This document shows, piece by piece, positions 1 to 64,000 of a stretch of DNA of 64,000 bases (within the stretch, counting starts at the first letter, position 1; each line of letters opens with the position of its first letter). Where the stretch lies: NCBI GenBank assembly GCA_035260845.1, contig DATFUL010000003.1, forward strand, positions 11,067 through 75,066. Direction: 5' to 3'. The position numbers and the translations under genes are program-made. The notes beneath the pieces were generated by a model, which was given only the letters and a program-made list of their open reading frames with translations, made no database searches and was not told where the DNA came from. Source of the stretch: Patescibacteria group bacterium. GTDB taxonomy: Bacteria; Patescibacteriota; Microgenomatia; UBA8517.

Positions 1-475
1 AGTGGATACGCATAAAGGGATTAAGAGTTCTAAAAAGTCCCGCAAAAACAGTAGTTGTAATTAACCAGAAGGAAAGTCTGCCAAGAGTAATGTAAAGCTC
101 ACTTTTCGTTTTACAAAGCAGACAAAAGTCAGTAAAAATATAAAAAGGATCAAGACCAAGTCCTGCAAAATATCTAAAAAGTATAAAGGAAGTTATATGC
201 AAAAGGACCAAACTATAAATTGTAATCCCCTCCAAAACATGGAACTTAAAAATCCATCCACCAAATATTTCTGTCAATCGGCGCATAAAAGAACCCAGAA
301 TTATTTGTACAAAAAGCATCGTAAAAAGTGTTAAACCAAAAATGCGCTGCGCCAAATTGGCCAAAAAGGCAGAAGTTATGTGAATATGGCCAAAAGAAGT
401 ATTACTATAAATACTAAAAAAACCAAAAAACAAAAGAAGTATATAAACTATCCCGAAAACAAACTTGTTTTTCAT
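1..475 (-). CDS. Partial CDS (N-terminal part present, continues past the window start). Polytopic membrane protein with several His in predicted TM segments; function unknown.
   Basis: Minus-strand ATG at 475-473 opens a frame with no stop down to position 1 (hand-translated for about 60 codons: MKNKFVFGIVYILLLFFGFLVFYSNTSFGHIHITSAFLA...). Hydrophobic, TM-like. It is absent from the ORF track, probably because it is truncated by the window edge. Confidence 0.4.
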   Translation of the reverse strand, partial: MKNKFVFGIVYILLLFFGFFSIYSNTSFGHIHITSAFLANLAQRIFGLTLFTMLFVQIILGSFMRRLTEIFGGWIFKFHVLEGITIYSLVLLHITSFILFRYFAGLGLDPFYIFTDFCLLCKTKSELYITLGRLSFWLITTTVFAGLFRTLNPFMRIH

Positions 476-479
476 TTTG

Positions 480-553
480 TGGTCGCGGAGGGGCTCGAAC
501 CCCCGGCCTTTGCAATGTGAATGCAACGCTCTAACCAACTGAGCTACGCGACC
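480..553 (-). tRNA. tRNA-Val (anticodon CAC)
   Basis: The reverse complement reads GGTCGCG-TA-GCTC-AGTTGGTTA-GAGC-G-TTGCA-TTCACAT-TGCAA-AGGCC-GGGGG-TTCGAGC-CCCTC-CGCGACC-A. This gives a 7-bp acceptor stem, D, anticodon and T arms with a TTCGA T-loop, an anticodon loop TTCACAT (anticodon CAC), and discriminator A. CCA is not encoded. Confidence 0.85.
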
Positions 554-643
554 CTATAGGTATTAAGTGTTAATTATATGCTTCAGCATGGCTCCAAACA
601 AGAATTGACACAAATAATCCCATAGGTTATTACTACTCTGGAC

Positions 644-1231
644 ATGATTACAGAAAATCAACTGACTTTTAAATTTGATACCCGATATTTACGTTTTCCA
701 GAAGAGCCAAAAAAAATAAATATTGGAGGCTTTGAGTTTTACGATTATATTTCCCCACAAGCCATGAACGCAATCATTCAAAACTTTTCTGATCATATCA
801 ACTTACGAATGTTTGATGAAGTTCTTGTAAACCAATCCGGCGGGGATCATTTTGCTAAAAATTTAGCTTATTTACAAAAATACGATCGAAAAATAATAGA
901 TATTAATTATGCCCGGGGCGGCAAAATAAAAACCCCTGTCCCCGACCATTTGAGGGATAAAAAGATAGCAATAATTGAAGATATTTTAGATGGTGGTGGA
1001 ACCGCCCAAAGAATGGTTGAAGATGCACCAAATGCAACAATTTTGTTCATGACACAAAAAATCAATGTTCCAAATCAAATGCCAATTGACCATAAATTAG
1101 TAGCATTACTGATCGATAACGTGTGGGTTGGTGGATTTGGAATGAATATTGATGACGAGGGTGATTCCCTACCTAAAGACTTTCTCCGTGACTACCCAGG
1201 CCTAGCTGCAAAAATTATTAAAAATCGATAA
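644..1231 (+). CDS. hpt: Purine phosphoribosyltransferase (hypoxanthine/guanine PRTase-like, type I PRT fold)
   Basis: PRPP-binding motif KIAIIEDILDGGGT (hydrophobic run, acidic pair, then D-x-G-x-T). C-terminal WVGGFGMNID resembles the HGPRT C-terminal VVGYGLDY region. Confidence 0.6.
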   Translation: MITENQLTFKFDTRYLRFPEEPKKINIGGFEFYDYISPQAMNAIIQNFSDHINLRMFDEVLVNQSGGDHFAKNLAYLQKYDRKIIDINYARGGKIKTPVPDHLRDKKIAIIEDILDGGGTAQRMVEDAPNATILFMTQKINVPNQMPIDHKLVALLIDNVWVGGFGMNIDDEGDSLPKDFLRDYPGLAAKIIKNR

Positions 1232-1273
1232 ATACTGCTTGTATTTCCTACCTAAACTCAACATAATTAAGTA

Positions 1274-1858
1274 ATGTTCAAGCGTTTGGGCACATTTTTT
1301 TTGGATATTTCAGAAGTAATCGTGTTTGCAGTTGGAATCTTCTTTTTTGTTTATCTTCTTATTATGCGTCCTCACAAAATCGATGGCGAGAGTATGATGC
1401 CCAACTTTCAAAATGCCGAATATTTATTAACAGAAAAGGTTACCTATTATCTCCATAAACCGCAAAGAGGCGATGTTGTAGTTTTAAAACCCCCGCTAAA
1501 AGTTTCTGAGGGAGACGAGTTTATAAAAAGAATAATTGCCCTCCCGGGTGAGAAAGTAAAGGTCCTTGGAGCACATGTATATATCAACGACAAACTTCTT
1601 AAGGAGCCATATATCGGAAGCGATGTGGGTACATATGGCGGTCCATTTTTAACTGAGGGGGTTGAGTTCGTGGTTCCCGATAAGACGTACTTTTTAATGG
1701 GTGATAACCGCGAACATTCATCGGACTCCAGATATTGGGGCCCGGTTCCTTTGAACCTTTCACCAAACACTGAAAAAGAAGGTATTAACGGTCGCGCCTG
1801 GTTGATTTACTATCCATTTAACAAAGTCGGAGTTACAAAGAATCCAAATTATAATTAA
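1274..1858 (+). CDS. lepB: Signal peptidase I
   Basis: N-terminal TM segment; boxes GDVVVLKPP, FIKRIIALPGEKV and LMGDNREHSSDSRYWGPVP (the GDNR...S.DSR signature of SPase I). Confidence 0.85.
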   Translation: MFKRLGTFFLDISEVIVFAVGIFFFVYLLIMRPHKIDGESMMPNFQNAEYLLTEKVTYYLHKPQRGDVVVLKPPLKVSEGDEFIKRIIALPGEKVKVLGAHVYINDKLLKEPYIGSDVGTYGGPFLTEGVEFVVPDKTYFLMGDNREHSSDSRYWGPVPLNLSPNTEKEGINGRAWLIYYPFNKVGVTKNPNYN

Positions 1859-1862
1859 ATAA

Positions 1863-2708
1863 TTACGAAGTAACTGATTTGTAAACCTTCTGAAGTTTTT
1901 CCTCGGTTTCTTCTAGCCCACCCTTAAAAACGAATACTAGTCTTGTTTCTCTTTGAGATCTAACAAGTTTCACAGCAACTTTTTTGCTTTGGCCGTTAAC
2001 TGCGTCCCCTGGAATGAAGGCCATTTGCATATCCGCCTGCATTTTATCGATTTCTTCAGAAATTATTCTAACGTGCGGCTGATCTGCCCTTTTTGCTTCC
2101 TGTTGAGATTTAACTTTCATACGTCTCGCAAGCTCTTCTGCACGTCTCACAGAGCCTGATTCCCTTAAAACTATCTTATAGGCCTCAATCATCAAAGAAG
2201 GGTCATCTATGGCTGCTAGAGCCCTTGCGTGGCCTTCGGTAATAAGTCCAGACAAAAGTCCATCTTTTAGAGCATCTGGTAAAGAAAGAAGTCTTAGGGA
2301 ATTACTTACATAAGCAACTGATTTACCAATGCGGACTGCGATTTCGCTTGTAGTAAGGCCAAACTCATTCATAAGGCGTTCAAATCCCTTGGCCCGATCT
2401 AGTGCATTAAGGTCAACTCTTTGAACGTTTTCAACAAGGGCCATTTCAAGCATACCCTTAGGGGAAGTTTCGCGGACAATTACAGGAACATGAGTTAAGC
2501 CTGCAAGCTTACTTGCTCTCCAACGTCTTTCACCTGCAATAATCTGGAATCCAGCAGGAGTTTTGGCTACAACCAAAGGCTCTAAAATTCCATGCTCACG
2601 AATTGAATCGACTAAATCGACTAAGCTTTCTGGGGTTATTGCACCACGAGGTTGGAGTGGGTTTGGCTGGAGTTGGTTTATTTCAATTTGTACTACTTCT
2701 TCGGCCAT
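1863..2708 (-). CDS. parB: ParB/Spo0J-family partition or nucleoid-binding protein. No parA is present in the window.
   Basis: ParB box GFQIIAGERRWRASKLAGLTHVPVIV; helix-turn-helix region (SEIAVRIGKSVAYVSNSLRLL); protein length is typical of ParB. Confidence 0.85.
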   Translation of the reverse strand: MAEEVVQIEINQLQPNPLQPRGAITPESLVDLVDSIREHGILEPLVVAKTPAGFQIIAGERRWRASKLAGLTHVPVIVRETSPKGMLEMALVENVQRVDLNALDRAKGFERLMNEFGLTTSEIAVRIGKSVAYVSNSLRLLSLPDALKDGLLSGLITEGHARALAAIDDPSLMIEAYKIVLRESGSVRRAEELARRMKVKSQQEAKRADQPHVRIISEEIDKMQADMQMAFIPGDAVNGQSKKVAVKLVRSQRETRLVFVFKGGLEETEEKLQKVYKSVTS

Positions 2709-2711
2709 AAA

Positions 2712-2966
2712 TTAGCTTGAAACGACGCTAACCACCTTTTTACCAAGTTTTGTTCCAAATTTAACAACACCTTCAAGCATTGAATATAAAGTGTGGTCAC
2801 GTCCCGCGCGAACATTTTTACCCTTGTGAAAGGTTGTTCCACGTTGTCTTACTAAAATTGATCCAACCTTTACTTTCTCGCCTCCGGAGACCTTAACTTC
2901 CAAGCGTTTTCCGACTGGACTTACATGTTGTGAAGCTTTTCCACCTGCGGCTTTATGTGTAGACAT
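2712..2966 (-). CDS. rpmA: 50S ribosomal protein L27
   Basis: MSTHKAAGGKAS...GKRLEVKVSGGEKVKVGSILVRQRGTTFHKGKNVRAGRDHTLYSMLEGVVKF matches the L27 consensus (G.K...GG..V..G.I..RQRGT.FH.G.NVG.GRD.TLFA). The start is placed at ATG 2966-2964 (MSTHK) rather than the TTG-initiated extension in the ORF track. Confidence 0.85.
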   Translation of the reverse strand: MSTHKAAGGKASQHVSPVGKRLEVKVSGGEKVKVGSILVRQRGTTFHKGKNVRAGRDHTLYSMLEGVVKFGTKLGKKVVSVVSS

Positions 2967-3003
2967 ATTTTTGTTCCGTCTACACTTGCATATGTGTAGA
3001 CAT
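2955..3003 (-). promoter_or_regulatory. rpmA leader element. A 12-nt direct repeat carrying the start codon (ATGTCTACACAT, twice), with an inverted copy between them, can form two mutually exclusive 8-bp hairpins. A 7-codon upstream ORF is also present.
   Basis: On the plus strand, atgtgtagacat occurs at 2955-2966 and 2992-3003, gtctacac at 2978-2985, and gtgtagac at 2957-2964 and 2994-3001. In the mRNA the downstream copy is the L27 start (MSTH). The upstream copy opens M-S-T-H-M-Q-V-stop in another frame. Confidence 0.4.
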
Positions 3004-3080
3004 CTTGGGGACAATATAAATTAAATTTTCACAGCTGTCAAGAGGTCAGAAAGATATATATTGATGCACTCTGAAGCGAA

Positions 3081-3410
3081 TTAACCAATTTTCTCTACCA
3101 TTACTCGAGTGTGCTGAGACCTAAAACCTGTATGTTTTCTGTATCTGCTTTTAGCCTTAAAATGATAAACCTCAATTTTTTCACCCATTTCCATTTCTTT
3201 AAGTACTTTAAGTGTAACTTTGGCACCTTTGACGACAGGTTTACCCACTTCTACCTTTTCTCCGTCGGCCACCAAAAGAACTTCAGGAGTAAGCTTAAGA
3301 TCGTTCATCTTATCGATTAAGAGTTCTTGTCCTTCTTGGACTTTATATTGTCTGCCTAAAATTCTAATAACAGCGTATTTTTGAGCTTTAACTTTTGCCA
3401 TATAGGCCAT
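3081..3410 (-). CDS. rplU: 50S ribosomal protein L21
   Basis: N-terminal KYAVIRILGRQYKVQEGQELLIDKM is the L21 signature (YAVI..GGKQYKV..G). The gene sits directly upstream of rpmA, the conserved rplU-rpmA arrangement. Confidence 0.85.
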   Translation of the reverse strand: MAYMAKVKAQKYAVIRILGRQYKVQEGQELLIDKMNDLKLTPEVLLVADGEKVEVGKPVVKGAKVTLKVLKEMEMGEKIEVYHFKAKSRYRKHTGFRSQHTRVMVEKIG

Positions 3411-3413
3411 ATT

Positions 3414-4445
3414 TTAACCTCGATAGGCTCCTAATGCAATCCCTAAGCCTATCATTGTAGCTAGAAGAGAAGACCCACCAGCAGAAACTAATGGGAAAGG
3501 TAGTCCCGTCACAGGAAAAATACCCATATTCATACCTGTATGTACAAAAACCTGGACTAAATAAGTGAGTAAGAATCCCGATATATATGCCCGTGCGGCA
3601 GGACTAGTTGAATTTTCCATAAATTTTGTAAGTCTAAATAAAATCACGAAGGTTGCTACCAACATCAACGAAGTGCCAATAAACCCAAGTTCTTCCCCCA
3701 CTGCTGCAAAAATAAAGTCGGTTTGTTTTTCGGGAAGGAATGATAACTGGGTTTGAATCCCCCGCCCAAGGCCGCGGCCATCAAATTTACCAGCCCCTGC
3801 AGCAATAGTTGCCTGAATACTATTATAACCAGCGCCTAGTGGGTCTGAAGTTGGTTCTAAAAATGTTAAAAGTCTAAGTTTTTGATAAGGAGCCATAATT
3901 TGCCAAAAGATAGGAATTACTACAGCAATGCCCAAAAGGCCAAATAACAAATATTTTTTATTAAAATCAGAGGCAATTAGAACTCCAAAAAAACCAACCA
4001 GTGTTAGAACTGCAACGCTCAATGATGGCTGAACAAGAATAAGGACTGTAGGAATCGCGAGCAATAAAATTGCCTTAAAAAATCTATTTATTTTTACCTT
4101 TTCTTTTGTTAAGAAACTTGCAAAAAATACCAACAGGAAGGGGCGGGCGAGTTCGGAGGGTTGAAGAGTAAATGAGCCAATGGGAATCCAACGAATAGTA
4201 CCATTTGTAACCCTGCCTATTATAAGAGTGAGAATTAGAAGAAATATTGTGATTACGTAAAAATGTGTAGAAAACAAAGAAACGATATCAAATCCAATTT
4301 GTGAGAAAAACCACAACAAAGCCAGCGAGAGAATTATATAAACAAAATATAGTGGAAATATACCAGGCGCAATCGAGTTGAGTATAAATACACTGAGTAT
4401 TAGCAAAAAACCAATAGAAATCGATAAACCTATATCCTTAAACAT
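3414..4445 (-). CDS. rodA: SEDS-family peptidoglycan glycosyltransferase (RodA/FtsW-like). It lies outside the dcw cluster, so RodA-like.
   Basis: About 10 TM segments; SEDS motifs DFIFAAVGEELGFIGTS and GLPFPLVSAGGSSLL. Its start overlaps the ileS stop (TAATG). Confidence 0.75.
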   Translation of the reverse strand: MFKDIGLSISIGFLLILSVFILNSIAPGIFPLYFVYIILSLALLWFFSQIGFDIVSLFSTHFYVITIFLLILTLIIGRVTNGTIRWIPIGSFTLQPSELARPFLLVFFASFLTKEKVKINRFFKAILLLAIPTVLILVQPSLSVAVLTLVGFFGVLIASDFNKKYLLFGLLGIAVVIPIFWQIMAPYQKLRLLTFLEPTSDPLGAGYNSIQATIAAGAGKFDGRGLGRGIQTQLSFLPEKQTDFIFAAVGEELGFIGTSLMLVATFVILFRLTKFMENSTSPAARAYISGFLLTYLVQVFVHTGMNMGIFPVTGLPFPLVSAGGSSLLATMIGLGIALGAYRG

Positions 4446-7400
4446 TAAGAGGCTTTACTAACTTTAAACTTACCGACTTTGAGACTTGATATCTGAGCTT
4501 TCTTAGTCATCCACTGAACAAGTTTTGTGTTCGTAGGCATTTCATCAATAACAACGTCTGCTCTTTGAGTAAGATTTAGACCCAATTCCTTTCGTGCATC
4601 TTGAATCTTACGTATTAGATCACGGATACTTGCCTCTTCTTCAAGTTCTTTCGTTATTTTCATATCTAATTTATTACTTTTTGATCCCCAGATTAAATTT
4701 TTGACATTTATTTCATCCTTAATTAAGTATTCAAGATTTTTAGAAACTGCTTTAAGGGTCGATGTGTATGAATTTAATGGCTGCCTAACAGGAATACTAT
4801 TTTCTTTTCTAACCGAATGGGCCGTTTCTACAAGCTCACGAACTTTCAGCATTTCTTCAACTAGATCAGTGTTTACCTTACCCAAAGATTTTGGCCAATC
4901 GGATAAATGTACCGATTCCTCTTTTGTAAGATTTTTGTACATAAATTCAGACAAGAATGGTGTAAATGGAGCCATAATCTTACTTAATGTTACTAAAACA
5001 AAGTAATTGGTCTGGTAAAAATTATTTTTGTCTTTTTCGGACTCGGAAGCTGGCCCTACTCTATCGCGCGATCTTCTTACATACCAAAGAGACAGGTCAT
5101 CAACAAACTTTTCGATTTCACCGCTTCCTGTAAAGGCGTCATATTTTTCAAGTGCATTTGTGACGACAGCTATGGTTTGGTTAAGTCTTGCTAAAATCCA
5201 TTGATCCAAAACATTTTGAGATTTGATTTTTGATTTTTGATCTTTAAGTGGTTGAAAACCGTCTAGGTTGGCGTATGTCACAAAAAAATTATAGACATTC
5301 CAAAGTTTTAGATGAAACCTGCGCCTAACTTCATCAGCAATTTTATAACCAAAAAGCATATTATCGGCAGGGTTTGCCCTAGAATACATCCAGCGCATAA
5401 CATCAGCTCCAATTATGTCTGCTCCTTCATTAAATTCAATCGAGTTCCCCCAGCTTTTGTGCATTGGGCGCCCATCTGCACCTGACAAAGTTCCATAACC
5501 CAAAACTGTTTTCATTGGATTAATATCTTCAAGAACTGTGCTCATAGCAATTAAAGAATAGAACCAGTTTTTAAATTGTCCCGGGAAGCTTTCGGTAATA
5601 AAATCTGCTGGAAACCAGTTTTGCCAAGCTTTTTTATTTGTAAGGTATAGGGGTTTTGTTTTAGTTACTTCAAAATTTGCGGCTTCGTTATTTTCACTTA
5701 TAGTTGAAAACGGCACAATTCCTGCGTCAAGCCAGGGGTTACCTACCGGCTCAATTCTGGAGGCGACGTTTCCACAATTTGAACACTTGATTTTGACTCC
5801 ATCAATTTGTGGTTTATGAGGAGTTTTACCTTTAAATTCTGCCCACCCCTTAACGGCTCTTTCTTCTAATTCTTCTTTACTTCCAATTACTTCAAAATTA
5901 CCACACTCTGTACATTCCCAAATGGGAAGAGCAAGTCCCCAATACCTGTTTTTCTTACTTATAAGCCAATCATGCATATTGTCTAACCAGTCCATCTCGC
6001 GGGCAAGCCCAAAACCAGGAATCCAATTTATTTTTGCTGCCGAATCCTTCATTCTTTGCCTTAGTGTTCGCAGGTCTTGAACTTCCTGTTGCTTTTCATC
6101 ATCCTCTGCCCAGTCAGTAACTTCTGACTTTTGATTTTTGACTTTTGATTTTAGGATTCCCTTATCCATTGCAATGTACCACTCGTCAGCTACTTTCCAG
6201 ACAAGCTCGGTTTTACATCTCCAACAAGCTGGGTACCTATGTGTGTAGTTTTCTATTTTGAAGTAAAAGTGTTTGCCTTCTGCGTCTAATTTTTTAAGGT
6301 AGTCTAAAACTACTTCTGGATGTTTTTTGGCATTAAGACCACTTAAAAATCCAAGTTCACTCATATAACTTGCGTCGTCTTCAATTACAGGAATCATTGG
6401 AAGGCCAAGTTTTTTACCCAATTTAAAGTCTTCTGTTCCAGCAGAAACTGCTGTATGCACAAGCCCTGTCCCTTCTGTAACTGTTATTGGCAAAATAAAA
6501 TTATCTGTTGCAACAACTGTATGGAACATGTCATTTTTGCCTTTTGCAACCTCTGCAACTTTTGGAAGGTCATCGAAAGCACCTGTATATCTTAAACCGA
6601 CCAACTTGGACCCTTTAACTGTCTTTAGAACTTTATGGTCCTCCTTGTCTACAACTCTGTCTTTTGAATCTTTTGCAATCCAATATTTACGCTTACCAAC
6701 TTCAACTAATGAATAATCAAGTTCTGAGTCAACCGCAACTGCAATATTTGCAGGAACTGTCCAAGGGGTAGTTGTCCAAACCAACAAATATTCTTCTGAT
6801 TGGCCAACAATCGGGAAAGCTAAATAAACAGATTGATGAGTAATTACTTTATAGTCTTCAGTTAGCATCTCGTGTTGGCTTATCGCGGTTTCACACCTTG
6901 GGCACCACGGGACCGACTCGTGACCTTTGTAAATCCAACCATTTTCAAAACAGCGCTTAAGAAATGTCCAAATCATATAATTATTGTCGTCACTTAAGGT
7001 GTAGTAAGAGTGATCCCAATCCATAAAGTTGCCCAATCTCTTAGTTTGCTCAGTTTGAATTCCTGAATATTTTTTAACACGATCCCTACAAAGTTGAACA
7101 AACTTGGCTACTCCAAATTTCTCGATATCTTTTTTGTTTGTAAATCCAAGCTCTTTTTCTACTTCTACCTCCACCCAAAGACCTTGTGCGTCGAAACCGT
7201 TTTGGAAAAGCTGGTTAAAGCCTTGCATATTCTTAAACCTCCTCCAAAGGTCTTTGTAGGTACGTCCCCAAGCATGATGAACCCCCATTGGGTTATTGGC
7301 GGTAATTGGACCATCTATAAAAGAGAAGTATTTTTTGGAGGTTTTATTGCGGTTTAGGTACTTTTTAACTACACCCTTTTTGTACCAGTCAGATAAGAGC

Positions 7401-7468
7401 TTTTTCTCAAGCTCCGGAAAATTCACATTTTGCTCTACAGGCTCAAAATAGGTCTTGTTTCTGGCCAT
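4445..7468 (-). CDS. ileS: Isoleucyl-tRNA synthetase (class I, long or type-2 form, 1007 aa)
   Basis: Class I HIGH-like region PITANNPMGVHHAWGRT, KMSKS-like MHKSWGNSI, editing and zinc regions (WCPRCETAIS, CSNCGN). The size is typical of IleS. Two lysine-rich low-complexity inserts are encoded by short tandem DNA repeats. Confidence 0.8.
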   Translation of the reverse strand: MARNKTYFEPVEQNVNFPELEKKLLSDWYKKGVVKKYLNRNKTSKKYFSFIDGPITANNPMGVHHAWGRTYKDLWRRFKNMQGFNQLFQNGFDAQGLWVEVEVEKELGFTNKKDIEKFGVAKFVQLCRDRVKKYSGIQTEQTKRLGNFMDWDHSYYTLSDDNNYMIWTFLKRCFENGWIYKGHESVPWCPRCETAISQHEMLTEDYKVITHQSVYLAFPIVGQSEEYLLVWTTTPWTVPANIAVAVDSELDYSLVEVGKRKYWIAKDSKDRVVDKEDHKVLKTVKGSKLVGLRYTGAFDDLPKVAEVAKGKNDMFHTVVATDNFILPITVTEGTGLVHTAVSAGTEDFKLGKKLGLPMIPVIEDDASYMSELGFLSGLNAKKHPEVVLDYLKKLDAEGKHFYFKIENYTHRYPACWRCKTELVWKVADEWYIAMDKGILKSKVKNQKSEVTDWAEDDEKQQEVQDLRTLRQRMKDSAAKINWIPGFGLAREMDWLDNMHDWLISKKNRYWGLALPIWECTECGNFEVIGSKEELEERAVKGWAEFKGKTPHKPQIDGVKIKCSNCGNVASRIEPVGNPWLDAGIVPFSTISENNEAANFEVTKTKPLYLTNKKAWQNWFPADFITESFPGQFKNWFYSLIAMSTVLEDINPMKTVLGYGTLSGADGRPMHKSWGNSIEFNEGADIIGADVMRWMYSRANPADNMLFGYKIADEVRRRFHLKLWNVYNFFVTYANLDGFQPLKDQKSKIKSQNVLDQWILARLNQTIAVVTNALEKYDAFTGSGEIEKFVDDLSLWYVRRSRDRVGPASESEKDKNNFYQTNYFVLVTLSKIMAPFTPFLSEFMYKNLTKEESVHLSDWPKSLGKVNTDLVEEMLKVRELVETAHSVRKENSIPVRQPLNSYTSTLKAVSKNLEYLIKDEINVKNLIWGSKSNKLDMKITKELEEEASIRDLIRKIQDARKELGLNLTQRADVVIDEMPTNTKLVQWMTKKAQISSLKVGKFKVSKAS

Positions 7469-7503
7469 ACTGAGGCTATTGTACTACCTAAAAGTTTACG
7501 AAA

Positions 7504-8664
7504 CTAGTGGATTTTGCGAAGAAATGCCGGGATCTCAAATTTTTCACCAAAAGTATCACTATCATTGTCGTCATTTTGCTCTTCGGGGGGTTCAACCTTC
7601 CTCTCATTTTCATCACGGCTAATCACGTTAGACCTAACAGGATCACTAACAACACCCTGAACAATAGGCGGCTGGGTGGGCTGGCGCATTTGAGCAATTC
7701 TACTTCTTGTTTCATCAAAACCAGTAGCGATTACTGTAATCCTTACTTGGTCTGCCAAGTCGTCTTTAACAACAGCACCGAAAATTACATTTGCATCAGG
7801 GTCGGCGGCGCCGCTAATTATACGTGCGGCCTCGTCAACTTCAAACATAGTCAAGTCATTGCCACCTGCAATGTTAAATAAGACTCCACGTGCACCCTCT
7901 ATAGAAAGATCAAGAAGTGGTGAGGAAACTGCTGCACGGGCGGCCATTTGAGCCCTGTTTTCTCCAACTCCAGTCCCAATTCCAAGTAGAGCTGAACCTG
8001 CATCCTTCATGATGGTCTTTACGTCAGCAAAGTCGACGTTAACCAAGCCCGCGGTTGTGATTATATCTGCAATTCCACCAACTGCTTGCCCAAGAACTGA
8101 GTCAACTACCTTAAAAGCCTCAAGAAGGGTCATTTTTCTATCAATTACGTCCATCAAGCGCTGATTTGGAATAACTATTAATGTATCTGTTGCCTCTTTT
8201 AGCTTTTCTATACCATCCTCTGCTGCAACTGCACGCCTTGTTCCCTCAAAGGCAAATGGTTTGGTTACTACTCCAACGGTTAAGGCTCCGGCTTCTTTTG
8301 CTAATTTAGCAATCACTGGTGCTGATCCTGTACCAGTTCCACCACCCATTCCTGCAGTAACAAAGACCATATCTGAGTCAATTAAAAGTTCTTTAATTTT
8401 TTCAATTGACTCCTCAGCTGCCATTGTCCCTATTTCAGGATTTCCGCCAACACCAAGTCCTTTTGTTAATTTTTCACCAATTTGAAGTTTTGTGGGAGCT
8501 TTACTCTGAAGAAGTACTTGAGCATCTGTATTAATCGCGATAAATTCAACACCATTAACATTGCCGGCTTCGATCATGGAAGAAATTGCGTTTCCACCAC
8601 CACCACCCACTCCAATAACTTTTATTTTTGCTATTCTTGCTGAATCAGGTTTAACTAAAGCCAT
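7504..8664 (-). CDS. ftsZ: Cell division GTPase FtsZ
   Basis: Tubulin signature [10 protein letters not shown] and T7 region [18 protein letters not shown]; C-terminal conserved peptide EIPAFLRK. Confidence 0.95.
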
Positions 8665-8717
8665 ATTAATTTATTAATTCACGCGTCGCCGCATTGTATA
8701 TTGGGCAGAGGAAAAAC

Positions 8718-9983
8718 TCAAGGCAGAAGATCTTTGATTGACGAAATTACTTTTCCAAATATTCCGCTAGCTTTACTTGGTAGTTTTATCTTTTTAGTGA
8801 ATCTTGTCAAGCTTTCGTTTACAGGAACGTCATGCGCACCATAAAGTAAAAGTCCAACACAAGTTGAGAAAGACGGATTAACAACATCATCAATGAGCCC
8901 GGAAACTCCTCTTGGAATTCCAATTCTAACCGGCAAACTTAACATTCTTTTCGCAGAGTCAATTACACCTGCCGTTTCTGCTCCACCGCCAGTAATAATT
9001 GCTCCTGACGGAATTCTATTGGCAAGGCCTTCGCGCTCGAGTTCCATTCTTACCATTGTAAAAATTTCGTTTAGACGCGGTCTTATTATTCCTTCCAGTA
9101 AAGTTTTTTTTGAAATCTTAGTTACTTCAGTAACACCAAGGCCAACAAGATCCATTTCGTCTGATTCTTCTTTCTTTTTCTTATTTGACAATGCTAATTT
9201 AATTTTCTCTGCAGTTTCCAAGGAAACCCTAAGTCCAATAGCCAAATCATTGGTAACATTTTTAGCTCCGACGGGAATTACTCCTGAATAACTCAATGCA
9301 CCATCTGTATAGGCTGCAATTGAAGTCGTTCCACCACCAATATCAATTAAAACACAACCTAGTTCTTTTTCTGTTCCTGAAAGAACTGCCTCTCCTGAGG
9401 CCATACCAGAAAAAATAAGGTCATCAATCTGAACCCCCACCTCATTAATTGCCTTTTTTACATTTTTAATTGCTGCGGAGCCCGCTGAAACTATGTGTGT
9501 GTCAACTTCGAGTCTCACTCCACTCATTCCTACAGGGTCACGTACCCCAGTCTCGCCATCAACAATATATTCTCTGGGCATAACATGAATAATCTCTCGC
9601 GAGGTTGGTAGAGAAATTGCAGAGGCAGCTTCAATAGCTCGATCAACGTCATTTTGGTTTATTTCTCCATTTGGTTCGGAAATTGCAACTACTCCATGTG
9701 AGTTCTGGGAATGAATATGGGCACCCCCTAGTGCTACATAAGCCGACTCGAGATTGTAACCTGCCATCCTCTCCGCAGCCTCAACTGAGGAAATTACTGC
9801 TTCAACTGCTTCTTCAATATCTACTATTTGTCCTTTTTTAATTCCACGAGATGGAGAGGAAGCAGCTCCCATTATATTAATTGTGGTTTCCAAACTAATG
9901 GGGTCTGTTACGACCTGTGAAATTAAAGTGGCAATTTTATTGGATCCGAGTTCTATTCCAGCTATAATTCTTGATTTATTCAT
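8718..9983 (-). CDS. ftsA: Cell division protein FtsA (actin-like ATPase)
   Basis: N-terminal IIAGIELGSNKIATLI (phosphate-1), DIGGGTTSIAAY (phosphate-2), 421 aa, immediately upstream of ftsZ. Confidence 0.9.
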   Translation of the reverse strand: MNKSRIIAGIELGSNKIATLISQVVTDPISLETTINIMGAASSPSRGIKKGQIVDIEEAVEAVISSVEAAERMAGYNLESAYVALGGAHIHSQNSHGVVAISEPNGEINQNDVDRAIEAASAISLPTSREIIHVMPREYIVDGETGVRDPVGMSGVRLEVDTHIVSAGSAAIKNVKKAINEVGVQIDDLIFSGMASGEAVLSGTEKELGCVLIDIGGGTTSIAAYTDGALSYSGVIPVGAKNVTNDLAIGLRVSLETAEKIKLALSNKKKKEESDEMDLVGLGVTEVTKISKKTLLEGIIRPRLNEIFTMVRMELEREGLANRIPSGAIITGGGAETAGVIDSAKRMLSLPVRIGIPRGVSGLIDDVVNPSFSTCVGLLLYGAHDVPVNESLTRFTKKIKLPSKASGIFGKVISSIKDLLP

Positions 9984-9986
9984 ATT

Positions 9987-10670
9987 TTATTCTTGCACTA
10001 TCCTTAATACAGGGTTTTTGTACCTCATGTCAATCTGCGAATATGTTCCGAGGTAATCGGTTGTAACTTTTGTATATATCAATCTAAATGCTCCAAGCAA
10101 AACTTCAGGTTCGCTTTCGCTCCTTATTGGAAATATTACTCTAACACCGGTAGGCATATCAACAACCAAAGCATCGTTCTCAATCGTACCATATAAAACT
10201 TGATACATCTGATTAATACCAAACATTAAATGTGATGCAAATAAATTATAATCTTCAATTGGCTCGCTCACTTTTTTTAATGGTTCAGAAGTAAAAACAG
10301 CGGGTAAGTTAGAACTAGTAGATTGCGAAAGAACGACCCCATTTTTATCAACCAAATCAAATACACCCGAAGAAATGTTTTTTATGGCAAAATAGGGTTT
10401 TTTAGAAATTATGTTTACAAGAATTGTATTGGGCAATTTAAATTGTGTAGAAAAATCAGAAACAAGTTGTAAGTTTTTTAAAACTTTTACAGTTTCCCTT
10501 TTTGCAACAAATAAATTTTTTGAATTTGATATACGAAGTTTAGAGTTTAATTCCTCCGGGCATTCCCCAAACTGGCTTTTGCATTCAATCTTAACTTTAA
10601 TAAAAAAAGGGAAAATAAACAGAAAAATAATAATCAAGAAAGACAAAATATATGCAATCTTTTTGGTCAT
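9987..10670 (-). CDS. ftsQ: FtsQ/DivIB-like bitopic cell-division protein (position-based call)
   Basis: Single N-terminal TM followed by a POTRA-like extracytoplasmic domain. It sits between murG and ftsA, where ftsQ sits in dcw clusters. No strong motif. Confidence 0.5.
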   Translation of the reverse strand: MTKKIAYILSFLIIIFLFIFPFFIKVKIECKSQFGECPEELNSKLRISNSKNLFVAKRETVKVLKNLQLVSDFSTQFKLPNTILVNIISKKPYFAIKNISSGVFDLVDKNGVVLSQSTSSNLPAVFTSEPLKKVSEPIEDYNLFASHLMFGINQMYQVLYGTIENDALVVDMPTGVRVIFPIRSESEPEVLLGAFRLIYTKVTTDYLGTYSQIDMRYKNPVLRIVQE

Positions 10671-11779
10671 ATATACTTTTCCAAAAGAGCAACAAGCTTT
10701 GTTGAAGCATTTATATCCGGGCTTACAATATCAGAAGTTTTTGAGATTATTTTTTGCCAGCTTTCTATAATCCGGCTTATTTCTTTGATTACAGTCTGTG
10801 GCGTTGCCTCCTTTTCAAGAAAAACTGTGGCAAGTCCAAAGCCTTGGGCATATTTTGCGTTCTTAACTTGTTCATTCATAAATGTTCTTGGAAGTGGAAT
10901 AAAGATTGCAGGACGTTTAACATAAATTATTTCGGATACAGAATTTGCTCCGGATCTACTGATTATCAAGTCAGACTGTGAGTAATAACTACCCATTTCA
11001 AACGGATCAATAGATTCATAAACCTTGTAATTTTCTTTTAGGTGACTTGGTAATGATTCTCTAAAATCATTAACCATAACAAAATCGTTTTGGCCGGTTA
11101 CATGGATTAATATAAATCTGGAAAGAAGAGTCTTAGCAATACCAACTATTAACTCATTAATAAAATTAGACCCGCGCGAACCCCCAATTACAAGTATTTT
11201 TGGTGTATTGGAAAGTAAGCTCTTGGGTTTTACATTTAAAACGTTTGCCATTAACGGATTTCCTGTAATTACAGATTTATTGCTGGGAAAATATTCCGCA
11301 CTTTCTGGCCTTGCTAGCGCTATTTTTGTTGCAAAAGAGGAAACTGATATATTTGCACGACCGCCGACAACTGTTTGTTCATGTAGTATAACGGGGATTC
11401 TAAAAACCCACGACCAAAAAACAACAGGAACTGAAGAATATCCGCCAAAAGATAAAACTATGTTAGGTTTAATTTCCAACAAACTTCGAAAGGCTTCCAT
11501 AAACCCTAAAGGTATTTTAAGAATTGAAGGGATTGTATGTCTTGTGAATTTGGTTTGGATTTTTCCGGCATTAATGGAGATAAATTTGACACCCATGTTT
11601 GGAAAAACCATTGATTCAAGAGTTCCAACTTTAGAGCCTTCCATGGCTCTACTTGAGCCCAGCCAATATATAAAAGCGTTTTTTAGGTTTTTAGTTTTTC
11701 TAATTTCCTCGACAACCGCTATGCCAGTTGTTGCCGCATGACCGCCAGTTAAGAGAATTTTAGGGTCTGTGTTTTTCAT
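10667..11779 (-). CDS. murG: MurG, UDP-GlcNAc:lipid I N-acetylglucosaminyltransferase (GT28)
   Basis: N-terminal KILLTGGHAATTGIAVVEEI (G-loop); GGSRGS; two-Rossmann GT-B layout; dcw position. Confidence 0.85.
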   Translation of the reverse strand: MKNTDPKILLTGGHAATTGIAVVEEIRKTKNLKNAFIYWLGSSRAMEGSKVGTLESMVFPNMGVKFISINAGKIQTKFTRHTIPSILKIPLGFMEAFRSLLEIKPNIVLSFGGYSSVPVVFWSWVFRIPVILHEQTVVGGRANISVSSFATKIALARPESAEYFPSNKSVITGNPLMANVLNVKPKSLLSNTPKILVIGGSRGSNFINELIVGIAKTLLSRFILIHVTGQNDFVMVNDFRESLPSHLKENYKVYESIDPFEMGSYYSQSDLIISRSGANSVSEIIYVKRPAIFIPLPRTFMNEQVKNAKYAQGFGLATVFLEKEATPQTVIKEISRIIESWQKIISKTSDIVSPDINASTKLVALLEKYI

Positions 11780-12927
11780 GATTTGAATATCGGCTTACTT
11801 TGAGTCTTCGAAAAACAAGCTTTGCTTATATTTAAGAGTATACCGCATGCAGAAAGTATGGTCACAAGACTACTGCCTCCATAAGAAATAAATGGTAAAG
11901 GTATACCGGTTAAAGGAACGAGCGCTACCATTGAAGCGATGTTTAAAAAAGCCTGTCCGGCTACCCAAACAGTTATACCCGTTGCAAGAACTCTAGAAAA
12001 AGTATCAGGTGCATTTTTTGCAATCATTAACCCTTTATAAAGAAAGTATCCAAAAAGAAAGATAACAATAGAAGCACCAATCAAACCCAATTCCTCCGCA
12101 ATTACAGCAAAAATTGAATCGGTTGAACTCTCAGGAAGGAACAAATATTTTTGCCGTGAAGCTCCAAGCCCTACCCCAAATATTCCACCGGACCCGAGTC
12201 CAAGTAAGATTTGACGAATATGATAAGACGCCCCAAGCGGATCGCGCTCAGTTTGCAAGAAAGTCAAAAGACGTTCCTTTCTATATGGGGATATTAAAAT
12301 TAGACCAAACGTCCCCAAAGCTCCGATAATTAATGCACCAGAAAAATAGACCAAGTTGATTCCAGAGATAAATATTTCACTTAAAGCAATTATTGAAACA
12401 GTAAGTGTTGTGCCTAAATCAGGTTGAAGCATAATCAGCCCCGATACAATTAGAACAGGTAAAAAATAAGAGGCTGCACTTTTGTTTTTCGATGCAACTT
12501 TGGCCAAAAACATAGCCAAACTGAGTTTAATTAGTTCCGAAGGTTGAAAACTAAAAAAACCTGCATCAATCCAGCGCCGTGCTCCAAGTGCTGTAAAACC
12601 AAGCCGGGGCAAAAGTACTAGAACTAAAAGAAGTAGGGATAATAAAAAAAATGGAGTTGCCAACTTTTCCCAAAATTTATAGTTAATTTTTGAAGTTACA
12701 AAAAGAGCAACTATACCAACACCAGCCCAAACAAGTTGCTGCTTAAACAGGTAAAATTTATCTCCGTAAGTATTTAAAGCCTGTGGGGCTGAAGCATCAG
12801 CTACAGCAATTAGCCCTATAAAAACGAGGACAAAAATCAGAATAAATAAGCTATGGTCGGCGTAAGTTTTTTGTTTGGCAAGTTTAATTTTTCGCACATT
12901 ACTAGATTGTAGAAAGCCATAGTCCAA
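11776..12927 (-). CDS. ftsW: SEDS-family lipid II flippase/PG glycosyltransferase FtsW
   Basis: Multi-TM; SEDS motifs DSIFAVIAEELGLIGAS and GIPLPFISYGGSSLV; located between mraY and murG. Confidence 0.85.
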   Translation of the reverse strand: MDYGFLQSSNVRKIKLAKQKTYADHSLFILIFVLVFIGLIAVADASAPQALNTYGDKFYLFKQQLVWAGVGIVALFVTSKINYKFWEKLATPFFLLSLLLLVLVLLPRLGFTALGARRWIDAGFFSFQPSELIKLSLAMFLAKVASKNKSAASYFLPVLIVSGLIMLQPDLGTTLTVSIIALSEIFISGINLVYFSGALIIGALGTFGLILISPYRKERLLTFLQTERDPLGASYHIRQILLGLGSGGIFGVGLGASRQKYLFLPESSTDSIFAVIAEELGLIGASIVIFLFGYFLYKGLMIAKNAPDTFSRVLATGITVWVAGQAFLNIASMVALVPLTGIPLPFISYGGSSLVTILSACGILLNISKACFSKTQSKPIFKS

Positions 12928-13957
12928 AAATAGAGAGCATGATTCCTAAAAGCCAAGCCCTCATTACAATCTTAGGTTCTTCCCAACCTTTGGCTAAAAA
13001 CGCATTGTGTGCAGGAGCTATAGAAAAAAACGGGCGACCGCGAAACTTCCAAGACATGATCTGAATCGCCGAGGAAGCAACTTCAAAAATAAAAATTCCA
13101 CCCATTACAATCAAAGCTACAATGCTTCCGGTAAGAAGTCCGATTACAGCAAGTGTTGCCCCAAAAGAAAGAGCACCGGTGTCCCCCATAAAAATTCTGG
13201 CCGGCCAAATATTAAAATATAAAAACGCAAGAAGTGAACCAATCCAAAGCGCAATAAATAAAGAAAGTGGAGTATCAAGGTGCCCCGCAACTATTATTCC
13301 AAAAGCAGCAAGACATATTAAAAGAAGTCCGGTAGCTAGTCCATCCAAGCCATCAGTAATATTGTAAGCATTTGTAAAAGAAACAATTACAAGTGCAGAT
13401 AATGGAACGTACCAAAAACCCAAATCAATTACGCGTCCTAAAAGCGGGATGTGAATTATATGTATCCCTAAGTTATTGTAAATCATAAACCCAACAATAA
13501 ATGCCAAAATCCATTGAAGAATAAATTTCTGTCTTCGTCTAAGACCAAACCATAAGCCAAGAATTCCTTTAGTTGGCTTTGTGAATAATTTTAGAAAATC
13601 ATCTGAAAGTCCAAGGATGCCAAATGAAATAAAAGTGAAAAATATTATAGTTAGCTCTGAACGTAAACTATAAGAAGTTTTAATATATACCCCTAAATGT
13701 GAAGCGAGCGGAAAAAGAATCGCAAAGAGTATGCTAACGAGCGCGATAATAATTACACCGCCCCCAATTGGGGTTCCAGCTTTTATGTCGTGCATCTTAT
13801 CAAAAAGCGGAATCTTACCACGCTTCGGAGCTTCCGCCCTCCTTGTGAAACGAAGTTTATATAGTAAATTAATAAACGGAACTATTAAAACCGAGGAAAT
13901 AAGAAAGGAAAATATAACGAGCCCCAAGGCTAGGGGTAAAAAGTTAGAAGTATTCAT
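12902..13957 (-). CDS. mraY: Phospho-N-acetylmuramoyl-pentapeptide transferase MraY
   Basis: NAYNITDGLDGLATG (the MraY/WecA D-D-x-x-D region), about 10 TM segments, 351 aa. Confidence 0.9.
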   Translation of the reverse strand: MNTSNFLPLALGLVIFSFLISSVLIVPFINLLYKLRFTRRAEAPKRGKIPLFDKMHDIKAGTPIGGGVIIIALVSILFAILFPLASHLGVYIKTSYSLRSELTIIFFTFISFGILGLSDDFLKLFTKPTKGILGLWFGLRRRQKFILQWILAFIVGFMIYNNLGIHIIHIPLLGRVIDLGFWYVPLSALVIVSFTNAYNITDGLDGLATGLLLICLAAFGIIVAGHLDTPLSLFIALWIGSLLAFLYFNIWPARIFMGDTGALSFGATLAVIGLLTGSIVALIVMGGIFIFEVASSAIQIMSWKFRGRPFFSIAPAHNAFLAKGWEEPKIVMRAWLLGIMLSIFGLWLSTI

Positions 13958-13978
13958 ATCCTCGTGAAAACTATTATA

Positions 13979-15124
13979 CTACACAAGGGTATCAACAAGC
14001 TTATCAAGGCCAATCGAACGTGAGCCTTTGATCAAAATATAATTGCCATTCTTTAAATATTGGGTTATCAATTTACGCGCAGATTTTTCATCATCAACTA
14101 GAACGGTTTCGGTATTTTTAGAGCCATTTTTTATTTCTTCAATTAAATATTTTGAAGCTTTTCCGACGGCTATAATTCCACTAAAGCCCATCTTTGCAAT
14201 TACTTTCCCAATCTGACGGTGAGAAGACTCCTCATATTGTCCAAGTTGTTTCATATCTCCAATAACTGCATACATTTTTTTGTCTTTAGCCATCTTTCCA
14301 AAATAACTCAAGGAACTTAGCGCAGCTTCCGGGTTATTGTTATAGCTATCATCAAGAATAATAGCACCTGACTTGTGATGCAAAACAGAAAGTCTATGTT
14401 TTGGCTTTTGATAGTTTTTTATTCCAGTTTCTATGCTTGCACTATCTATTCCCAAACCTACGGCAACAGTTAAAGCAATTTCTGAGTTTTGAATAATTGG
14501 GTCACTAATGATCTTAAACTTTAAAACTCTTGCTTTAATCTGACTTAATATTGATTTTGAAATATAACTTTCATTCAGAACCGCGACTCCATTCTTAGAA
14601 AGGCCTAAGACTAATTTACTTTTTTCTTTAAGTACACCATCAACATCCCCAAAAAATTCCAAATGCGTTGGAAAGATGTTTGTTATAGCGGCGACATCAG
14701 GTACTGCCATCCATAAATAAAAATCCATTTCTCCCGGATATTCAACGCCCATTTCTAAAATCAAATATTTTGTGTCAATTCCTGCTCTTAAGATTGTATT
14801 GGGGATGTTGTAAACAGGATCAATACTTTCCCTTGACCAAACAGTTCTTCCAACATGTGAACAAATAGACGCAAGCATTTGGGTTGTGGTTGTTTTACCC
14901 GAACTTCCTGTTATGCCAATTACTTTTATATCGGTAAATTTTCTTAAAAACTCCAGATATTTTTTAGCAAGCCTTCTTTTGATAGGGTGTATAAACCAAT
15001 TCGAAAAAAAATGAATAACTATTTTTAATGGATTTTTATCTATTAAAAGTGGCAATTCAAAAACATCTTCATATGGAAGTTTCGGTGTCACCCACCACTG
15101 TAGGATTGGATTAACTTTCTTCAT
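13979..15124 (-). CDS. murF: Mur ligase; by position MurF (UDP-MurNAc-tripeptide:D-Ala-D-Ala ligase)
   Basis: Mur-ligase P-loop GITGSSGKTTTTQMLASI and a C-terminal Mur ligase domain; 381 aa (short). It lies between alr/ddl and mraY, where murF sits. Confidence 0.7.
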   Translation of the reverse strand: MKKVNPILQWWVTPKLPYEDVFELPLLIDKNPLKIVIHFFSNWFIHPIKRRLAKKYLEFLRKFTDIKVIGITGSSGKTTTTQMLASICSHVGRTVWSRESIDPVYNIPNTILRAGIDTKYLILEMGVEYPGEMDFYLWMAVPDVAAITNIFPTHLEFFGDVDGVLKEKSKLVLGLSKNGVAVLNESYISKSILSQIKARVLKFKIISDPIIQNSEIALTVAVGLGIDSASIETGIKNYQKPKHRLSVLHHKSGAIILDDSYNNNPEAALSSLSYFGKMAKDKKMYAVIGDMKQLGQYEESSHRQIGKVIAKMGFSGIIAVGKASKYLIEEIKNGSKNTETVLVDDEKSARKLITQYLKNGNYILIKGSRSIGLDKLVDTLV

Positions 15125-16266
15125 ACGATTATTCTGGGAAGAAGCGGGTTGATTCTCGCTACTACTTCATAATTAATTGTACCAATTTTTTTAGCCCATT
15201 CATCCGCAGAAACTTTTAGGCCATCTTTATTGCCAAGCAACGCCACTTCATCTTCAAGTTTTACATTTTTAACATCTGTAACATCAATCATGATCATATT
15301 CATGGCCACCCTGCCAACAACGTTTGCATAACTTCCGTTAATGATTACTCTGCCAATATTTGAAAGTCTTCTATCGTATCCATCTGAATATCCAACTGGA
15401 ATTACTGCAATTCTTGTCTTCCTGGTTGCAAACCAGGTTCGCCCATAGCCAACCGATTCCCCCACATTAATATACTTAATCTGTGCAACAAGGCTCTTCC
15501 AGGTTAAGACAGGCTTCAAATCAAGATCTCTTTTTTGTGCCAAAAGTGACACTCTTGTTTCTAACGAAGACCACCATCCATAAATTCCAAACCCAATCCT
15601 TACCATCGAAAAATGTGTTTCGGGATACAGTAATGTACCTGCTGATGCAGCACTGTGAATAAATGATGGATGGAAACCCTCCCCATGAATAACTCTAATC
15701 GCTTTTTTGAACTCAGAAAGTTGAGCCATTGGAAATGTCGAATCGAGCGTGTCCTCTATATTAGCAAAGTGGGTTGATACCCCCTCCAGTAATAAATAGT
15801 CTCTATGGTTTTTAATAAACTTAAGGAATCTTAATAAATCCTTTATTTGAATACCCTGTCTATTTAAACCAGTTTCAATTTTTAAATGGATTTTGGCAGG
15901 TTTGTTCAATTTGAGAGATAGAATTCTTTTTATAGTCTCCATGTTGTAGACAACAAACGAAATATCATTTTTGATTGCGACCGAAAGATTTATTAATGTT
16001 ATATATCCAAGAACTACTATTGGGATGTGGGAATCTATTTGACGAATGGTAAGGGCTTCATCAATACTGTCAACAGCAAAAACGTCAACTTTGTCTTTCA
16101 AAAGTAAAATTGTTTCTTTAAGACCGTGACCGTAAGCATTTGCTTTTACAACAACTCCTAATTTTACATTTTTTCCAATACATTTCCGAAAAACATTAAC
16201 GTTAGAAATCAAAGCTTTTTTTGAAATCTCAACCCATATCTTGAACCCATTATCCTTAGATTGCAT
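15121..16266 (-). CDS. alr: Alanine racemase (PLP-dependent)
   Basis: PLP-lysine motif VVVKANAYGHG near the N-terminus; about 380 aa. Confidence 0.85.
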   Translation of the reverse strand: MQSKDNGFKIWVEISKKALISNVNVFRKCIGKNVKLGVVVKANAYGHGLKETILLLKDKVDVFAVDSIDEALTIRQIDSHIPIVVLGYITLINLSVAIKNDISFVVYNMETIKRILSLKLNKPAKIHLKIETGLNRQGIQIKDLLRFLKFIKNHRDYLLLEGVSTHFANIEDTLDSTFPMAQLSEFKKAIRVIHGEGFHPSFIHSAASAGTLLYPETHFSMVRIGFGIYGWWSSLETRVSLLAQKRDLDLKPVLTWKSLVAQIKYINVGESVGYGRTWFATRKTRIAVIPVGYSDGYDRRLSNIGRVIINGSYANVVGRVAMNMIMIDVTDVKNVKLEDEVALLGNKDGLKVSADEWAKKIGTINYEVVARINPLLPRIIV

Positions 16267-17182
16267 ATCCGATTATCATATCCAAAAGTTTGGAATAGTC
16301 AATTCCGGCAGCTTTTGCCGCTTTAGGTAATAGAGAGGCTGGTGTTAAACCCGGGCTTGTATTTATTTCGAGAACAATCGGGTATTTACCATCTTTTAAT
16401 ATAAAATCTATCCTCGACACGCCTTTACAACCAACAGCCTTATAGACTTTAATAGCCATTTCTTTAACCTTTTTGGTTAGTTCAGGAGAAATTCTGGCGG
16501 GAACAATTTCCAGGGCACCCTTGTCGGTATATTTGGATTTATAATCAAAAAAATTTCCTTTTAAGGCTTGTATTTCGATTACAGGTAAAGCGATTGGATT
16601 TTTGTTCCCCAGAACTGCACAAGTAAGTTCTATTCCTTCAATATATTCGTCAACCAAAGCAATCTGACTATATTTAAGAGCAAGATTAAGAGCCGACCTT
16701 AAATCCTTTGTTTGTTTAACTAGCGATGCACCCACAGACGAACCCTGATCATAAGGTTTTATAAAATATGAGGGTTTACCAAGGTTGGAGGATACTTTTT
16801 TAAGACTCTCACCTTTTTCAAACGTAACAAACTTTGGAATAGGAATATTTTCCGAAACCATTATTTTTCTAAACATGACTTTATCTATCCCAATTGAAGA
16901 TGCTAAAACTCCCGGTCCTGTGTATGGGATTCCAAAAAGGTCTAGCATTCCTTGAACCGTGCCATCTTCACCGAATGGACCATGCATTGCGATATAAACA
17001 ACGTCGGGTTTTATTTTTAATATTCCTTCAATCCCCTTTCCAGATTTTGGTATAGGAAGGGGAATAACTCTATATTTATTTTTATCAAGTTGTTTTACGA
17101 CTTCTTTACCCGAAATCATCGAAACATCATGCTCAGGGGACTTTCCACCCATTAGCACAGCAACTTTAATTTTTTTGTCCAT
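16256..17182 (-). CDS. ddl: D-alanine--D-alanine ligase
   Basis: N-terminal KIKVAVLMGGKSPEHDVSMISGKEV (Ddl N-domain signature); ATP-grasp C-terminus (GCKGVSRIDFIL...LEINTSPGLT). Confidence 0.85.
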   Translation of the reverse strand: MDKKIKVAVLMGGKSPEHDVSMISGKEVVKQLDKNKYRVIPLPIPKSGKGIEGILKIKPDVVYIAMHGPFGEDGTVQGMLDLFGIPYTGPGVLASSIGIDKVMFRKIMVSENIPIPKFVTFEKGESLKKVSSNLGKPSYFIKPYDQGSSVGASLVKQTKDLRSALNLALKYSQIALVDEYIEGIELTCAVLGNKNPIALPVIEIQALKGNFFDYKSKYTDKGALEIVPARISPELTKKVKEMAIKVYKAVGCKGVSRIDFILKDGKYPIVLEINTSPGLTPASLLPKAAKAAGIDYSKLLDMIIGYAI

Positions 17183-18410
17183 TTAATGTATTGACTGCGG
17201 ATTTAAATTGATTTCCACGGTCCTTGTAATTTTCAAACATATCAAAACTGGCAGCAGCTGGGGAAAGAATTACAACGCCACCTTTTGGTGTTATCTCAAA
17301 CGCTTTTTTAACAATTTCTAGCATTGTGGAGGTTCCTAAATCCAAAATATTTTTATTGATAATGTATTTTTTAATTTGATCTCTAATCAAACCAATTAAA
17401 ATAATATTTTTGACATTTTCTTTTTGAGAAACAACTTTTCCGAGTTCCGAATAATTCAAACCTTTGTCAGATCCCCCAAGTATTAAAGTTTCCGATTCTG
17501 TAAAAGAATTAATTGCAGCAATGGTAGGCTGTGGTCCAGTTGCAAAAGAATCATTGTAGAAGGTAATATCGTCGATAGTATTAACTAATTCTAAACGATG
17601 CTCTAGACCCTTAAAGTTCCTGACAACTTCTAGAATTTCTTCATCATTTATTCCCAAAATTTTTCCAACTGAAACGGCAGCTGCAATATTTTCTAGATTA
17701 TGTTCTCCACGAAGAAGCAAGCCGGTTTTAAATTTGTCTTGCAACTTTGGTTTGGAAAAAAACACAATTTTCGCTTTTGTAAGTTTTGCAAAATTTTTCG
17801 ATGATTCATATTCCTCGTTTATCACAGAAAAATCATTTATGGATTGATGACTTACGATATTCTTTTTAGCATTAACGTATTCATCCTGATCTTTATGCCA
17901 ATCCATATGGTCGGAGGTAATGTTTAATACAACCGCAATATGTGGTGAGATATTTAAATCGATTAACTGAAAAGAAGACATCTCAAGTATTACCCATGAG
18001 TCCTTTGTGAGTTTTGGTAAGAGCTCTAAATATGGTTTGCCAATATTCCCTGCCAAATAAACATCCTTTTTAGCCTTTTTAAGAATTTCATAAATTAAAG
18101 TGGAAGTTGTTCCTTTACCTTTTGTGCCAGTAACACCAATTATCTTTGCTGGACAGTTTTCAAAAAATATTTTTATAGGGCTGGTTATTGTTATTCCACT
18201 TTTTTCAGCCTCAACAATCTCTGGAAGGAAACGATAAACTCCAGCAGAGCGAACAATTACATCAAAGTTCTTTAGATTTTCCAAATAATTTTCATCAAAT
18301 TTTTTATCAAGAACTGCAACTTTCGCTTTTTCTGTTTGCAAAAATTTTTCAACATCCTGACCCTCAATTCCATATCCTAAGATAGCAACTTTTTTGTTTA
18401 GATAATTCAT
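17166..18410 (-). CDS. murD: UDP-N-acetylmuramoylalanine--D-glutamate ligase MurD
   Basis: KVAILGYGIEGQDV N-terminal Rossmann; P-loop GVTGTKGKGTTSTLIYEIL; 414 aa. Confidence 0.85.
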   Translation of the reverse strand: MNYLNKKVAILGYGIEGQDVEKFLQTEKAKVAVLDKKFDENYLENLKNFDVIVRSAGVYRFLPEIVEAEKSGITITSPIKIFFENCPAKIIGVTGTKGKGTTSTLIYEILKKAKKDVYLAGNIGKPYLELLPKLTKDSWVILEMSSFQLIDLNISPHIAVVLNITSDHMDWHKDQDEYVNAKKNIVSHQSINDFSVINEEYESSKNFAKLTKAKIVFFSKPKLQDKFKTGLLLRGEHNLENIAAAVSVGKILGINDEEILEVVRNFKGLEHRLELVNTIDDITFYNDSFATGPQPTIAAINSFTESETLILGGSDKGLNYSELGKVVSQKENVKNIILIGLIRDQIKKYIINKNILDLGTSTMLEIVKKAFEITPKGGVVILSPAAASFDMFENYKDRGNQFKSAVNTLNGQKN

Positions 18411-18412
18411 AA

Positions 18413-20614
18413 CTAAAAATTAATTAACTGGACTTCCCTTTCTAATTTTATATTAAACTTTTTATAAACGTCTTCTTTAATTTTTTCTGAAAGTTCCAAT
18501 ACTTCCTTTGCACTAGCATTTCCGCTTTTATTAACCAATATTAGAGCGTGTTTTGAAGATACCGCAGCAGATTTGTAAGATTTTCCTTTCCACCCCGACT
18601 GCTCAACTAACCAAGCTGCCGATATCTTAAATTTATCTTCAAAAGGAAATGTACTAAACCCAGGAAATTTCGATTCTAGTTTTTCTTTTTCAGATAAACT
18701 GATTATTGGATTTTTGAAGAACGAACCCGCATTTCCAATTTCTTTTGGATCCTCCAATTTATCTTTCCTTACCTGTAAAACTGCATCTCTGATTTCTAAA
18801 AGTGTTGGATTCTCTTTTGAAATGTATTTTTTAAGTGAGTCATAAGTTACTTTTCCAAATTTGTTTTTAGAAAGCTGAAGAGTGATGTTGCATATTACAT
18901 ACTTTTGCCAAAAATCCTTTTTCTTAAAAACACTTTCTCTATAGCCAAAATCACAATCTTGATTATTGAAAGTTATAAATTTTTCATTTTGAATATCGTA
19001 GGCTTCTAGGCTAACGAAGGTGTCTTTTAATTCGACTCCATAAGCACCAATATTTTGAATTGGGGCGGCCCCGACTGTTCCAGGAATCCCAGAAAGAGCC
19101 TCAATACCTTGAAGATTTTTATTAACTGCTTCATTAACCAAAGTATCCCAGTTAACACCCGCTTCAGCAGTTACCTCACCCGATTCTCTAAATTCAACAT
19201 TTTTCCCAACATACTTTAAAACAGCTCCATCGAAGTTTTTATCCGAAACTAAAATATCAGTCCCGTCTCCCAATACAAATAGAGGTAGTTTTTCCTTTTT
19301 TATGAGTTTAACTGCACTTTCTAATTCCTCTTTGCCTGTTATCTTGATATATTTTTTAATTTGTCCACCAATTCTAAAAGCAGTTACCTCCGAAAACTTT
19401 ACCGGAATAAGCTCAGAGATTTGCCTTGCCCATAAATAACTTTTACCCGCGCCCATTACAAGAACAACGTCACCCGGTTTTAATTCCTTAGATAAAATAT
19501 TTTTAATTTCTTCAAAAGATTCATACCCAATAGCTTCAGATTTTTCTGAGACTTTGGCAATCAGCGCCGGGGTAATACCAAAGGTTTCAGCGTCGCGTGC
19601 TTTAAAAATAGGTCCAATCAAAACTTTGTCGGCAGCATCAAAAACATTTTTATAGTTGGAAAGCAAAGCTTTGGTTCTAGCAAAACCATGGGCTTCAACA
19701 ATTGCCCAGATTCTATTTTTGGGATATTTTTCTCTTACACCCAGCAGGGTGGTAGCAATTGCAGTTGGATGGTGGGCGTAGTCATCATATATTTTAATAT
19801 CATTATTATCAGAAATTAACTCCATCCTGCGACTAATTCCATTAAATTCCTCTATCGATTTTATAATTTTATCATCGGAAATACTTAATGCTTTACCCAA
19901 AAGAAAAACCATGTTTGCATTTTTTTGATTATGTTTTCCAAAAACTTTTAAATTAAATTCCCTATTCAAACTATCTTTTTCTGTAATCAATATCTTTTGT
20001 CCTGTTAGGTTTTTTATGAATTTATTAAAACTTTCTTGAACCTCTTCTTTGTTTTTAAAAAAATCAGGGTGATCAAATTCAATATTATTAATAATGGCTA
20101 TATCAGGTTTATAGTTTAAAAAGTTATTATTAAATTCATCGGCTTCAACAACTGCATATTCCCCATTTCCAAACCTAGAATTGCTATTCCACTCAGGGAC
20201 TATTGCTCCAAGAACCACAATTGGGTCAAAACCGTTATCGATTAGAAGCTTGGCCGCCATCGCGGTTGTAGTCGACTTTCCATGCGTGCCAGCAATGCAA
20301 ATTAGTTTTTTATCCTTTAATAAAATTTTTCCTAAAAACTCCTGCCACGTGATTAATTTATTTTGTTTTTGTGCTTCGGTTATTTCTGGGTTGTTACTAT
20401 TTTGATAAATGACTGCAGGGCTAACTACTACCAAGTCGGCATCTTTTATATGTGTAGCGCTATGCCCTTTTAGAATATTCTTGCCATAGGCGGTCGAGTC
20501 TTCCAGGTCGCAACCTGAAACCATATATCCCATCCTTTCAGATAGTTGTGAAACTCCAAACAGGCCGCTTCCGCCAATACCAACAAAATGTACTCGTTTA
20601 ATTTTTGTATGCAT
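18413..20614 (-). CDS. murC/murB: Fusion protein: MurC (UDP-MurNAc:L-Ala ligase, about residues 1-460) joined to MurB (UDP-N-acetylenolpyruvoylglucosamine reductase, about residues 470-733)
   Basis: N-terminal half: VHFVGIGGSGLFGV and P-loop IAGTHGKSTTTAMAAKLL (MurC). C-terminal half: FRIGGQIKKYIKI...GVNWDTLVNEAVNKNLQGIEALSGIPGTVGAAPIQNIGAYGVELKD and KNAGSFFKNP (MurB FAD-binding and substrate domains). One uninterrupted 733-aa ORF. Confidence 0.85.
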   Translation of the reverse strand: MHTKIKRVHFVGIGGSGLFGVSQLSERMGYMVSGCDLEDSTAYGKNILKGHSATHIKDADLVVVSPAVIYQNSNNPEITEAQKQNKLITWQEFLGKILLKDKKLICIAGTHGKSTTTAMAAKLLIDNGFDPIVVLGAIVPEWNSNSRFGNGEYAVVEADEFNNNFLNYKPDIAIINNIEFDHPDFFKNKEEVQESFNKFIKNLTGQKILITEKDSLNREFNLKVFGKHNQKNANMVFLLGKALSISDDKIIKSIEEFNGISRRMELISDNNDIKIYDDYAHHPTAIATTLLGVREKYPKNRIWAIVEAHGFARTKALLSNYKNVFDAADKVLIGPIFKARDAETFGITPALIAKVSEKSEAIGYESFEEIKNILSKELKPGDVVLVMGAGKSYLWARQISELIPVKFSEVTAFRIGGQIKKYIKITGKEELESAVKLIKKEKLPLFVLGDGTDILVSDKNFDGAVLKYVGKNVEFRESGEVTAEAGVNWDTLVNEAVNKNLQGIEALSGIPGTVGAAPIQNIGAYGVELKDTFVSLEAYDIQNEKFITFNNQDCDFGYRESVFKKKDFWQKYVICNITLQLSKNKFGKVTYDSLKKYISKENPTLLEIRDAVLQVRKDKLEDPKEIGNAGSFFKNPIISLSEKEKLESKFPGFSTFPFEDKFKISAAWLVEQSGWKGKSYKSAAVSSKHALILVNKSGNASAKEVLELSEKIKEDVYKKFNIKLEREVQLINF

Positions 20615-22589
20615 TTAATTTAACTTCCATTTTCTGTTTTGCTTTTTCAAGTTCTTCTCTAGTATTGACGCCCTGCCATTCATCAGTATTTGGAAGTTTG
20701 ACGGCATCCACTTTTTTATCTTGATCTATAGCCATTTTAATAAGTTCGACAAGATAATATTCACCGGAAACAGGACTTTTAGAGACATTTTTCAGATTTT
20801 TCTCTAGCCAATTTCGATTAAAAATATATAGTCCATCGTTTACTTCTTTAATTTCCCTTTCCTCATCTGTTGCGTCTTTTTCTTCTATAATACTTACCAG
20901 GTTTCCGTTTTTATCCCTGACTATTCTACCCAAACCACGGGGATCATCCTTAACCAGCGTAATAAATGTCAAAACAGACCCTGATCTTTTATGGCTTTCG
21001 AGTACTTTAGATATTGTTTTTGGCGTATAAAAAGCAGTGTCATCGCCATAAAGAATCATCACATTATTGGATTTTTTTGATAGAATCGACATTCCACTCG
21101 CTGCAGCATCAGCGGTTCCACCTTTCGGATTCTTTTGAATTGCAATTTTGATTGGGCCTAAAATCACCTTTTCTATCTGATTTCTTCTAAAAGATAAAAC
21201 TGTAATAACTTCCCCAACCTTAGCATTTCTCAAATTTTCAATGCTATAAGAAATCATGGGCCTTCCACAAATTTCATGAAGAATTTTTGGAATATTCGAA
21301 TGCATTCTCGAACCCTTTCCTCCAGCTAATATAATTGCAGAAATGCTATCATCTTTTTCCAAATAATTTTTAATTATTTCTTGATCACTCCATGGATGCT
21401 CCCAACCTTTGAATGCCATACTCGTTTCATGCCCCTTACCTAAGATTGCAACGGTATCGCCGTTTTTGGCAATCGATAACGCATACGCAATTGCCTCACC
21501 GCGTTCCGGTATACAAACAAAATTCTTTGCATCCTTTTTCATTAATCTAAAAATATCTGTCAAATTTTCGCTTCTTGGATCCTCAGCTGTAAAGATTGAA
21601 AAGTCAGCCAGTTGCTCTGAAATTTTGCCCATTTTTCGGCGTTTTTTATGATCCCGCTCTCCGGCGCACCCAAAAACTGCAATAAGTTTTCCTTTGGTTT
21701 CTGTACGTAAATGTTTTAAAACTGCCTCTAGAGAATCTGGTGTATGAGCAAAGTCAACAAAAATTTTTAGCCCTCTTGAGTTCTTGATTTCTTCCAGTCT
21801 TCCTTTTGGTAATGTAAAAGAATCAATTGATCTAATTGCTTGAGAATTGGTGACCCCTAGTATTTCAGATACTTTAATAGCAGCTTCAAGGTTCAAGTTA
21901 TTAAATTTACCAGGAAGTATATTTAACTTTGTGTCTTTTGGTGCGACAACTGAGATTTTTGCAGATTTCAAAAAAGACATCTTAACCCTTTTATATTCCT
22001 TAAAAGTCTTGTGATAATCCAAGTGTTCCGGGGCAATGTTGGTTAAAACCCCAATTTCAAATTTAACTCCCGAGACCCTTTTTTGATCAATTCCATGTGA
22101 ACTAACTTCAATTACAGCGTATTTACATCCAGAGTCTACCATCTCACCCAGGAATTTATGAAGCGATACTACATCGGGGCTAGTAATGTGAAAGCCCGTA
22201 TCGATCTCCCGCTCTCCTATCTTGGCTACAATTGACGAAATAAGACCAGTTTTTTTACCTGAGGCATTAAGAATATGATAAATGAGATGTGAGGTTGTAG
22301 TTTTACCTTTAGTTCCCGTTACTCCAATAATTTTAATTTTCTGGCTTGGATTACCGTAAAATTCAGATGCATACTGCCCAAGAGCCTTCCTTGAATCTGG
22401 AACTTGAATATATTCCACTTCAGCAGGTAACTTTAGATCTTTTTCTCCAACAACTATTTTTGCTCCATTCTTTATAGCTTCTTTAATGTAATCATGCCCA
22501 TCAGAAGTGAGACCGGTAACAGCTACAAACATAAAGCCGTTCCTGACAGATCTGGAATCAGAAGTTATACCTTCAAATTTATGCATCTT
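20598..22589 (-). CDS. murE: Fusion protein: MurE (UDP-MurNAc-L-Ala-D-Glu:diamino-acid ligase, about 440 aa) joined to a GlmU-type N-acetylglucosamine-1-phosphate uridylyltransferase domain (about 230 aa; no acetyltransferase left-handed beta-helix (LbH) domain)
   Basis: MurE part: EGITSDSRSV..GFMFVAVTG..DGHDY, P-loop GVTGTKGKTTTSHLI, DFAHTPDSL, TAEDPRSE (the DNPR-type motif with Arg retained). C-terminal part: AIILAGGKGSRMHSNIPKILHEI, ILYGDD, GLGRIVRDKNGNLVSIIEEKDATDEEREIKEVNDGLYIF, GEYYLVELI. This tracks the E. coli GlmU pyrophosphorylase domain nearly motif for motif. The start is chosen at M (MHKFEGITSDSR) to avoid an 80-nt overlap with murA. Confidence 0.8.
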   Translation of the reverse strand, partial: KMHKFEGITSDSRSVRNGFMFVAVTGLTSDGHDYIKEAIKNGAKIVVGEKDLKLPAEVEYIQVPDSRKALGQYASEFYGNPSQKIKIIGVTGTKGKTTTSHLIYHILNASGKKTGLISSIVAKIGEREIDTGFHITSPDVVSLHKFLGEMVDSGCKYAVIEVSSHGIDQKRVSGVKFEIGVLTNIAPEHLDYHKTFKEYKRVKMSFLKSAKISVVAPKDTKLNILPGKFNNLNLEAAIKVSEILGVTNSQAIRSIDSFTLPKGRLEEIKNSRGLKIFVDFAHTPDSLEAVLKHLRTETKGKLIAVFGCAGERDHKKRRKMGKISEQLADFSIFTAEDPRSENLTDIFRLMKKDAKNFVCIPERGEAIAYALSIAKNGDTVAILGKGHETSMAFKGWEHPWSDQEIIKNYLEKDDSISAIILAGGKGSRMHSNIPKILHEICGRPMISYSIENLRNAKVGEVITVLSFRRNQIEKVILGPIKIAIQKNPKGGTADAAASGMSILSKKSNNVMILYGDDTAFYTPKTISKVLESHKRSGSVLTFITLVKDDPRGLGRIVRDKNGNLVSIIEEKDATDEEREIKEVNDGLYIFNRNWLEKNLKNVSKSPVSGEYYLVELIKMAIDQDKKVDAVKLPNTDEWQGVNTREELEKAKQKMEVKLNAYKN

Positions 22590-23874
22590 CGTCTGCTCTT
22601 TTAATCTCCGCGCCGAGCGAGACAAAGCGGCTTTGAATATTCTCGTAACCTCGCTCAACCATTTCTATATTTTCTATCTCACTTCTTCCATTGGCAATAA
22701 GCGCCGCAAGAATAACAGAAATACCAGCTCTTATATCTTTACAAAACAATCTATCACTCATAAGTGGGGTTGGGCCGCTTACAACGACTCTGTGTGGGTC
22801 AGCAATAAAGATATTCGCTCCCATAGAAATAAGATCGTCTACAAAAAACATTCTCCATTCATACATCCAATCATGGCAAAGCACTGTTCCTTCGGTTTGT
22901 GTAGCTAAAACTATGAATGGGCTCATTAGGTCGGTTGGAAATCCTGGCCAAGGACGAGTCTGAAACTTGCGCCTGGAAGCTACCAGTTTTGATGGTAATA
23001 CTCTTAGTGAATTCTTACCGACTTCAAATTTAACGCCCATGTTACTTAAATAACTTAATATCATTGAATAATCTTCTGGAACAAAGTCAGTTATTTCGAT
23101 ATTGCCTCCTGTAATTGCTGAGGCTATGGCAAATGTACCACCTTCAATGTGATCTGGTGAAACTTTATATTCAGCTCCACCGAGAGAAGATTTGCCAGAA
23201 ATAGTTATAGTATTAGTGCCACTACCGTTTATTTTTGCTCCAATTTTAGTTAAATAATTGGCTAAATCGCTAACATGGGGTTCTGTAGCTGCATCTTCAA
23301 TAATTGTAGACTCAGGAAGAGATGAGGCCAACATTAACCCCATTTCGGTAGCAGTAACTGAAGTTTCTTCTAAAAAGATTTTGGAAGCTTTTGGCCTTTT
23401 CCACTCCAAAAAGAACCTGCCATCTTTACGGGTTATTTCAACACCCATCTTCTGCATTAGAGAAAAATGAGTGTCCAAGAGTCTTTCTCCAATTTGGTCA
23501 CCTCCGGGTGGGGTAATTATTGCTTTACCAAACTTAACAAGAAGAGGTGCCGCAAGAACAACTGAAGCCCTAAATTTAGAGCATAAATCAGGGTCTGGAT
23601 CGAATGAATTTAAAGTGGAAGGGTCAATACTAAGCACATGGTCTTTGTACTCAACTTTTGCCCCAAGACTGGCAACAAGCTCAACCATAATCGAGACATC
23701 GGAAATATTAGGCACGTTTGTCAAAACTGACGGAGAGTTGCCCAAAAGGGTAGCTGGAATTAGCTTCAAAGCTGAATTCTTATTGCCTGAAAGCTTAACT
23801 GTCCCCTCTAATTTATTTCCTCCTGTAACAATGAATTTGGACATACTAGCGTATATTGTACCATTTTTGGTCAA
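22579..23874 (-). CDS. murA: UDP-N-acetylglucosamine 1-carboxyvinyltransferase MurA
   Basis: N-terminal FIVTGGNKLEGTVKLSGNKNSAL (the MurA/EPSP-synthase fold start), 431 aa, inverse alpha/beta repeats. The true start may be the internal MSKFIV (23844). Confidence 0.85.
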   Translation of the reverse strand: MTKNGTIYASMSKFIVTGGNKLEGTVKLSGNKNSALKLIPATLLGNSPSVLTNVPNISDVSIMVELVASLGAKVEYKDHVLSIDPSTLNSFDPDPDLCSKFRASVVLAAPLLVKFGKAIITPPGGDQIGERLLDTHFSLMQKMGVEITRKDGRFFLEWKRPKASKIFLEETSVTATEMGLMLASSLPESTIIEDAATEPHVSDLANYLTKIGAKINGSGTNTITISGKSSLGGAEYKVSPDHIEGGTFAIASAITGGNIEITDFVPEDYSMILSYLSNMGVKFEVGKNSLRVLPSKLVASRRKFQTRPWPGFPTDLMSPFIVLATQTEGTVLCHDWMYEWRMFFVDDLISMGANIFIADPHRVVVSGPTPLMSDRLFCKDIRAGISVILAALIANGRSEIENIEMVERGYENIQSRFVSLGAEIKRADEDA

Positions 23875-23899
23875 AAAACGGCCAAATTAACCATATAGA

Positions 23900-25609
23900 T
23901 TAAGGGTCTGGCTGAACTCCTAAATATGGAAAAAGGTCGCGGGCAATTGCATACCATAAAGGGGCCGCGGTTTCTGCCGCCCACGGTGAAGTTTGGGGAG
24001 ACTGAAGAGTTACAAGCATTACAAATTTTGGATTTGTGACAGGCGCAAAACCAATAAAAGAATGATTTGTATTGGTTAGATCGTAGTGCCCGGCCACGGG
24101 AATTTGTGCAGTACCAGTTTTTGCAGCAACTGTAAAACCAGGAATCTTCGTCCACTTGGCTTCACCTAAATTTGCAGCATCAGCCATCATTTGAGCAATT
24201 TCCTGAGCTGTATTCTCACTAATTACTCTGGTTGAGGCGGGTGGATCTATTTTTTCGCGCCAATCATCTCCCCTAATCTCGGTAACCACATGGGGACTAG
24301 GTAAGTACCCTCCATTTGCGATAGCAGAAACCGCGCGAACCATTTGAATACCTGTAACGGCAATTCCTTGCCCAAAAGTGGTTGTGTCTAAGTCTACGTT
24401 GCTCCAAGTACCCTTTTTTCTTATTGGAGGGGCGGCCTCTCCTTGTAAATCAATTCCACTTAGAACCCCTATTCCAAATTTGTGTAGATAATCATACAGT
24501 GAGTCTGCGCCCATTTTTTGCCCAACAAAACTCATACCCACGTTGTCTGAATCTACGATAACATCGGTCATTGTTGAGTCTGCCTTGTACTTATTATTCC
24601 AAGTTTTAATTTGATATCCATCCACATTAATAGGCCCACCACAGATATCGCATTTTGTATCCGGCTTTACAACACCAGAATCAATACCAGCAGCCATCAC
24701 CAAAACCTTAAAGATTGAACCTGGTTCGAACGAGTTAGAAATGACAGGATTTCTAAATACGTCATTGCCATAATCTTGATATTTTTGAGGGTCAAAGGCG
24801 GGATATGAAGCCATCCCAAGTATGGCACCGGTATGAGGATCCATTATCGTAACGCCGCCGCTTTTAGCACCATATTTTAGAACCCCAGCTTCAAGATTCT
24901 TTTCAATTGAGAGCTGTATTCTTTTATCTATACTTGTAACTATATCCACTCCATTAATTGCATTCACCTCTTTATTCCCTCCCAAAAGGATTGGGGTACC
25001 CCTAGCGTCTTTTTCCTGACCCATAAAGCCTGGTTTTCCGCTTAAAGGCAGATTGTAATAGCCTTCCAGACCAAAATATCCCAGATTATTACCATCTTCA
25101 TTTTTACCAACAAAACCAAGAAGCTGTGCTGCGGATGATGCTTCAGGATAAAACCTGCCTTCTTGTTCTACAAAACTTAGTCCAGTTATACCCAAAGCTT
25201 CAATGTTTTTCTTAATATCATCTGAGACCTTTTGAGCAAGCAAAACCCAAGAAGTAGATGGTTTTGATAATAAATTAAAAATTCTTTGTGTTTCAGCAGA
25301 GACTGAAGCTATATTTTCCGAGTCTTCCACTAAAAATGGTGCCAATCTTTTAGAAACAGTTAATTTATCTGCCATTTGTTTTGGGTTTGCCGTTATTTGC
25401 CAAACATTATTTCTTATTACCCAAAAACTACCATCTGACGCCAAAATGTTTCCGCGGGGTGCTGAGGTTATTGTTGATGAATCGTATTGGCCATGCGCTT
25501 TTTGGGAGAGAGATGCACCCATTACTACCTGCCAATGAAATAATCTAATAATTAACCCTAAAAAAAGCAAAAAGAAGACGATTAGAAGCGTCCGTATTTT
25601 TACATTCAT
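23900..25609 (-). CDS. ftsI: Class B penicillin-binding protein (FtsI-type transpeptidase)
   Basis: N-terminal TM; transpeptidase motifs SIFK (SxxK), SDN (VDSDNVG), KTGTA; a dimerisation domain upstream; dcw position after ftsL. Confidence 0.85.
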   Translation of the reverse strand: MNVKIRTLLIVFFLLFLGLIIRLFHWQVVMGASLSQKAHGQYDSSTITSAPRGNILASDGSFWVIRNNVWQITANPKQMADKLTVSKRLAPFLVEDSENIASVSAETQRIFNLLSKPSTSWVLLAQKVSDDIKKNIEALGITGLSFVEQEGRFYPEASSAAQLLGFVGKNEDGNNLGYFGLEGYYNLPLSGKPGFMGQEKDARGTPILLGGNKEVNAINGVDIVTSIDKRIQLSIEKNLEAGVLKYGAKSGGVTIMDPHTGAILGMASYPAFDPQKYQDYGNDVFRNPVISNSFEPGSIFKVLVMAAGIDSGVVKPDTKCDICGGPINVDGYQIKTWNNKYKADSTMTDVIVDSDNVGMSFVGQKMGADSLYDYLHKFGIGVLSGIDLQGEAAPPIRKKGTWSNVDLDTTTFGQGIAVTGIQMVRAVSAIANGGYLPSPHVVTEIRGDDWREKIDPPASTRVISENTAQEIAQMMADAANLGEAKWTKIPGFTVAAKTGTAQIPVAGHYDLTNTNHSFIGFAPVTNPKFVMLVTLQSPQTSPWAAETAAPLWYAIARDLFPYLGVQPDP

Positions 25610-25611
25610 TA

Positions 25612-25929
25612 TTAAGGTAATCTCGCAACAGGAATTCTACCTGAAACATAAACCAAATTACTAACTTTAGTAAATCCCATTTCGATACTTTTTTCCTGAA
25701 GCGAATTAACAGACAAGTTCTCCACCAATTGTGTCTCCAACTCTCTTTGTTGTACTAAAAGAGCCGATTCCTTGTTTTGAATTCCAGCAACTTCCGCTCC
25801 GGTTGAAGCAGATTGAATAGTCATAAATATCGAAAGAACTGCCAATACTCCACAGATACCTGAGAGCAAATAAACTCTCAAGCTTTTTAGATTTATCTTA
25901 CTATCAACTTTAATTTTATTTCTTGTCAT
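25612..25929 (-). CDS. ftsL: FtsL-like small bitopic division protein (position-based call)
   Basis: 105 aa, single TM (LLSGICGVLAVLSIFMTI) followed by a coiled-coil-like segment. It sits between rsmH and ftsI, the conserved ftsL slot. Confidence 0.5.
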   Translation of the reverse strand: MTRNKIKVDSKINLKSLRVYLLSGICGVLAVLSIFMTIQSASTGAEVAGIQNKESALLVQQRELETQLVENLSVNSLQEKSIEMGFTKVSNLVYVSGRIPVARLP

Positions 25930-25930
25930 A

Positions 25931-26854
25931 TTATGTTCTTTGCAAAATTCTCATTTTAGCGCTTCTTGAGCGCGGGTTAGTGTTAACTTCTAATTCGGTT
26001 GGTGCAACATATTCACCTTTTTTATCAAAAAATTCTTTGACAATATCTTCCTCCCGAGAATGAAAAGTAATCACTACTAAATATCCATTCTTTTCTAAAA
26101 GCTTGTAAGCTTTCGGAAGTGTGTTCCTTAAATTATCAAGCTCACTATTGACTGCAATTCTTAAAGCTAAAAAGGGTAGGGTTGCTTCATTTAATGCAAC
26201 CTTGCCTGTTTTTAAACCCCTACAGATTTCCAAAAAATCGGAAACTGTTTTTATTGGTTTATCTTCTCTAACTGCCAAAATCCTGCTACTTAGCCATCTA
26301 GAAGGACCAGGCTCCATTGTTACTTTAAATAAGTCTACTAATTGGTCTAGCCTTAAAGCATTTAATAAATCAGATGCTTTAACTCCTTGTGACTCGCGAT
26401 TTAACCGCATATCAAGTTCAGTATCGGATGTTCCAAAAGAAAAACCACGGGTACTATCGGTTAAATGCAAATTAGATACCCCTAAATCGAATAATATTCC
26501 TGAAACTTCATTAAACCCATTTTCTTGAGCGATTCTATCGATATCTGTAAAATTTCCGTTAACTAATTTACAATTTCCGCTTTCTATATATGATTTGAGT
26601 CTATTTTCGGCAATCTTCAGCATTTCTGAATCTGCTTCAATTGCCAGAACTTGCCCGTTAGCTTTTAAAATCGCTTCAGTATGTCCGCCAGTTCCAAGTG
26701 TTGCGTCAATATATTTGGCTTGATTTTTAATGTGCAATTCTCTTACTACTTCGTTAACCATTACGCTCTCGTGGTAAGCAGAGCTTGCCACTCTTATACC
26801 ATCGTGGTAAGCAGAGCTTGCCACTCCCATAGCATTGTGGTAGATGTTTGTCAT
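25931..26854 (-). CDS. rsmH: 16S rRNA (cytosine1402-N4)-methyltransferase RsmH/MraW. It has an atypical 32-aa N-terminal extension containing an 11-aa tandem repeat.
   Basis: SAM motif YIDATLGTGGHTEAIL, LVNGNF...DLGVS, C-terminal region conserved. The ATG overlaps the mraZ TGA (ATGA). The canonical RsmH N-terminus aligns from the internal MVNEVV (about 26758). Confidence 0.85.
   Translation of the reverse strand: MTNIYHNAMGVASSAYHDGIRVASSAYHESVMVNEVVRELHIKNQAKYIDATLGTGGHTEAILKANGQVLAIEADSEMLKIAENRLKSYIESGNCKLVNGNFTDIDRIAQENGFNEVSGILFDLGVSNLHLTDSTRGFSFGTSDTELDMRLNRESQGVKASDLLNALRLDQLVDLFKVTMEPGPSRWLSSRILAVREDKPIKTVSDFLEICRGLKTGKVALNEATLPFLALRIAVNSELDNLRNTLPKAYKLLEKNGYLVVITFHSREEDIVKEFFDKKGEYVAPTELEVNTNPRSRSAKMRILQRT
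26768..26833. repeat. 33-bp tandem duplication. The 23-nt core gtggtaagcagagcttgccactc is identical at 26771-26793 and 26804-26826, with a partial third copy near 26834-26843. Each core is an imperfect 9-bp palindrome (GTGGTAAGC-aga-GCTTGCCAC).
   Basis: Read directly in the sequence at the mraZ/rsmH junction. In frame within the annotated rsmH 5' end (VASSAYHDGIR / VASSAYHESVM). Confidence 0.8.
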
Positions 26855-27282
26855 TTTTTCTTCGCTAATTCGTCTATATATTTAGCTGCATCCTTTACCA
26901 CTTCTTTTTCTTTAATATCCCAAGCTGTTTTGTCCCAAATCTCAATTTTTTCTCCGAGTCCTATAAAATAAACTTCTTCTACTACTTTTGAATAATCAAA
27001 TAGTGGCTGTGGAATTACAATTCTGCCTTGATCGTCCGGAAAGACTTCGTAGGCTGAACCTAATACAAATCTTTCAGTGTCTCTGATTGGCGTAATTATT
27101 AATTCCTGTCCACCAGTTAACCTTTTATAAAGTGCATCCCAACCTTCTTTACCTACTAATACCAAACAACCTTCGTACCATCTTGCCAATATGTAAGTTT
27201 CTCCAAGCTGGGCTCTGAAGGGCGCTGGAACTGCTATACGATGACCGGAGACCACTTTTGTTTGATAAGTTCCTAAAAGCAT
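26851..27282 (-). CDS. mraZ: Transcriptional regulator MraZ
   Basis: 143 aa with the duplicated MraZ/SpoVT-AbrB-type fold; GHRIAVPAPFR and GRIVIPQPLFDY repeats (DXXXR-like boxes). First gene of the dcw cluster. Confidence 0.85.
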   Translation of the reverse strand: MLLGTYQTKVVSGHRIAVPAPFRAQLGETYILARWYEGCLVLVGKEGWDALYKRLTGGQELIITPIRDTERFVLGSAYEVFPDDQGRIVIPQPLFDYSKVVEEVYFIGLGEKIEIWDKTAWDIKEKEVVKDAAKYIDELAKKK

Positions 27283-27327
27283 GTGGATATATGTTTAGCA
27301 TGGGCAGCTATTGGTGTGATGTAGTTA

Positions 27328-27344
27328 TCACCACTTCTCACCAT
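27328..27344 (-). promoter_or_regulatory. Candidate MraZ operator: direct repeats (A/G)TGGTGA with 10-bp periodicity, 46-64 nt upstream of the mraZ ATG
   Basis: Plus strand TCACCACttcTCACCAT at 27328-27344, which reads ATGGTGAgaaGTGGTGA on the mraZ sense strand. An inverted partial copy GGTGTGA lies at 27313-27319. The architecture resembles the GTGG-type direct repeats bound by MraZ in other bacteria. Confidence 0.35.
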
Positions 27345-27447
27345 TAGAAACCATTTTGATATTATTTCACGATAATGTCAAGTACTTTTACACGTATACA
27401 AATAGTATGCATCTTAAGAGTAAAGTATTAGACAAACGAAGAATTAA

Positions 27448-28119
27448 TTATTGAGCTAATTTCCCTGAGTGAGGAAGAGCGTCTGAAGCAAAAACACCAT
27501 AGCCATTCTGCCAAGCTACATATTGGGATGCGTCAGGTTGAGCAAAAGTAGGCATTGTTATAAAGAAAACCCCTTTTGCAATTTTATCCAAAGTATAGAT
27601 AAATTTACCATCAACTGAAGTCAAACTAACTTCTCCCGATTGCAAATGGAAGTCAGAAGAAAGCTTACCTAAAGATTTACCGTTTCCATCTCTAAATATA
27701 ATTGTTATGGTTCCGTGATTTACCCCTGCATCAAACCTAAACTTTCCCGAAGACTCAGACCCTAAAAGTAGATTTTTATCAACAGTACTACCCGTAAGTT
27801 TAATTGTTCCGGGAACACCCTGCTGACCACCATCACTGGTACTATATACGAGCAAATAATCCATTGAGGTGGCTCGGGCAACATTGATTTTTTGAACTTT
27901 AAAATCTAATAAATGGCCTAAAGAGTTCGGAATATTAACATCACTAACGGGAGTTAAGGTAACAACTGGCCATTCAGACTGTGCAAGTTCTGGAACAACT
28001 TCATCTTGGCTAGTAGTACCCGAAGAAGTTCCTTTAAAAGTTCTGGCTACAATCATTACAGCAAAAAGGACTATAAGAACCGCGCCTGCAATTAAAATTA
28101 TGGGTAGATTTTTTTTCAT
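27448..28119 (-). CDS. Hypothetical exported protein with an N-terminal signal/anchor and a Ser/Thr/Gly-rich mature part
   Basis: MKKNLPIILIAGAVLIVLFAVMIVA hydrophobic N-terminus; no recognisable catalytic motif. Confidence 0.45.
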   Translation of the reverse strand: MKKNLPIILIAGAVLIVLFAVMIVARTFKGTSSGTTSQDEVVPELAQSEWPVVTLTPVSDVNIPNSLGHLLDFKVQKINVARATSMDYLLVYSTSDGGQQGVPGTIKLTGSTVDKNLLLGSESSGKFRFDAGVNHGTITIIFRDGNGKSLGKLSSDFHLQSGEVSLTSVDGKFIYTLDKIAKGVFFITMPTFAQPDASQYVAWQNGYGVFASDALPHSGKLAQ

Positions 28120-28223
28120 GATATTCTAACAAGCTTTGCTTATAATGCGCTAGCAATATATCAAATTCATCCTCTGAGAAATTTATTTCGTTTAATTTCT
28201 ATTTATAGAATTTGATAGTATCT

Positions 28224-29522
28224 CTATTTCAATCCATTCTGAAAGTATTCCTGAAGTTTGTCAATGTTTATTCTTTCCTGTTTTCCACTGTCTCGATCAC
28301 GAACAGTTACAGTATTATCTTCAAGCGTTGTAAAGTCGACAGTAACACACCACGGTGTTCCAATTTCATCTTGTGCAAAATACCTTTTCCCAATATTCCC
28401 CCTATCATCCCAAACTGTAACAAAATTTTTCTTAAGCTCTTTATAAATTTCTCTAGCTTTTTCAGTAAGTTCGGGTTTATTTGCAAGAAGCGGAAAAACT
28501 GCAACTTTATAAGGCGCAAGGCGTGGGTTTAGTTTTAAATAAACACGCTCTCCATCTTCGGTGTACGAATCAATTAGAAAAAATAAAGTCGCGCGGTCGA
28601 CCCCACCGGAAGTTTCAATTACCCAAGGAGTGTATTCTTCATTTGTTAAATTGTCATGATATTTTAAACCATGGTTACCTAAGTCATAGTCTCCCCTATG
28701 GTGAATTCCTTCCATTTCACTCCAACCAAACGGAGCATCGTACTCGATATCAGTAGCGTAACGCGCATAATGAGCCCTCTTTTCTGGTTCATGATCATGG
28801 AATTTAAGTTTTTTAGGATTTAGTCCCAAATCTTTATACCAATTGAGTCTTGCCTCCTTAAATTCATTAAATGTTTTTTCACTTTCTTTTTCATCTGGTT
28901 TTACAAAATATTCAAGTTCCATTTGTTCAAATTCACGGGAACGGAAAGTTAGGTTGCCTGGAGTAATTTCATTTCTGAAAGCTTTTCCAATCTGTGCAAT
29001 TCCAAATGGAACTTTAACACGAGTCGAGTCAACAACATTTCTAAAATTAACAAATACACCCTGAGTGATTTCCCCTCTCAAATATGACTTTTCTTTAGGT
29101 TCTGTTGTCCCTAAAAGAACTTCGGTCATTAAATTAAACGTCTTAGCGGCAGTCCAGATGTTCTTCTCTTCATGAACTTTTTCATGGGCCGCAATTTCCT
29201 CTTCTTTATCAGCTCTAAATCTTTTATGACAAATTTTACATTCAACCAATGGATCTGTAAAAGCTTTCAAGTGTCCCGACTTTTCCCAAGTAGTAGGATT
29301 CATGATGATTGCGGCATCAATTCCAACAACATCTTCACGGCCATAAACCGTAGACTTCCACCATTCTCTTTTTAAATTATTTTTAAGCTCAACTCCAGCA
29401 GGACCGTAATCCCAAAAACCTTGATAGCCACCATAGATTTCACTGCCTTGAAAAATAAACCCACGGCGTTTTGCAAGAGAAGTGATCTTTTCCATCAAAC
29501 CAGCATTAACATTTAATTCCAT
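28224..29522 (-). CDS. glyQS: Glycyl-tRNA synthetase, dimeric (alpha2, archaeal/eukaryote-like GlyQS) type
   Basis: N-terminal RRGFIFQGSEIYGGYQGFWDYGPAGVELKNNL, which is characteristic of alpha2 GlyRS. Class II motifs are present; the C-terminal part is an anticodon-binding domain; 432 aa. Confidence 0.85.
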   Translation of the reverse strand: MELNVNAGLMEKITSLAKRRGFIFQGSEIYGGYQGFWDYGPAGVELKNNLKREWWKSTVYGREDVVGIDAAIIMNPTTWEKSGHLKAFTDPLVECKICHKRFRADKEEEIAAHEKVHEEKNIWTAAKTFNLMTEVLLGTTEPKEKSYLRGEITQGVFVNFRNVVDSTRVKVPFGIAQIGKAFRNEITPGNLTFRSREFEQMELEYFVKPDEKESEKTFNEFKEARLNWYKDLGLNPKKLKFHDHEPEKRAHYARYATDIEYDAPFGWSEMEGIHHRGDYDLGNHGLKYHDNLTNEEYTPWVIETSGGVDRATLFFLIDSYTEDGERVYLKLNPRLAPYKVAVFPLLANKPELTEKAREIYKELKKNFVTVWDDRGNIGKRYFAQDEIGTPWCVTVDFTTLEDNTVTVRDRDSGKQERINIDKLQEYFQNGLK

Positions 29523-29572
29523 ATTTGGATTATATCAGAACCCAATATACGAGTGTATAATTAGAAATTCTT

Positions 29573-30631
29573 ATGTGGGAAAAGATAATTGGGAGCAAGA
29601 TTTATACAGCTATATTCCTAGCAATAGTATTTTTTGTAGGTTTAGCGGCTACATATTTATTTCTTTCTTTCTCTAAAATATTTGTTAAAAATCCACTAAG
29701 AAATATTCTTCCAACTCCAAATGCTTATACTTTTGCTTCACCAAAACCAATCGAACAATTTGAACCAGAGCATCAGGAAAAGGGAACTTACAATATTTTA
29801 TTTTTGGGTTACGGTGGCGCAGGGCATGAAGGTTCCCTATTAACAGATAGTATTATCCTTCTTCATGTAGATACCAATTCACACAAAGCGGCTTTTATTT
29901 CTGTACCCCGTGATCTTTGGGTAAACGGAAACCATAAGATTAATGCGGCAGGGATAAGTGGCTTTCAGGATTCCAAGCCAATAGTTACAGGTGTAACGGG
30001 ACTCCCTGTAAATTATTATGTTTCAGTTGACTTTGGAGGCTTTACAAAAATAATTGACGACCTTGGTGGAATTACTGTTCAAGTTCCCGCGACTTTTGAT
30101 GATCCATTTTATCCAATTACGGGAGAAGAGAATAATACTTGCGGAAAAACAGAACAAGAAATTAATTTACTTAAAACCAAATATTCAGGGTATTCTTTAG
30201 AAACACAGTTTACTTGCAGATATGAACACTTACATTTTGACAAAGGCGAAGTAAATTTGGATGGCGCTACAGCGCTAAAGTTTGCTCGTTCGCGACATGG
30301 AGATAGCGATTTTGGCAGGAGTTTACGTCAATTTGCAATTCTTGGTGGGATAAAAAATAAATTAATCTCTTTCCAAATGACAAGCAAGTTTGAAGAAATT
30401 GTAGGTACACTTTTGCACATAGTTAGAACAGATTTGGATCCCAGTATAATTAAAGCTCTTGTTCAAATTGTGGGAGACGTCAAAGCATATTCAATAAAAC
30501 AAATACAATTAACAACTGATAATGTTTTAAATCAATCAACGAGTAATAATGGCCAGTTCATCTTAATCCCGAAATCTGGAAATTTTAATTTTTCAGGAAT
30601 AAAAGAGTATATTAGTAGTAATATCAAATAA
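29573..30631 (+). CDS. LytR-CpsA-Psr (LCP) family phosphotransferase, which attaches wall glycopolymers to peptidoglycan
   Basis: N-terminal TM, then YNILFLGYGGAGHEGSLLTDSIILLHVD...VPRDLWV and the conserved R/D residues of the LCP domain (ALKFARSRHGDSDFGR). Confidence 0.75.
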   Translation: MWEKIIGSKIYTAIFLAIVFFVGLAATYLFLSFSKIFVKNPLRNILPTPNAYTFASPKPIEQFEPEHQEKGTYNILFLGYGGAGHEGSLLTDSIILLHVDTNSHKAAFISVPRDLWVNGNHKINAAGISGFQDSKPIVTGVTGLPVNYYVSVDFGGFTKIIDDLGGITVQVPATFDDPFYPITGEENNTCGKTEQEINLLKTKYSGYSLETQFTCRYEHLHFDKGEVNLDGATALKFARSRHGDSDFGRSLRQFAILGGIKNKLISFQMTSKFEEIVGTLLHIVRTDLDPSIIKALVQIVGDVKAYSIKQIQLTTDNVLNQSTSNNGQFILIPKSGNFNFSGIKEYISSNIK

Positions 30632-30632
30632 A

Positions 30633-31157
30633 ATGGAAACTATAACTTTGGCAGGTGGTTGCTTTTGGTGTACAGAAGCCATATTTTCGCAGCTTAAGGG
30701 GGTAGCGAGCGTAACTCCCGGATACTCTGGTGGAAGCGTAGAGAATCCAAGCTACGAAGAAGTTTGTACAGGTAACACGGGACATGCGGAAAGTGTGCAA
30801 ATTGTTTTCGATCCAAAAATTTTAGCATTAAAAGATTTACTTTATGTATTTTTTAAACTTCATGATCCAACAACTTTAAATCGCCAAGGCGCAGATACTG
30901 GCACACAGTACCGCTCTGCAATTTTTTATTCTTCTGAAACACAAAAGGAAATAGCAGAAAAAGCTGTTGAAGAAGCTAAAAAGTTTTATAGCGATCCAGT
31001 TGTAACCGAAATTACTAAATTTAGTAATTTTTATCCGGCCGACCCATCACATAAAGATTATTATTTTGCCCACAGAAATTCACCTTATTGTATATTGGTA
31101 ATCGATCCAAAAATACAAAAACTTAAAAAGGAGTTTGGAAATTTACTTAAAAGTTAA
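30633..31157 (+). CDS. msrA: Peptide methionine-S-sulfoxide reductase MsrA
   Basis: Active-site GCFWC (ITLAGGCFWCTEAIF), HDPTTLNRQGADTGTQYRSAIFY. Confidence 0.9.
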   Translation: METITLAGGCFWCTEAIFSQLKGVASVTPGYSGGSVENPSYEEVCTGNTGHAESVQIVFDPKILALKDLLYVFFKLHDPTTLNRQGADTGTQYRSAIFYSSETQKEIAEKAVEEAKKFYSDPVVTEITKFSNFYPADPSHKDYYFAHRNSPYCILVIDPKIQKLKKEFGNLLKS

Positions 31158-31993
31158 TCGGGTAGAATATATATGTCTTGCCTGGTTCCACTTATCCCAA
31201 CTTTCTCCGCTTCGCCCCTTAACACTCTCTCTAGTGGTCTACAATTAAAACACCCACCTTTTGGGCACTTAAACTCTTCCTTTTCGCGGGCTTTCTTTAT
31301 ATCCTTTGCGATACTTAAAACTTTTTTGTAAGCATCGGTGGTCCTAGGCAACTTCTTTTCCATAACATCATCGTCGCGATCTAAATACCAATATGAAGCT
31401 TTAGTTACTTTTTTGGTTTGAGTATTGGTAGCCAACAGTAAATAAATAGGTAACTGAAGTGAATCGTCACTTTCTTCATTTTTTCCCGTTTTAAAGTCGA
31501 TTATGTGAACCGAATCTGACTCTGGTAAATATTCCAGCCAATCGATTTTTCCGCAAAGAATAATATTGTCTTTTTCTGACAAATAATAATTAGGCAGACC
31601 CATTGACCCTGTTTTGATTTTAATTGCGGGTCGCATAATAGGCCCTGGGTTTTCCTGTAAATTAATAAGCATGGCGAGCCCCCTATCCCGATACTCCATT
31701 TCTTGGGTATGGTTTTTAAATCCACCCATTTTGCCGGTATATTTTAGCCAAACAGGATCCAACTTTTTAACTAAAGATATTTTTAGCCTCTCTTCAGTGG
31801 GAAGAGTCGCAAGTGACTCAATTACTTCATGAACAGCGCCACCCAAGGCAAGCGGTGGTGTTACAACCGTAATTTTATGTCCCGTAATTGGGTCTTTATA
31901 AACATTTCTTAAATAATAAGATCTTGGACATTTAATAAAATCGGATATGGAAGAGTGTGACACCCAAACTGCTGAATATTTGTCCTGGACCAT
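31154..31993 (-). CDS. Cas4-like / RecB-family PD-(D/E)XK nuclease (DUF83 type) with an Fe-S cysteine set. Standalone; no cas genes or array nearby.
   Basis: N-terminal Cys (KCPRSYYL), GKIDWLEY (motif II Asp), IIDFKTGK (the D-x-K catalytic triad element), QLPIYLLL (QhxxY), and a C-terminal C-x4-C-x2-C (CPKGGCFNC). Confidence 0.6.
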   Translation of the reverse strand: MVQDKYSAVWVSHSSISDFIKCPRSYYLRNVYKDPITGHKITVVTPPLALGGAVHEVIESLATLPTEERLKISLVKKLDPVWLKYTGKMGGFKNHTQEMEYRDRGLAMLINLQENPGPIMRPAIKIKTGSMGLPNYYLSEKDNIILCGKIDWLEYLPESDSVHIIDFKTGKNEESDDSLQLPIYLLLATNTQTKKVTKASYWYLDRDDDVMEKKLPRTTDAYKKVLSIAKDIKKAREKEEFKCPKGGCFNCRPLERVLRGEAEKVGISGTRQDIYILPD

Positions 31994-31994
31994 T

Positions 31995-32609
31995 TTAGAT
32001 TTTCGTAACAGAAGATAGGATTGAATTGATTTGGTCTAACATTGTTTGATCAGGAGTCGAGGGGTTTGTAATGTCAATTCGGCCAAACTCAGTTAAATCT
32101 CCCCACGCCCCATTTTGCATCTCACAAACTGTACGATTACCAGAGGGCAACAAACCAACCCTTAGTTTTGCTCCATCTGAAGTTGTAACCGAACTAAAAG
32201 CATTAAATTTGATACTCATTGCCTGGTCAGCGTCACCAGGGTAAACACATCCCTCCCCACCTAAAGCTGCTTGAGTAAAAACAATTTTATATTTGCCGCT
32301 TACCAAAGTTAACTTATCAATTTGACCCGCCACTGTGCCGCTAGTTGTACTTGTCCAAAGAGCTGGCAAATCAAGCGAATATGCCTTAAAAACTAAAACT
32401 CCACCAGCTTTAACTTTTGTAAAACTCGAAGATGGACTTGCAGATGGCTCAGTAGTAGGTTTAAGTGTGATATTGGAAACTTCCGTGTTTTGAACTGAAA
32501 CAGCCTGAGGTTTATTAAAAGTTACAGATGGCAGCCACCCCTTAAAATAGGCAGTTACACCAAGCCCTACTACCAAAGCTGTTAGAATTATTGTTATTAC
32601 GTATTTCAT
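31995..32609 (-). CDS. Hypothetical N-terminally anchored extracytoplasmic protein (Thr/Ser-rich linker then a beta-rich domain)
   Basis: TM segment VITIILTALVVGLGVTAY. Start placed at MKYVITI to avoid an overlap with the upstream gene; no motifs. Confidence 0.4.
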   Translation of the reverse strand: MKYVITIILTALVVGLGVTAYFKGWLPSVTFNKPQAVSVQNTEVSNITLKPTTEPSASPSSSFTKVKAGGVLVFKAYSLDLPALWTSTTSGTVAGQIDKLTLVSGKYKIVFTQAALGGEGCVYPGDADQAMSIKFNAFSSVTTSDGAKLRVGLLPSGNRTVCEMQNGAWGDLTEFGRIDITNPSTPDQTMLDQINSILSSVTKI

Positions 32610-32617
32610 AAAGAATG

Positions 32618-33433
32618 CTATTTCGAAACATTGTAACCCGGTTTCCTTACAAAAAACAAGACAACACCGAGTATTAACAAAGCAAATCCTAAAATTTGCC
32701 AATAAATCACAACTTCACTTATTACAGCTGGAGCAATAATACTCACAAAAACAGAAACTACAGATGTGCTACCGGGCAAGCCCGATAAAATTGATTTTTG
32801 TATGCCGATTGCGACTTCCATTACAAAAAAGGTCAAACTCCCGGATAAAATAAATGCTATTCCAAGACTTATGAGTCTTTCGCCTTTTTTGATTAGTAAG
32901 AACAACAAAAATAGGATAAAAATGAGTAATAACGATGCGGCTATAAATCCGTTTGAGGATACTTTTCCAAACTGTGATATTTCCTTAAGTGGAATATTTT
33001 GATAGTCTTGAAAATTAAACTTAGTTAAAAGTTCCTGAAGAGGCATATCCGTTTTTAAACCATTAAGAGTTTTTGGCAATAAGTTTTTTGGTATTTTATC
33101 AACTGGAACATAAACATTAATCTGACTAGAAGTTCCATTTGCAAAACTTAAAACATTCTTTAGGTTTTTGTCGAGTACATCTTTGGTATTTTCTGGAGTT
33201 ATTAAGTCGGTCAAAATTTTGACGTCGTTTTTATTACCGCCTTCTTTTCCAATTTGTGATTCAAATGAACTTTTACTAGCCGTTGCTAAACTTTGATAAG
33301 TATTGTGTTTTTGAAATGCATTTTGCCAGAAATTATAATTAAGAAGTTGAAACTTGAAAGTGCCCGACAATAGCTCACCTAAAAATAAAATTACAAAAAA
33401 AATTACTAATAAAATTTTGGCAGAGGTCTTCAT
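32618..33433 (-). CDS. Hypothetical membrane protein: N-terminal TM, extracytoplasmic domain, C-terminal 3-4 TM segments
   Basis: Hydropathy pattern only. Confidence 0.4.
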
Positions 33434-33810
33434 TTCTCCAATGGAACAAACTCTAATGATAATGAATTTATACAGTATCTAAGCCCAGTCTTATCTTTGG
33501 GGCCATCGTTGAAAACATGTCCCAAGTGGGAGCCGCATTTTGCACAGGTCACTTCTGTTCTTGTCATACCAAGAGAATTATCTGGAATTTTCTTGATTGC
33601 GTGCGAGTCAGCCATGTCCCAAAAACTTGGCCAACCTGTACCAGAATCATATTTTTTATCACTCTTAAAAAGTTCCTGACCGCACACAGCACAAACATAC
33701 ATTCCAGTTGCCTTATTGTGAAGATACTTGCCACTCCCGGGTGGTTCTGTACCTTTTAGGAAACAGACATTGTAGGCTTCAGGAGAAAGTTGTTTTTTAG
33801 GGTCCACCAT
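33430..33810 (-). CDS. msrB: Peptide methionine-R-sulfoxide reductase MsrB (SelR domain, zinc-binding)
   Basis: CxxC pairs (CAVCGQELF...[12 protein letters not shown]), [17 protein letters not shown]. Confidence 0.9.
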
Positions 33811-33818
33811 TTATTGTA

Positions 33819-34421
33819 TCAAAAAAGACTATCTTGAAGAATAGGTTCCTTAGGTGGGTAAGTAAAATCAAGTTTTACTTCGTGAGTTTCATTCCAAAAA
33901 TCAACGTACTTTAAAGAGCCATTCTTCATTGCATAATCATAAATCCTGGTTGTTATTTCAACATCCATTTCGCAATAAATTCTAAGTTTGGTCAAGCTTT
34001 CTGTGTCCCCCGCCACCCAATACTTTATCGCGTTTTCCCCTGAATCATTTTTTTTACTGCCAAGCGTTGCCTTTGCAAGTGAATCAAGCGAAACTCTTTT
34101 GCCCTCAACTTTTCTTATTTCGTCCAAAATATCAAAGTGTTTTAATTTTGACCAATGTGATGGAAGATATGGGGAGAGAGCAGGAATATCAAAACCAAGT
34201 GAGTTAAAACCAATTACCCTATCTGCTTTTTCGAATATTTTAAACATTTCCATGAAGTCCTTTTCCCAAAAGCTTTCCATTTTTCCTTCAATTTCATTCC
34301 CATTTTCGTCAACCGTTCTTGAGTAAACTGAAGTTATAGAAACTCCAAGTTTGCTGGCGTCAAAACCAGTTGACTCATCAAAGAATTTTTTAGTTTCAGT
34401 ATCGAAAATCACCTCAAACAT
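33819..34421 (-). CDS. Predicted 3'-5' exonuclease, RNase H-like/DEDD fold (PolB-exonuclease-like or YprB-like)
   Basis: N-terminal Exo I-like VIFDTETKKF (DxE), then IGFNSLGFDIPAL (Exo II-like) and C-terminal YCEMDVEITTRIYDY (Exo III-like Y...D). Assignment is by motif pattern only. Confidence 0.45.
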   Translation of the reverse strand: MFEVIFDTETKKFFDESTGFDASKLGVSITSVYSRTVDENGNEIEGKMESFWEKDFMEMFKIFEKADRVIGFNSLGFDIPALSPYLPSHWSKLKHFDILDEIRKVEGKRVSLDSLAKATLGSKKNDSGENAIKYWVAGDTESLTKLRIYCEMDVEITTRIYDYAMKNGSLKYVDFWNETHEVKLDFTYPPKEPILQDSLF

Positions 34422-34462
34422 AATTCATATATTGTAGCTGAAGTTGGAAAAAAGGGGAAATC

Positions 34463-35026
34463 TTACCTAGAATTTCTCAATTGCTCCTTTAAAGGATCAA
34501 AGGTTGCAATTCCAGTATGTTTAGATTCACATTCATCCAAATTTAGAACTCCTCTTAAATGTTTTTCTTCATGCTGATAAAGTCTGGCTAAAAATCCATC
34601 AAACTTTTGCCTTTGAGATTTATTTTTAGAATCGGTCCATTCCATTTCTACCCAGTCAGGTCTGCCAACATCTGCATAAAAAATTCCAGAACTGAGGCAA
34701 AGTTCTTTGTAATAATTTAGTGTTTCAGAAACATTTACTATTTTTGGATTTATAAAAATTTCAACATTGTCATTTACAAATGTAGTAAAAACTGATTTAT
34801 TAATTCCAATTTGAGGAGCAGCAAAGCCTCTTCCATAACCCGCAATTTTCCGGTATTGAAGAAGCACATCGCCAAGTTTTTTGCCAATTTTCAACCCTTC
34901 TTCAAATTTAACGGGTATACTAAATTCCCTTAGAGATGGATCACCTACATATTTAACTTCAGGGAGTTTATCAAGAACTTTTGAGAAAGTTTCGACACGA
35001 CTTCTAATAATATCAATTTCTGCCAT
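34463..35026 (-). CDS. def: Peptide deformylase
   Basis: The three PDF motifs: GRGFAAPQIG (motif 1), ELCLSSG (EGCLS-type motif 2), QHEEKHLRG (HExxH motif 3). Confidence 0.85.
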   Translation of the reverse strand: MAEIDIIRSRVETFSKVLDKLPEVKYVGDPSLREFSIPVKFEEGLKIGKKLGDVLLQYRKIAGYGRGFAAPQIGINKSVFTTFVNDNVEIFINPKIVNVSETLNYYKELCLSSGIFYADVGRPDWVEMEWTDSKNKSQRQKFDGFLARLYQHEEKHLRGVLNLDECESKHTGIATFDPLKEQLRNSR

Positions 35027-35124
35027 AGGTGCATTTTACTACTTTCTCAAAAAGTAGCTAATAATGAGGTGTGTAACAGCTTGTTAATACTAAAGCCAGG
35101 TCGGAGAAAATTCCATGTATACTA

Positions 35125-35153
35125 TTGACATATGCAACTAAGTTGCGTATGAT
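35125..35153 (+). promoter_or_regulatory. Sigma70-like promoter (TTGACA, 17-nt spacer, TATGAT) with a 6-1-6 palindrome GCAACT-A-AGTTGC in the spacer. Candidate Zur/Fur-family operator.
   Basis: ttgaca at 35125-35130, tatgat at 35148-35153, palindrome at 35134-35146 (extended ATGCAACTAAGTTGCGTAT, 15/16 symmetric). It lies directly before the zur ORF. The -10 element is only about 7 nt from the first ATG, so the transcript is leaderless or the start is the downstream ATG. Confidence 0.45.
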
Positions 35154-35159
35154 AGAGGA

Positions 35160-35564
35160 ATGAAATCCATTGAATTTGTTAATGAAATGAAAAGATTAAA
35201 AAAGCGAGTTACACCCGCCAGAACAAAAATATTTAAAATTGTTCACTCAGCTAAATCCCCTATTTCTGCAGATAAACTTGTAAAAGAGATTGGCGTAAAT
35301 AAAACCACAATTTATCGTGATTTAGATCTCTTTCTCAAGAATGGCTTTATCGACGATGTTGATTTTGGTGACGGAATAAAGCGGTATGAGGTTAAAGAGG
35401 AAAGTCACCATCACCATTTGGTTTGTATGCAATGTAAAAACGTTCAGGATATAAGTTTTGAGGAAAATTTAAAAATAGAAGAACAAAAAATCGCAAGAAA
35501 TAACAACTTTAAAGTAATAAAACATAATTTAGAATTTTTTGGCTACTGCCAAAATTGTATATGA
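35160..35564 (+). CDS. zur: Fur-family metalloregulator, most likely Zur given the downstream znuACB-type transporter
   Basis: Winged-helix N-terminus (RVTPARTKIFKIVH...DKLVKEIGVNKTTIYRDLDLF), a metal-site His cluster HHHH, and CMQC...C cysteines. The true start may be the internal MKRLKK (35187). Confidence 0.7.
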   Translation: MKSIEFVNEMKRLKKRVTPARTKIFKIVHSAKSPISADKLVKEIGVNKTTIYRDLDLFLKNGFIDDVDFGDGIKRYEVKEESHHHHLVCMQCKNVQDISFEENLKIEEQKIARNNNFKVIKHNLEFFGYCQNCI

Positions 35565-36481
35565 TGAAAAAACTATTCATTTTAATAATACTGTTCTTGG
35601 TTGTTGGAATCGGAGTTTATTTTGCATTATTAAAGAGTAGACCAGAAAGTGTTAATGACAATAAACTTCAAATAACTGCCTCTTTTTACCCATATTATTT
35701 TTTTGCAAGCCAAATTGGTGGAAACAAAGTGAACGTAGTTAACATTACTCCAGCTGGAGCGGAACCGCATGACTACGAACCGACTAGTGGTGATATTGTT
35801 CAAATTCAGACAAGTGCACTTTTAATTCTTAACGGCACAGTAGAACCATGGGGAAATAAAATTCAAGATGACTTAAAAGGTAAAAATACAAGGGTGCTAG
35901 TTGCAGGAAAAGGACTTTTTACCCAGAAAGTAGCAGATGAAAACGGAAAAAAATCAACAGACCCACACATATGGTTAAGTCCCAATTTGGCTAAAGCACA
36001 AGTTAAATCAATTTTAAATGAATTTATTCAAATTGATCCTGAAAATAAAAATTATTACACGGCAAATACTAATAAACTTCTAAATGATCTTGATAACTTA
36101 GATAAAGATTATAAAAATGGCCTGCGAACTTGTCAGAAAAAAGATATTGTTACTTCCCACGCCGCGTTTGGCTATTTAGCGGTTGATTATGGGCTCGTCC
36201 AAGTTCCAATTACCGGACTCTCCCCCGACGCCGAACCATCTCTAAAACAATTAGCAAACATTGCAGATTTTGTAAAGAAAAATAACATAAAATATATTTT
36301 CTTTGAAAGCTTAGTTAGTCCTAAACTTGCACAAACTTTAGCCTCTGAGACCGGATCTCAAACCATGGTTCTTGATCCATTGGAAGGTCTTACTCCCGAT
36401 GCGTTAGTAAAAGGTGAAAATTATTTGACTGTAATGAGGCAAAACCTTCATAATCTAGAAGTTGCACTAGACTGCATTTAA
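35555..36481 (+). CDS. znuA: Metal (Zn/Mn) ABC transporter substrate-binding protein, ZnuA/TroA cluster-9 family
   Basis: Lipoprotein-like N-terminus; TroA-fold motifs (PAGAEPHDYEPTSGDI, DPHIWLSP, SHAAFGYL) with His/Asp metal ligands. Confidence 0.75.
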   Translation: MYMMKKLFILIILFLVVGIGVYFALLKSRPESVNDNKLQITASFYPYYFFASQIGGNKVNVVNITPAGAEPHDYEPTSGDIVQIQTSALLILNGTVEPWGNKIQDDLKGKNTRVLVAGKGLFTQKVADENGKKSTDPHIWLSPNLAKAQVKSILNEFIQIDPENKNYYTANTNKLLNDLDNLDKDYKNGLRTCQKKDIVTSHAAFGYLAVDYGLVQVPITGLSPDAEPSLKQLANIADFVKKNNIKYIFFESLVSPKLAQTLASETGSQTMVLDPLEGLTPDALVKGENYLTVMRQNLHNLEVALDCI

Positions 36482-36482
36482 T

Positions 36483-37154
36483 ATGATCCCCGATCACAGT
36501 AAAAATATTGTTGAAGTTAAAGATTTATCTTTTTTTTATGAAAACAATCTAGTTTTGAAAAACATAAATCTTAATATTCATAAAGGCGACTATATAGGCA
36601 TAATTGGCCCAAATGGCGGAGGTAAAACCACACTTATCAAATTGATTTTGAACCTTCTTGAAGTTAAAACAGGGTACATCCACGTTGACTGTAAAAATGT
36701 TTCTTACGTTGGACAACACGCAAGCAGTATCGACCAAAAGTTTCCAATTACAGTCAGCGAAGTTGTAAGTCTGGGCACAGACAAAGATTCCGCGTTAAAT
36801 TCAATGGATGAGGTCGGCATAAAAGAACTAAAAAATCGTATGATTGGCGAACTCTCCGGAGGGCAATTACAAAAGGTTTTTATTGCAAGAGCACTTGCAC
36901 AAAAGCCAGAAATTTTATTTTTGGATGAACCAACTAGCGGGATTGACCAAGCATCGCAAAAAGAATTTTATAAACTTCTTAAAAAACTAAATCAGGAAAT
37001 GGGAATTACACTTGTCATTATTTCCCACGATGTGGATATTATCAGTAAAGAGGCCACAGAAATTGCGGCAATTAACCAAAGCTTGGTATTTTACGGCAAA
37101 GCCTCCGAATTTATAAAGGAAGAGCACGGAATTAAATTCATTCACCATGATTAA
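36483..37154 (+). CDS. znuC: Metal ABC transporter ATP-binding protein
   Basis: Walker A GIIGPNGGGKTT, signature LSGGQLQKV, Walker B LFLDEPTSGID, H-loop ISHD. Confidence 0.85.
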   Translation: MIPDHSKNIVEVKDLSFFYENNLVLKNINLNIHKGDYIGIIGPNGGGKTTLIKLILNLLEVKTGYIHVDCKNVSYVGQHASSIDQKFPITVSEVVSLGTDKDSALNSMDEVGIKELKNRMIGELSGGQLQKVFIARALAQKPEILFLDEPTSGIDQASQKEFYKLLKKLNQEMGITLVIISHDVDIISKEATEIAAINQSLVFYGKASEFIKEEHGIKFIHHD

Positions 37155-37935
37155 TTTGTTTCAATATGATTTTGTTATTCGCGGCCTAACTGCGGGCCTT
37201 ATTATTGCAATCATTGCCCCAATTGTTGGTATTTTCTTAGTATTAAGGCGCTATTCACTTATTGCAGATACTCTTTCTCATGTATCTTTGGCTGGAATTG
37301 CTTTTGGTCTCCTTTTGGGCTTTAACCCACTTTTAACTGCAATAGGGGCCACCACAGTCTCTTCAATTGCAATTGAAAGGCTAAGGCTTTCCAAAAAAGT
37401 TTATGGTGAAAGTGCACTCGCATTATTTTTATCTGGAAGTTTGGCGGTTGCAGTAATTTTGATTAGTATTTCGCACGGATTTAATTCGACTCTGTTCAAC
37501 TACCTATTTGGCAGTATCGCGACTGTTACTCAAAATGATATCTATACAGTACTTATTTTGGGCATAATTGTTGTGGTATCCATTGTAATTCTCTACAAAA
37601 AACTACTTTTTATTACTTTTGATGAAGATGCCGCAAAAGTCGATGGTATAAATGTTAGTTTAATAAACACAATCTTTATAATTTTAGCTGCCATAACAAT
37701 TTCGCTTGCAATTCCAATTGTAGGAATTTTACTCATTTCGGCACTTCTTATTATTCCTGTTCTTACAGCACTTCAATTCAAGAAATCATTTATTCCAACA
37801 ATTTTAATTGCCCAGGCAGTATCAGTTTTTTCTGTAATCACCGGAGTTGTTGTTTCATTTTACTTTGACCTTGCCCCAGGCGGAACCATTGTTTTACTTA
37901 ATTTGATTATCTTTTTAATCATTAGTATTTTCTAA
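37147..37935 (+). CDS. znuB: Metal ABC transporter permease (ABC-3 family)
   Basis: 262 aa, 8-9 TM segments, overlaps znuC by 8 nt; a typical ZnuB/MntB permease layout. Confidence 0.75.
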   Translation: MINLFQYDFVIRGLTAGLIIAIIAPIVGIFLVLRRYSLIADTLSHVSLAGIAFGLLLGFNPLLTAIGATTVSSIAIERLRLSKKVYGESALALFLSGSLAVAVILISISHGFNSTLFNYLFGSIATVTQNDIYTVLILGIIVVVSIVILYKKLLFITFDEDAAKVDGINVSLINTIFIILAAITISLAIPIVGILLISALLIIPVLTALQFKKSFIPTILIAQAVSVFSVITGVVVSFYFDLAPGGTIVLLNLIIFLIISIF

Positions 37936-37936
37936 A

Positions 37937-39049
37937 ATGAAAAAGCTTCTAGCTGTGTTTTTGTTTTTAATAGCATTGTTTTTCAATTCCACCAACATTG
38001 TCCGGGCGGAGGATGAATTCTTCAAAGCAAAAGTCACGGCAATAACAAATCAAGGACAAATAATAAATGATTCCGGAACCTTTCTCTACCAAGAAATAAA
38101 TTTAAAAGCCCTTGATGGTGGTTTAAAAGATAAAACAATTAATATTTCTTATGGAAAAGACACAAACCTGACTGCGGCCCAATTATTAAATGTTGGTGAT
38201 ATCGTAGTAGTTGATAAAACCATGGGCTCGAATGGAAGTAACATATACCAAATTACCGATAGATATAGATTAAATTCAGTTGTTCCAATACTAATTTTCT
38301 TCTTCCTAATTGTCATTGGTTTAAGCCAACTAAAAGGCGTTGGGTCAATTTTGGGAATGTTCATTAGCCTTGGAGTAATAATTGGTTATATTGTTCCACA
38401 GATTTTAAAAGGCCAAAACCCACTAATGGTAAGTGTCGTGGGATGCCTTTTTATCATGATTACTACTATATATTTAGCACACGGTTTTTCTAGAAAGACT
38501 ACTATTGCTGTAATTTCTACATTCCTAACTTTGGTTGGAACTGCAATCCTTGCTTCATTGTTTGTAAAGATGACTTTTTTGACTGGTCTTGGTAACGATG
38601 ACGCATCTTCTTTAAGGTTCGGTTTAACTACAGCAAACATAGATTTTAGAGGACTTTTATTGGGCGGAATTTTAATAGGAACTTTGGGGGTTCTTGATGA
38701 TGTTACAACTGGGTTATCTGCTTCTATTTATGAACTTATTAAGGTAAATCCCAAAATAAAATTTACTGAGCTATTTAAGTCCGGTCTTGCTATAGGCAAA
38801 GAGCATATTTCTTCTCTTGTTAACACACTTGTTCTTGCTTATGCAGGGGCGTCGCTACCTATATTTATAATTATTATTCTTAATCCAAACCACTACCCAC
38901 TTTGGCTAATATTAAATGATGGGCTTATTATAGAAGAGGTTGTAAGGACGCTTGCAGGAAGTATTGGTTTGGTAGCCGCGGTTCCATTAACAACTCTTAT
39001 GGCCGCATTTTATTTTGCCAAAATCCGCCGCCCAACTCTTTCTGAATAA
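37937..39049 (+). CDS. YibE/F-like polytopic membrane protein (tentative family call)
   Basis: Signal peptide, an extracytoplasmic domain of about 100 aa, then about 7 TM segments; Gly-rich TM helices. No catalytic motif. Confidence 0.35.
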   Translation: MKKLLAVFLFLIALFFNSTNIVRAEDEFFKAKVTAITNQGQIINDSGTFLYQEINLKALDGGLKDKTINISYGKDTNLTAAQLLNVGDIVVVDKTMGSNGSNIYQITDRYRLNSVVPILIFFFLIVIGLSQLKGVGSILGMFISLGVIIGYIVPQILKGQNPLMVSVVGCLFIMITTIYLAHGFSRKTTIAVISTFLTLVGTAILASLFVKMTFLTGLGNDDASSLRFGLTTANIDFRGLLLGGILIGTLGVLDDVTTGLSASIYELIKVNPKIKFTELFKSGLAIGKEHISSLVNTLVLAYAGASLPIFIIIILNPNHYPLWLILNDGLIIEEVVRTLAGSIGLVAAVPLTTLMAAFYFAKIRRPTLSE

Positions 39050-39558
39050 ATTTTCCTTTCAATTACTTCTTCCAAAACTTCATCGGGATTTGGTAAGGTT
39101 TGTCCATGCGGCCAATAACCCATGATCCTTAAAAGATTTGTAACAAAATTAAGCCTTAGTTCTTTTAATTTATTTTCTGTTTTCAATTTATTAAGTGAGG
39201 ATAGAATTAAATTAAAAAGCTCGTGATTTTGCTCGTTTTCGTGAGTAATTTTGCCAACTACCTCCATAAGGTAGTAGGCGAGCGTAATTTTAGGCAGGCT
39301 ATTCCTTATCTCCTTAAAATCATCAGATATGTCTGCTTCAGTTAACATGTCTAGCCCATGCCCCGAATTTGCTTGAAATTTAACTAAAGAAAAAACTTCT
39401 AAATGCCCGCGCTTTTTACTTTTTGGCCGTCTTATCCCCTTGGCGATTAAACTAATTCTGCCACGATCACTGGAATAAATAGAAAGAATTCTATCGGCTT
39501 CTCCATAATTTTTACGCCCAAGTACAATTCCGAGGGAAGAATATGAATGAGGTGTCAT
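39010..39558 (-). CDS. recO: DNA repair protein RecO (short form, 182 aa)
   Basis: N-terminal OB-fold signature GIVLGRKNYGEADRILSIYSSDRGRISLIAKGIRRPKSKKRGHLE. The C-terminal zinc-finger region appears absent or diverged. Confidence 0.65.
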   Translation of the reverse strand: MTPHSYSSLGIVLGRKNYGEADRILSIYSSDRGRISLIAKGIRRPKSKKRGHLEVFSLVKFQANSGHGLDMLTEADISDDFKEIRNSLPKITLAYYLMEVVGKITHENEQNHELFNLILSSLNKLKTENKLKELRLNFVTNLLRIMGYWPHGQTLPNPDEVLEEVIERKIYSERVGRRILAK

Positions 39559-39611
39559 TCGCTAATTCTAACATCTAGGTTTTATTTTGAGTATTTGGTA
39601 AAATACTGACC

Positions 39612-39977
39612 ATGAATGCAGAACACTTTGAGACTAACGATGAGGATCCAATTTATAATATAGGGGACCAGATAGTGAATAAAATAATAGATTCTTTCTC
39701 ATTAAATGCATCTCGAAACAAGGAATTCGCTGAAATGATATCAATCGAATATGCTCAATATACAAAGACATTGTTATTGTACGAGGATATCACAGGAACC
39801 GAGATACAAGAGTACGTGGTGTGGTCCCGCGCCATGAGCGATGCAGTAGATGGAAATTGGACACAGATGCAAAGGATTTTAAACAATCTTGGCAACGATT
39901 TCGTTACAGGTGAGAATCATAAAATACAAGATGAAGAGTTTGGAACCTCTTTAATTAACCTTTCCCGATCACTTTAA
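39612..39977 (+). CDS. Hypothetical small acidic cytoplasmic protein (121 aa)
   Basis: Only a plus-strand ORF between two convergent minus-strand genes; no motifs. The coding call itself is tentative. Confidence 0.35.
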   Translation: MNAEHFETNDEDPIYNIGDQIVNKIIDSFSLNASRNKEFAEMISIEYAQYTKTLLLYEDITGTEIQEYVVWSRAMSDAVDGNWTQMQRILNNLGNDFVTGENHKIQDEEFGTSLINLSRSL

Positions 39978-39984
39978 AGTTAAA

Positions 39985-41988
39985 TCAGAGCCCTATTTTA
40001 ACTTCTTTATCTGTCTTTAGATAGAACTCCTGCTGGGTACGCCCCACTTTAACTGTATAAAGATAATCGTTGGCACCAGGTTGTTTTTGAATCAAAAGTT
40101 TGTATTGACCTTTAACCTTGAACGGCAATTTGTATTGAATAGTGACTTTAGCCAGGCCTTCTGGTCTAAGTTGGAAATACCCCGCAAAAACAGTTTTACC
40201 CAAGTCTTCATATGGATCAGCTTTCGTTTCCACTCCGTCCATGGCAACAAGTGTGCTTCCTTTGGGTACATAAACACGAACCCAGGTTGGTAAGACCGAA
40301 TTAAGCCAGCCATCTTGTTTTTCTGGATTTTTATAAGTAATTACTAAAGTTTTAGTTACAGTTCCATCTCCGGCAATTTTTATATCCTGTTCCACATCTT
40401 CAGTTGAATAAAGATTGGATTTACGTCCTCCTAAATTGGCATCATTTATGTGTAAATAATCACCGTCATAATCTTTGATTACTCCACCAATTCCAAAGTC
40501 TGTGACAGCCTTTTGAACTTTGGGATCATTAATATAAAACAAAACATCTTTTTCCATTACAGAATTAAACACGGCCGAGAAAAGTGCTGCTAATTTTTCT
40601 TTCGGCTGCCCCATTGCATTTGCCAAAATAGAGTTCATTAGGGGTCCAATTATTTTCTTTCTATTTTCAGAGTTTGCGGGGCGCTGAATAATCTTACCTG
40701 TTAATGGATCCCATATAATTGGACCCTCAACGTCTGCATATGCCTCAAGCGCATGAATTACCTGGGAACAATTACACTGCGGGTCAATCGCTGTACTAAA
40801 ATTACCAAATCCGGGAACACCAATCGGCCCGATTACGCTTAACAAGTTATCAAGAACTTTTGTATCAACTGCAATTATGCCATCAATATTCTTGACACCA
40901 ACTTGGGACAAGACCGGAGAAACCATTTCCATACTTTTGGTAAAGTCTGGTGACCAATTCATATCTCTTAAACGCAAATTCTGAGATAAAACGTATGGAC
41001 CTTTTATGTATTTAATAATTGGGTCTGGGGCTTTAATGCTTGGCTTATACTTTGCATCTAAATTATAGATGTCATCGCTTAATGTTGGGTTAAATTTGGC
41101 TTTATCCACCTTCATAATGGCATAGGCCGTCATAAACCCTCCAGTCGGCCTAAGTTCTTTATCGTTTTGGAAAAGGACAAAGTAAGTTCGAGGCGAGTCC
41201 ATTCCAAGAAGGTAGGGTGCATTTTCTATTAAAGGCTTACCATTAACCAAGAGGTTCGAGGTTTCATCAATCAAATCTTGTGCAAGTTTGATATTGCTTC
41301 TTATTTTCTTTCCCTTAATCTCTTCCGGGTACCTTTCTGCTTTAATTTGAGATGTTTCACTTTCCATGACCTTCATCTTTCCGGAAATATTATCTATTTG
41401 AGGAAGAAGGCTTGGCAAACTCTTAACTATAAAGTCAATTCTGTCTTGAGCAGTTTTTGCACCATCCGCTGCTGGAGCTGCCTGTTGACCATTTGTTCCT
41501 TTAAGTCCTAAGAGATCTGAGTATGGCTCTATTGTTGTTATAACAATTTGCCCGGCGTCCATACCGGCTTGTGCTGCGTTAACTGCGTGGCCAAGATCAG
41601 AAACATAACCACCAAAATATGGAATTATTCTAGTCCAGGAAAGTAAAATGTATGACGTCTTAAAGTCAGAGAGGGCTTTACTGGTTGATGTGATTTGGGT
41701 TTTTATCTGAGATAAATCTTGTGATTTGGCGGAAGATTCCAGATTTTTAATCGATTTATACAAAACAAGGCCTTTTTGATATGTTAAAAATGCAGGGATT
41801 CCTACAGCAACTAAAAGTATCAAAATAAAAGCCATAATGCCTACTCCCACCCTAAGGAAAGCACTAGTAGGGTTTTTTACTTCTTCTCTTGCCTCCATGG
41901 CTTCCGGGGCCCCTGCATCTACTTCAATCTTAGGAATCAAAACTGAATCAGGCTCAATTTGAGGAATATTAATTTCGTCGACAGTCAT
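39985..41988 (-). CDS. Large N-terminally anchored extracytoplasmic protein (667 aa). Possibly a DUF4012-type protein of the kind found next to priming sugar transferases.
   Basis: A cytoplasmic N-terminus of about 45 aa, one TM (VGVGIMAFILILLVAVGIPAFL), then a long exported domain. Immediately upstream of the phosphoglycosyl transferase gene. The family assignment is from memory of typical locus architecture, not from a motif. Confidence 0.4.
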   Translation of the reverse strand: MTVDEINIPQIEPDSVLIPKIEVDAGAPEAMEAREEVKNPTSAFLRVGVGIMAFILILLVAVGIPAFLTYQKGLVLYKSIKNLESSAKSQDLSQIKTQITSTSKALSDFKTSYILLSWTRIIPYFGGYVSDLGHAVNAAQAGMDAGQIVITTIEPYSDLLGLKGTNGQQAAPAADGAKTAQDRIDFIVKSLPSLLPQIDNISGKMKVMESETSQIKAERYPEEIKGKKIRSNIKLAQDLIDETSNLLVNGKPLIENAPYLLGMDSPRTYFVLFQNDKELRPTGGFMTAYAIMKVDKAKFNPTLSDDIYNLDAKYKPSIKAPDPIIKYIKGPYVLSQNLRLRDMNWSPDFTKSMEMVSPVLSQVGVKNIDGIIAVDTKVLDNLLSVIGPIGVPGFGNFSTAIDPQCNCSQVIHALEAYADVEGPIIWDPLTGKIIQRPANSENRKKIIGPLMNSILANAMGQPKEKLAALFSAVFNSVMEKDVLFYINDPKVQKAVTDFGIGGVIKDYDGDYLHINDANLGGRKSNLYSTEDVEQDIKIAGDGTVTKTLVITYKNPEKQDGWLNSVLPTWVRVYVPKGSTLVAMDGVETKADPYEDLGKTVFAGYFQLRPEGLAKVTIQYKLPFKVKGQYKLLIQKQPGANDYLYTVKVGRTQQEFYLKTDKEVKIGL

Positions 41989-42009
41989 ACAGTAAATAGT
42001 ATCACAAAA

Positions 42010-42657
42010 TTATACAGCGTTCTTTCCACTAATCATTACGAACGGAGTTTTGGCGATTATCATTAGATCCATTAAAAGCGATTTCTTACGGGCATAGTTT
42101 GCATCCATTTCGATACGTTTATCAAAATTTATGCTGCTCCTTCCGGAAACCTGCCAAAAACCGGTAATACCTGGCTTAACAGTCTGGGTTTCTTTGACAT
42201 ATTTAGCAGTATTTGGATAAACTTTTTGCTGTTCTTCAAGCTCAAGTGCGTGATATGGCCTGGGACCCACAAGACTCATGTCCCCCTTAAGAACATTAAA
42301 AAGTTGAGGCATTTCGTCGATGGAAAACTTTCTTATAAATTTACCAAATTTGGTAACTCTGGGGTCTTCATGCAGTTTAAAATTAGACCTCTTCCATTCT
42401 GTATAAAGCTTTTTAAATTTTGGGTCCCGTGTTAATACTGAGTCTGAATAAACTGGCATAGACCTAAATTTAAAAAGTCTAAAGATTTTGCCATTTTTAC
42501 CAATTCGTCTCATGTGTGAGTTTCCCGGCTCAACCAATACCGGTCCGGGAGCTGTGATTTTAATAATAATTGCTGTAAGAAGCATTACAGGTAAAAATAA
42601 AATAATTAGGAAAAGAGAGGTGGCAACATCAATTATGCGTTTTAAAAAATCATACAT
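42010..42657 (-). CDS. Monotopic (small, PglC-like) polyprenyl-phosphate phosphoglycosyl transferase, the priming enzyme of glycan assembly
   Basis: Single N-terminal TM plus the bacterial sugar-transferase domain: DEMPQLFNVLKGDMSLVGPRP, PGITGFWQVSGR. Confidence 0.85.
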   Translation of the reverse strand: MYDFLKRIIDVATSLFLIILFLPVMLLTAIIIKITAPGPVLVEPGNSHMRRIGKNGKIFRLFKFRSMPVYSDSVLTRDPKFKKLYTEWKRSNFKLHEDPRVTKFGKFIRKFSIDEMPQLFNVLKGDMSLVGPRPYHALELEEQQKVYPNTAKYVKETQTVKPGITGFWQVSGRSSINFDKRIEMDANYARKKSLLMDLMIIAKTPFVMISGKNAV

Positions 42658-42664
42658 ATAATTT

Positions 42665-43807
42665 CTAGAGGAGATCTGTTCTTTTTTCCGCCTTTAACTT
42701 TTCTACAATCTTTTTAACATCCTGTGCGTGGCTTTTTGACATAACCAATAGAGCCTCTTTTGTATCTACAATAACAAGATTATCTACATCAATAACTGCA
42801 ACAAGCCTACCATCTGTGTGGATTAAAGCATCTGTTGTATCAATATTGACTACTTCTCCACCTTCCTCTTCACCTGAAATTATTACATTCCCCTGACTAT
42901 CCTTAGGAAGATTTTTCCAAACCTCATTCCAGTCTCCAATGTCAGTCCAATTATAATCAGCCAAAATCATAAAGAAATTATTTGCTTTTTCTGAAACTGC
43001 ATAATCAACTGATATTTTTTCAAATTTTTTATACTCGCGCATCATCGTTTCAGATAAAGTTGGTTTTCCAATGTGATTAGCTATATCTTTCATACCTTTT
43101 GACAAAATGGGTGCATATTTTTCGATTGCAGAAAGAAAGGCATCTGCTCTCCAAACATAATGGTTGGCATTCCAAAAATATTCTCCTGAGTCTGTAAATT
43201 TTTTAGCTAATTCTATCGGTGGCTTCTCTACAAACTTATCTAATTTAAAAACAAATCTACCCTCAGAAACATCTACTTTTTCACCTTTTTTAAGATGCCC
43301 CATTCCTGTATGTGGATATAAAGGTTTTATTCCGATTGACATTAAACATTTGTTTTCAAACGCATATTTAGAAGCTGCGAACATGGTTTTTTCATAATTA
43401 AGTTGAGGGCTTACAAAATGGTCTGAAGCGGCGTTTATTATAACCGCATCAGGATCCTTATTGAGGATAAAAGTTGCTCCAAGTGCGTGAGCGGCAGCAC
43501 TGTCTTTTCTTTCCGGCTCAACCAATACGTTTTCCTTTGGAATTTTTGGGAGAAGTTCTTTAATTTTATCACCATAGGATTTAGTTGTTGTTACAACAAA
43601 TATTTTTTCCCACGGGAGCATTTTACTTAAACGTTCGCCTGTAATTTCTGTCAAAGTCTTACCACCAAATATCTTTAAAAATTGCTTAGGAGTTTTTTCA
43701 AGAGACTTTGGCCAAAGACGCGTGCCTCCGCCTCCTGCCAAAATTAGTGCGTACAAGTGCTTCTTGTAATTGTCTTTTGAAAATCGTTTTAGAAAACTTT
43801 CGAGCAT
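42665..43807 (-). CDS. manC: Mannose-1-phosphate guanylyltransferase (GDP-mannose pyrophosphorylase, ManC type without a PMI domain)
   Basis: YALILAGGGGTRLWPKS...PKQFL (NTP-transferase G-loop), then a left-handed beta-helix-free cupin-like C-terminus. The real start is probably downstream of the annotated ATG, which reduces the 110-nt overlap with the next gene. Confidence 0.75.
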   Translation of the reverse strand: MLESFLKRFSKDNYKKHLYALILAGGGGTRLWPKSLEKTPKQFLKIFGGKTLTEITGERLSKMLPWEKIFVVTTTKSYGDKIKELLPKIPKENVLVEPERKDSAAAHALGATFILNKDPDAVIINAASDHFVSPQLNYEKTMFAASKYAFENKCLMSIGIKPLYPHTGMGHLKKGEKVDVSEGRFVFKLDKFVEKPPIELAKKFTDSGEYFWNANHYVWRADAFLSAIEKYAPILSKGMKDIANHIGKPTLSETMMREYKKFEKISVDYAVSEKANNFFMILADYNWTDIGDWNEVWKNLPKDSQGNVIISGEEEGGEVVNIDTTDALIHTDGRLVAVIDVDNLVIVDTKEALLVMSKSHAQDVKKIVEKLKAEKRTDLL

Positions 43808-44825
43808 TTGTTCTTAATATTCTCTCACTAAATCGCATTTTAGCAAACTTTTCAACTCCCTGCATTAAACTTTTCACAGTCTGAGATTTGAATAGAACTC
43901 CAGTTTTACCATCTACAACCGTATCTAATGCTCCACCTTTTTTATAAGCTATAACAGGTACAGACCTTCCTTGAGCTTCGACTGCAACAATGCCAAAATC
44001 CTCTTCCTGGGGCATAATGAGTGCGATTGCATGTCGATAGTATTCAGATAGCCTTTTTTCAGAAACTTTACCAACAAATTTTATATTAGGCTTTGCAATC
44101 TTCATCAATTTCTTTTTCTCTCTTCCGGCTCCAACGATAACTAGCGGATCTTGAAGTTTATTGAAGGCCTTAATTGCTAGATCAACTTTCTTATAACCAT
44201 AATCTAATCTTGATACTAACAAGTAGTATTTTTTGGATTTTGACTTACGAGCGACTACTTCTACTGGTGGAAATATTATTTCTGAATCTCTTTTATAATA
44301 TTTACTTATCCGTTTTTGAACCTCAGTTGAAATTGCAATGATTTTATCGGGCCGACCCGCAGCTTTTTTATCCCACCATTTTAGATAACTGACAATTGGC
44401 TTAGTGACAGCTTTAAAGGCGGGGTCTTTAAAGTATTCATCGTAATGGCTCCACAAATACCGTGTCGGTGTCAGGCAATAACAAATATGGACTGTACCTG
44501 GTTTTATTTTGATGCCTTTTGCCGCTTCCGAAGTTACTGAAATAACTAAATCAAAATCTGAGAAATCAAACGATTCAAATGCGAATGACATAAAAGTGGC
44601 TAAAAATTCATGGTTGTTTTTGGCAAAAGGAATATTTTGCAAAAATGAAGTTTTTATACTGGGAAAAACTTTTGCCCATTTTGCTTGTTTTGAGTCATAT
44701 ACCGAAGTATAAAGAGGGGCTTCGGGAAACATTTCATGGATCGCTAGAAGAACACGTTCAGCGCCACCCCATTTATTTACCCGATCGTAGACTATCGCTA
44801 CTTTCTTTTTTAATTGCTTCTGCAT
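43698..44825 (-). CDS. GT4-family (GT-B) glycosyltransferase
   Basis: Glycos_transf_1-type C-terminal domain with the E-x7-E-like region (VPVIAYKKGGALDTV). Confidence 0.75.
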   Translation of the reverse strand: MQKQLKKKVAIVYDRVNKWGGAERVLLAIHEMFPEAPLYTSVYDSKQAKWAKVFPSIKTSFLQNIPFAKNNHEFLATFMSFAFESFDFSDFDLVISVTSEAAKGIKIKPGTVHICYCLTPTRYLWSHYDEYFKDPAFKAVTKPIVSYLKWWDKKAAGRPDKIIAISTEVQKRISKYYKRDSEIIFPPVEVVARKSKSKKYYLLVSRLDYGYKKVDLAIKAFNKLQDPLVIVGAGREKKKLMKIAKPNIKFVGKVSEKRLSEYYRHAIALIMPQEEDFGIVAVEAQGRSVPVIAYKKGGALDTVVDGKTGVLFKSQTVKSLMQGVEKFAKMRFSERILRTNARKFSKTIFKRQLQEALVRTNFGRRRRHASLAKVS

Positions 44826-45912
44826 ATATATCTAGAGTTTCTTTGGCCATTTTAGCCCAAGAATATTTTTTTACAAATTTTTGCCCCTCCAAAATTTTAT
44901 TTTTTCTTTCATTTGGATTCATTTCTATAGCAGCTTTCATTATTTTCTCGATTGAAGAAAAGTCTAATTGATTAAAATATAGAGCGTGATTAGTGTAGAT
45001 TTCCTTAAAAACAGGAATCTCTGATGCAAGTACTAATGCACCAGCATTCATGGCTTCAAGTCCAGGAAGACCAAATCCTTCAGAAAGAGATGGAAATACA
45101 AACCCTAATGATTTTTGATACAACCCACCAAGTTCATTGTCTGGTACAAATCCAACAAGTTTAACCAAAACCTCAGCCTTCAAGTCAGCTACTATTTTTT
45201 CAAGCCTTTTTGTAAAAACATTTCTGGCAGATGCAATCACTAAAATTATCTTTTTATCACGATTAGTATTCAAAAGTACCAGGGCCTGAATCAATCTTTT
45301 TAAGTTTTTGTGGGGATAAGCATTACCCGTATAAACAAAATAGGGATTTTCAAATTTAAGATTATTTGAAGAAGATATATTGTTATCGAGCCCTTCGTAA
45401 GTCACAGTGATTTTGTTTTGTGTCGTCGGATATTTTTTAACTAGCTCACTTTTTATTGCATGGCTGGGAACTATAATCCTAATGGATTTATTAACAGCTG
45501 TATCAAAAACTAAACGATATGCCGATCTTTTAATAAAATATATTGGAGCGGGTAGTGTTGTTGCCAACATCCCAGACTGCGTATGCATCAAAAGATCGTG
45601 AATCGTAACTACATAAGGCCCTTTGTAAAAAATAGGGACATTGAAATGGGGGAAATGAACCAAATCTGGGTTTTGATTTTTAATAAGACCTGGAAGAATA
45701 AATTGTTCCTGAAAGCTATAATGCCTAAAGTCTGCAAGAATTTTCTGCCAATTACTTGGTAATATTAATGAATCAAAATATTTTTTGCGTAGAAGTATTA
45801 CGTACTGAGTAGTTGTATCAGTTTTTGATAATTCAAGAATTAAATTATTTAGATATCTTCCTAAGCCAGCATTCTCAAGTCCATAAAGACGTGCGTCAAT
45901 TAATAGTCTCAT
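44773..45912 (-). CDS. GT4-family glycosyltransferase
   Basis: C-terminal GFVFPSLSEGFGLPGLEAMNAGALVLASEIPVFKEI (EX7E motif). Confidence 0.8.
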   Translation of the reverse strand: MRLLIDARLYGLENAGLGRYLNNLILELSKTDTTTQYVILLRKKYFDSLILPSNWQKILADFRHYSFQEQFILPGLIKNQNPDLVHFPHFNVPIFYKGPYVVTIHDLLMHTQSGMLATTLPAPIYFIKRSAYRLVFDTAVNKSIRIIVPSHAIKSELVKKYPTTQNKITVTYEGLDNNISSSNNLKFENPYFVYTGNAYPHKNLKRLIQALVLLNTNRDKKIILVIASARNVFTKRLEKIVADLKAEVLVKLVGFVPDNELGGLYQKSLGFVFPSLSEGFGLPGLEAMNAGALVLASEIPVFKEIYTNHALYFNQLDFSSIEKIMKAAIEMNPNERKNKILEGQKFVKKYSWAKMAKETLDIYAEAIKKESSDSLRSGK

Positions 45913-47105
45913 CTTTGCGTATTTAAATAAATTTTATCAAGATATTCACTCATTTTGTCCCAACTGTAATTTTCCTCAACCAACTTTCGCGCATTTTCGG
46001 CAATCCGTTTTGCTTTTTTTGGATCGAGTAATATATCGACAACCCCATCTGCTAATAATTTTGGGGTGTCTCGGACAATAATGTTTAGGCCGTCCTTTGC
46101 TCCCAAACCTTCTGCACCAACTGAAGTGGTTATAAGAGGAAGTTTAGAAGCCATTGCAGCAAAATGTTTTAATCTGGTTCCTCCAGGCCCCTGTAGTGGT
46201 GAAACAAAAACAGAAGATTCGTAATAACATTTACGGATACTCTCCTGGTCATCTTCTTTTAAACTGTCAATAATAATATTTTTTGATCTAAATTTTGAAA
46301 TCTCTTCTGGAATAAACTGGCCAACAATCCATAATTTTGCAGTTTTATTTTTTTCTCGAATAAGTGGAAAGACTTTGTTCAAAAGTAGTTCAGCAGCTTC
46401 AACGTTTTGTAGCCACTTAAAATTTGCAACAAAAAGTATTTTTGGAATTTTATTATTCCAATTTTCTTTTTGTTTAAAAAAATCAAGGTTTACCCCGTTA
46501 GGAACCAGGCCCACATCAAGATTTGGAGCAAGCTTAATCATTTCTTTTTTATCAGCCGCCGATACAGCAACAACCCCATCAGCTTTTTTCCAAAATCTGG
46601 TTTCCCAAAAACGCAACTTTGCAACATCAATCGATAGAACTAATTTCAAAAATGGATTTTTCAGACTTTCAACATAGTGTTTGTAAACCAAATATTCGAT
46701 TGTTTGTTCGACAAGAAGAATTGGGATTTTTGTGTCTGGAATATGAGGCATTACATAAAATGTCTCGGCATGAATTAAATCATACTTATTTATCTTGATT
46801 TCTTCCTTAACAGCTTTTTTTTCTTGAGACGACAGGTTACGGATTACCAAAAATGGATAAGGACCAAATCCAGTCAAAAGTATGTTCCGCAAAGTCCAAG
46901 GTGACTTTGATCTTTTAAAAACCATCACTTTTTTGCAATACTTCTCAAGTTCCACAACAAAACGTTTTTCGGAACTATCTTTTATTAAAGAGAAAAGTGT
47001 GATCTCGTGCTTCTTACTTAAATCACGTATTAAATTATATGAACGGATTTGTCCGCCTGAAGAGTCAGGAAATGGCAAATATGGGGTTAACATTAATATC
47101 TTCAT
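45909..47105 (-). CDS. GT4-family glycosyltransferase
   Basis: C-terminal VFVSPLQGPGGTRLKHFAAMASKLPLITTSVGAEGL (GT4 C-terminal motif), GT-B two-domain length. Confidence 0.75.
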   Translation of the reverse strand: MKILMLTPYLPFPDSSGGQIRSYNLIRDLSKKHEITLFSLIKDSSEKRFVVELEKYCKKVMVFKRSKSPWTLRNILLTGFGPYPFLVIRNLSSQEKKAVKEEIKINKYDLIHAETFYVMPHIPDTKIPILLVEQTIEYLVYKHYVESLKNPFLKLVLSIDVAKLRFWETRFWKKADGVVAVSAADKKEMIKLAPNLDVGLVPNGVNLDFFKQKENWNNKIPKILFVANFKWLQNVEAAELLLNKVFPLIREKNKTAKLWIVGQFIPEEISKFRSKNIIIDSLKEDDQESIRKCYYESSVFVSPLQGPGGTRLKHFAAMASKLPLITTSVGAEGLGAKDGLNIIVRDTPKLLADGVVDILLDPKKAKRIAENARKLVEENYSWDKMSEYLDKIYLNTQR

Positions 47106-48580
47106 TTTGATTTAGATACAGGCTCTGTAAGATTGATTATTATATATTTATCAGTTTTTTCGATTGTCTTGAAGCGAGATTCAATCATTTTTGTGTCAGC
47201 ACTTCCCAAGTCCACTGAAACATAATAACTGGCTCCTTCTTTAATAATATTATCTATTGAATTATCAATTGCGGGCCAACCCTTTCTTTTTGTTTGATAA
47301 AGGAAGGCGGTATCTCCATTATATGGTGCAACAACAATAGAATTTTTTGGCGTAATTTTATCTACCTCATTACCCGCCTCAATAATTTCTGGGTGATTTA
47401 CGATGTAATCGCCTTTAACCTGAAACCAACCCGTAATAAGCATTATTAAAATAGAAAAAATCAGGATCGATCTTGCTAGGATTTTATTAAAAACTTGTTG
47501 ATTCCATAAATAAATACTTCCAGAAGCCAGTGTGAGGGCAATCACGGGAATTACCAATATCTGATAATAGTCGTGCATTACGTTTGCATCAGCAACAAGA
47601 ACTACATAAAAAATAAACCCGGCAAGAAACCAATGAATAAAAAGATTTTTAACTTTAGTGTTTAAAATTCCAAAAACAAATGGGATTAAGCCAAGCGAGC
47701 CAAGAATCAAGTGTCCTAAGCGCTCTCCAAAAATCCAATTCCAATAAGCTGGGTGAAATCTTATTCCGTTGCCGTTAAATGCCCACCAAAAAAGTGGAAT
47801 GCCGGCCGGAAATCTTGATTCCCAAATTCTCCATAGAATAAAGGGTAAAAATGCAATTGCGAAATAAAGTAGTGAATTAAATAAAAGTTTTTTGTTCTTG
47901 AAAATATTCCTAAAGCCATATTTCAGATTAAAAAGATATGCAATTGGAAAAAGATAAAATCCAAGATAAGGCTTAATTAGAAGCATTAAAGCAGCAAAGA
48001 CTGCAGAAAGATATAAATAGGCATTTCCAGAATCATCAAAAAATTTTACAAATGCCCAAATAGAAATTACCCCAAATGTTACTCCCATTGGATCAGGTAA
48101 AATTACACGTGTAAAATAAATATTAAAGGGTATAAACAGATAAAACAAAGCTGATAAAAGCCCGCCAGTACTTCCTAAAAATCTTTTGCCAATTAAATAT
48201 AAAAAGAAAGAAGTGGTAAGTGCAAAAAAAATAGTTATCAATCGTGACCAAACTTCAAGTGATAGTTTGGGAAATGTATTTGTTGATACTGCAGCAATGG
48301 CATTATATATAGGAAACTCAACCATTCTATAGCCATTTGGATTAAAAATACGCGATTGAATACTACTTATGTCGTCAAATTTGGGAATAAGAAGGTTAAT
48401 TCCATTTTGGATATATGTTCGAGTAACTGAAGCCGTGTCCGCTTGGCGCCAGCTATGCCAATCAGCAATTGGGTTATTTATCTTGTAAAGTCTGACAAGA
48501 AAACCAAGAATTAGAATCAATGATAACAAAAAGTACTCTATTTTTTGTGGATTCAGAATATGAATCGATTTATTGTTCAT
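47102..48580 (-). CDS. GT-C-fold membrane glycosyltransferase (PMT/ArnT-like, GT39/GT83-type) that uses a polyprenyl-phosphate-sugar donor
   Basis: About 11-12 TM segments; the first extracytoplasmic loop carries WHSWRQADTASV (an acidic loop motif typical of PMT_2/ArnT-like enzymes); large C-terminal soluble domain. Confidence 0.6.
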   Translation of the reverse strand: MNNKSIHILNPQKIEYFLLSLILILGFLVRLYKINNPIADWHSWRQADTASVTRTYIQNGINLLIPKFDDISSIQSRIFNPNGYRMVEFPIYNAIAAVSTNTFPKLSLEVWSRLITIFFALTTSFFLYLIGKRFLGSTGGLLSALFYLFIPFNIYFTRVILPDPMGVTFGVISIWAFVKFFDDSGNAYLYLSAVFAALMLLIKPYLGFYLFPIAYLFNLKYGFRNIFKNKKLLFNSLLYFAIAFLPFILWRIWESRFPAGIPLFWWAFNGNGIRFHPAYWNWIFGERLGHLILGSLGLIPFVFGILNTKVKNLFIHWFLAGFIFYVVLVADANVMHDYYQILVIPVIALTLASGSIYLWNQQVFNKILARSILIFSILIMLITGWFQVKGDYIVNHPEIIEAGNEVDKITPKNSIVVAPYNGDTAFLYQTKRKGWPAIDNSIDNIIKEGASYYVSVDLGSADTKMIESRFKTIEKTDKYIIINLTEPVSKSK

Positions 48581-49958
48581 TTATATTATTTCTAATCAAA
48601 TATATGGAGTAACCGACCATGAACCAAAATATAGTGGCAAACTTCGATGCTTCGAAAAGATCTATAAATGTAGAACTAATAAAAGTGCCTACTATAGCAC
48701 CCAACATTCCTACTACAAAACCAAGTTCGATAGAAGAAAAGTTGTTTAGATATGGTATTGATTTAATAAACAATTTGCCAATTCTTGCAAATATTAATAT
48801 AAAGGCTAGTAAACCAAGCACGCCAGTTTCCGCAAGCATCCTTAAGAAATCATTATCGGTTGCAAGACCAATCGAAGAATAGCCTGTACCCAAAAGTGGA
48901 TTAACATTAAAGGCGCGTATTGCCGCAGGCCACTCGACATTGACTCTGATTGATGTTGATCTATCTTCAAAAACTGGAATTGGAGTTTGTGTTGCCGCTG
49001 GTAAATTTGACCTAAGAACTGGTAATGCTTGTGTTTCTGCATGAACAATAAAATCATTTTTGAGACTAATAAGTTTTATGGCTTTAATTTTTTGGTAATA
49101 AACATCAATTACTCTACCGAACCTGGCATCCAAACTTGAAGACTGCCCTATTAATAAAAAGCTTATAACAAGAATTACTCCAAGCGCCTTAAATTTTCGA
49201 GCAACAAGAAGCGCAATAGTCACTCCCACAAGGTAAGAAACCTGCGATATTCTGGAAAGTGAATTTATTAAAAGCCAAAGCCCGCCGCCAACTGCTATAA
49301 AAAGCCACACCTTACTCCACTTTTCTTTTATCACAAAAAATAGTGTTATAAAGATAGGAAGAAGCATAACCATAAAAGCAGCGAGGTCATAATGCCCGGC
49401 AAAAGTTGAACTGATATGGCTTCCCGGGGTCCATCTTAAAGCGACACCTTTTGAATACTGATCGTTTTGGGTAATAATTATTGGAAAACTTAAATATCTT
49501 TGCCCAAGGCCGTAAATAAACGCAACAATTGTTACTATAATTAAAATCTTAGTATAGTAAGCCAAGTTCTTTGTAATCTGCTCTTTTGTAAAGAGCGTTA
49601 GAACGGCAAAAAATGGTATTAGATACTCAAGTCTTCTAGCATAATTCAAAATTCCCAAATGCAGTTCAACTGTTTTTGTTAAAAAGACACCTGAAAGAAG
49701 TGAGATTAGGTTAACCCCAAAAAATATCACAAATGCGAGCGTAATTTTGTCCTTAAAAAATGTCTTAAAGTTAGTAATTACTCTAAAAAAAACAATTATT
49801 CCGAGTATTAATAAAAGAAGGTCTTCAAATCTAATAGCGACATAAGTCCCGGGTATTGAAAGTAAAGGAAACTTTGGAAAGAGTGGAACAATGACTAAAA
49901 TTGCAGCCAGCAAATATTTAGGAAGTGTACTTTTAAACCACATATTTATTTTTTCCAT
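48570..49958 (-). CDS. O-antigen ligase/polymerase-like polytopic membrane protein (Wzy_C/WaaL family)
   Basis: About 12 TM segments with one large extracytoplasmic loop in the C-terminal third; no soluble catalytic domain. Family call from topology and context. Confidence 0.5.
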   Translation of the reverse strand: MEKINMWFKSTLPKYLLAAILVIVPLFPKFPLLSIPGTYVAIRFEDLLLLILGIIVFFRVITNFKTFFKDKITLAFVIFFGVNLISLLSGVFLTKTVELHLGILNYARRLEYLIPFFAVLTLFTKEQITKNLAYYTKILIIVTIVAFIYGLGQRYLSFPIIITQNDQYSKGVALRWTPGSHISSTFAGHYDLAAFMVMLLPIFITLFFVIKEKWSKVWLFIAVGGGLWLLINSLSRISQVSYLVGVTIALLVARKFKALGVILVISFLLIGQSSSLDARFGRVIDVYYQKIKAIKLISLKNDFIVHAETQALPVLRSNLPAATQTPIPVFEDRSTSIRVNVEWPAAIRAFNVNPLLGTGYSSIGLATDNDFLRMLAETGVLGLLAFILIFARIGKLFIKSIPYLNNFSSIELGFVVGMLGAIVGTFISSTFIDLFEASKFATIFWFMVGYSIYLIRNNINEQ

Positions 49959-49960
49959 AT

Positions 49961-50560
49961 TTAAATCGTTTTTCCTTTCTTTATTATATTCTTTAAAAAA
50001 TTGACCTCGGGAACAAACGCTAAATAAATTATAGGTATTGAAGCTAAAGTGAAGAGAGTGATTAAAAATCTTACAACTAAACTGCTCGGAACAAATTTTA
50101 TTATAATTTTTTGCCTAAAATGCGTTCCCTCAATAACAATTCTATCTTTATAATCAGTCTCTGAAGGCTCATATCCATTAATGAATACAGTTTCACGCAT
50201 TGGATGAACAATTTCTTGTAAAAATGTGCTTCTAGTCTGATCACGAATTATGCTCCCTGAGTCTTCCGGTGGATAGTTTAAAAGGTAAGTTGGGAGCGGT
50301 AAGTTATGAAAACTTGAGTGTTTAAATTGTTCTTCGTACCAGTTAAGAACTTCGGAACGGGTTGCATCTGTAAAATAAGCCCGTCTAAGAGGACTTTCTG
50401 TATCTGCAGGCTCTTTTGATTCTAGTGAACCTGGAACTGGTTTTGGAAAATCAAAATCAGGAAGCGCAACATAAAAAAGAAGAGTTAAAGAAAAAAGAAT
50501 ATAAATAAAAATTAAGATTTTTTTCATATCAATCGTTTGAGATAATCCTTTCTTCTCCAA
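49961..50560 (-). CDS. Hypothetical protein with N- and C-terminal TM segments
   Basis: Hydropathy only. Confidence 0.4.
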   Translation of the reverse strand: MEKKGLSQTIDMKKILIFIYILFSLTLLFYVALPDFDFPKPVPGSLESKEPADTESPLRRAYFTDATRSEVLNWYEEQFKHSSFHNLPLPTYLLNYPPEDSGSIIRDQTRSTFLQEIVHPMRETVFINGYEPSETDYKDRIVIEGTHFRQKIIIKFVPSSLVVRFLITLFTLASIPIIYLAFVPEVNFLKNIIKKGKTI

Positions 50561-51155
50561 CTACTGTAATTTTACCATCCTCAACTATTATTTCTTCACC
50601 ATTTTTCAATAAATATAATTTATTTCCTTTGTAATTCTTTTTAATTTTTTCGTACAAAGATTCTTCATAATGCGGATAAATGTCAAAATCAACAAGACCA
50701 AGTGGCTTAATATATTCTGACCCCCGCTCTTCATCAATAAAACTCCAACTCGCAATCTCCAGGCTTTGACCTGCAACCATCGAACCAGCGCTTGATCCAA
50801 CATAAAGTGTGCCTTTATCCAAAACATCCTTTAGATTTTGGTCTAGACGGCAACGTCTAACCCAGTACATCAAATATCCAGCCATCCCTCCCGCAAACCA
50901 AACAATATCTTTTCCTACTATCTCCTTTATAACAGAGTCGCTTCTATATTCCTCTAGCTGAACTAATTTAACTTTGACAGGAAGTGTTTGAAGCAGTTTC
51001 CAGGAGCCACTTTCCTTCCAACTTTCCCAACCAGATTCGCCATTAGCCGCAGTTGGAATGTATGCAATTGATTTTCCTTCAAAACCGCCTATATACTCTT
51101 CAAGTTTTTTAATTGATTCAGGGTTTTTTACTTCAGAAGCCAAAAAGAGTTTCAT
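50529..51155 (-). CDS. Peptidase S51-like protein (dipeptidase E / cyanophycinase fold, class I glutamine-amidotransferase-like)
   Basis: VWFAGGMAGYLMYW (GGNT-like) and the nucleophile elbow VGSSAGSMVAG (G-x-S-A-G); 208 aa. Confidence 0.55.
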   Translation of the reverse strand: MKLFLASEVKNPESIKKLEEYIGGFEGKSIAYIPTAANGESGWESWKESGSWKLLQTLPVKVKLVQLEEYRSDSVIKEIVGKDIVWFAGGMAGYLMYWVRRCRLDQNLKDVLDKGTLYVGSSAGSMVAGQSLEIASWSFIDEERGSEYIKPLGLVDFDIYPHYEESLYEKIKKNYKGNKLYLLKNGEEIIVEDGKITVVGEERIISND

Positions 51156-51158
51156 AAA

Positions 51159-51755
51159 CTATTGGAAAAGCCTAGCCCTTCCTAATTTATAACTTGGATT
51201 TTTATTCTTACGCTCACCAATAATTTTTGCTGGAACCCCGCCAACGATGGCAAAATCAGGAACATCTTTTGTGACAACTGCTCCAGCTGCGACAACCGAT
51301 CCGCGACCAACCTTAACGCCAGGCAAAATTATTGCGCGGGGCCCTATAAAAACATAGTCTTCAATTGTTACAGGTTCTGTTCGCGCTTCAAAGTTTTCTT
51401 TTTCCAGATCATGCTCGGAGTTATAAATCATAACACTTGAAGCCATATCAACATGATTTCCAATAGTAAGTTTCGCCCTTCCATCTAAAAACACATGGTC
51501 CCCTATAATTGTGTCGTCACCTATCAATATTCCAGTCGGATCAAAAAAGTTTGCCCACATATGTACTACTGAGCCCTTTCCAATTTTCATCCCTGAAAGA
51601 ATGTAGAAAAATTTTCTAATTGTGTGAAATGGAACATGCGAAACCCACCTTAAAACCATAAGTTCAAAATCCAAAAAGTAATTATAAAAACGATTGAATA
51701 TTTTTGGAATTGCCTGATTAATAGTTAGTTTTTTACCTGTTTTGTCAGTAAACAT
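51159..51755 (-). CDS. Hexapeptide-repeat (LbH) sugar O-acetyltransferase
   Basis: Repeated [LIV]-G-x-x-x-x hexapeptides: IGDDTIIGDHVFLDG, IGPRAIILPGVKVGRGSVVAAGAVVTKDVP, VGGVPAKIIGER. Confidence 0.8.
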   Translation of the reverse strand: MFTDKTGKKLTINQAIPKIFNRFYNYFLDFELMVLRWVSHVPFHTIRKFFYILSGMKIGKGSVVHMWANFFDPTGILIGDDTIIGDHVFLDGRAKLTIGNHVDMASSVMIYNSEHDLEKENFEARTEPVTIEDYVFIGPRAIILPGVKVGRGSVVAAGAVVTKDVPDFAIVGGVPAKIIGERKNKNPSYKLGRARLFQ

Positions 51756-51756
51756 T

Positions 51757-52929
51757 TTATTTTATAAAATGTTTGGCCACCTGCTGGTGGTGAACATCTT
51801 TAATAATTTTTAGAGTCTCACGGGCTGTCTTTTCCCAAGAAAACTTTTTAGCCTGTAAAACTCCTCTCTTAACCATACTATTATATTCCAAGTTGCCCAT
51901 AGAAAGCACCTGGGCTATTCCACGCGCGATACTGGTTGTGCTTTTAGGATCAACCAAAATCCCCGCGTCTCCAACCACCTCCGGAAGTGAACCCACATCG
52001 CTTACAACAGCAGGGACACCACTAGCCATAGCGTTTAAGACATCGAGTCCGAACCCTTCCCAAAAAGAAGGCAGTACAAATACGCGAGCGCCCTTAACTA
52101 ATCCGGCTTTATCTTCCTCAGGGATAAAATCAGTAAATATTACTCTTTTCGCGAGATCAAGATTTTCGACTTTCTTAAATATAGAATCAAACATCCATCC
52201 TTTCTTTCCAGCAATAACTAATTTAATATTTTTGGTAATTGGTAATTGATAATTGGTAATGACAGCCTGAAAGGCAGTTAGCAACCCTTCTATATTTTTA
52301 CTTGGCTTCAAAGTGCCAATATATAGAATATAGTCATCAACTATGGAGTATTTACTTTTTACACGTCGCACATCCTTATCAGGTATGTCCAAGTTGAACT
52401 GGCTATGGTCATATGCGAGATGGGTAACTCTAGTTTTATCAGATGCTAATGGGTAATGTCGTACAATATCGTTCTTTGTACTGTTTGATATAGCAATGAC
52501 CGCTTTTGATACAAATATACTGATAGCAGTCCACAACTTTAACTGCCAAAAGTCTTTTTTTGTAAATTGTCCCGAATATTCGAGGTAACCAAGGTCCATA
52601 ATTGAACAGACTGTAGGCATTGTGGTTACTGGTGGTAAGTAGTGACTTGGTGAGAAGAAAACATTAGGCTTAGGTTTACCAAAAATCAGAGATGGCATGA
52701 GCTTTTTTAAAATCCACATTCCGCCGCCCGGAATAATTTTATATCTAAAGTTCGCAGTTTCTTCGGGCATATCGGGCAACGGTTTTTCTTTTAGGTAAAT
52801 TATCAATGAATCTTCAACTTTCCATTCATCCTGTAGTTTCCAGAGATTTCGAATCAACTCATAGGCATAAGTATTAACACCTACCCGATATTTAACATTA
52901 GCCTCGTTGCCATCAATACCAATTATCAT
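51757..52929 (-). CDS. GT4-family glycosyltransferase
   Basis: C-terminal VFVLPSFWEGFGLDVLNAMASGVPAVVSDVGSLPEVVGDAG (EX7E). Confidence 0.8.
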   Translation of the reverse strand: MIIGIDGNEANVKYRVGVNTYAYELIRNLWKLQDEWKVEDSLIIYLKEKPLPDMPEETANFRYKIIPGGGMWILKKLMPSLIFGKPKPNVFFSPSHYLPPVTTMPTVCSIMDLGYLEYSGQFTKKDFWQLKLWTAISIFVSKAVIAISNSTKNDIVRHYPLASDKTRVTHLAYDHSQFNLDIPDKDVRRVKSKYSIVDDYILYIGTLKPSKNIEGLLTAFQAVITNYQLPITKNIKLVIAGKKGWMFDSIFKKVENLDLAKRVIFTDFIPEEDKAGLVKGARVFVLPSFWEGFGLDVLNAMASGVPAVVSDVGSLPEVVGDAGILVDPKSTTSIARGIAQVLSMGNLEYNSMVKRGVLQAKKFSWEKTARETLKIIKDVHHQQVAKHFIK

Positions 52930-54011
52930 TGTTGGGCCTCCTTATCAGCAATTGACGCTTCCCGATATACATCTAATGTCATCTTGGCAGTTTTCTCCCA
53001 AGAAAAATCTTTTACGCGCCTAAGTCCTTTATCTATATAAGCCTTTGGGCCTCTAATAACCTTTTCTATGCCCTCTGTAATCGACTCTATACTTGTTGGG
53101 TCTACTAATATGGCCGCATTCCCTGCAACCTCACTCATACTGGATATATTAGATGTAACTACAGGGACACTGCAGTTAAAAGCATCCAAAATTGGGATTC
53201 CAAAACCTTCATAAAGAGAAGCAAATAGTAACCCACTCGATCCTGACAACAGGGCAGCTAAGTCATTAGAATCAACATGTCCCAAGAATCTTACGTTTCT
53301 CTCTACGGGGAATTCGATTCCGCTTGGACGGCCAACTACTATTAATTTTAGATCTTTTCCTGGTCGTGCTAAATGGAATGATTTGACAATAGCCTTGGTA
53401 TTTTTAAGCCTTGTTGCGCCAATAGAAATTAAGTAGTCGCCAACAATGCCATATTTTGACTTTACTGAATCAATTAAAGAATCGTTCGGCCTTGTTAGAG
53501 TTGGTGCTTCAGGGATAACTCTAATTAGATTTTCAGATAAACCAATCTCAAGAAGATCATTTTTAGTGGAATTTGAGGGAACTATTATTCTTTTGCTTTC
53601 CTGAAAAACCCAACTCAATCTTCGCTTATGCACATCACGCACCACTCCATTTATTAATTTAGGGAATTTGATTGGATATAAGTCGTGTATGGTTGTAACT
53701 TTAAAAGCGCTAGAAGGTGGCTCCGACCAATCAGAAGAGTGGAAGACATCAATATTACCAATAAATTTCTCGATTGGAAACATATGCAGCCTATTCCAAA
53801 TCACGTCGGCCAACATTGGCGGAATTGGAAAGACTTTGGTTGTCGGAAGTAGTGAAAGAATATCTGCTTTTCTTCTCAAACTCCCTGCAAAGAGTACATA
53901 TTCATTGTTATGGTCTAGGCGAAGCAGGTTTTCAACCAAATTTTTTGTGTACACAGAAACACCTGTCCCATACACAACTTGACTGACATCAATTCCAACA
54001 CGCATAATCAA
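52926..54011 (-). CDS. GT4-family glycosyltransferase
   Basis: C-terminal LLFASLYEGFGIPILDAFNCSVPVVTSNISSMSEVAGNAA (EX7E). Confidence 0.8.
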   Translation of the reverse strand: MIMRVGIDVSQVVYGTGVSVYTKNLVENLLRLDHNNEYVLFAGSLRRKADILSLLPTTKVFPIPPMLADVIWNRLHMFPIEKFIGNIDVFHSSDWSEPPSSAFKVTTIHDLYPIKFPKLINGVVRDVHKRRLSWVFQESKRIIVPSNSTKNDLLEIGLSENLIRVIPEAPTLTRPNDSLIDSVKSKYGIVGDYLISIGATRLKNTKAIVKSFHLARPGKDLKLIVVGRPSGIEFPVERNVRFLGHVDSNDLAALLSGSSGLLFASLYEGFGIPILDAFNCSVPVVTSNISSMSEVAGNAAILVDPTSIESITEGIEKVIRGPKAYIDKGLRRVKDFSWEKTAKMTLDVYREASIADKEAQQ

Positions 54012-54049
54012 ATCTCCTTTCTTCGTAGCAAACTTTGCTTATAAGCATA

Positions 54050-55351
54050 TTATTTAGTATATTTTCGAAAAATCACCCCGTTAAAGTTAAATTCCTCGAA
54101 TCTATTATAACCCAGATTCTCTATCTTCTTGCGTACGGAGTCCGTCGGATCAAATATCTCCCAGACATACCTTGATAGCCAGACTTCCGGCTCTTTGCCA
54201 CTAATTTTACTTATATCAACAATCTGCATTTCTTTACCATAATAAATCAATGCTTCTTTTTGAGAATTTGAAGGAGTAATAATTTTACTGTTTCCTATTG
54301 TTTTAGCGGCCAATCTCCAGTCTTCTCTATAAAATTTGGGGGTAAATAAATAATAAAACGATGTTGCAAGATTGATAAGAATAATTATACTAAGAAGGAT
54401 ATTTTTATACCTTCCTGATTTTTCAACTCCGCTAGCAACTAAAATATAAAAAGCAGGTAAGCAAAAAAGAAAACGAAAATAAGACAGTATTGGAATTTCA
54501 AAAGAGACCGCAATCCCAATAAAAATTGGTATTACTAGCCACGCCCAAACCAAATTTGAGCTTTTACGTGCTTTATAAAGGAGGTATCCAAAAATTAAGA
54601 CTAAAAATACAATAATCGCACTATAGATCAGTTTATTTTCAAAACCAACTCTGCCTATTATAAACTTAACAGGGATTAACGCTATATTTTTGTAACTCAA
54701 TTCCCCCAGTGTTCTCCACCAGCCAATAAACGTTGATACAGACTTTGTCCCCCCTAAGAGTTGTTCTAAAAATATGGATTTCCAGACTGTGAAAAAAATA
54801 AGAAGTGGGGTCAAAGAAACTAAAATTTTTTTCCAATCTTTAATTCCAAAAAATAAAAATATTGGAATTATAAATAAGGCTACATAATCCGTCATTCCCA
54901 AAAACATTAATGCTAGCGAAAATAAAATCCATTTTTTATTAATAAATAAATATATTAATGTGGTGACCAAAAAAGCTGCCAACATATACATTCTTGCTTC
55001 CTGAGAATAGTAAATAAAAAGACCAGAAGTAGAAACCAACAAGCTAGAGATTAACCCTACTTTTTGATCGAATATCTTTTTAGCAATTAAATAGGTTAAG
55101 TATATTGTTCCCAAACCAAAAATTATTGACGGAACCCGAAGAGTAATTTCTGAAAAACCAAACGTGCTAGCCCAGAACTTGAGAATAAGATAGTAAAGAG
55201 GAGGGTGAAAGTCTCCAGGTAGAAATTTTGTAAAAATATCGTGTACAGACATCCTAGCGACAAGCGCTGTAGTCGCCTCATCTAACCATAGCGATTGATT
55301 TATTGAAATAAGTCTAAGAACAAAACCGGCCAAAAGTATTAAATAGATCAT
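54050..55351 (-). CDS. GT-C-fold membrane glycosyltransferase, PMT/ArnT (GT39/GT83)-like
   Basis: About 11 TM segments; the conserved acidic DE motif in the first loop (SLWLDEATTALVA) of the type required for catalysis in PMT/ArnT enzymes. Confidence 0.65.
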   Translation of the reverse strand: MIYLILLAGFVLRLISINQSLWLDEATTALVARMSVHDIFTKFLPGDFHPPLYYLILKFWASTFGFSEITLRVPSIIFGLGTIYLTYLIAKKIFDQKVGLISSLLVSTSGLFIYYSQEARMYMLAAFLVTTLIYLFINKKWILFSLALMFLGMTDYVALFIIPIFLFFGIKDWKKILVSLTPLLIFFTVWKSIFLEQLLGGTKSVSTFIGWWRTLGELSYKNIALIPVKFIIGRVGFENKLIYSAIIVFLVLIFGYLLYKARKSSNLVWAWLVIPIFIGIAVSFEIPILSYFRFLFCLPAFYILVASGVEKSGRYKNILLSIIILINLATSFYYLFTPKFYREDWRLAAKTIGNSKIITPSNSQKEALIYYGKEMQIVDISKISGKEPEVWLSRYVWEIFDPTDSVRKKIENLGYNRFEEFNFNGVIFRKYTK

Positions 55352-56184
55352 TTTGAAGACTTTCCGCCAAACAATACTTCCAAAATACCAATAGAAATTC
55401 CTAAATCGTAAACTACTTTAAATACAACAAAAGAATATACATTAGATAGAATTGCCTTATATATTCCTATTAGAATTGATACAGGCAGCGACGATCTTAC
55501 TAGCGCAACAATATACCCCAAACTCCCAAGTTTATATTTTCTTTTTCCCACCCATTTTGCATGCTTAAATATTTCAATTAAATTCGACGGATTTTTATGA
55601 TAAAAAATCGCATCCGGTGCATTTATTGCCTCGTAACCTAACTTTTGAGACAAACTCCAATCGTCATCATAACCCCCAGGAGTAAAACCATTAACTCTTT
55701 CAAATTCACTTTTAAGAATTGCGCGAAAGACGGGTTGGGTATCTGGGTAATTCTTTACATGCCGTCTTTTATTTTCCCAATTCTCGTTTATGTTCCAACA
55801 TTTTGCCCAATTATTTTCCCAATTTGACACATATTCTTCTTTACTAAAAGTGCCTTTTATGTCTCCGTCTTTGATCGGTTTGATAAGTGCGCGAAGAAAG
55901 TTTTTATCAAAAGTCATGTCAGCATCAACAAAAACCAAAATTTCACCTTTTGAGTTCTTCACCCCGAAATTTCTTGCGGCGCCAGCACCTTTGTGATTTT
56001 GTTTAAAAAAATGAAAAATCGAAATTGTTTTTTTAAGGTTTATTAAAATTTCGTCGGTACCATCACGGCTTCCGTCATCAATAACAATAATTTCAAAATC
56101 TTTTTCTGTTTGATATCCCAACGACTCTATACACTTTTCCAAAACTTCTTTTTCGTTATATGTGGGAATTATTACAGAAATCAT
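55348..56184 (-). CDS. GT2 glycosyltransferase with C-terminal TM helices. Candidate polyprenyl-phosphate sugar synthase (DPM1/GtrB/ArnC-like).
   Basis: VIIPTYNE...IIVIDDGSRDGT, DXD as VDAD, followed by two C-terminal TM segments. It sits between two GT-C-type membrane proteins. Confidence 0.7.
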   Translation of the reverse strand: MISVIIPTYNEKEVLEKCIESLGYQTEKDFEIIVIDDGSRDGTDEILINLKKTISIFHFFKQNHKGAGAARNFGVKNSKGEILVFVDADMTFDKNFLRALIKPIKDGDIKGTFSKEEYVSNWENNWAKCWNINENWENKRRHVKNYPDTQPVFRAILKSEFERVNGFTPGGYDDDWSLSQKLGYEAINAPDAIFYHKNPSNLIEIFKHAKWVGKRKYKLGSLGYIVALVRSSLPVSILIGIYKAILSNVYSFVVFKVVYDLGISIGILEVLFGGKSSK

Positions 56185-57455
56185 TTTTCGAGTTTATATA
56201 AAGCATAGCCATCACCAAGATTAGATAATTCAATTACCTTGCGGGCACCGCCCGAAGAAATTTCCCAAATTCCAGAACTATCAAAATTATATCCTTTTTG
56301 ACTGAGAGCATATATAACATTTGCATTAGGATAGTCAATTTCTGAAAGTAAATTCTTTCCATATTTAAATTCAAGATAGTAACGTAAAACATATGCTCTT
56401 TTATCAAAATCTAAGACTTCAGAAACATTAAAATCACCTGTTGTGTCATTTGCAATTATTTTACTAGCATTATCAATATCTGAAACTTTTAGGCCATTTG
56501 GCATCCCTGTTGGAGAATTAAACGATACTTTATATGAAGAAAGACTCAAAAATAAATATAAGCATATAAAAAACGCACCTGCAATTTTATTCCATTTGAA
56601 TAGCCGTACTAGCAGTATTCCACCTAATATTGCAGCAATTGGCCAAAATGACAATAAATAATAATAATTAAAGTTTGCATCACTTCGATGCTGCAAAGTA
56701 TCAATAAAATATTGAAAAATTGTCCTTGTTTGATAAAAATTGTGCCGTAAATCAAAAATCACCAAAGGTAGATTTCCTACTATGATTCCTGAAGCGAAAA
56801 AAATAATACTTTTTAGCTTATTTTTACTTTTCCAAATATTTATTAATAAAACAAAAATAGCAATTGGTGCAAACAGAACTTGAAGACCTATACCTACACC
56901 ACTAAGGAGACCTAAAAGAAAAACATATCCAAACTTTTCTTTTTGAAAATTAAGATATGAAAAATAGAATATTAATATTCCAATCAGTGGAAGATAGTTG
57001 TAACTCCAAATAAAAAGTGAATGGTAAATCATAAAATCGTTAAATAAAAAGAGAAAGGTAGAAGCTAACGCCAACTTTTCCCCTAACGTCTTTTTAATTA
57101 CAAGGTAAATAATAATTCCAGTGAATAAATTTAAAAACGTAAAGAAGATTGTAATGATAATTGGATTGTAGTCAGAGATTAAAAGTAAAGGAACTAACGA
57201 ATAATTAAACAATGCTCCTGAATAAATAACATGCGAATTACTATCTTGCCGGAAATATTCTTGACCCAAAAGGCTTGGTTTCACTTTTATATAGTTAGCT
57301 GAGACAATCAAACTACGAGCTTGCTCCGACCAAAAAGTAACCCTATTTGGATAGTTATAAAACCGCACAAAAGAGGCCAAAATCAATATAACTATTATTA
57401 GAATGTTATTTTTCTTTAATAAGTTTTTCAAAAAGTTCTTCATATTGTTTTGCAA
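56181..57455 (-). CDS. Polytopic membrane protein, possibly a third GT-C-fold glycosyltransferase
   Basis: About 11 TM segments in the N-terminal 300 aa plus a C-terminal soluble domain of about 110 aa; no firm motif. Confidence 0.35.
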   Translation of the reverse strand: MQNNMKNFLKNLLKKNNILIIVILILASFVRFYNYPNRVTFWSEQARSLIVSANYIKVKPSLLGQEYFRQDSNSHVIYSGALFNYSLVPLLLISDYNPIIITIFFTFLNLFTGIIIYLVIKKTLGEKLALASTFLFLFNDFMIYHSLFIWSYNYLPLIGILIFYFSYLNFQKEKFGYVFLLGLLSGVGIGLQVLFAPIAIFVLLINIWKSKNKLKSIIFFASGIIVGNLPLVIFDLRHNFYQTRTIFQYFIDTLQHRSDANFNYYYLLSFWPIAAILGGILLVRLFKWNKIAGAFFICLYLFLSLSSYKVSFNSPTGMPNGLKVSDIDNASKIIANDTTGDFNVSEVLDFDKRAYVLRYYLEFKYGKNLLSEIDYPNANVIYALSQKGYNFDSSGIWEISSGGARKVIELSNLGDGYALYKLEK

Positions 57456-58347
57456 TTATGTCCCAAGAAAACTTTTCGGCTTGTTTCCTTGGTTTACTAC
57501 CCCAATCTGTATCCAACCCCTTTTTTAAGGCAACCGCATATTTTTCAGTATTTATTGGATCAACTAAAATTCCTGCATCTCCTACTATTTCCTTACGGAT
57601 TGGATCGTCACTTGCAACTACAGGGAGGTTTGTAGCCATTGCTTCAACAAGTACATTGCCAAATGCCTCAGATGACGCAGACGGAAGTGTAAAAACATCA
57701 GCTACGCGATAAGCTTCGGGCATTTTATCAAATGGAAGGCTAATAATTTGAAATTTATTTCCCAACATGGCATTCCCCATTTCTTCGAGATTATTCCTCA
57801 AATTTCCGCCGCCGCCAACTATTAATAGACTAAAGTTCTTAAGTTTTGATACAGCTTTGATTGCAAGATCTAATCTTTTTTGCTCTGTAAAGGCTCCCAC
57901 AGCCAACACAATCGGGCTTTTAAGGCTAGTTTTTATAATTTTTCCTTTCTGGGTAAACTTATAAAGATCAACGCCGTTGGGGATCGTTTCTATATTAACT
58001 AATGGGTTAATATTTTTAGCCCAAAGAGCGGCTTTAGAAGTAAGGGCAACAAAAGTATTTGGGAAAGATAAAAGATTTAACTTGTCATCCCAGCCCATCC
58101 CGGATTGCCCGGAAACAATTACTTTTGCACCGGTCAGCCAAGCAATTTTTCTAACAATAAACACCTGAAGTCTTCCGTTTGTTGGAATTAGTATGTCGTA
58201 CCTTTTTTTAAAGAAATCTAAATATTTAATATTACTTATGACATCTACTTGGTGATTTTTAGAAAGCCGACGCGAAAGTTCATAAACAAAAGTCTCAGCT
58301 CCACGAGAAACTTTATTTTGATATTTATTTATAAACGCAATTTTCAT
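57406..58347 (-). CDS. GT4-family glycosyltransferase (short)
   Basis: VFTLPSASSEAFGNVLVEAMATNLPVVASDDPIRKEIVGDAGILVDP (EX7E). Confidence 0.8.
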   Translation of the reverse strand: MKIAFINKYQNKVSRGAETFVYELSRRLSKNHQVDVISNIKYLDFFKKRYDILIPTNGRLQVFIVRKIAWLTGAKVIVSGQSGMGWDDKLNLLSFPNTFVALTSKAALWAKNINPLVNIETIPNGVDLYKFTQKGKIIKTSLKSPIVLAVGAFTEQKRLDLAIKAVSKLKNFSLLIVGGGGNLRNNLEEMGNAMLGNKFQIISLPFDKMPEAYRVADVFTLPSASSEAFGNVLVEAMATNLPVVASDDPIRKEIVGDAGILVDPINTEKYAVALKKGLDTDWGSKPRKQAEKFSWDIIAKQYEELFEKLIKEK

Positions 58348-59690
58348 TTCTTGGGAATTAATATTTCTATACCATCTATTTTTTCTTTCAATTTATAGTT
58401 TAAAATTACATAGTCATAAACTTTTTGTGGCTTATAAGACGCTAGCCCTGATTCTGAATAATCCTGAAGTAAAATTAATCTTGGCTTTGAAGCTATGAGA
58501 TCAGCAACCTCTCTGTCTTGAACACCTTGAATTTCTTGATACCAATAAAGTTGCGGCACCCAAGGATTGGTAGCGGGGAGAGTGTTGGTTAGTGCATAAA
58601 CGTTGTCCCACCAATTCATAACAAATATTTTGTCCCCCGGTGTTGTATTATTTTTAACATAGTTAGCAACATCCGAAACATCGCTTTCAAAAAAACGAGT
58701 GCCTTCCTGCCAATTCCTTATAAAAAAATTGGTGAATAAATAAATACTCACAAGGGCATAGAGTGCAATAAACATCTTTAAAAACCGATCACGTTTGTTT
58801 AGATTAGTAAGGACAATAGCTGATGACATCGCTAAAAACGGAAGACCGGGTTGAAAATGAAAAAATTCAAATCTTGGGTAAGCCGTCATGCTCCCCGCAA
58901 GTGCCCAAAGTGGCAAGTTAGCCACTTTACTTTTCATTTTTATGAAATATGGAATAAAAATCGAAAACGGAAAAAGTGCTATTAACATATTTTTAAGATC
59001 CGGAAACTGAATTTGTCCTTGTGATCTCGGTAAAACAAATACCCCAAACTTAATAGCCCATTCGTAAAAATTGGGCAGATTTCCCCAAAACAATGTTGCC
59101 AAAAAGTAAATTATTACTGTAACAGTTCCCCCATAAATAAAATCTCTATATTTCTTTAATGAAAAAATAATGGGTATTAAAAACCAAATTGCAGTTTGTT
59201 TTGTAAAAAACATAATAACCCAAAGAACTCCTGCCCAAAGATATTTTTTCTTATGAATAAGAAAAAATACAAATAAAGAAATCGGAGCAATCATTGAATC
59301 AAACCAAAGTCCGTTTCCATCATAAAACACTTGCCAAAATACAAATAGTGAAACGGCAATTATTGCAACTTTTTTACTATTAAATAGCAAGCTATTCTTA
59401 TTCGATAACTTATTTATAACCCAAAAAAGCAAGAAGTCTGTAAAAATGATAACAGCCCATGTATAAATCTTTAATTGGAAAACACCGACTCCAAAAACTT
59501 TGTATATGAGTGAAAGTATAATTAATAAATTAGGTGTATGGGCAATTGCGATATCTCTATAAGGCAACAGTCCATGAACAATTAAATAAGGCCAAAGAAG
59601 CATTTCTGGCCATGCCGTAAATTTTAATTTTAATAACAAGAATAGATGTAATGCTAGAATGATTACCAGGAGCGAAGGAAATTTCTTCAT
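58344..59690 (-). CDS. Polytopic membrane protein, possibly a GT-C/GT87-like mannosyltransferase
   Basis: About 12 TM segments and a C-terminal soluble domain; no firm motif. Confidence 0.35.
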   Translation of the reverse strand: MKKFPSLLVIILALHLFLLLKLKFTAWPEMLLWPYLIVHGLLPYRDIAIAHTPNLLIILSLIYKVFGVGVFQLKIYTWAVIIFTDFLLFWVINKLSNKNSLLFNSKKVAIIAVSLFVFWQVFYDGNGLWFDSMIAPISLFVFFLIHKKKYLWAGVLWVIMFFTKQTAIWFLIPIIFSLKKYRDFIYGGTVTVIIYFLATLFWGNLPNFYEWAIKFGVFVLPRSQGQIQFPDLKNMLIALFPFSIFIPYFIKMKSKVANLPLWALAGSMTAYPRFEFFHFQPGLPFLAMSSAIVLTNLNKRDRFLKMFIALYALVSIYLFTNFFIRNWQEGTRFFESDVSDVANYVKNNTTPGDKIFVMNWWDNVYALTNTLPATNPWVPQLYWYQEIQGVQDREVADLIASKPRLILLQDYSESGLASYKPQKVYDYVILNYKLKEKIDGIEILIPKK

Positions 59691-60391
59691 ATTTTTTTTG
59701 CAATTATTGTCATACTGTCACCCATATTTAACATTGTAGACACAAACGATAATGGGAAGGTTAAAAGGTCATACAAGAATGATTTTCTTTTTAATTCTAA
59801 GAGGGGATTTGAATATTCAAAAAGACCAGAGCGCGACTGCCACAAAAGTATTTTAAACCCGGTATTTTTAAATACTTTGAAAATACTATCTTTTGTAAAC
59901 TGCCATTTATGCTCATTTGGTAATTTGTAGGGCCAATGGTCACCAAAAATCTTTGCTGGAATTCCACCGGCATTTGGAACATCAACAAAAACAAGCCCAT
60001 TATTTTTTAACAAACTGTTTACTTTTTTTAGAACAAAGATAGGATCTTCCATATGCTCCAGGGTATGGTTTAATATAACTAAATTAAATGAATTTTTTGG
60101 AATATCCAACTTTTCAAAATATCCTTTATATACCTTTATCCCCTTTTTCTTAGCTATTTCAGAACTACCGGAGGGTTCTACCCCAAAGACTTCAAATCCA
60201 TTCTCCTTAAATATTTCTAAAAAAATCCCGGTTGAAGAACCAATTTCCAAAACTCTGCCTTTTTTAATATATCTTTTGATTAATTTGTAACGTGTTAAAA
60301 AAATATTTCTGAAAGTCGATGAATACTTTTCATAATCATAATCTCTATGGTATTTTTTATAGTTAACGTCCATTAATATTTTAATATCCAA
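59687..60391 (-). CDS. Class I SAM-dependent methyltransferase
   Basis: Motif I RVLEIGSSTGIF, motif post-I FEVFGVEPS, LVILNHTLEHM. Confidence 0.8.
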   Translation of the reverse strand: MDIKILMDVNYKKYHRDYDYEKYSSTFRNIFLTRYKLIKRYIKKGRVLEIGSSTGIFLEIFKENGFEVFGVEPSGSSEIAKKKGIKVYKGYFEKLDIPKNSFNLVILNHTLEHMEDPIFVLKKVNSLLKNNGLVFVDVPNAGGIPAKIFGDHWPYKLPNEHKWQFTKDSIFKVFKNTGFKILLWQSRSGLFEYSNPLLELKRKSFLYDLLTFPLSFVSTMLNMGDSMTIIAKKI

Positions 60392-61217
60392 CTCTACCTA
60401 TCCATATTTTTCTTTTTATTTTCCTTAGTGGAGTTTCTACAAATGCCCTAGTTTTAAATTTAAAACTGGAAATACCCCAGGGGCTTTGTATAAATTCCGG
60501 CTTGGTTTTAAATAAGACTTCAGGATAGAAAAAATCCTTAGGAAAATTTTGACCAAATTCATATTTATATTTTTTGTTTCTTTTAATTACATTTAAATCG
60601 TCTTTTAAGGCCCTTCCACGCGGAACAAAAGTGGCGTGAAGATATGGAGCATCTATAAATTCTATTTTGTCTATATTTCTATCTTGAATCATTTTATTTT
60701 CAAAGTCAGACCATCCCCAAACACCATGAACTCCCTGTGAATGAAGACCTGGAATACTTCTATTTATAGCCCGCAGATTGTAATGTCCAACTCTACTCCC
60801 AAATTTATAACGGCCGGCTGAACTATCTTGGAAATGAAATATATCCCCAACTAAATTTAATGTTGGAACAACGACTGATTCAAGACTGGGATTAGTCTCT
60901 ATTGTCTTTACAACACTTACGATTGAGTTATTCCACCAAATTTCGTCAGCATCGACCATCAAAAACCAATCCGACTCTGTTGCGTCAAGCATTTCTTGGC
61001 GTACCTTTGTAAAGTCCGTACTAGTACTTATATTTCTCTCTTTAAAAATAATTTTTTCCGGATAAAGCTTTTTTAATTCCTTTGCAATTTCGATACTGCC
61101 ATCAGTGCTACCTGTATCCCAAAGCAAAATCTTGTCTACAAAATTAATTACTGAATTTACAGAAAACCATAACCATCTGGCCTCGTTTTTAACTAATGTG
61201 TGAGCCCAGATCTCCAT
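60381..61217 (-). CDS. GT2-like glycosyltransferase (KNE-type N-terminus)
   Basis: TLVKNEARWL...ILLWDTGSTDGS and a DADE acidic motif (MVDADEIWW). Confidence 0.5.
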   Translation of the reverse strand: MEIWAHTLVKNEARWLWFSVNSVINFVDKILLWDTGSTDGSIEIAKELKKLYPEKIIFKERNISTSTDFTKVRQEMLDATESDWFLMVDADEIWWNNSIVSVVKTIETNPSLESVVVPTLNLVGDIFHFQDSSAGRYKFGSRVGHYNLRAINRSIPGLHSQGVHGVWGWSDFENKMIQDRNIDKIEFIDAPYLHATFVPRGRALKDDLNVIKRNKKYKYEFGQNFPKDFFYPEVLFKTKPEFIQSPWGISSFKFKTRAFVETPLRKIKRKIWIGRVGY

Positions 61218-61267
61218 AGGACTATTGTATCCTTTTTAATCTCGAATTTCTGCTAGAATAGTCTAGA

Positions 61268-63157
61268 ATGTGTGGAATTGCAGGCAAGGTTTACTTCACA
61301 AAGAATAAAGATGTCCACCCACAGGAAATTAAATTGATGACCACTTCAATTGCTCATCGCGGTCCTGATGATGAAGGAATCTTTATTTCAAAAGACAAGA
61401 AGGTTGGTCTTGGAAGCCGCAGGCTTGCAATAATAGATTTAAGTCAGAGAGGACACCAACCGATGACCTATTTAAATAGATATACGATCACATTCAATGG
61501 TGAAATATATAATTTTCAATTCGAAAAAGAGAAACTAAAAAAGTTGGGTTATCAATTTAATTCAGACTCAGACACTGAAGTAATCTTGGCCCTATATGAT
61601 AAATATGGGAAAAAGTGTTTAGATCACCTAAGAGGTATGTTTGCTTTTGCAATTTATGATGAGGTGCAAAGAACAATATTCTTGGCAAGAGACAGAATCG
61701 GCAAAAAACCTCTTAAATATTTTCTAAATGATGATGTCTTAATATTTGCTTCAGAACTTAAGGCAATCCTAACCCAATCGGGAGTAAAGAAAATAGTTGA
61801 TTACAAAGCGATTCAACTTTATATGACTTATGGTTACACTCCGGCTCCGTACACAGGTTTTGAAGGCATTAAAAAACTAGAACCCGGAAGTTATATTTTT
61901 ATCAACTTAAAAAGTCGGTCTTTTGAAAAAATTAGATATTGGGAGCCAATGTTTGATCACAAGCTAAACTTATCCGAAAAGGAGTGGTGTAAAAAAATAT
62001 TAGAGACCCTTGAGGAATCGACCCGTCTTAGAATGATTGCGGACGTACCAGTTGGAGCATTTCTTTCTGGAGGAGTTGATAGCAGTGGAGTTGTCGCAAC
62101 CATGGCTGGACTATCAACAAAACCAATCAAGACTTTTACTATTTCTTTTACCGATAGTGATTTAAATGAGAGTCAGCATGCAGGAAGAATTGCTAAACTT
62201 TACAAAACTGATCACCATATACTTCCCGCCAAACCACAATCAACCGATATATTGCCGTTTTTGGCTAAACAATATGAGGAACCTTTCGCAGATGCAAGCA
62301 ACGTAGTTACCTATATGGTTTCTGAAATGACCAGGAAATTTGTGACAGTAGCATTAAATGGAGATGGTGGGGACGAAAACTTTGCCGGTTACCCAAATAG
62401 ATACATGCGATTAAAACGAGATGTAGATTACGACAACTGGATACAAGACTTAAGACCATCAGCGGTAGTAGCTTTAGAGGCATTATCGAAAATGGGTAAC
62501 TTAAAAACAGTTTCTAAAGCTAAAAAATTCTTTGACAATGCTAAAAAACCAATTTATGAAAGATTTGCCTCATATAATAAAATATTCGACCAAGAGGAGA
62601 TTTTTAAGTATTCAAAAGGAAAATTACTTGAGGAGCAAAATAACAATAACCCATATCAAATCGTTGACGAATGTTTTAGTAATTTTGAAGGAAAAGATCT
62701 AAAAGACGCAGGACTCAAGTTTGACCTTATGTATTTTTTACCGGACCAACTCCTTGCAAAGGTAGACATTGCATCAATGGCAGCATCTCTGGAAGCCCGA
62801 TCCCCTTTACTTGATCAAAACATGATAGAGCTTGCTGGTACCATTCCATTTAACCTCAAAGTAAAACATGGGGAGTCAAAGTACATACTAAAAAAGGCTT
62901 TTGAAAAGATAGTTCCCAAAGAGAATCTCTACCGACCCAAGGTAGGATTCACAATTCCACTTGAGAGATGGTTCTCTGGAAAATTAAATAGTTATGCAGA
63001 AAGCATTCTACTTTCTAAAAATACACAAATAAATGAACTTCTAGATAAAGATTATATTAAACGAATGGTTGAGGATAAAAACAAAAGTGAAGATTTTGGC
63101 CCCAGACTCTGGTCTCTTATGTCTCTTGAACTCTGGTTTAGGTCTTATTTCAACTAA
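61268..63157 (+). CDS. asnB: Asparagine synthetase B-type glutamine amidotransferase. In this context it is likely a glycan-modifying amidotransferase.
   Basis: N-terminal nucleophile MCGIAG, PP-loop SGGVDSS, 629 aa. Confidence 0.85.
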   Translation: MCGIAGKVYFTKNKDVHPQEIKLMTTSIAHRGPDDEGIFISKDKKVGLGSRRLAIIDLSQRGHQPMTYLNRYTITFNGEIYNFQFEKEKLKKLGYQFNSDSDTEVILALYDKYGKKCLDHLRGMFAFAIYDEVQRTIFLARDRIGKKPLKYFLNDDVLIFASELKAILTQSGVKKIVDYKAIQLYMTYGYTPAPYTGFEGIKKLEPGSYIFINLKSRSFEKIRYWEPMFDHKLNLSEKEWCKKILETLEESTRLRMIADVPVGAFLSGGVDSSGVVATMAGLSTKPIKTFTISFTDSDLNESQHAGRIAKLYKTDHHILPAKPQSTDILPFLAKQYEEPFADASNVVTYMVSEMTRKFVTVALNGDGGDENFAGYPNRYMRLKRDVDYDNWIQDLRPSAVVALEALSKMGNLKTVSKAKKFFDNAKKPIYERFASYNKIFDQEEIFKYSKGKLLEEQNNNNPYQIVDECFSNFEGKDLKDAGLKFDLMYFLPDQLLAKVDIASMAASLEARSPLLDQNMIELAGTIPFNLKVKHGESKYILKKAFEKIVPKENLYRPKVGFTIPLERWFSGKLNSYAESILLSKNTQINELLDKDYIKRMVEDKNKSEDFGPRLWSLMSLELWFRSYFN

Positions 63158-64000
63158 ACCAGTAATACTTAATTGCAATTGTCCACATATAAATTGCAAG
63201 TAAAATATTGGTTACTGCAAGTGTTATAGCTGGGCCGATTACTCCAAACTTTGGTATTAAAACAAGATCGAATCCAAACATAATGGCTAACTGAACAACT
63301 GAGAAAAATCCAATAAATTTTGGTTTTTTCATTGAATAAACAATTGCCGAAACAGCAGGTACTGAGAGAATGAATGGAATGTTGGCAAGTGCCAAAGCTC
63401 TAAAGACAGGAACTGAATCAAGGTATTTTGGAAAAATTAAAAGCATGAAAGGTTTTGCGATTATTGCCCAAAAAATTATTCCAAAAATTATAGGAATAGT
63501 AACTAGAACAGCTTTAAGTATGTAGGTTCTTTCTTTTTCTTTATTACCAAAACCGGCTAAACGTGTTGCAAGTACTGCAGAAAAACTACCCCCAAGAACA
63601 ATAATAAAAGACGCCAACTTAGAAGGAATTGAATAAACAGCAGTAGACAAAGCTCCTAGTAGAGCCGCCATCATTTGTACATCCAAGTTTCCCGAAACCG
63701 CTGAAGTTATCCTGCTTACCCCAAGCCATCCAGAAAACCTAAAAAGCTTTTTATATATCTCAAGTTCCGGTTTAGTCCTAAAAAAATCAGTGCCTACAAG
63801 AATAAATCCAAAAAAACCTGCCGCCAATCCACCAAATATGTATGATCCAAAGACATTATATAAAGAGGTCCCTCCTATATATATTAGTATAAAAAGCGCA
63901 CCAAGGCGTGTAATCATAAAAACCAAATCAGTTGAGACCGCACCTAAGAAATTCTTCCTAGCCTGAAGAACATATGGCAAAAACATCCACAAAAAGAAGG
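63150..64000 (-). CDS. Partial CDS (C-terminal about 280 aa; continues past the window end). Wzx-like oligosaccharide flippase (MOP superfamily).
   Basis: About 8 TM segments in the visible part, Gly-rich amphipathic helices; the frame stays open to the window edge. Confidence 0.5.
   Translation of the reverse strand, partial: FFLWMFLPYVLQARKNFLGAVSTDLVFMITRLGALFILIYIGGTSLYNVFGSYIFGGLAAGFFGFILVGTDFFRTKPELEIYKKLFRFSGWLGVSRITSAVSGNLDVQMMAALLGALSTAVYSIPSKLASFIIVLGGSFSAVLATRLAGFGNKEKERTYILKAVLVTIPIIFGIIFWAIIAKPFMLLIFPKYLDSVPVFRALALANIPFILSVPAVSAIVYSMKKPKFIGFFSVVQLAIMFGFDLVLIPKFGVIGPAITLAVTNILLAIYMWTIAIKYYWFS

Follow-up and report, generated by a model that had tools for sequence, protein, structure and literature searches.

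A conserved cell-surface glycan biosynthesis locus with an embedded S51 hydrolase gene in a Patescibacteria genome

CPR/Patescibacteria live attached to other cells, and the chemistry of their surface is, to our knowledge, almost unexplored. The 64,000-nucleotide stretch of a Patescibacteria group bacterium genome analysed here (the window) ends in a block of glycan genes, which an initial annotation took for an accessory, variable island with unusual tailoring enzymes. This raises the question of whether the block is an acquired island or a settled part of the chromosome, and which of its genes belong to a common pathway.

Gene content and predicted functions

The block comprises 22 densely packed genes (rather than the approximately 23 first estimated) from position 39985 to the window end. 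As originally described, all but one lie on the same strand, with 21 genes on the minus strand and the AsnB gene alone on the plus strand:

39985–41988, minus: DUF4012 protein, 667 aa (Pfam DUF4012, 81 bits)
42010–42657, minus: small monotopic phosphoglycosyl transferase, PglC-like, 215 aa (Bac_transf, 199 bits)
42665–43807, minus: ManC, mannose-1-phosphate guanylyltransferase without a PMI domain (NTP_transferase and ManC_GMP_beta-helix)
43698–44825, minus: cytoplasmic GT4 (Glycos_transf_1/Glyco_transf_4)
44773–45912, minus: cytoplasmic GT4 (Glycos_transf_1/Glyco_transf_4)
45909–47105, minus: cytoplasmic GT4 (Glycos_transf_1/Glyco_transf_4)
47102–48580, minus: GT-C membrane glycosyltransferase, copy a (PMT_2, 56 bits)
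48570–49958, minus: Wzy_C-family membrane protein (Wzy_C, 39 bits; cut-off 31.7)
49961–50527, minus: conserved 188-aa membrane protein (homology, TM prediction, AF2)
50529–51155, minus: S51 serine hydrolase, PepE-like, class I glutamine-amidotransferase-like fold (Peptidase_S51, 97 bits)
51159–51755, minus: left-handed beta-helix (LbH) acetyltransferase, WcaF-like (Hexapep)
51757–52929, minus: cytoplasmic GT4 (Pfam)
52926–54011, minus: cytoplasmic GT4 (Pfam)
54050–55351, minus: GT-C membrane glycosyltransferase, copy b (PMT_2, 44 bits)
55348–56184, minus: membrane-linked GT2, GT-A fold (Glycos_transf_2, 120 bits)
56181–57455, minus: GT-C-like membrane protein, copy c (PMT_2, 20.5 bits, below cut-off)
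57406–58347, minus: short GT4, 313 aa (Glycos_transf_1, 92 bits)
58344–59690, minus: GT-C-like membrane protein, copy d, 448 aa (31%-identical L001 homologue is PMT_2-positive)
59687–60391, minus: SAM-dependent methyltransferase (Methyltransf_23, 90 bits)
60381–61217, minus: soluble GT2 (Glycos_transf_2, 44 bits)
61268–63157, plus: AsnB-type glutamine amidotransferase (Asn_synthase and GATase_7)
63150–64000, minus: Wzx-type (MOP) flippase, C-terminal two-thirds (Polysacc_synt, 32 bits; cut-off 28.2)

In a Pfam profile search (cut-offs are gathering scores), 20 of the 22 genes matched glycan-related or DUF4012 families and, since their order is also kept in other genomes, the clustering is far above chance expectation. 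The block is a real cell-surface glycan biosynthesis locus. It runs past the window end (64000), where the Wzx-type gene is cut; in the related locus L069, the full-length Wzx-type orthologue (425 aa) is followed by one more 521-aa GT-C-like gene. Most of the original gene list is borne out by the Pfam matches, including the priming transferase, ManC, both GT2 proteins, the Wzy/WaaL-like and Wzx-like proteins, the decoration enzymes and the S51-like protein, the exception being the number of GT4 proteins (six, not seven).

From its sequence, the product of 42010–42657 is predicted to be the priming enzyme acting on polyprenyl phosphate. It consists of a WbaP/WcaJ-type catalytic domain with matches to the NCBIfam EPS_sugtrans, WbaP and WcaJ C-terminal domains, has a single predicted hydrophobic helix at the N-terminus, and carries a D114-E115 pair that is invariant among orthologues. 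ManC, with both Pfam domains above gathering scores, aligns to positions 2–352 of the 467 positions of NCBIfam GMP_PMI, and translation probably begins downstream of the ATG given in the ORF list; in L073 a nucleotidyltransferase of 27% identity stands in its place. GDP-mannose may be involved, ManC being the sole basis for describing the product as mannose-rich. The first three GT4 proteins (43698–47105) have no predicted TM helices, and their orthologues occur in the same order with 43–78% identity, compared with 50–71% for the pair at 51757–54011 and 42–67% for the short GT4. None of the glycosyltransferases of the locus, GT4 proteins included, reached an NCBIfam equivalog cut-off. The soluble GT2 has orthologues of 54–69% identity in L018, L029, L069 and L072.

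Among the decoration enzymes, the LbH acetyltransferase matches a WcaF-family NCBIfam subfamily model (100 bits, below cut-off), and its orthologues (64–82% identical) are the best conserved among the enzymes tabulated. The methyltransferase has a close orthologue only in L072 (72% identity). The best NCBIfam model for the AsnB protein is the EPS-locus amidotransferase TIGR03108, matched over its full length with 560 bits (below the cut-off of 817), and the protein passes the generic asparagine synthase model TIGR01536. Its gene has the same position and orientation in L018, L029, L069 and L072, and sugar amidation by this enzyme is plausible.

Four GT-C-type proteins, all with at least seven TM helices, were identified where two to four had been expected. 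Copies a (at least eight predicted TM helices, 52–75% identity to orthologues) and b (eight TM helices) score above the PMT_2 cut-off; the acidic first-loop residues, examined in these two, are conserved in both (invariant D40 and D48 in copy a, invariant D24-E25 in copy b). Copy c has seven TM helices and orthologues only in L002, L018, L022 and L029. Copy d, assigned by homology and with no Pfam match of its own, has at least nine predicted TM helices and a C-terminal soluble domain. The membrane-linked GT2 is flanked on both sides by GT-C genes and has two C-terminal TM helices (223–241 and 249–267), invariant D36-D37 and D87-x-D89 (DxD) residues, and orthologues of 59–70% identity. Its PDB matches are generic GT-A folds, among them DPMS 5mlz, ArnC and GtrB, and in sequence comparison with PDB entries its resemblance to GtrB, CsbB or DPMS did not extend past the shared GT-A core. 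It is a candidate polyprenyl-phosphate-sugar synthase that would supply the GT-C enzymes.

The Wzy_C protein, with at least nine predicted TM helices, shares with its orthologues (n = 10) a conserved loop motif, FEDRSTSIR...TDND[FY]LR. These ten orthologues have no invariant His, and no relative was found by PDB sequence search. It may be a polymerase, a ligase or a (protein) O-oligosaccharyltransferase, the domain being common to all of these. The Polysacc_synt match of the Wzx-type protein comes from the ORF fragment 63150–63992 (profile positions 129–257 of 274), which has seven predicted TM helices. No chain-length regulator (Wzz, CpsC/D; PCP) was matched among the 22 genes of a locus that continues past the window, and no GtrA-type flippase in the part within it; the only small flanking ORF (39612–39977) has no hydrophobic, TM-like stretch. 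In some systems, a GtrA-type flippase can be replaced by a Wzx-type flippase (PMC8035078).

Conservation of the locus and the place of the S51 gene

The same gene order, with 45–82% protein identity, was found in Woesebacteria-type CPR genomes, in the loci L001/L005 (Woesebacteria chromosome CP066686), L002, L008, L011, L015, L018, L022, L029, L041, L073 and L074. The layout is that of a conserved core, which extends from the PglC-like gene to the GT2/GT-C pair, followed at the AsnB end by a decoration module of variable content. In this module, of which copy d is a member, relatives differ in whether they have the methyltransferase, two GT-C genes, and additional GT2 or epimerase genes. The flanks are also shared, as L076 has the DUF4012 gene and a short RecO gene, then genes for a PD-(D/E)XK nuclease, an LCP protein, a tRNA synthetase and MraZ in the order of the window, and L075 has the same DUF4012-RecO adjacency.

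Composition gives the same picture. The GC3 of the locus (0.281) is indistinguishable from GC3 elsewhere in the window (0.286, p = 0.69). For codon usage, the observed distance falls within the range of the permutations, a fraction of 0.89 of which equalled or exceeded it, and the GC profile of the window is flat. No tRNA genes or border repeats were found at the locus edges, and no integrase or transposase domains in the Pfam search of the locus and its flanks. Therefore, the idea of a strain-variable, horizontally acquired island, in which the S51 and AsnB proteins would be dedicated unusual tailoring enzymes, fails on conserved synteny including flanks, on native GC3 and codon usage, and on the lack of tRNA, repeat or mobility marks. 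The variable AsnB end speaks for it, as does the S51 gene, which sits tightly between its operon neighbours and has the same place in nine species-level loci; however, the core order and the flanks are kept at deep divergence, and S51 and the locus are each found without the other. We regard this reading as very improbable and already largely refuted; the locus belongs to the long-established, conserved chromosome.

The S51 protein shows GxSxG at the nucleophile elbow and Ser122, His162 and Glu187 invariant in 20 homologues, and its nearest solved structures are Lmo0363 (3l4e; E 1e-13) and PepE (PDB relatives 3l4e, 6iru and 6a4t). By sequence it belongs to family S51 with a Ser-His-Glu triad, as do PepE, Lmo0363 and other S51 peptidases, and dipeptidase activity is predicted at most. 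Unlike PepE and Lmo0363, it is encoded inside a glycan operon in this sub-clade, and it falls below the NCBIfam PepE cut-off (46 versus 156 bits).

Its presence had been read as that of an unusual pathway enzyme, a view that the wider distribution of the gene does not sustain. Close S51 orthologues with an intact triad stand alone, without conserved neighbours, in 42 other CPR loci, and glycan genes accompany S51 in only nine of approximately 54 species-representative S51 loci. L073 and L074 are complete syntenic loci without S51, in which the LbH gene is directly followed by the 188-aa gene. S51 proteins from outside glycan loci (61–66%) resemble the window protein as closely as those from inside (57–69%). 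Thus, S51 is probably a hitch-hiker and not a pathway component, a widespread stand-alone CPR gene that would have come to sit between the LbH and 188-aa genes in one sub-clade. Since its operon place has been kept across a divergence of 57–69% identity, it may have been co-opted into the pathway in this sub-clade. The example also calls for caution, as a gene of a streamlined genome may keep a fixed operon position without being part of the pathway.

The gene of the adjacent 188-aa membrane protein is found in every syntenic locus and is a marker of the glycan locus. The listed ORF spans 49961–50560; with the start of the 188-aa protein at 50527 there is no overlap with the S51 gene. An AF2 model (pLDDT 90.5) shows a TM helix, an alpha/beta ectodomain and a long C-terminal helix, in a TM-ectodomain-TM layout. 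This layout notwithstanding, Foldseek and PDB sequence searches detected no similarity to Wzz, and the protein has no Pfam match, no PDB sequence match and no Foldseek PDB match below E 0.2. It has 597 homologue clusters, with 54–76% identity among the 120 matches listed, and the family has only 129 representatives among 1.84 billion proteins.

A proposed assembly line and attachment of its product

We consider it likely that the region, part of the chromosomal backbone and close to the dcw cluster, encodes a conserved, vertically inherited cell-envelope glycan assembly line that is typical of a Woesebacteria-type Microgenomates clade and of which S51 is not a component. The gene assignments rest on profiles, and we infer the order of the chemical steps. 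At the inner membrane face, the PglC-like transferase would load a sugar phosphate onto polyprenyl phosphate, to be extended with nucleotide sugars (GDP-mannose from ManC among the donors) by the six GT4 proteins and the soluble GT2. The intermediate would be decorated by the LbH acetyltransferase and, in this genome, probably also by the methyltransferase and the AsnB-type amidotransferase, exported by the Wzx-type flippase, and polymerised or transferred by the Wzy_C protein. The membrane-linked GT2 would make a polyprenyl-phosphate-sugar that serves three to four GT-C enzymes as donor for extracellular additions. Attachment of the product to the wall, with peptidoglycan as the most likely acceptor, would then fall to the DUF4012 protein and/or an enzyme encoded elsewhere in the window:

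29573–30631, plus: LCP (LytR-CpsA-Psr) phosphotransferase (LytR_cpsA_psr, 108 bits)

This LCP gene, named in the initial annotation and confirmed by Pfam, lies approximately 10 kb outside the glycan locus, to which its link is positional only; L076 has an orthologue at the corresponding place in its backbone. Its product is a candidate for polymer attachment to peptidoglycan. The DUF4012 gene is the last of the locus and adjoins the priming transferase gene. Its product has one predicted N-terminal TM helix and a large extracytoplasmic part, and its homologues are 62–84% identical over their full length. The top three Foldseek PDB matches of the AF2 model (pLDDT 74) are LCP-family structures, all weak (E 0.004–0.05, TM 0.32–0.44), whereas comparison of DUF4012 with LCP at the sequence level was negative by hhalign, by Pfam at E up to 10, and by Smith-Waterman (z = 0.26). 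The model thus weakly resembles LCP ligases.

A lipoglycan with a membrane anchor, similar in type to actinobacterial lipomannan and taking the place of lipoteichoic acid, would account for some of the same genes. Lipomannan is made by the set PimA/PimB, Ppm1 and Mpt, which is paralleled here by ManC, many GT4 proteins, a membrane GT2 and several GT-C proteins of Pfam-confirmed families. However, a phosphoglycosyl-transferase primer and Wzx point to an intermediate carried on polyprenyl diphosphate rather than to a phosphatidylinositol anchor, and no GT4 scored as PimA or PimB in NCBIfam, which makes this product very improbable.

General protein O-glycosylation is a more serious, though still rather unlikely, alternative. 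Here, the Wzy_C protein (a PglL/WsaB-type O-oligosaccharyltransferase) would move an oligosaccharide en bloc to S-layer, pilin or sortase-anchored proteins, and the GT-C enzymes would extend it or mannosylate proteins directly. Some O-oligosaccharyltransferases carry a Wzy_C domain, and protein mannosyltransferases are found among the PMT_2 proteins. A conserved His is important in WaaL/PglL-type enzymes, and the missing invariant His in the Wzy_C orthologues counts against this alternative. The locus encodes no acceptor protein, and the LCP gene and the (weakly) LCP-like DUF4012 model point to wall attachment. In its favour are the single Wzy_C-family gene with no chain-length regulator, the presence of at least 12 glycosyltransferases, which suggests one large defined oligosaccharide and not a short repeat unit, a strong conservation that fits a structural glycan of fixed composition, and the near-ubiquity of sortases in Microgenomates (PMC6744442).

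Returning to the wall-linked assembly line, a locus of more than 20 genes that lies next to the cell-division cluster and keeps its order and sequence across a whole clade makes a good candidate for the source of the main wall polymer. If so, it would matter for attachment to hosts, for recognition by phages and for attempts at cultivation. A bolder version, which we hold as doubtful, has DUF4012 as a highly divergent LCP-fold transferase, the 188-aa protein as a new extracytoplasmic partner of Wzy_C (e.g. a miniature chain-length or hand-over factor), and the locus as the source of the chief wall glycopolymer of Woesebacteria-type CPR, one that defines the lineage. If true, DUF4012 would couple the polyprenyl-diphosphate-linked glycan to its acceptor, which would explain why DUF4012 genes adjoin priming transferases in actinobacterial EPS clusters. 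One such case is the EPS/CPS cluster of Bifidobacterium longum 105-A, where, as here, the priming glycosyl-phosphate transferase gene is directly beside a DUF4012 gene; there the next gene is Wzz and IS elements flank the cluster, whereas the present locus has neither (PMC5412050). Both DUF4012, a family enriched among CPR and Gram-positive bacteria, and the family of the 188-aa membrane protein are widespread, uncharacterised and worth experiment.

Comparison with Gram-positive wall polysaccharide loci

The gene content supports the co-occurrence, proposed earlier, of a Wzx/Wzy-type route and a GT-C/polyprenyl-phosphate-sugar route in one locus. This combination had been presented as unusual, but the same scheme has been published for the secondary cell-wall polysaccharide of Bacillus anthracis and for other Gram-positive wall polysaccharides (PMC8035078). 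By analogy, the architecture matches these pathways, with a predicted Wzx/Wzy-type route and, outside the cell, glycosylation by GT-C enzymes that a membrane GT2 would supply. In both, a polyprenyl-linked subunit would be built in the cytoplasm, exported by a Wzx-type protein and passed to a Wzy-family step, a membrane-linked GT-A enzyme and PMT_2-type GT-C proteins would act outside, and an LCP gene is present in the genome (PMC8035078). Unlike these systems, the present locus combines four GT-C and six GT4 proteins in one operon-like block, has neither a GtrA-type flippase nor a chain-length regulator in the part seen, and counts DUF4012 and the new 188-aa membrane protein among its conserved components. 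It also differs in being conserved across a CPR clade and known from genes alone.

The lactococcal and streptococcal rhamnose-rich loci cwps, rgp and gac are likewise large, with conserved and variable decoration parts and GT-C proteins acting outside the membrane, and in those systems an LCP enzyme attaches the product to peptidoglycan (PMC9574508, PMC10821137). For the backbone they use an ABC transporter and dTDP-rhamnose genes, neither of which occurs here, whereas in the present locus ManC is the only nucleotide-sugar gene.

Gene content and proposed pathway

The ORF listing places 22 tightly packed genes between position 39985 and the end of the window, and every one except 61268-63157 lies on the minus strand. 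The glycan locus recognised in the initial annotation is real, and Pfam confirmed most of the families named there. The number of GT4 proteins is six by Pfam, rather than the seven claimed. The LCP enzyme at 29573-30631 was also confirmed.

Genes of the glycan locus (Pfam assignments unless stated otherwise)
39985-41988, minus strand, DUF4012 protein
42010-42657, minus strand, priming transferase (215 aa, Bac_transf)
42665-43807, minus strand, ManC
43698-47105, minus strand, three GT4 proteins
47102-48580, minus strand, GT-C protein (PMT_2)
48570-49958, minus strand, Wzy_C protein
49961-50560, minus strand, ORF without Pfam match (ORF listing), 188-aa membrane protein at 49961-50527
50529-51155, minus strand, Peptidase_S51 protein
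51159-51755, minus strand, hexapeptide (LbH) acetyltransferase
51757-54011, minus strand, two GT4 proteins
54050-55351, minus strand, PMT_2 protein
55348-56184, minus strand, GT2
56181-57455, minus strand, weak PMT_2 match
57406-58347, minus strand, short GT4
58344-59690, minus strand, 448-aa membrane protein without Pfam match (TM prediction)
59687-60391, minus strand, methyltransferase
60381-61217, minus strand, GT2
61268-63157, plus strand, AsnB-type amidotransferase
63150-63992, minus strand, Polysacc_synt flippase fragment, continuing past the window end

The 448-aa protein has at least nine predicted transmembrane helices and aligns to a PMT_2-positive protein of a relative, which brings the GT-C-type proteins to four. 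Scans for promoters and terminators gave counts no higher than the shuffle expectation.

Several catalytic features are retained, including the D-E pair of the priming transferase, the acidic residues of the first loop in two of the GT-C proteins (47102-48580 and 54050-55351), and DxD motifs in the GT2 at 55348-56184, which also carries two C-terminal membrane helices. In the published scheme for complex Gram-positive wall polysaccharides, a Wzx/Wzy route works together with a membrane GT-A, a flippase and a PMT_2-type GT-C enzyme, and LCP enzymes then attach the product (PMC8035078). The parts and the overall architecture of the window locus are known from Gram-positive loci of this kind, and the order of biosynthetic steps proposed here would follow that scheme by analogy. 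No prior description of the locus itself was found in the literature searched. A lipid or teichoic-acid pathway, considered as an alternative in the initial annotation, was rejected, since primer, flippase and Wzy_C protein point to a polyprenyl-diphosphate-linked oligosaccharide.

None of the glycosyltransferases reached an NCBIfam equivalog cut-off, and therefore no donor or acceptor was assigned. In the syntenic locus L073 of a relative, a divergent nucleotidyltransferase stands in the place of ManC. The best NCBIfam models, both below cut-off, were TIGR03108 (amidotransferase of PEP-CTERM/XrtA polysaccharide loci) for AsnB and TIGR03087 (stp1, PEP-CTERM/XrtA exopolysaccharide glycosyltransferase) for the GT4 protein at 45909-47105. 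This agreement favours a polysaccharide-tailoring role for AsnB, and these similarities hint at an ancestral biosynthetic core common to the locus and the PEP-CTERM/XrtA exopolysaccharide set. Within the part of the locus covered by the window, the searches turned up neither a chain-length regulator nor a GtrA-type flippase. The 121-aa ORF at 39612-39977 was considered as a GtrA flippase and discarded, as it lacks both a hydrophobic, TM-like segment and a Pfam match.

Conservation of the locus and its flanks

Contigs of relatives were reached through homologues of the S51 and 188-aa proteins. They share the gene order GT2, GT-C, GT4, GT4, LbH, (S51), 188-aa protein, (GT2), Wzy_C, GT-C, GT4, (GT2), GT4, GT4, ManC, priming transferase, DUF4012, and include the complete Woesebacteria chromosome CP066686. 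When each of the 22 window proteins was compared by tblastn with the loci retrieved, we found orthologues with 45-82% identity and the order kept in eleven distinct loci. The AsnB/GT2 end was found again in L018, L029, L069 and L072. A metagenome scan with AsnB returned four loci only, including L069, which contains a complete Wzx gene and one more GT-C gene. The flanks are conserved as well: a short RecO gene directly follows the DUF4012 gene in L075 and L076, as in the window, and in L076 it is followed by a PD-(D/E)XK nuclease, an LCP enzyme, a class II tRNA synthetase and MraZ in the window order.

The composition of the locus is native. GC3 is 0.281 in the locus versus 0.286 in the other 41 window genes (p = 0.69), the codon-usage distance between these two sets was equalled or exceeded in a fraction of 0.89 of permutations, and G+C across the window ranges from 33 to 41%. 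Neither tRNA genes nor border repeats nor mobility genes were found marking the locus. The locus had been proposed to be an accessory island, a claim that its synteny in relatives together with its flanks, its native composition and the lack of these markers speak against. The locus is conserved, not accessory. Such conservation is unusual for a surface-glycan locus, and further interest comes from its location within the chromosomal backbone, close to the dcw cluster, and from two uncharacterised conserved members, the 188-aa and DUF4012 proteins.

What varies is the module that separates the short GT4 gene from AsnB, where relatives swap GT-C genes, a methyltransferase, an epimerase, extra GT2 genes and unknown genes. 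Elsewhere, additional GT2 genes occur in relatives at two places, one between the 188-aa gene and Wzy_C and the other between two GT4 genes, and L002/L076 has an Exo_endo_phos gene within the GT4 run. The extra-gene sites are 11223-12152 and 16194-17081 in L001 (the Woesebacteria chromosome), 11198-12118, 16084-16965 and 18074-18817 in L002, and 10566-11483 and 15849-16730 in L074. Since the window has neither these GT2 genes nor Exo_endo_phos, the details of the glycan probably vary from one lineage to another.

The backbone from the glycan locus to the dcw cluster is syntenic between the window (27448-39558) and L076 (12047-22046), with RecO, the PD-(D/E)XK nuclease, LCP, the class II tRNA synthetase, an unknown protein of ~225 aa and MraZ in common. 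Insertions in the window relative to L076 comprise a Zn/Mn ABC transporter, a YibE/F protein and a methionine sulfoxide reductase. RecO (39010-39558 in the window, 12068-12613 in L075, 12047-12601 in L076) has 181-184 aa, corresponding to the N-terminal domain and part of the C-terminal domain. In all three it lies immediately beside the DUF4012 gene, so the short form is characteristic of the clade rather than a truncation.

The S51 hydrolase

The protein encoded at 50529-51155 matches Peptidase_S51 with 97 bits, and S122 (the GxSxG serine), H162 and E187 are invariant across 20 homologues. It is a genuine S51-family hydrolase, with Lmo0363, DR_1070 and PepE as its closest solved structures. 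Scanning a single genome for each species gave 65 S51 loci, mostly from Microgenomates lineages, plus Doudna- and Magasanikbacteria. Glycan genes were present at only 9 of ~54 S51 orthologue loci, and no conserved neighbour was found in 42 loci. Similarity to the window protein is equally high whether an S51 protein is encoded inside or outside the locus. In L073 and L074, the full syntenic locus has no S51, and the acetyltransferase gene is directly followed by the 188-aa gene. In a neighbour-joining tree, S51 genes within a locus mostly cluster together.

On the simplest interpretation, a housekeeping hydrolase gene entered the operon once, in one sub-clade. The inserted gene would then have been kept by the general gene-order stability of these small genomes, as RecO has been kept beside DUF4012. 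The S51 protein had been singled out as the most unusual feature, an accessory enzyme of the glycan, but the 42 loci without conserved neighbours and the S51-free loci L073 and L074 speak against this role, and a hitch-hiker is the best explanation for it.

L010 and L055 each contain a second, divergent S51 paralogue (26-28% identity), encoded close to the conserved gene but on the other strand. Contigs with a CPR-type S51 or the whole CPR glycan locus (L004-L052) are often titled 'uncultured Gammaproteobacteria', 'Pseudomonadales', 'Alphaproteobacteria', 'Methanoperedens' or 'Woesearchaeota', and these non-CPR titles are probably wrong.

Conserved membrane proteins of the locus

The Wzy_C protein, for which no solved relative was found, has an external-loop motif, FEDRSTSIR..VEWP.A.R..NP..GTGYSS..LATDND[FY]LR.LGE.G, that is strongly conserved in ten orthologues. 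WaaL/PglL-type enzymes rely on a conserved His near the position of this motif; no invariant histidine was found across the ten Wzy_C orthologues.

The 188-aa protein is present in all syntenic loci and is a good marker of them. It has no Pfam match and no PDB neighbour by fold or sequence. We found 597 homologue clusters, with 54-76% identity among the 120 matches listed, and only 129 representatives (clusters) among 1.84 billion proteins. In the confident model (pLDDT 90.5), a small alpha/beta ectodomain lies between a membrane helix and a long C-terminal helix. In this TM-ectodomain-TM protein the charged residues E39, D42, E44, R57, E88, R95, R111 and E112 are invariant, and H108 is nearly so.

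The DUF4012 protein shows the highest conservation among the locus proteins with surveyed homologues (62-84% identity over 667 residues, >100 database clusters). The best PDB fold matches of its model (pLDDT 74) were three structures of LCP (LytR-CpsA-Psr) wall-polymer ligases, 3pe5, Cps2A (2xxq) and YvhJ (3nxh), with probabilities of 0.97-1.00 but otherwise weak scores (E only 0.004-0.05, TM 0.32-0.44). An LCP-like fold stays a modelling lead only, because the sequence comparisons with LCP gave no support: hhalign with shallow alignments matched the TM helix alone, a Pfam search relaxed to E = 10 found no LCP match, and Smith-Waterman against shuffles gave z = 0.26. Both CPR and Gram-positive bacteria show enrichment of the DUF4012 family (PMC6744442), and in the EPS cluster of Bifidobacterium longum DUF4012 adjoins the priming transferase (PMC5412050), an arrangement common to that cluster and the window locus.

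Follow-up and report, generated by a model that had tools for sequence, protein, structure and literature searches.

The GT2 glycosyltransferase at the centre of this glycan locus is, from its sequence, most likely a minimal PgaC/CesA/PcManGT-like inverting GT-A enzyme and not a PI-GT. It is tightly coupled to a polytopic partner, GT-C433, which is a real GT-C fold glycosyltransferase and not a Wzy/EpsG polymerase. We give an even chance to the wider reading that these genes belong to a surface-glycan locus of Wzx/Wzy logic, conserved across Microgenomates, in which the focal GT2 would act on a membrane-bound sugar acceptor and the GT-C enzymes would add decoration on the outside.

The host is an uncultured Microgenomates bacterium (candidate phyla radiation), and the window is the whole 64-kb stretch of its DNA that we analysed. 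The locus is chromosomal and extends from window position 39985 to beyond 64000 (Table 1); an LCP protein is encoded ~10 kb from it. A phosphoglycosyl transferase, Wzx, Wzy_C, GT4s, an acetyltransferase, a methyltransferase and ManC occur together, which is the context for a Wzx/Wzy reading and bears out the polysaccharide-type locus with GDP-mannose pyrophosphorylase described in the original prediction. The three open reading frames on which that prediction centred (GT-C433, the focal GT2 and P424) were given exactly, as were the others it named, and start and stop codons overlap as ATGA at both of their junctions. The GT4 gene between P424 and P448 holds an identical position in related loci L001, L002, L004 and L006. 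Orthologues of the Wzx-type flippase are 429–431 aa long. We also searched for a GtrA-type flippase and found none.

Table 1. Genes of the glycan locus, in window coordinates.
Feature	Position	Strand	Evidence or remark
DUF4012 protein, end of locus	39985..41988	-	DUF4012 E 1.2e-22
Initiating polyprenyl-phosphate hexose-1-phosphate transferase, small WbaP/WcaJ-type catalytic domain	42010..42657	-	Bac_transf E 6.2e-59; TIGR03025 E 2.8e-74
ManC mannose-1-phosphate guanylyltransferase, guanylyltransferase domain only	42665..43807	-	NTP_transferase and ManC_GMP_beta-helix; TIGR01479 E 2.7e-78, model positions 2-352 of 467
Three GT4 glycosyltransferases	43698..47105	-	
GTC492, fourth GT-C (PMT_2), 492 aa	47102..48580	-	PMT_2 E 6.4e-15; 'WRQADT' after TM1
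Wzy_C protein: polymerase, ligase or O-oligosaccharyltransferase-type	48570..49958	-	Wzy_C E 8.5e-10
Hexapeptide-repeat O-acetyltransferase, WcaF-like	51159..51755	-	Hexapep E 6.1e-15; WcaF-family subfamily E 9.5e-29
Two GT4 glycosyltransferases, downstream of GT-C433	51757..54011	-	Glycos_transf_1 E 3e-35, 5.3e-21
GT-C433, PMT_2 superfamily GT-C, 433 aa	54050..55351	-	Pfam PMT_2 E 2.6e-11
Focal GT2, 278 aa	55348..56184	-	Pfam Glycos_transf_2 E 1.3e-34
P424, GT-C paralogue, 424 aa	56181..57455	-	PMT_2 20.5 bits, sub-threshold; profile homology to GT-C433 family; 'FWSEQAR' replacing 'LWLDEAT'
GT4 glycosyltransferase, conserved locus member	57406..58347	-	Glycos_transf_1 E 4.6e-26
P448, third GT-C paralogue	58344..59690	-	Profile homology to GT-C433 family; conserved 'WPE' after TM1
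SAM-dependent methyltransferase	59687..60391	-	Methyltransf_23 E 1.7e-25
Second GT2, soluble	60381..61217	-	Glycos_transf_2 E 3e-11; no hydrophobic/TM segment
AsnB-type glutamine amidotransferase	61268..63157	+	Asn_synthase E 6e-89; TIGR03108 560 bits, under its cutoff
Wzx-type flippase (Polysacc_synt), cut off by window end	63150..63992	-	Pfam match starts at model position 129

GT-C433 passes the PMT_2 gathering score in Pfam, whereas EpsG reaches only 0.0066, below its own cutoff. Its LWLDEA motif occupies residues 21–26, and none of 31 orthologues departs from D24 or E25; other invariant residues include D47, H49, R120, D155, R234 and R293. The predicted topology has 11 TM helices and a positive-inside loop pattern that places loop 1, with D24–E25, outside the membrane, just as had been proposed. 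A C-terminal domain of ~95 aa is also predicted to be extracytoplasmic. The top 33 Foldseek PDB matches of the AF2 model (pLDDT 85.9) are GT-C without exception: ArnT is best (5f15, E 5.9e-6, TMq 0.56), ALG12 has TMq 0.60, and STT3/PglB/AglB also appear. Sequence-profile comparison detects no relationship with E. coli ArnT (Prob 0.5), nor with any PDB chain. NCBI labels the protein 'glycosyltransferase family 39'.

That name, the PMT_2 match, the presence of Pmt4 among the structural matches (9i5k, E 2e-4) and the precedent for protein glycosylation by bacterial GT-C enzymes (PMC11727336, PMC12041528) would suit a protein O-glycosyltransferase of the Pmt, TMEM260 or streptococcal Ser/Thr-rich-region type, with GT-C433, alone or with its paralogues, targeting secreted or S-layer/pilin proteins instead of a polysaccharide. 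We consider this decidedly unlikely. GT-C433 has no PF02366 (PMT) or PMT_4TMC match in Pfam, and on this domain content the proposed analogy with Pmt (GT39) fails. Moreover, ArnT, OST and ALG enzymes outscore the Pmt entries, of which 6p25 and 9i5l reach only ~0.02, and the gene lies amid a PGT/Wzx/Wzy_C/GT4 glycan cluster.

GT-C433 is not alone. By profile comparison the locus encodes four mutually homologous GT-Cs (433, 424, 448 and 492 aa), none of which resembles the Wzy_C protein. P424, P448 and GTC492 are paralogous to GT-C433 at ~1e-13, with hhalign matches to its family of Prob 97.8, E 6.6e-13 over 307 columns for P424, Prob 97.8, E 7.3e-13 over 361 columns for P448, and Prob 98.1, E 1.2e-13 for GTC492. 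P424 is polytopic and falls short of the PMT_2 cutoff of 26.1 bits in Pfam, but it also aligns with GTC492 (E 6.3e-9) and not with Wzy_C (Prob 0.2); it is a variable locus member, present in 22 related loci. The window copy of P448 has no Pfam match, although its orthologues do match PMT_2. The large membrane protein on the other side of the GT2, and the further GT-C that had been placed at the distal GTC492 gene, are thus GT-C enzymes and not polymerases.

Eighty species-level Microgenomates genomes share the gene order, which speaks against a chance arrangement. A GT-C433 orthologue adjoins the focal GT2 in 66 of them and is one gene away in 10 more (76/80 in total), and 36 GT2/GT-C433 pairs share the 4-nt overlap. 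More distant relatives of the focal GT2 do not always have a GT-C neighbour. One protein, P0256, is a GT2+PMT_2 fusion, but its contig holds several split genes and the fusion may therefore be a frameshift artefact. As a counterpoint to the Wzx/Wzy-decoration reading, such tight coupling is typical of donor-synthase/GT-C pairs, of which ArnC/ArnT and CsbB/YfhO are examples (PMC8035078).

The original prediction made the focal GT2 a polyprenyl-P-mannose synthase. This role is not supported. The protein is PgaC/PcManGT-like across its catalytic domain, largely the outcome that the prediction itself had named as one that would refute it; PgaC is a CesA-like synthase. With hhalign, residues 5–217 align to PgaC (Prob 99.6, E 1e-23), placing YDDDW (D174/D175) on TED and HAKW (W211) on QRLRW. 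By contrast, the alignment to ArnC is limited to residues 5–116 and that to GtrB to residues 5–108; homology to GtrB, ArnC, DPMS, PpgS and AglJ is confined to the N-terminal, nucleotide-binding half (~110 residues). When the C-terminal, acceptor half is used alone, PgaC is the sole match, a moderate one (E 2-4e-4, Prob 35–45%); ArnC, GtrB, WcaA, WcaE, three Microgenomates PI-GTs and a 60-sequence PI-GT profile all give Prob <1, the PI-GT profile 0.1–0.2. A profile search of the PDB agrees: only PcManGT (4–202) and chondroitin synthase (4–182) span the GT-A domain, whereas DPMS, ArnC and GtrB end at about residue 110–116. For the AF2 model (pLDDT 95.9), hyaluronan synthase (0.62) and PcManGT (0.60) have the highest Foldseek TM-scores, and GtrB, ArnC and DPMS are absent from the top 50 matches. 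As a positive control we took PI-GTs of Microgenomates: their match to PpgS covers model positions 2–218 of 226 (E 1.6e-51), and they match the AglJ and ArnC models full-length. Assignment of the focal GT2 to the DPM1/GtrB/ArnC type is not supported: those families reach no further than its generic N-terminal half, and PgaC continues through its acceptor half.

The motifs follow the same pattern. The key residues are D37, D87xD89, D174/D175 and K210–W211, with the (D/E)D ~86 residues on from the DxD and the W 36 further. The DxD that had been predicted is DAD (87–89), D89 being invariant and D87 nearly so in 51 relatives; the family does not keep the Q of QxxRW. The predicted C-terminal TM helices stand less firmly: a basic amphipathic helix (202–213) precedes moderately hydrophobic helices at 220–230, 233–247 and 252–273 (mean KD ~1.8), which are candidate membrane helices. 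With only two or three helices, the focal GT2 has no translocation channel.

A processive synthase using polytopic GT-C433 as its channel or co-polymerase, in effect a split CesA-like synthase-translocon whose GT-C fold member would take charge of the growing chain, would account for the CesA/PgaC/HAS-like catalytic domain with hyaluronan synthase at top TM-score, for too few helices to form a channel, and for near-obligate coupling to a polytopic partner. We regard it as highly improbable, since GT-C433 retains all catalytic GT-C hallmarks (invariant DE, D155 and several Arg), the Q that marks processive enzymes is missing, and Wzx and Wzy_C are already in the locus. We know of no precedent for such an assembly.

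[quoted passage not shown] GtrB likewise retains an essential Asp, D157 (PMC4728340), so a conserved Asp alone cannot exclude a phosphate acceptor. The focal GT2 could be a divergent, non-GtrB polyprenyl-phosphate sugar synthase, possibly for mannose, whose cytoplasmic product is used outside by GT-C433 and its paralogues, on the model of ArnC/ArnT, GtrB/GtrC, CsbB/YfhO or Ppm1/Pmt. Four GT-Cs require a donor, ManC is encoded in the locus, and we found no canonical PI-GT in the 64-kb window, nor in 74/80 of the related ±4-kb loci, a gap that also weighs against our preferred reading. The conserved ATGA-coupled order of GT2 then GT-C, the P0256 fusion, the basic amphipathic helix with its hydrophobic followers, and a full-length profile alignment to the PI-GT profile that extends to residue 165 and includes the FRA motif would all fit. 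Nevertheless we find this reading doubtful. The homology to known synthases stops after the nucleotide-binding half, and the acceptor half is silent against the PI-GT profile and gives signal with PgaC. In the family we found no conserved Arg matching GtrB R122 or R200, and there is no JM1-type insertion (comparison features from PMC4728340). Genuine PI-GTs are separate genes beside the focal GT2 in 6/80 loci, a GtrA-like flippase was not found, the fusion is suspect, and distant relatives sometimes have other neighbours than a GT-C.

The preferred Wzx/Wzy-type reading starts from what the data show, namely the families and folds to which the proteins belong, their motifs, the topology pattern and the synteny; from these we infer all substrates, the order of steps, the identity of the sugars and the final acceptor, which may be a wall glycopolymer or a protein. 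The small WbaP-type phosphoglycosyl transferase would prime undecaprenyl phosphate, six GT4s and two GT2s would lengthen the lipid-linked glycan from the cytoplasmic side, and Wzx would export it. The Wzy_C protein would then polymerize or ligate, and the four paralogous GT-Cs would add outer-face sugars from polyprenyl-phosphate-linked donors. The focal GT2, with its D, DxD, (D/E)D base and xRW on a putative interface helix, most likely transfers a beta-linked sugar to a membrane-anchored sugar acceptor, the undecaprenyl-PP-linked intermediate; bare polyprenyl phosphate is probably not its acceptor. Its conserved translational coupling to GT-C433 suggests that either GT-C433 acts on a residue or intermediate made by the GT2, or the two form a complex. 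The lipid-sugar donor probably comes from a DPM1/PpgS-type synthase whose gene lies in another part of the genome; in some relatives it is inside the locus. Overall, the GT-Cs, the predicted outward motif, the locus type and the GT2–GT-C coupling of the original prediction hold, and the GT2 as lipid-sugar synthase is not supported.

How does this locus compare with known systems? The focal GT2 matches PgaC/IcaA, BcsA, NodC and hyaluronan synthase in the order and spacing of D, DxD, TED and RW. However, it is far smaller (278 aa), lacks the conserved Q of QxxRW and a channel, has two or three helices, and sits in a Wzx/Wzy-type rather than a synthase-dependent locus. PcManGT of Pyrobaculum calidifontis (PDB 6YV7) is a 'minimal cellulose-synthase-like' membrane GT2 with a GT-A domain and three membrane helices (PMC10569066), whose acceptor is not experimentally fixed (PMC8993221). 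Both proteins combine a GT-A domain with membrane helices, candidate ones in the focal GT2, and lie in multi-GT glycan clusters, but PcManGT is archaeal and shares ~18% identity. We know of no report pairing PcManGT with a GT-C.

Like ArnT (GT83), GT-C433 has an acidic loop-1 motif, a PMT_2 match and a C-terminal domain, which is periplasmic in ArnT. It is shorter, at 433 aa with ~11 TM helices; E. coli ArnT has 550 aa, and the ArnT structure has 13 TM helices. Lipid A is excluded as its acceptor in this monoderm CPR bacterium. Three-component transmembrane glycosylation systems include GtrB/GtrA/GtrC, CsbB/GtcA/YfhO, GacI/J/K/L and ArnC/ArnEF/ArnT (PMC8035078). As in these, a GT-A GT2 with candidate membrane helices lies directly upstream of a polytopic GT-C with an outward acidic loop-1 motif, and the pair belongs to the cell-wall glycan genes of a bacterium of monoderm type. 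Unlike in these, neither sequence nor fold ranking makes the GT2 a PI-GT, the GtrA-type flippase is missing from our search results, and there are four GT-C paralogues instead of one.

A final parallel lies in actinobacteria. Mycobacterial and corynebacterial lipomannan and LAM are assembled by cytoplasmic GT4 steps and then by several Ppm1-fed GT-C mannosyltransferases. Our locus differs in having PGT, Wzx and Wzy_C and no identified Ppm1-type synthase, and gives no evidence of a lipid anchor or of mannose. Yet the two share many GT4s and several paralogous GT-Cs in one pathway, with GDP-mannose supplied here from within the locus.

The glycan locus lies in chromosomal DNA. Elsewhere in the window we find a cell-division and cell-wall cluster (FtsZ, FtsA, a PBP and fused Mur enzymes), aminoacyl-tRNA synthetases and one tRNA, and an NCBI comparison placed the closest relatives of the focal proteins in Woesebacteria and Microgenomates. 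Over the locus, G+C is ∼32–39%. Its genes encode a WbaP-type initiating transferase (TIGR03025, E 2.8e-74), six GT4s, two GT2s, an acetyltransferase, a methyltransferase, an amidotransferase, ManC, Wzx and Wzy_C, an inventory that matches Wzx/Wzy-dependent synthesis of a surface glycan in a monoderm bacterium. The Pfam match of the Wzx-type gene begins at model position 129; the gene is therefore cut by the window end and the locus runs on beyond position 64000. In Gram-positive bacteria, proteins of the LCP (LytR-CpsA-Psr) family join glycopolymers carried on a lipid to peptidoglycan, and the presence of an LCP gene ∼10 kb from the locus fits a wall-anchored product.

All five reading frames on which the original prediction was built were recovered at the positions it gave, each on the minus strand. 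One is ManC, which has NTP_transferase and ManC beta-helix domains and aligns with the guanylyltransferase portion of the GMP/PMI model (E 2.7e-78). As listed, it overlaps the upstream GT4 gene by 110 nt; the domain match begins at residue 19–20, so that translation probably starts at a codon further downstream. Two smaller genes of the locus are also recorded in the table. The 199-aa protein has no Pfam or NCBIfam match and is not GtrA-like, and in three related loci (L002, L004 and L006) a 179–190 aa gene without a Pfam match holds the same position. The peptidase gene is present in L002 and absent from L004.

Coordinates of features in the window and in related loci from other genomes
Feature	Sequence	Positions	Strand	Length	Remarks
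Mur fusion	window	18413-20614	-	733 aa	MurC-type Mur ligase + MurB
Mur fusion	window	20598-22658	-	686 aa	Mur ligase + nucleotidyl transferase domain
LCP family protein	window	29573-30631	+		
ManC	window	42665-43807	-		
GT4	window	43698-44825	-		upstream of ManC
GTC492	window	47102-48580	-	492 aa	GT-C
199-aa protein	window	49961-50560	-	199 aa	hydrophobic N- and C-terminal segments, soluble middle
Peptidase S51	window	50529-51155	-		dipeptidase E-like; inside glycan locus
GT-C433	window	54050-55351	-	433 aa	focal gene; GT-C
Focal GT2	window	55348-56184	-	278 aa	focal gene
P424	window	56181-57455	-	424 aa	focal gene; GT-C
P448	window	58344-59690	-	448 aa	GT-C
Wzx-type flippase	window	63150-63992	-		Polysacc_synt; cut by window end
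PI-GT homologue	L002	6137-7303	+		Woesebacteria, near focal GT2 family
PI-GT homologue	L017	7255-7932	-		Woesebacteria, near focal GT2 family
PI-GT homologue	L085	332-1036	+		Woesebacteria, near focal GT2 family
P0256	L088	6001-8100		699 aa	GT2 + PMT_2 fusion
676-aa ORF	L043	2741-4771		676 aa	focal GT2 orthologue at C-terminal end

ATGA overlaps at both junctions of the three focal genes suggest that these are probably translationally coupled. The original prediction was that the middle protein, the focal GT2, makes polyprenyl-phosphate-mannose for flanking GT-C enzymes. For the flanking proteins, the GT-C assignment was borne out. PMT_2 is matched by GT-C433 (E 2.6e-11, over threshold) and GTC492 (E 6.4e-15) and weakly by P424 (20.5 bits against a cutoff of 26.1); P448, with a conserved ‘WPE’, has no Pfam match of its own. 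Single-sequence and profile searches returned no PDB match for GT-C433 or P424, even at E≤1, and GT-C433 was therefore compared by fold. From 31 orthologues we built an AlphaFold model (pLDDT 85.9, pTM 0.86), which has a GT-C fold with a polytopic N-terminal module and a long first external loop. The top 33 Foldseek matches in the PDB are GT-C enzymes throughout, 23 of them with E≤0.001; they include ArnT, ALG12, ALG9, STT3/PglB/AglB, Pmt4, AftA and PimE, and no Wzy-type protein is among them. Moreover, when family alignments made from the ORFs of fetched loci were compared profile against profile, P424, P448 and GTC492 each proved homologous to the GT-C433 family (Prob 97.8–98.1, E ∼1e-13). 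The locus thus encodes four GT-C paralogues. The alternative that these are Wzy/EpsG-type polymerases is rejected: GT-C433 scores 16.1 bits (0.0066) with EpsG against a cutoff of 30.1, and hhalign of all four families with the Wzy_C protein of the locus, the negative control, gave Prob 0.2–0.4.

Family membership is another matter. The expected likeness to Pmt and ArnT holds for PMT_2 (PF13231), the only domain matched, and for the fold, with ArnT nearest; it does not extend to the GT39/Pmt domains, as neither PF02366 (PMT) nor PMT_4TMC matched GT-C433. Pmt structures rank 21st (Pmt4, 9i5k), 26th (6p25) and 27th (9i5l) in Foldseek, after ArnT, OST and ALG12. Likeness to ArnT is structural only, the family profile giving Prob 0.5 and E 0.12 against E. 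coli ArnT in hhalign. GT-C433 is thus a GT-C of the PMT_2 group that is structurally nearest to ArnT, and a sequence-level member of neither GT83 nor GT39.

Invariant in the GT-C433 family are D24 and E25 of LWLDEA, D47/H49/P50, R120, D155/Y156, R234 and R293; P424 has ‘FWSEQAR’ in place of ‘LWLDEAT’. Short K/R-rich loops (91–97, 138–140, 170–175, 261–265 and 311–316) alternate with loops that carry D24/E25, E118 and D155. Read by the positive-inside rule, this pattern predicts an 11-TM protein, N-in and C-out, with the acidic motifs and a C-terminal domain of ∼95 residues outside, in agreement with the outward loop-1 motif proposed at the outset.

The linchpin of the donor-synthase model is the identity of the focal GT2 as a polyprenyl-phosphate glycosyltransferase of the GtrB/ArnC/DPM1/PpgS type (PI-GT). 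Here the original prediction fails several independent tests. The protein (Glycos_transf_2, E 1.3e-34) does have a GT-A domain with DAD at 87–89 and C-terminal membrane helices (220–273), as PI-GTs do. These features are common to other membrane GT2s and are therefore not diagnostic. What characterizes a PI-GT is homology that extends through the entire catalytic domain, acceptor half included, together with JM1/JM2 juxtamembrane helices (PMC4728340). Among NCBIfam models, ArnC covers residues 2–123 of the focal GT2, PpgS only 4–108 (E 2.8e-5), and AglJ reaches residue 165. Genuine PI-GTs of the same clade, by contrast, match these models full length: a 225-aa Woesebacteria protein, the positive control, aligns to PpgS positions 2–218 of 226 (E 1.6e-51), and control proteins of 234 and 388 aa align with AglJ and ArnC throughout the domain. 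The 388-aa form carries an N-terminal methyltransferase-like remnant.

PDB and pairwise profile comparisons agree. In a PDB profile search with 51 relatives, the whole GT-A domain was aligned only by chondroitin synthase (4–182) and PcManGT (4–202); the DPMS, ArnC and GtrB chains stop at about residue 110–116. By hhalign, E. coli ArnC spans residues 5–116 of the family profile, GtrB/YfdH 5–108 and the soluble GT2 WcaA 2–121; E. coli PgaC spans 5–217 (Prob 99.6, E 1e-23), placing ‘YDDDW’ of the focal GT2 on ‘TED’ and ‘HAKW’ on ‘QRLRW’. Tested alone (residues 105–218 or 105–278), the acceptor half gave a modest signal with PgaC only (E 2–4e-4, Prob 35–45%). It gave none against ArnC, GtrB, WcaA, WcaE, three Microgenomates PI-GTs or a 60-sequence PI-GT profile (Prob 0.1), and against the PDB the C-terminal half found only chance matches such as diphtheria toxin and ThiG. 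We regard the acceptor-half evidence, a matter of sequence comparison, as moderate and short of overwhelming. Structure points in the same direction. In the AlphaFold model (pLDDT 95.9) the best PDB matches by TM-score are Chlorella hyaluronan synthase (0.62) and PcManGT (0.60), and GtrB, ArnC and DPMS are all missing from the Foldseek top 50.

The conserved residues of the focal GT2 family are D37, H64, R71/N72, D87xD89, E117, N121, W130, R154, D174/D175, H196, N198, P199 and W211, which would fit the CesA/PgaC-like order D, DxD, (E/D)D, xRW. D37, D87xD89 and D174/D175 align to PgaC. The Q of QxxRW is not conserved; W211, preceded by K/R, falls on the W of QRLRW, presumably the position at which CesA-like enzymes stack the acceptor sugar. 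PF13641 (Glyco_tranf_2_3) scores over its cutoff (E 3.5e-9), over residues 2–140 only. After the catalytic domain comes an amphipathic basic interface helix (202–213, hydrophobic moment 1.52), followed in the model by helices 220–230, 233–247 and 252–273 (mean KD 1.35, 1.77 and 1.82; K256 and D260 conserved) and by no multi-helix transmembrane channel. By alignment we found no equivalents in the family of the GtrB acceptor-phosphate Arg pair R122/R200; the basic residues conserved family-wide are R71, R154 and K/R210. GtrB needs a conserved Asp too (PMC4728340), and motifs alone therefore leave room for a phosphate acceptor.

Could the focal GT2 nonetheless be the synthase of the lipid-linked donor? 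The gene arrangement follows just the logic of known donor/GT-C pairs, the 64-kb window contains no PI-GT that we could find, and the acceptor of PcManGT is itself unsettled (PMC8993221). Set against the tests described here, we judge this model unlikely. PpgS-like proteins occur widely among Patescibacteria, and in 6 of 80 loci a PI-GT homologue lies ≤4 kb from the focal GT2; such homologues thus accompany the focal GT2 and do not replace it. A phmmer search with E. coli GtrA/YfdG detected no GtrA-type flippase, either in the window or in any of 90 loci; the small ORFs of the window have other assignments, and its only flippase gene is the Wzx-type one.

The 80 loci, all of Microgenomates type, came from a synteny scan of one genome per species with the closer GT2 sequences as query. 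In 66 of them the gene immediately downstream of the GT2 is a GT-C433 orthologue, with the 4-nt overlap shared by 36 of these pairs, and in 10 more a single gene separates the two. P424 is optional (22 loci). Gene order is kept in the six contexts that we examined closely: Wzx, AsnB, GT2, [methyltransferase], P448, GT4, [P424], GT2, GT-C433, GT4, GT4, acetyltransferase, ..., Wzy_C, GTC492, GT4s. More distant GT2 relatives (37–41% identity) occur in other polysaccharide loci; for one of them a PMT_2 gene is found two genes away, for another nowhere within 5 kb. This Microgenomates-type locus, at 50–67% identity, also appears in many MAG records entitled ‘uncultured Gammaproteobacteria bacterium’ (L012, L013, L019, L021 and others), where the name has the look of a placeholder or a taxonomic error.

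Fusions were weighed separately. We dropped a Rosetta-stone argument from P0256 because GT4 and hexapeptide genes on its contig are also split into fragments, suggesting indel errors; the fusion may be a frameshift artefact. The L043 ORF may represent a GT4+GT2 fusion of the kind seen in P0276, whose domains are Glyco_transf_4, Glycos_transf_1 and GT2.

How might the locus work? Characterized ArnT/PMT-like enzymes use polyprenyl-phosphate sugars outside the membrane. Most plausibly, the four GT-Cs would likewise add sugars there from polyprenyl-phosphate donors, following the general scheme of outside sugar addition by GT-C enzymes from lipid-linked donors (PMC8035078). The focal GT2 would most plausibly work on the cytoplasmic face with a membrane-anchored sugar as acceptor, its tight coupling to GT-C433 reflecting consecutive steps or a physical complex. 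We give this account of the focal GT2 and its coupling about an even chance. Apart from the presence of ManC, which could just as well supply the GT4s, nothing supports mannose as the sugar transferred, and protein as the acceptor is possible and not favoured by the context.

Candidate-phyla-radiation bacteria (CPR) are uncultured and have tiny genomes, and to our knowledge their envelopes are essentially uncharacterized. Our literature search found no paper describing this locus or a Microgenomates/CPR GT-C locus. For a genome with a longest known contig of ∼0.6 Mb, its ≥24 kb and ∼20 genes are a considerable investment. That the locus is conserved in Woesebacteria, Blackburnbacteria, Daviesbacteria and Chisholmbacteria points to a putative core surface structure, possibly for attachment to hosts. 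A GT2 with membrane helices beside a GT-C need not be a GtrB-type donor synthase; here its acceptor half indicates another GT2 lineage, and the case is an example of a plausible shortcut in annotation leading astray. If the focal GT2 is a donor synthase after all, it would represent a new route to lipid-linked sugar donors. Either way, the focal GT2 and GT-C433 form a well-defined, highly conserved two-gene unit, its function read here from sequence and models, that is suited to heterologous testing.

Among known systems, PcManGT and PgaC-type enzymes are nearest to the focal GT2, which differs in lacking a channel and the Q of QxxRW. PcManGT has the same layout, a catalytic domain and then three helices, described in PMC10569066 as ‘minimal cellulose-synthase-like’ with three antiparallel membrane helices. 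Three-component extracytoplasmic systems have a dedicated small GtrA/GtcA-type flippase, which we did not find here. Gram-positive multi-component transmembrane glycosylation systems are similarly arranged and would work alike, and the present locus differs from them in its GT-A component and flippase. A more speculative and, in our view, improbable reading is that the focal GT2 founds a second line of synthases for polyprenyl-phosphate(-linked) sugar donors, one that is CesA/PcManGT-derived, separate from GtrB/DPM1 and hard-wired to its GT-C partner, and that the pair runs multi-GT-C extracytoplasmic glycan assembly in Microgenomates without a canonical PI-GT or GtrA flippase. Such an assembly line would be comparable to mycobacterial lipomannan synthesis.
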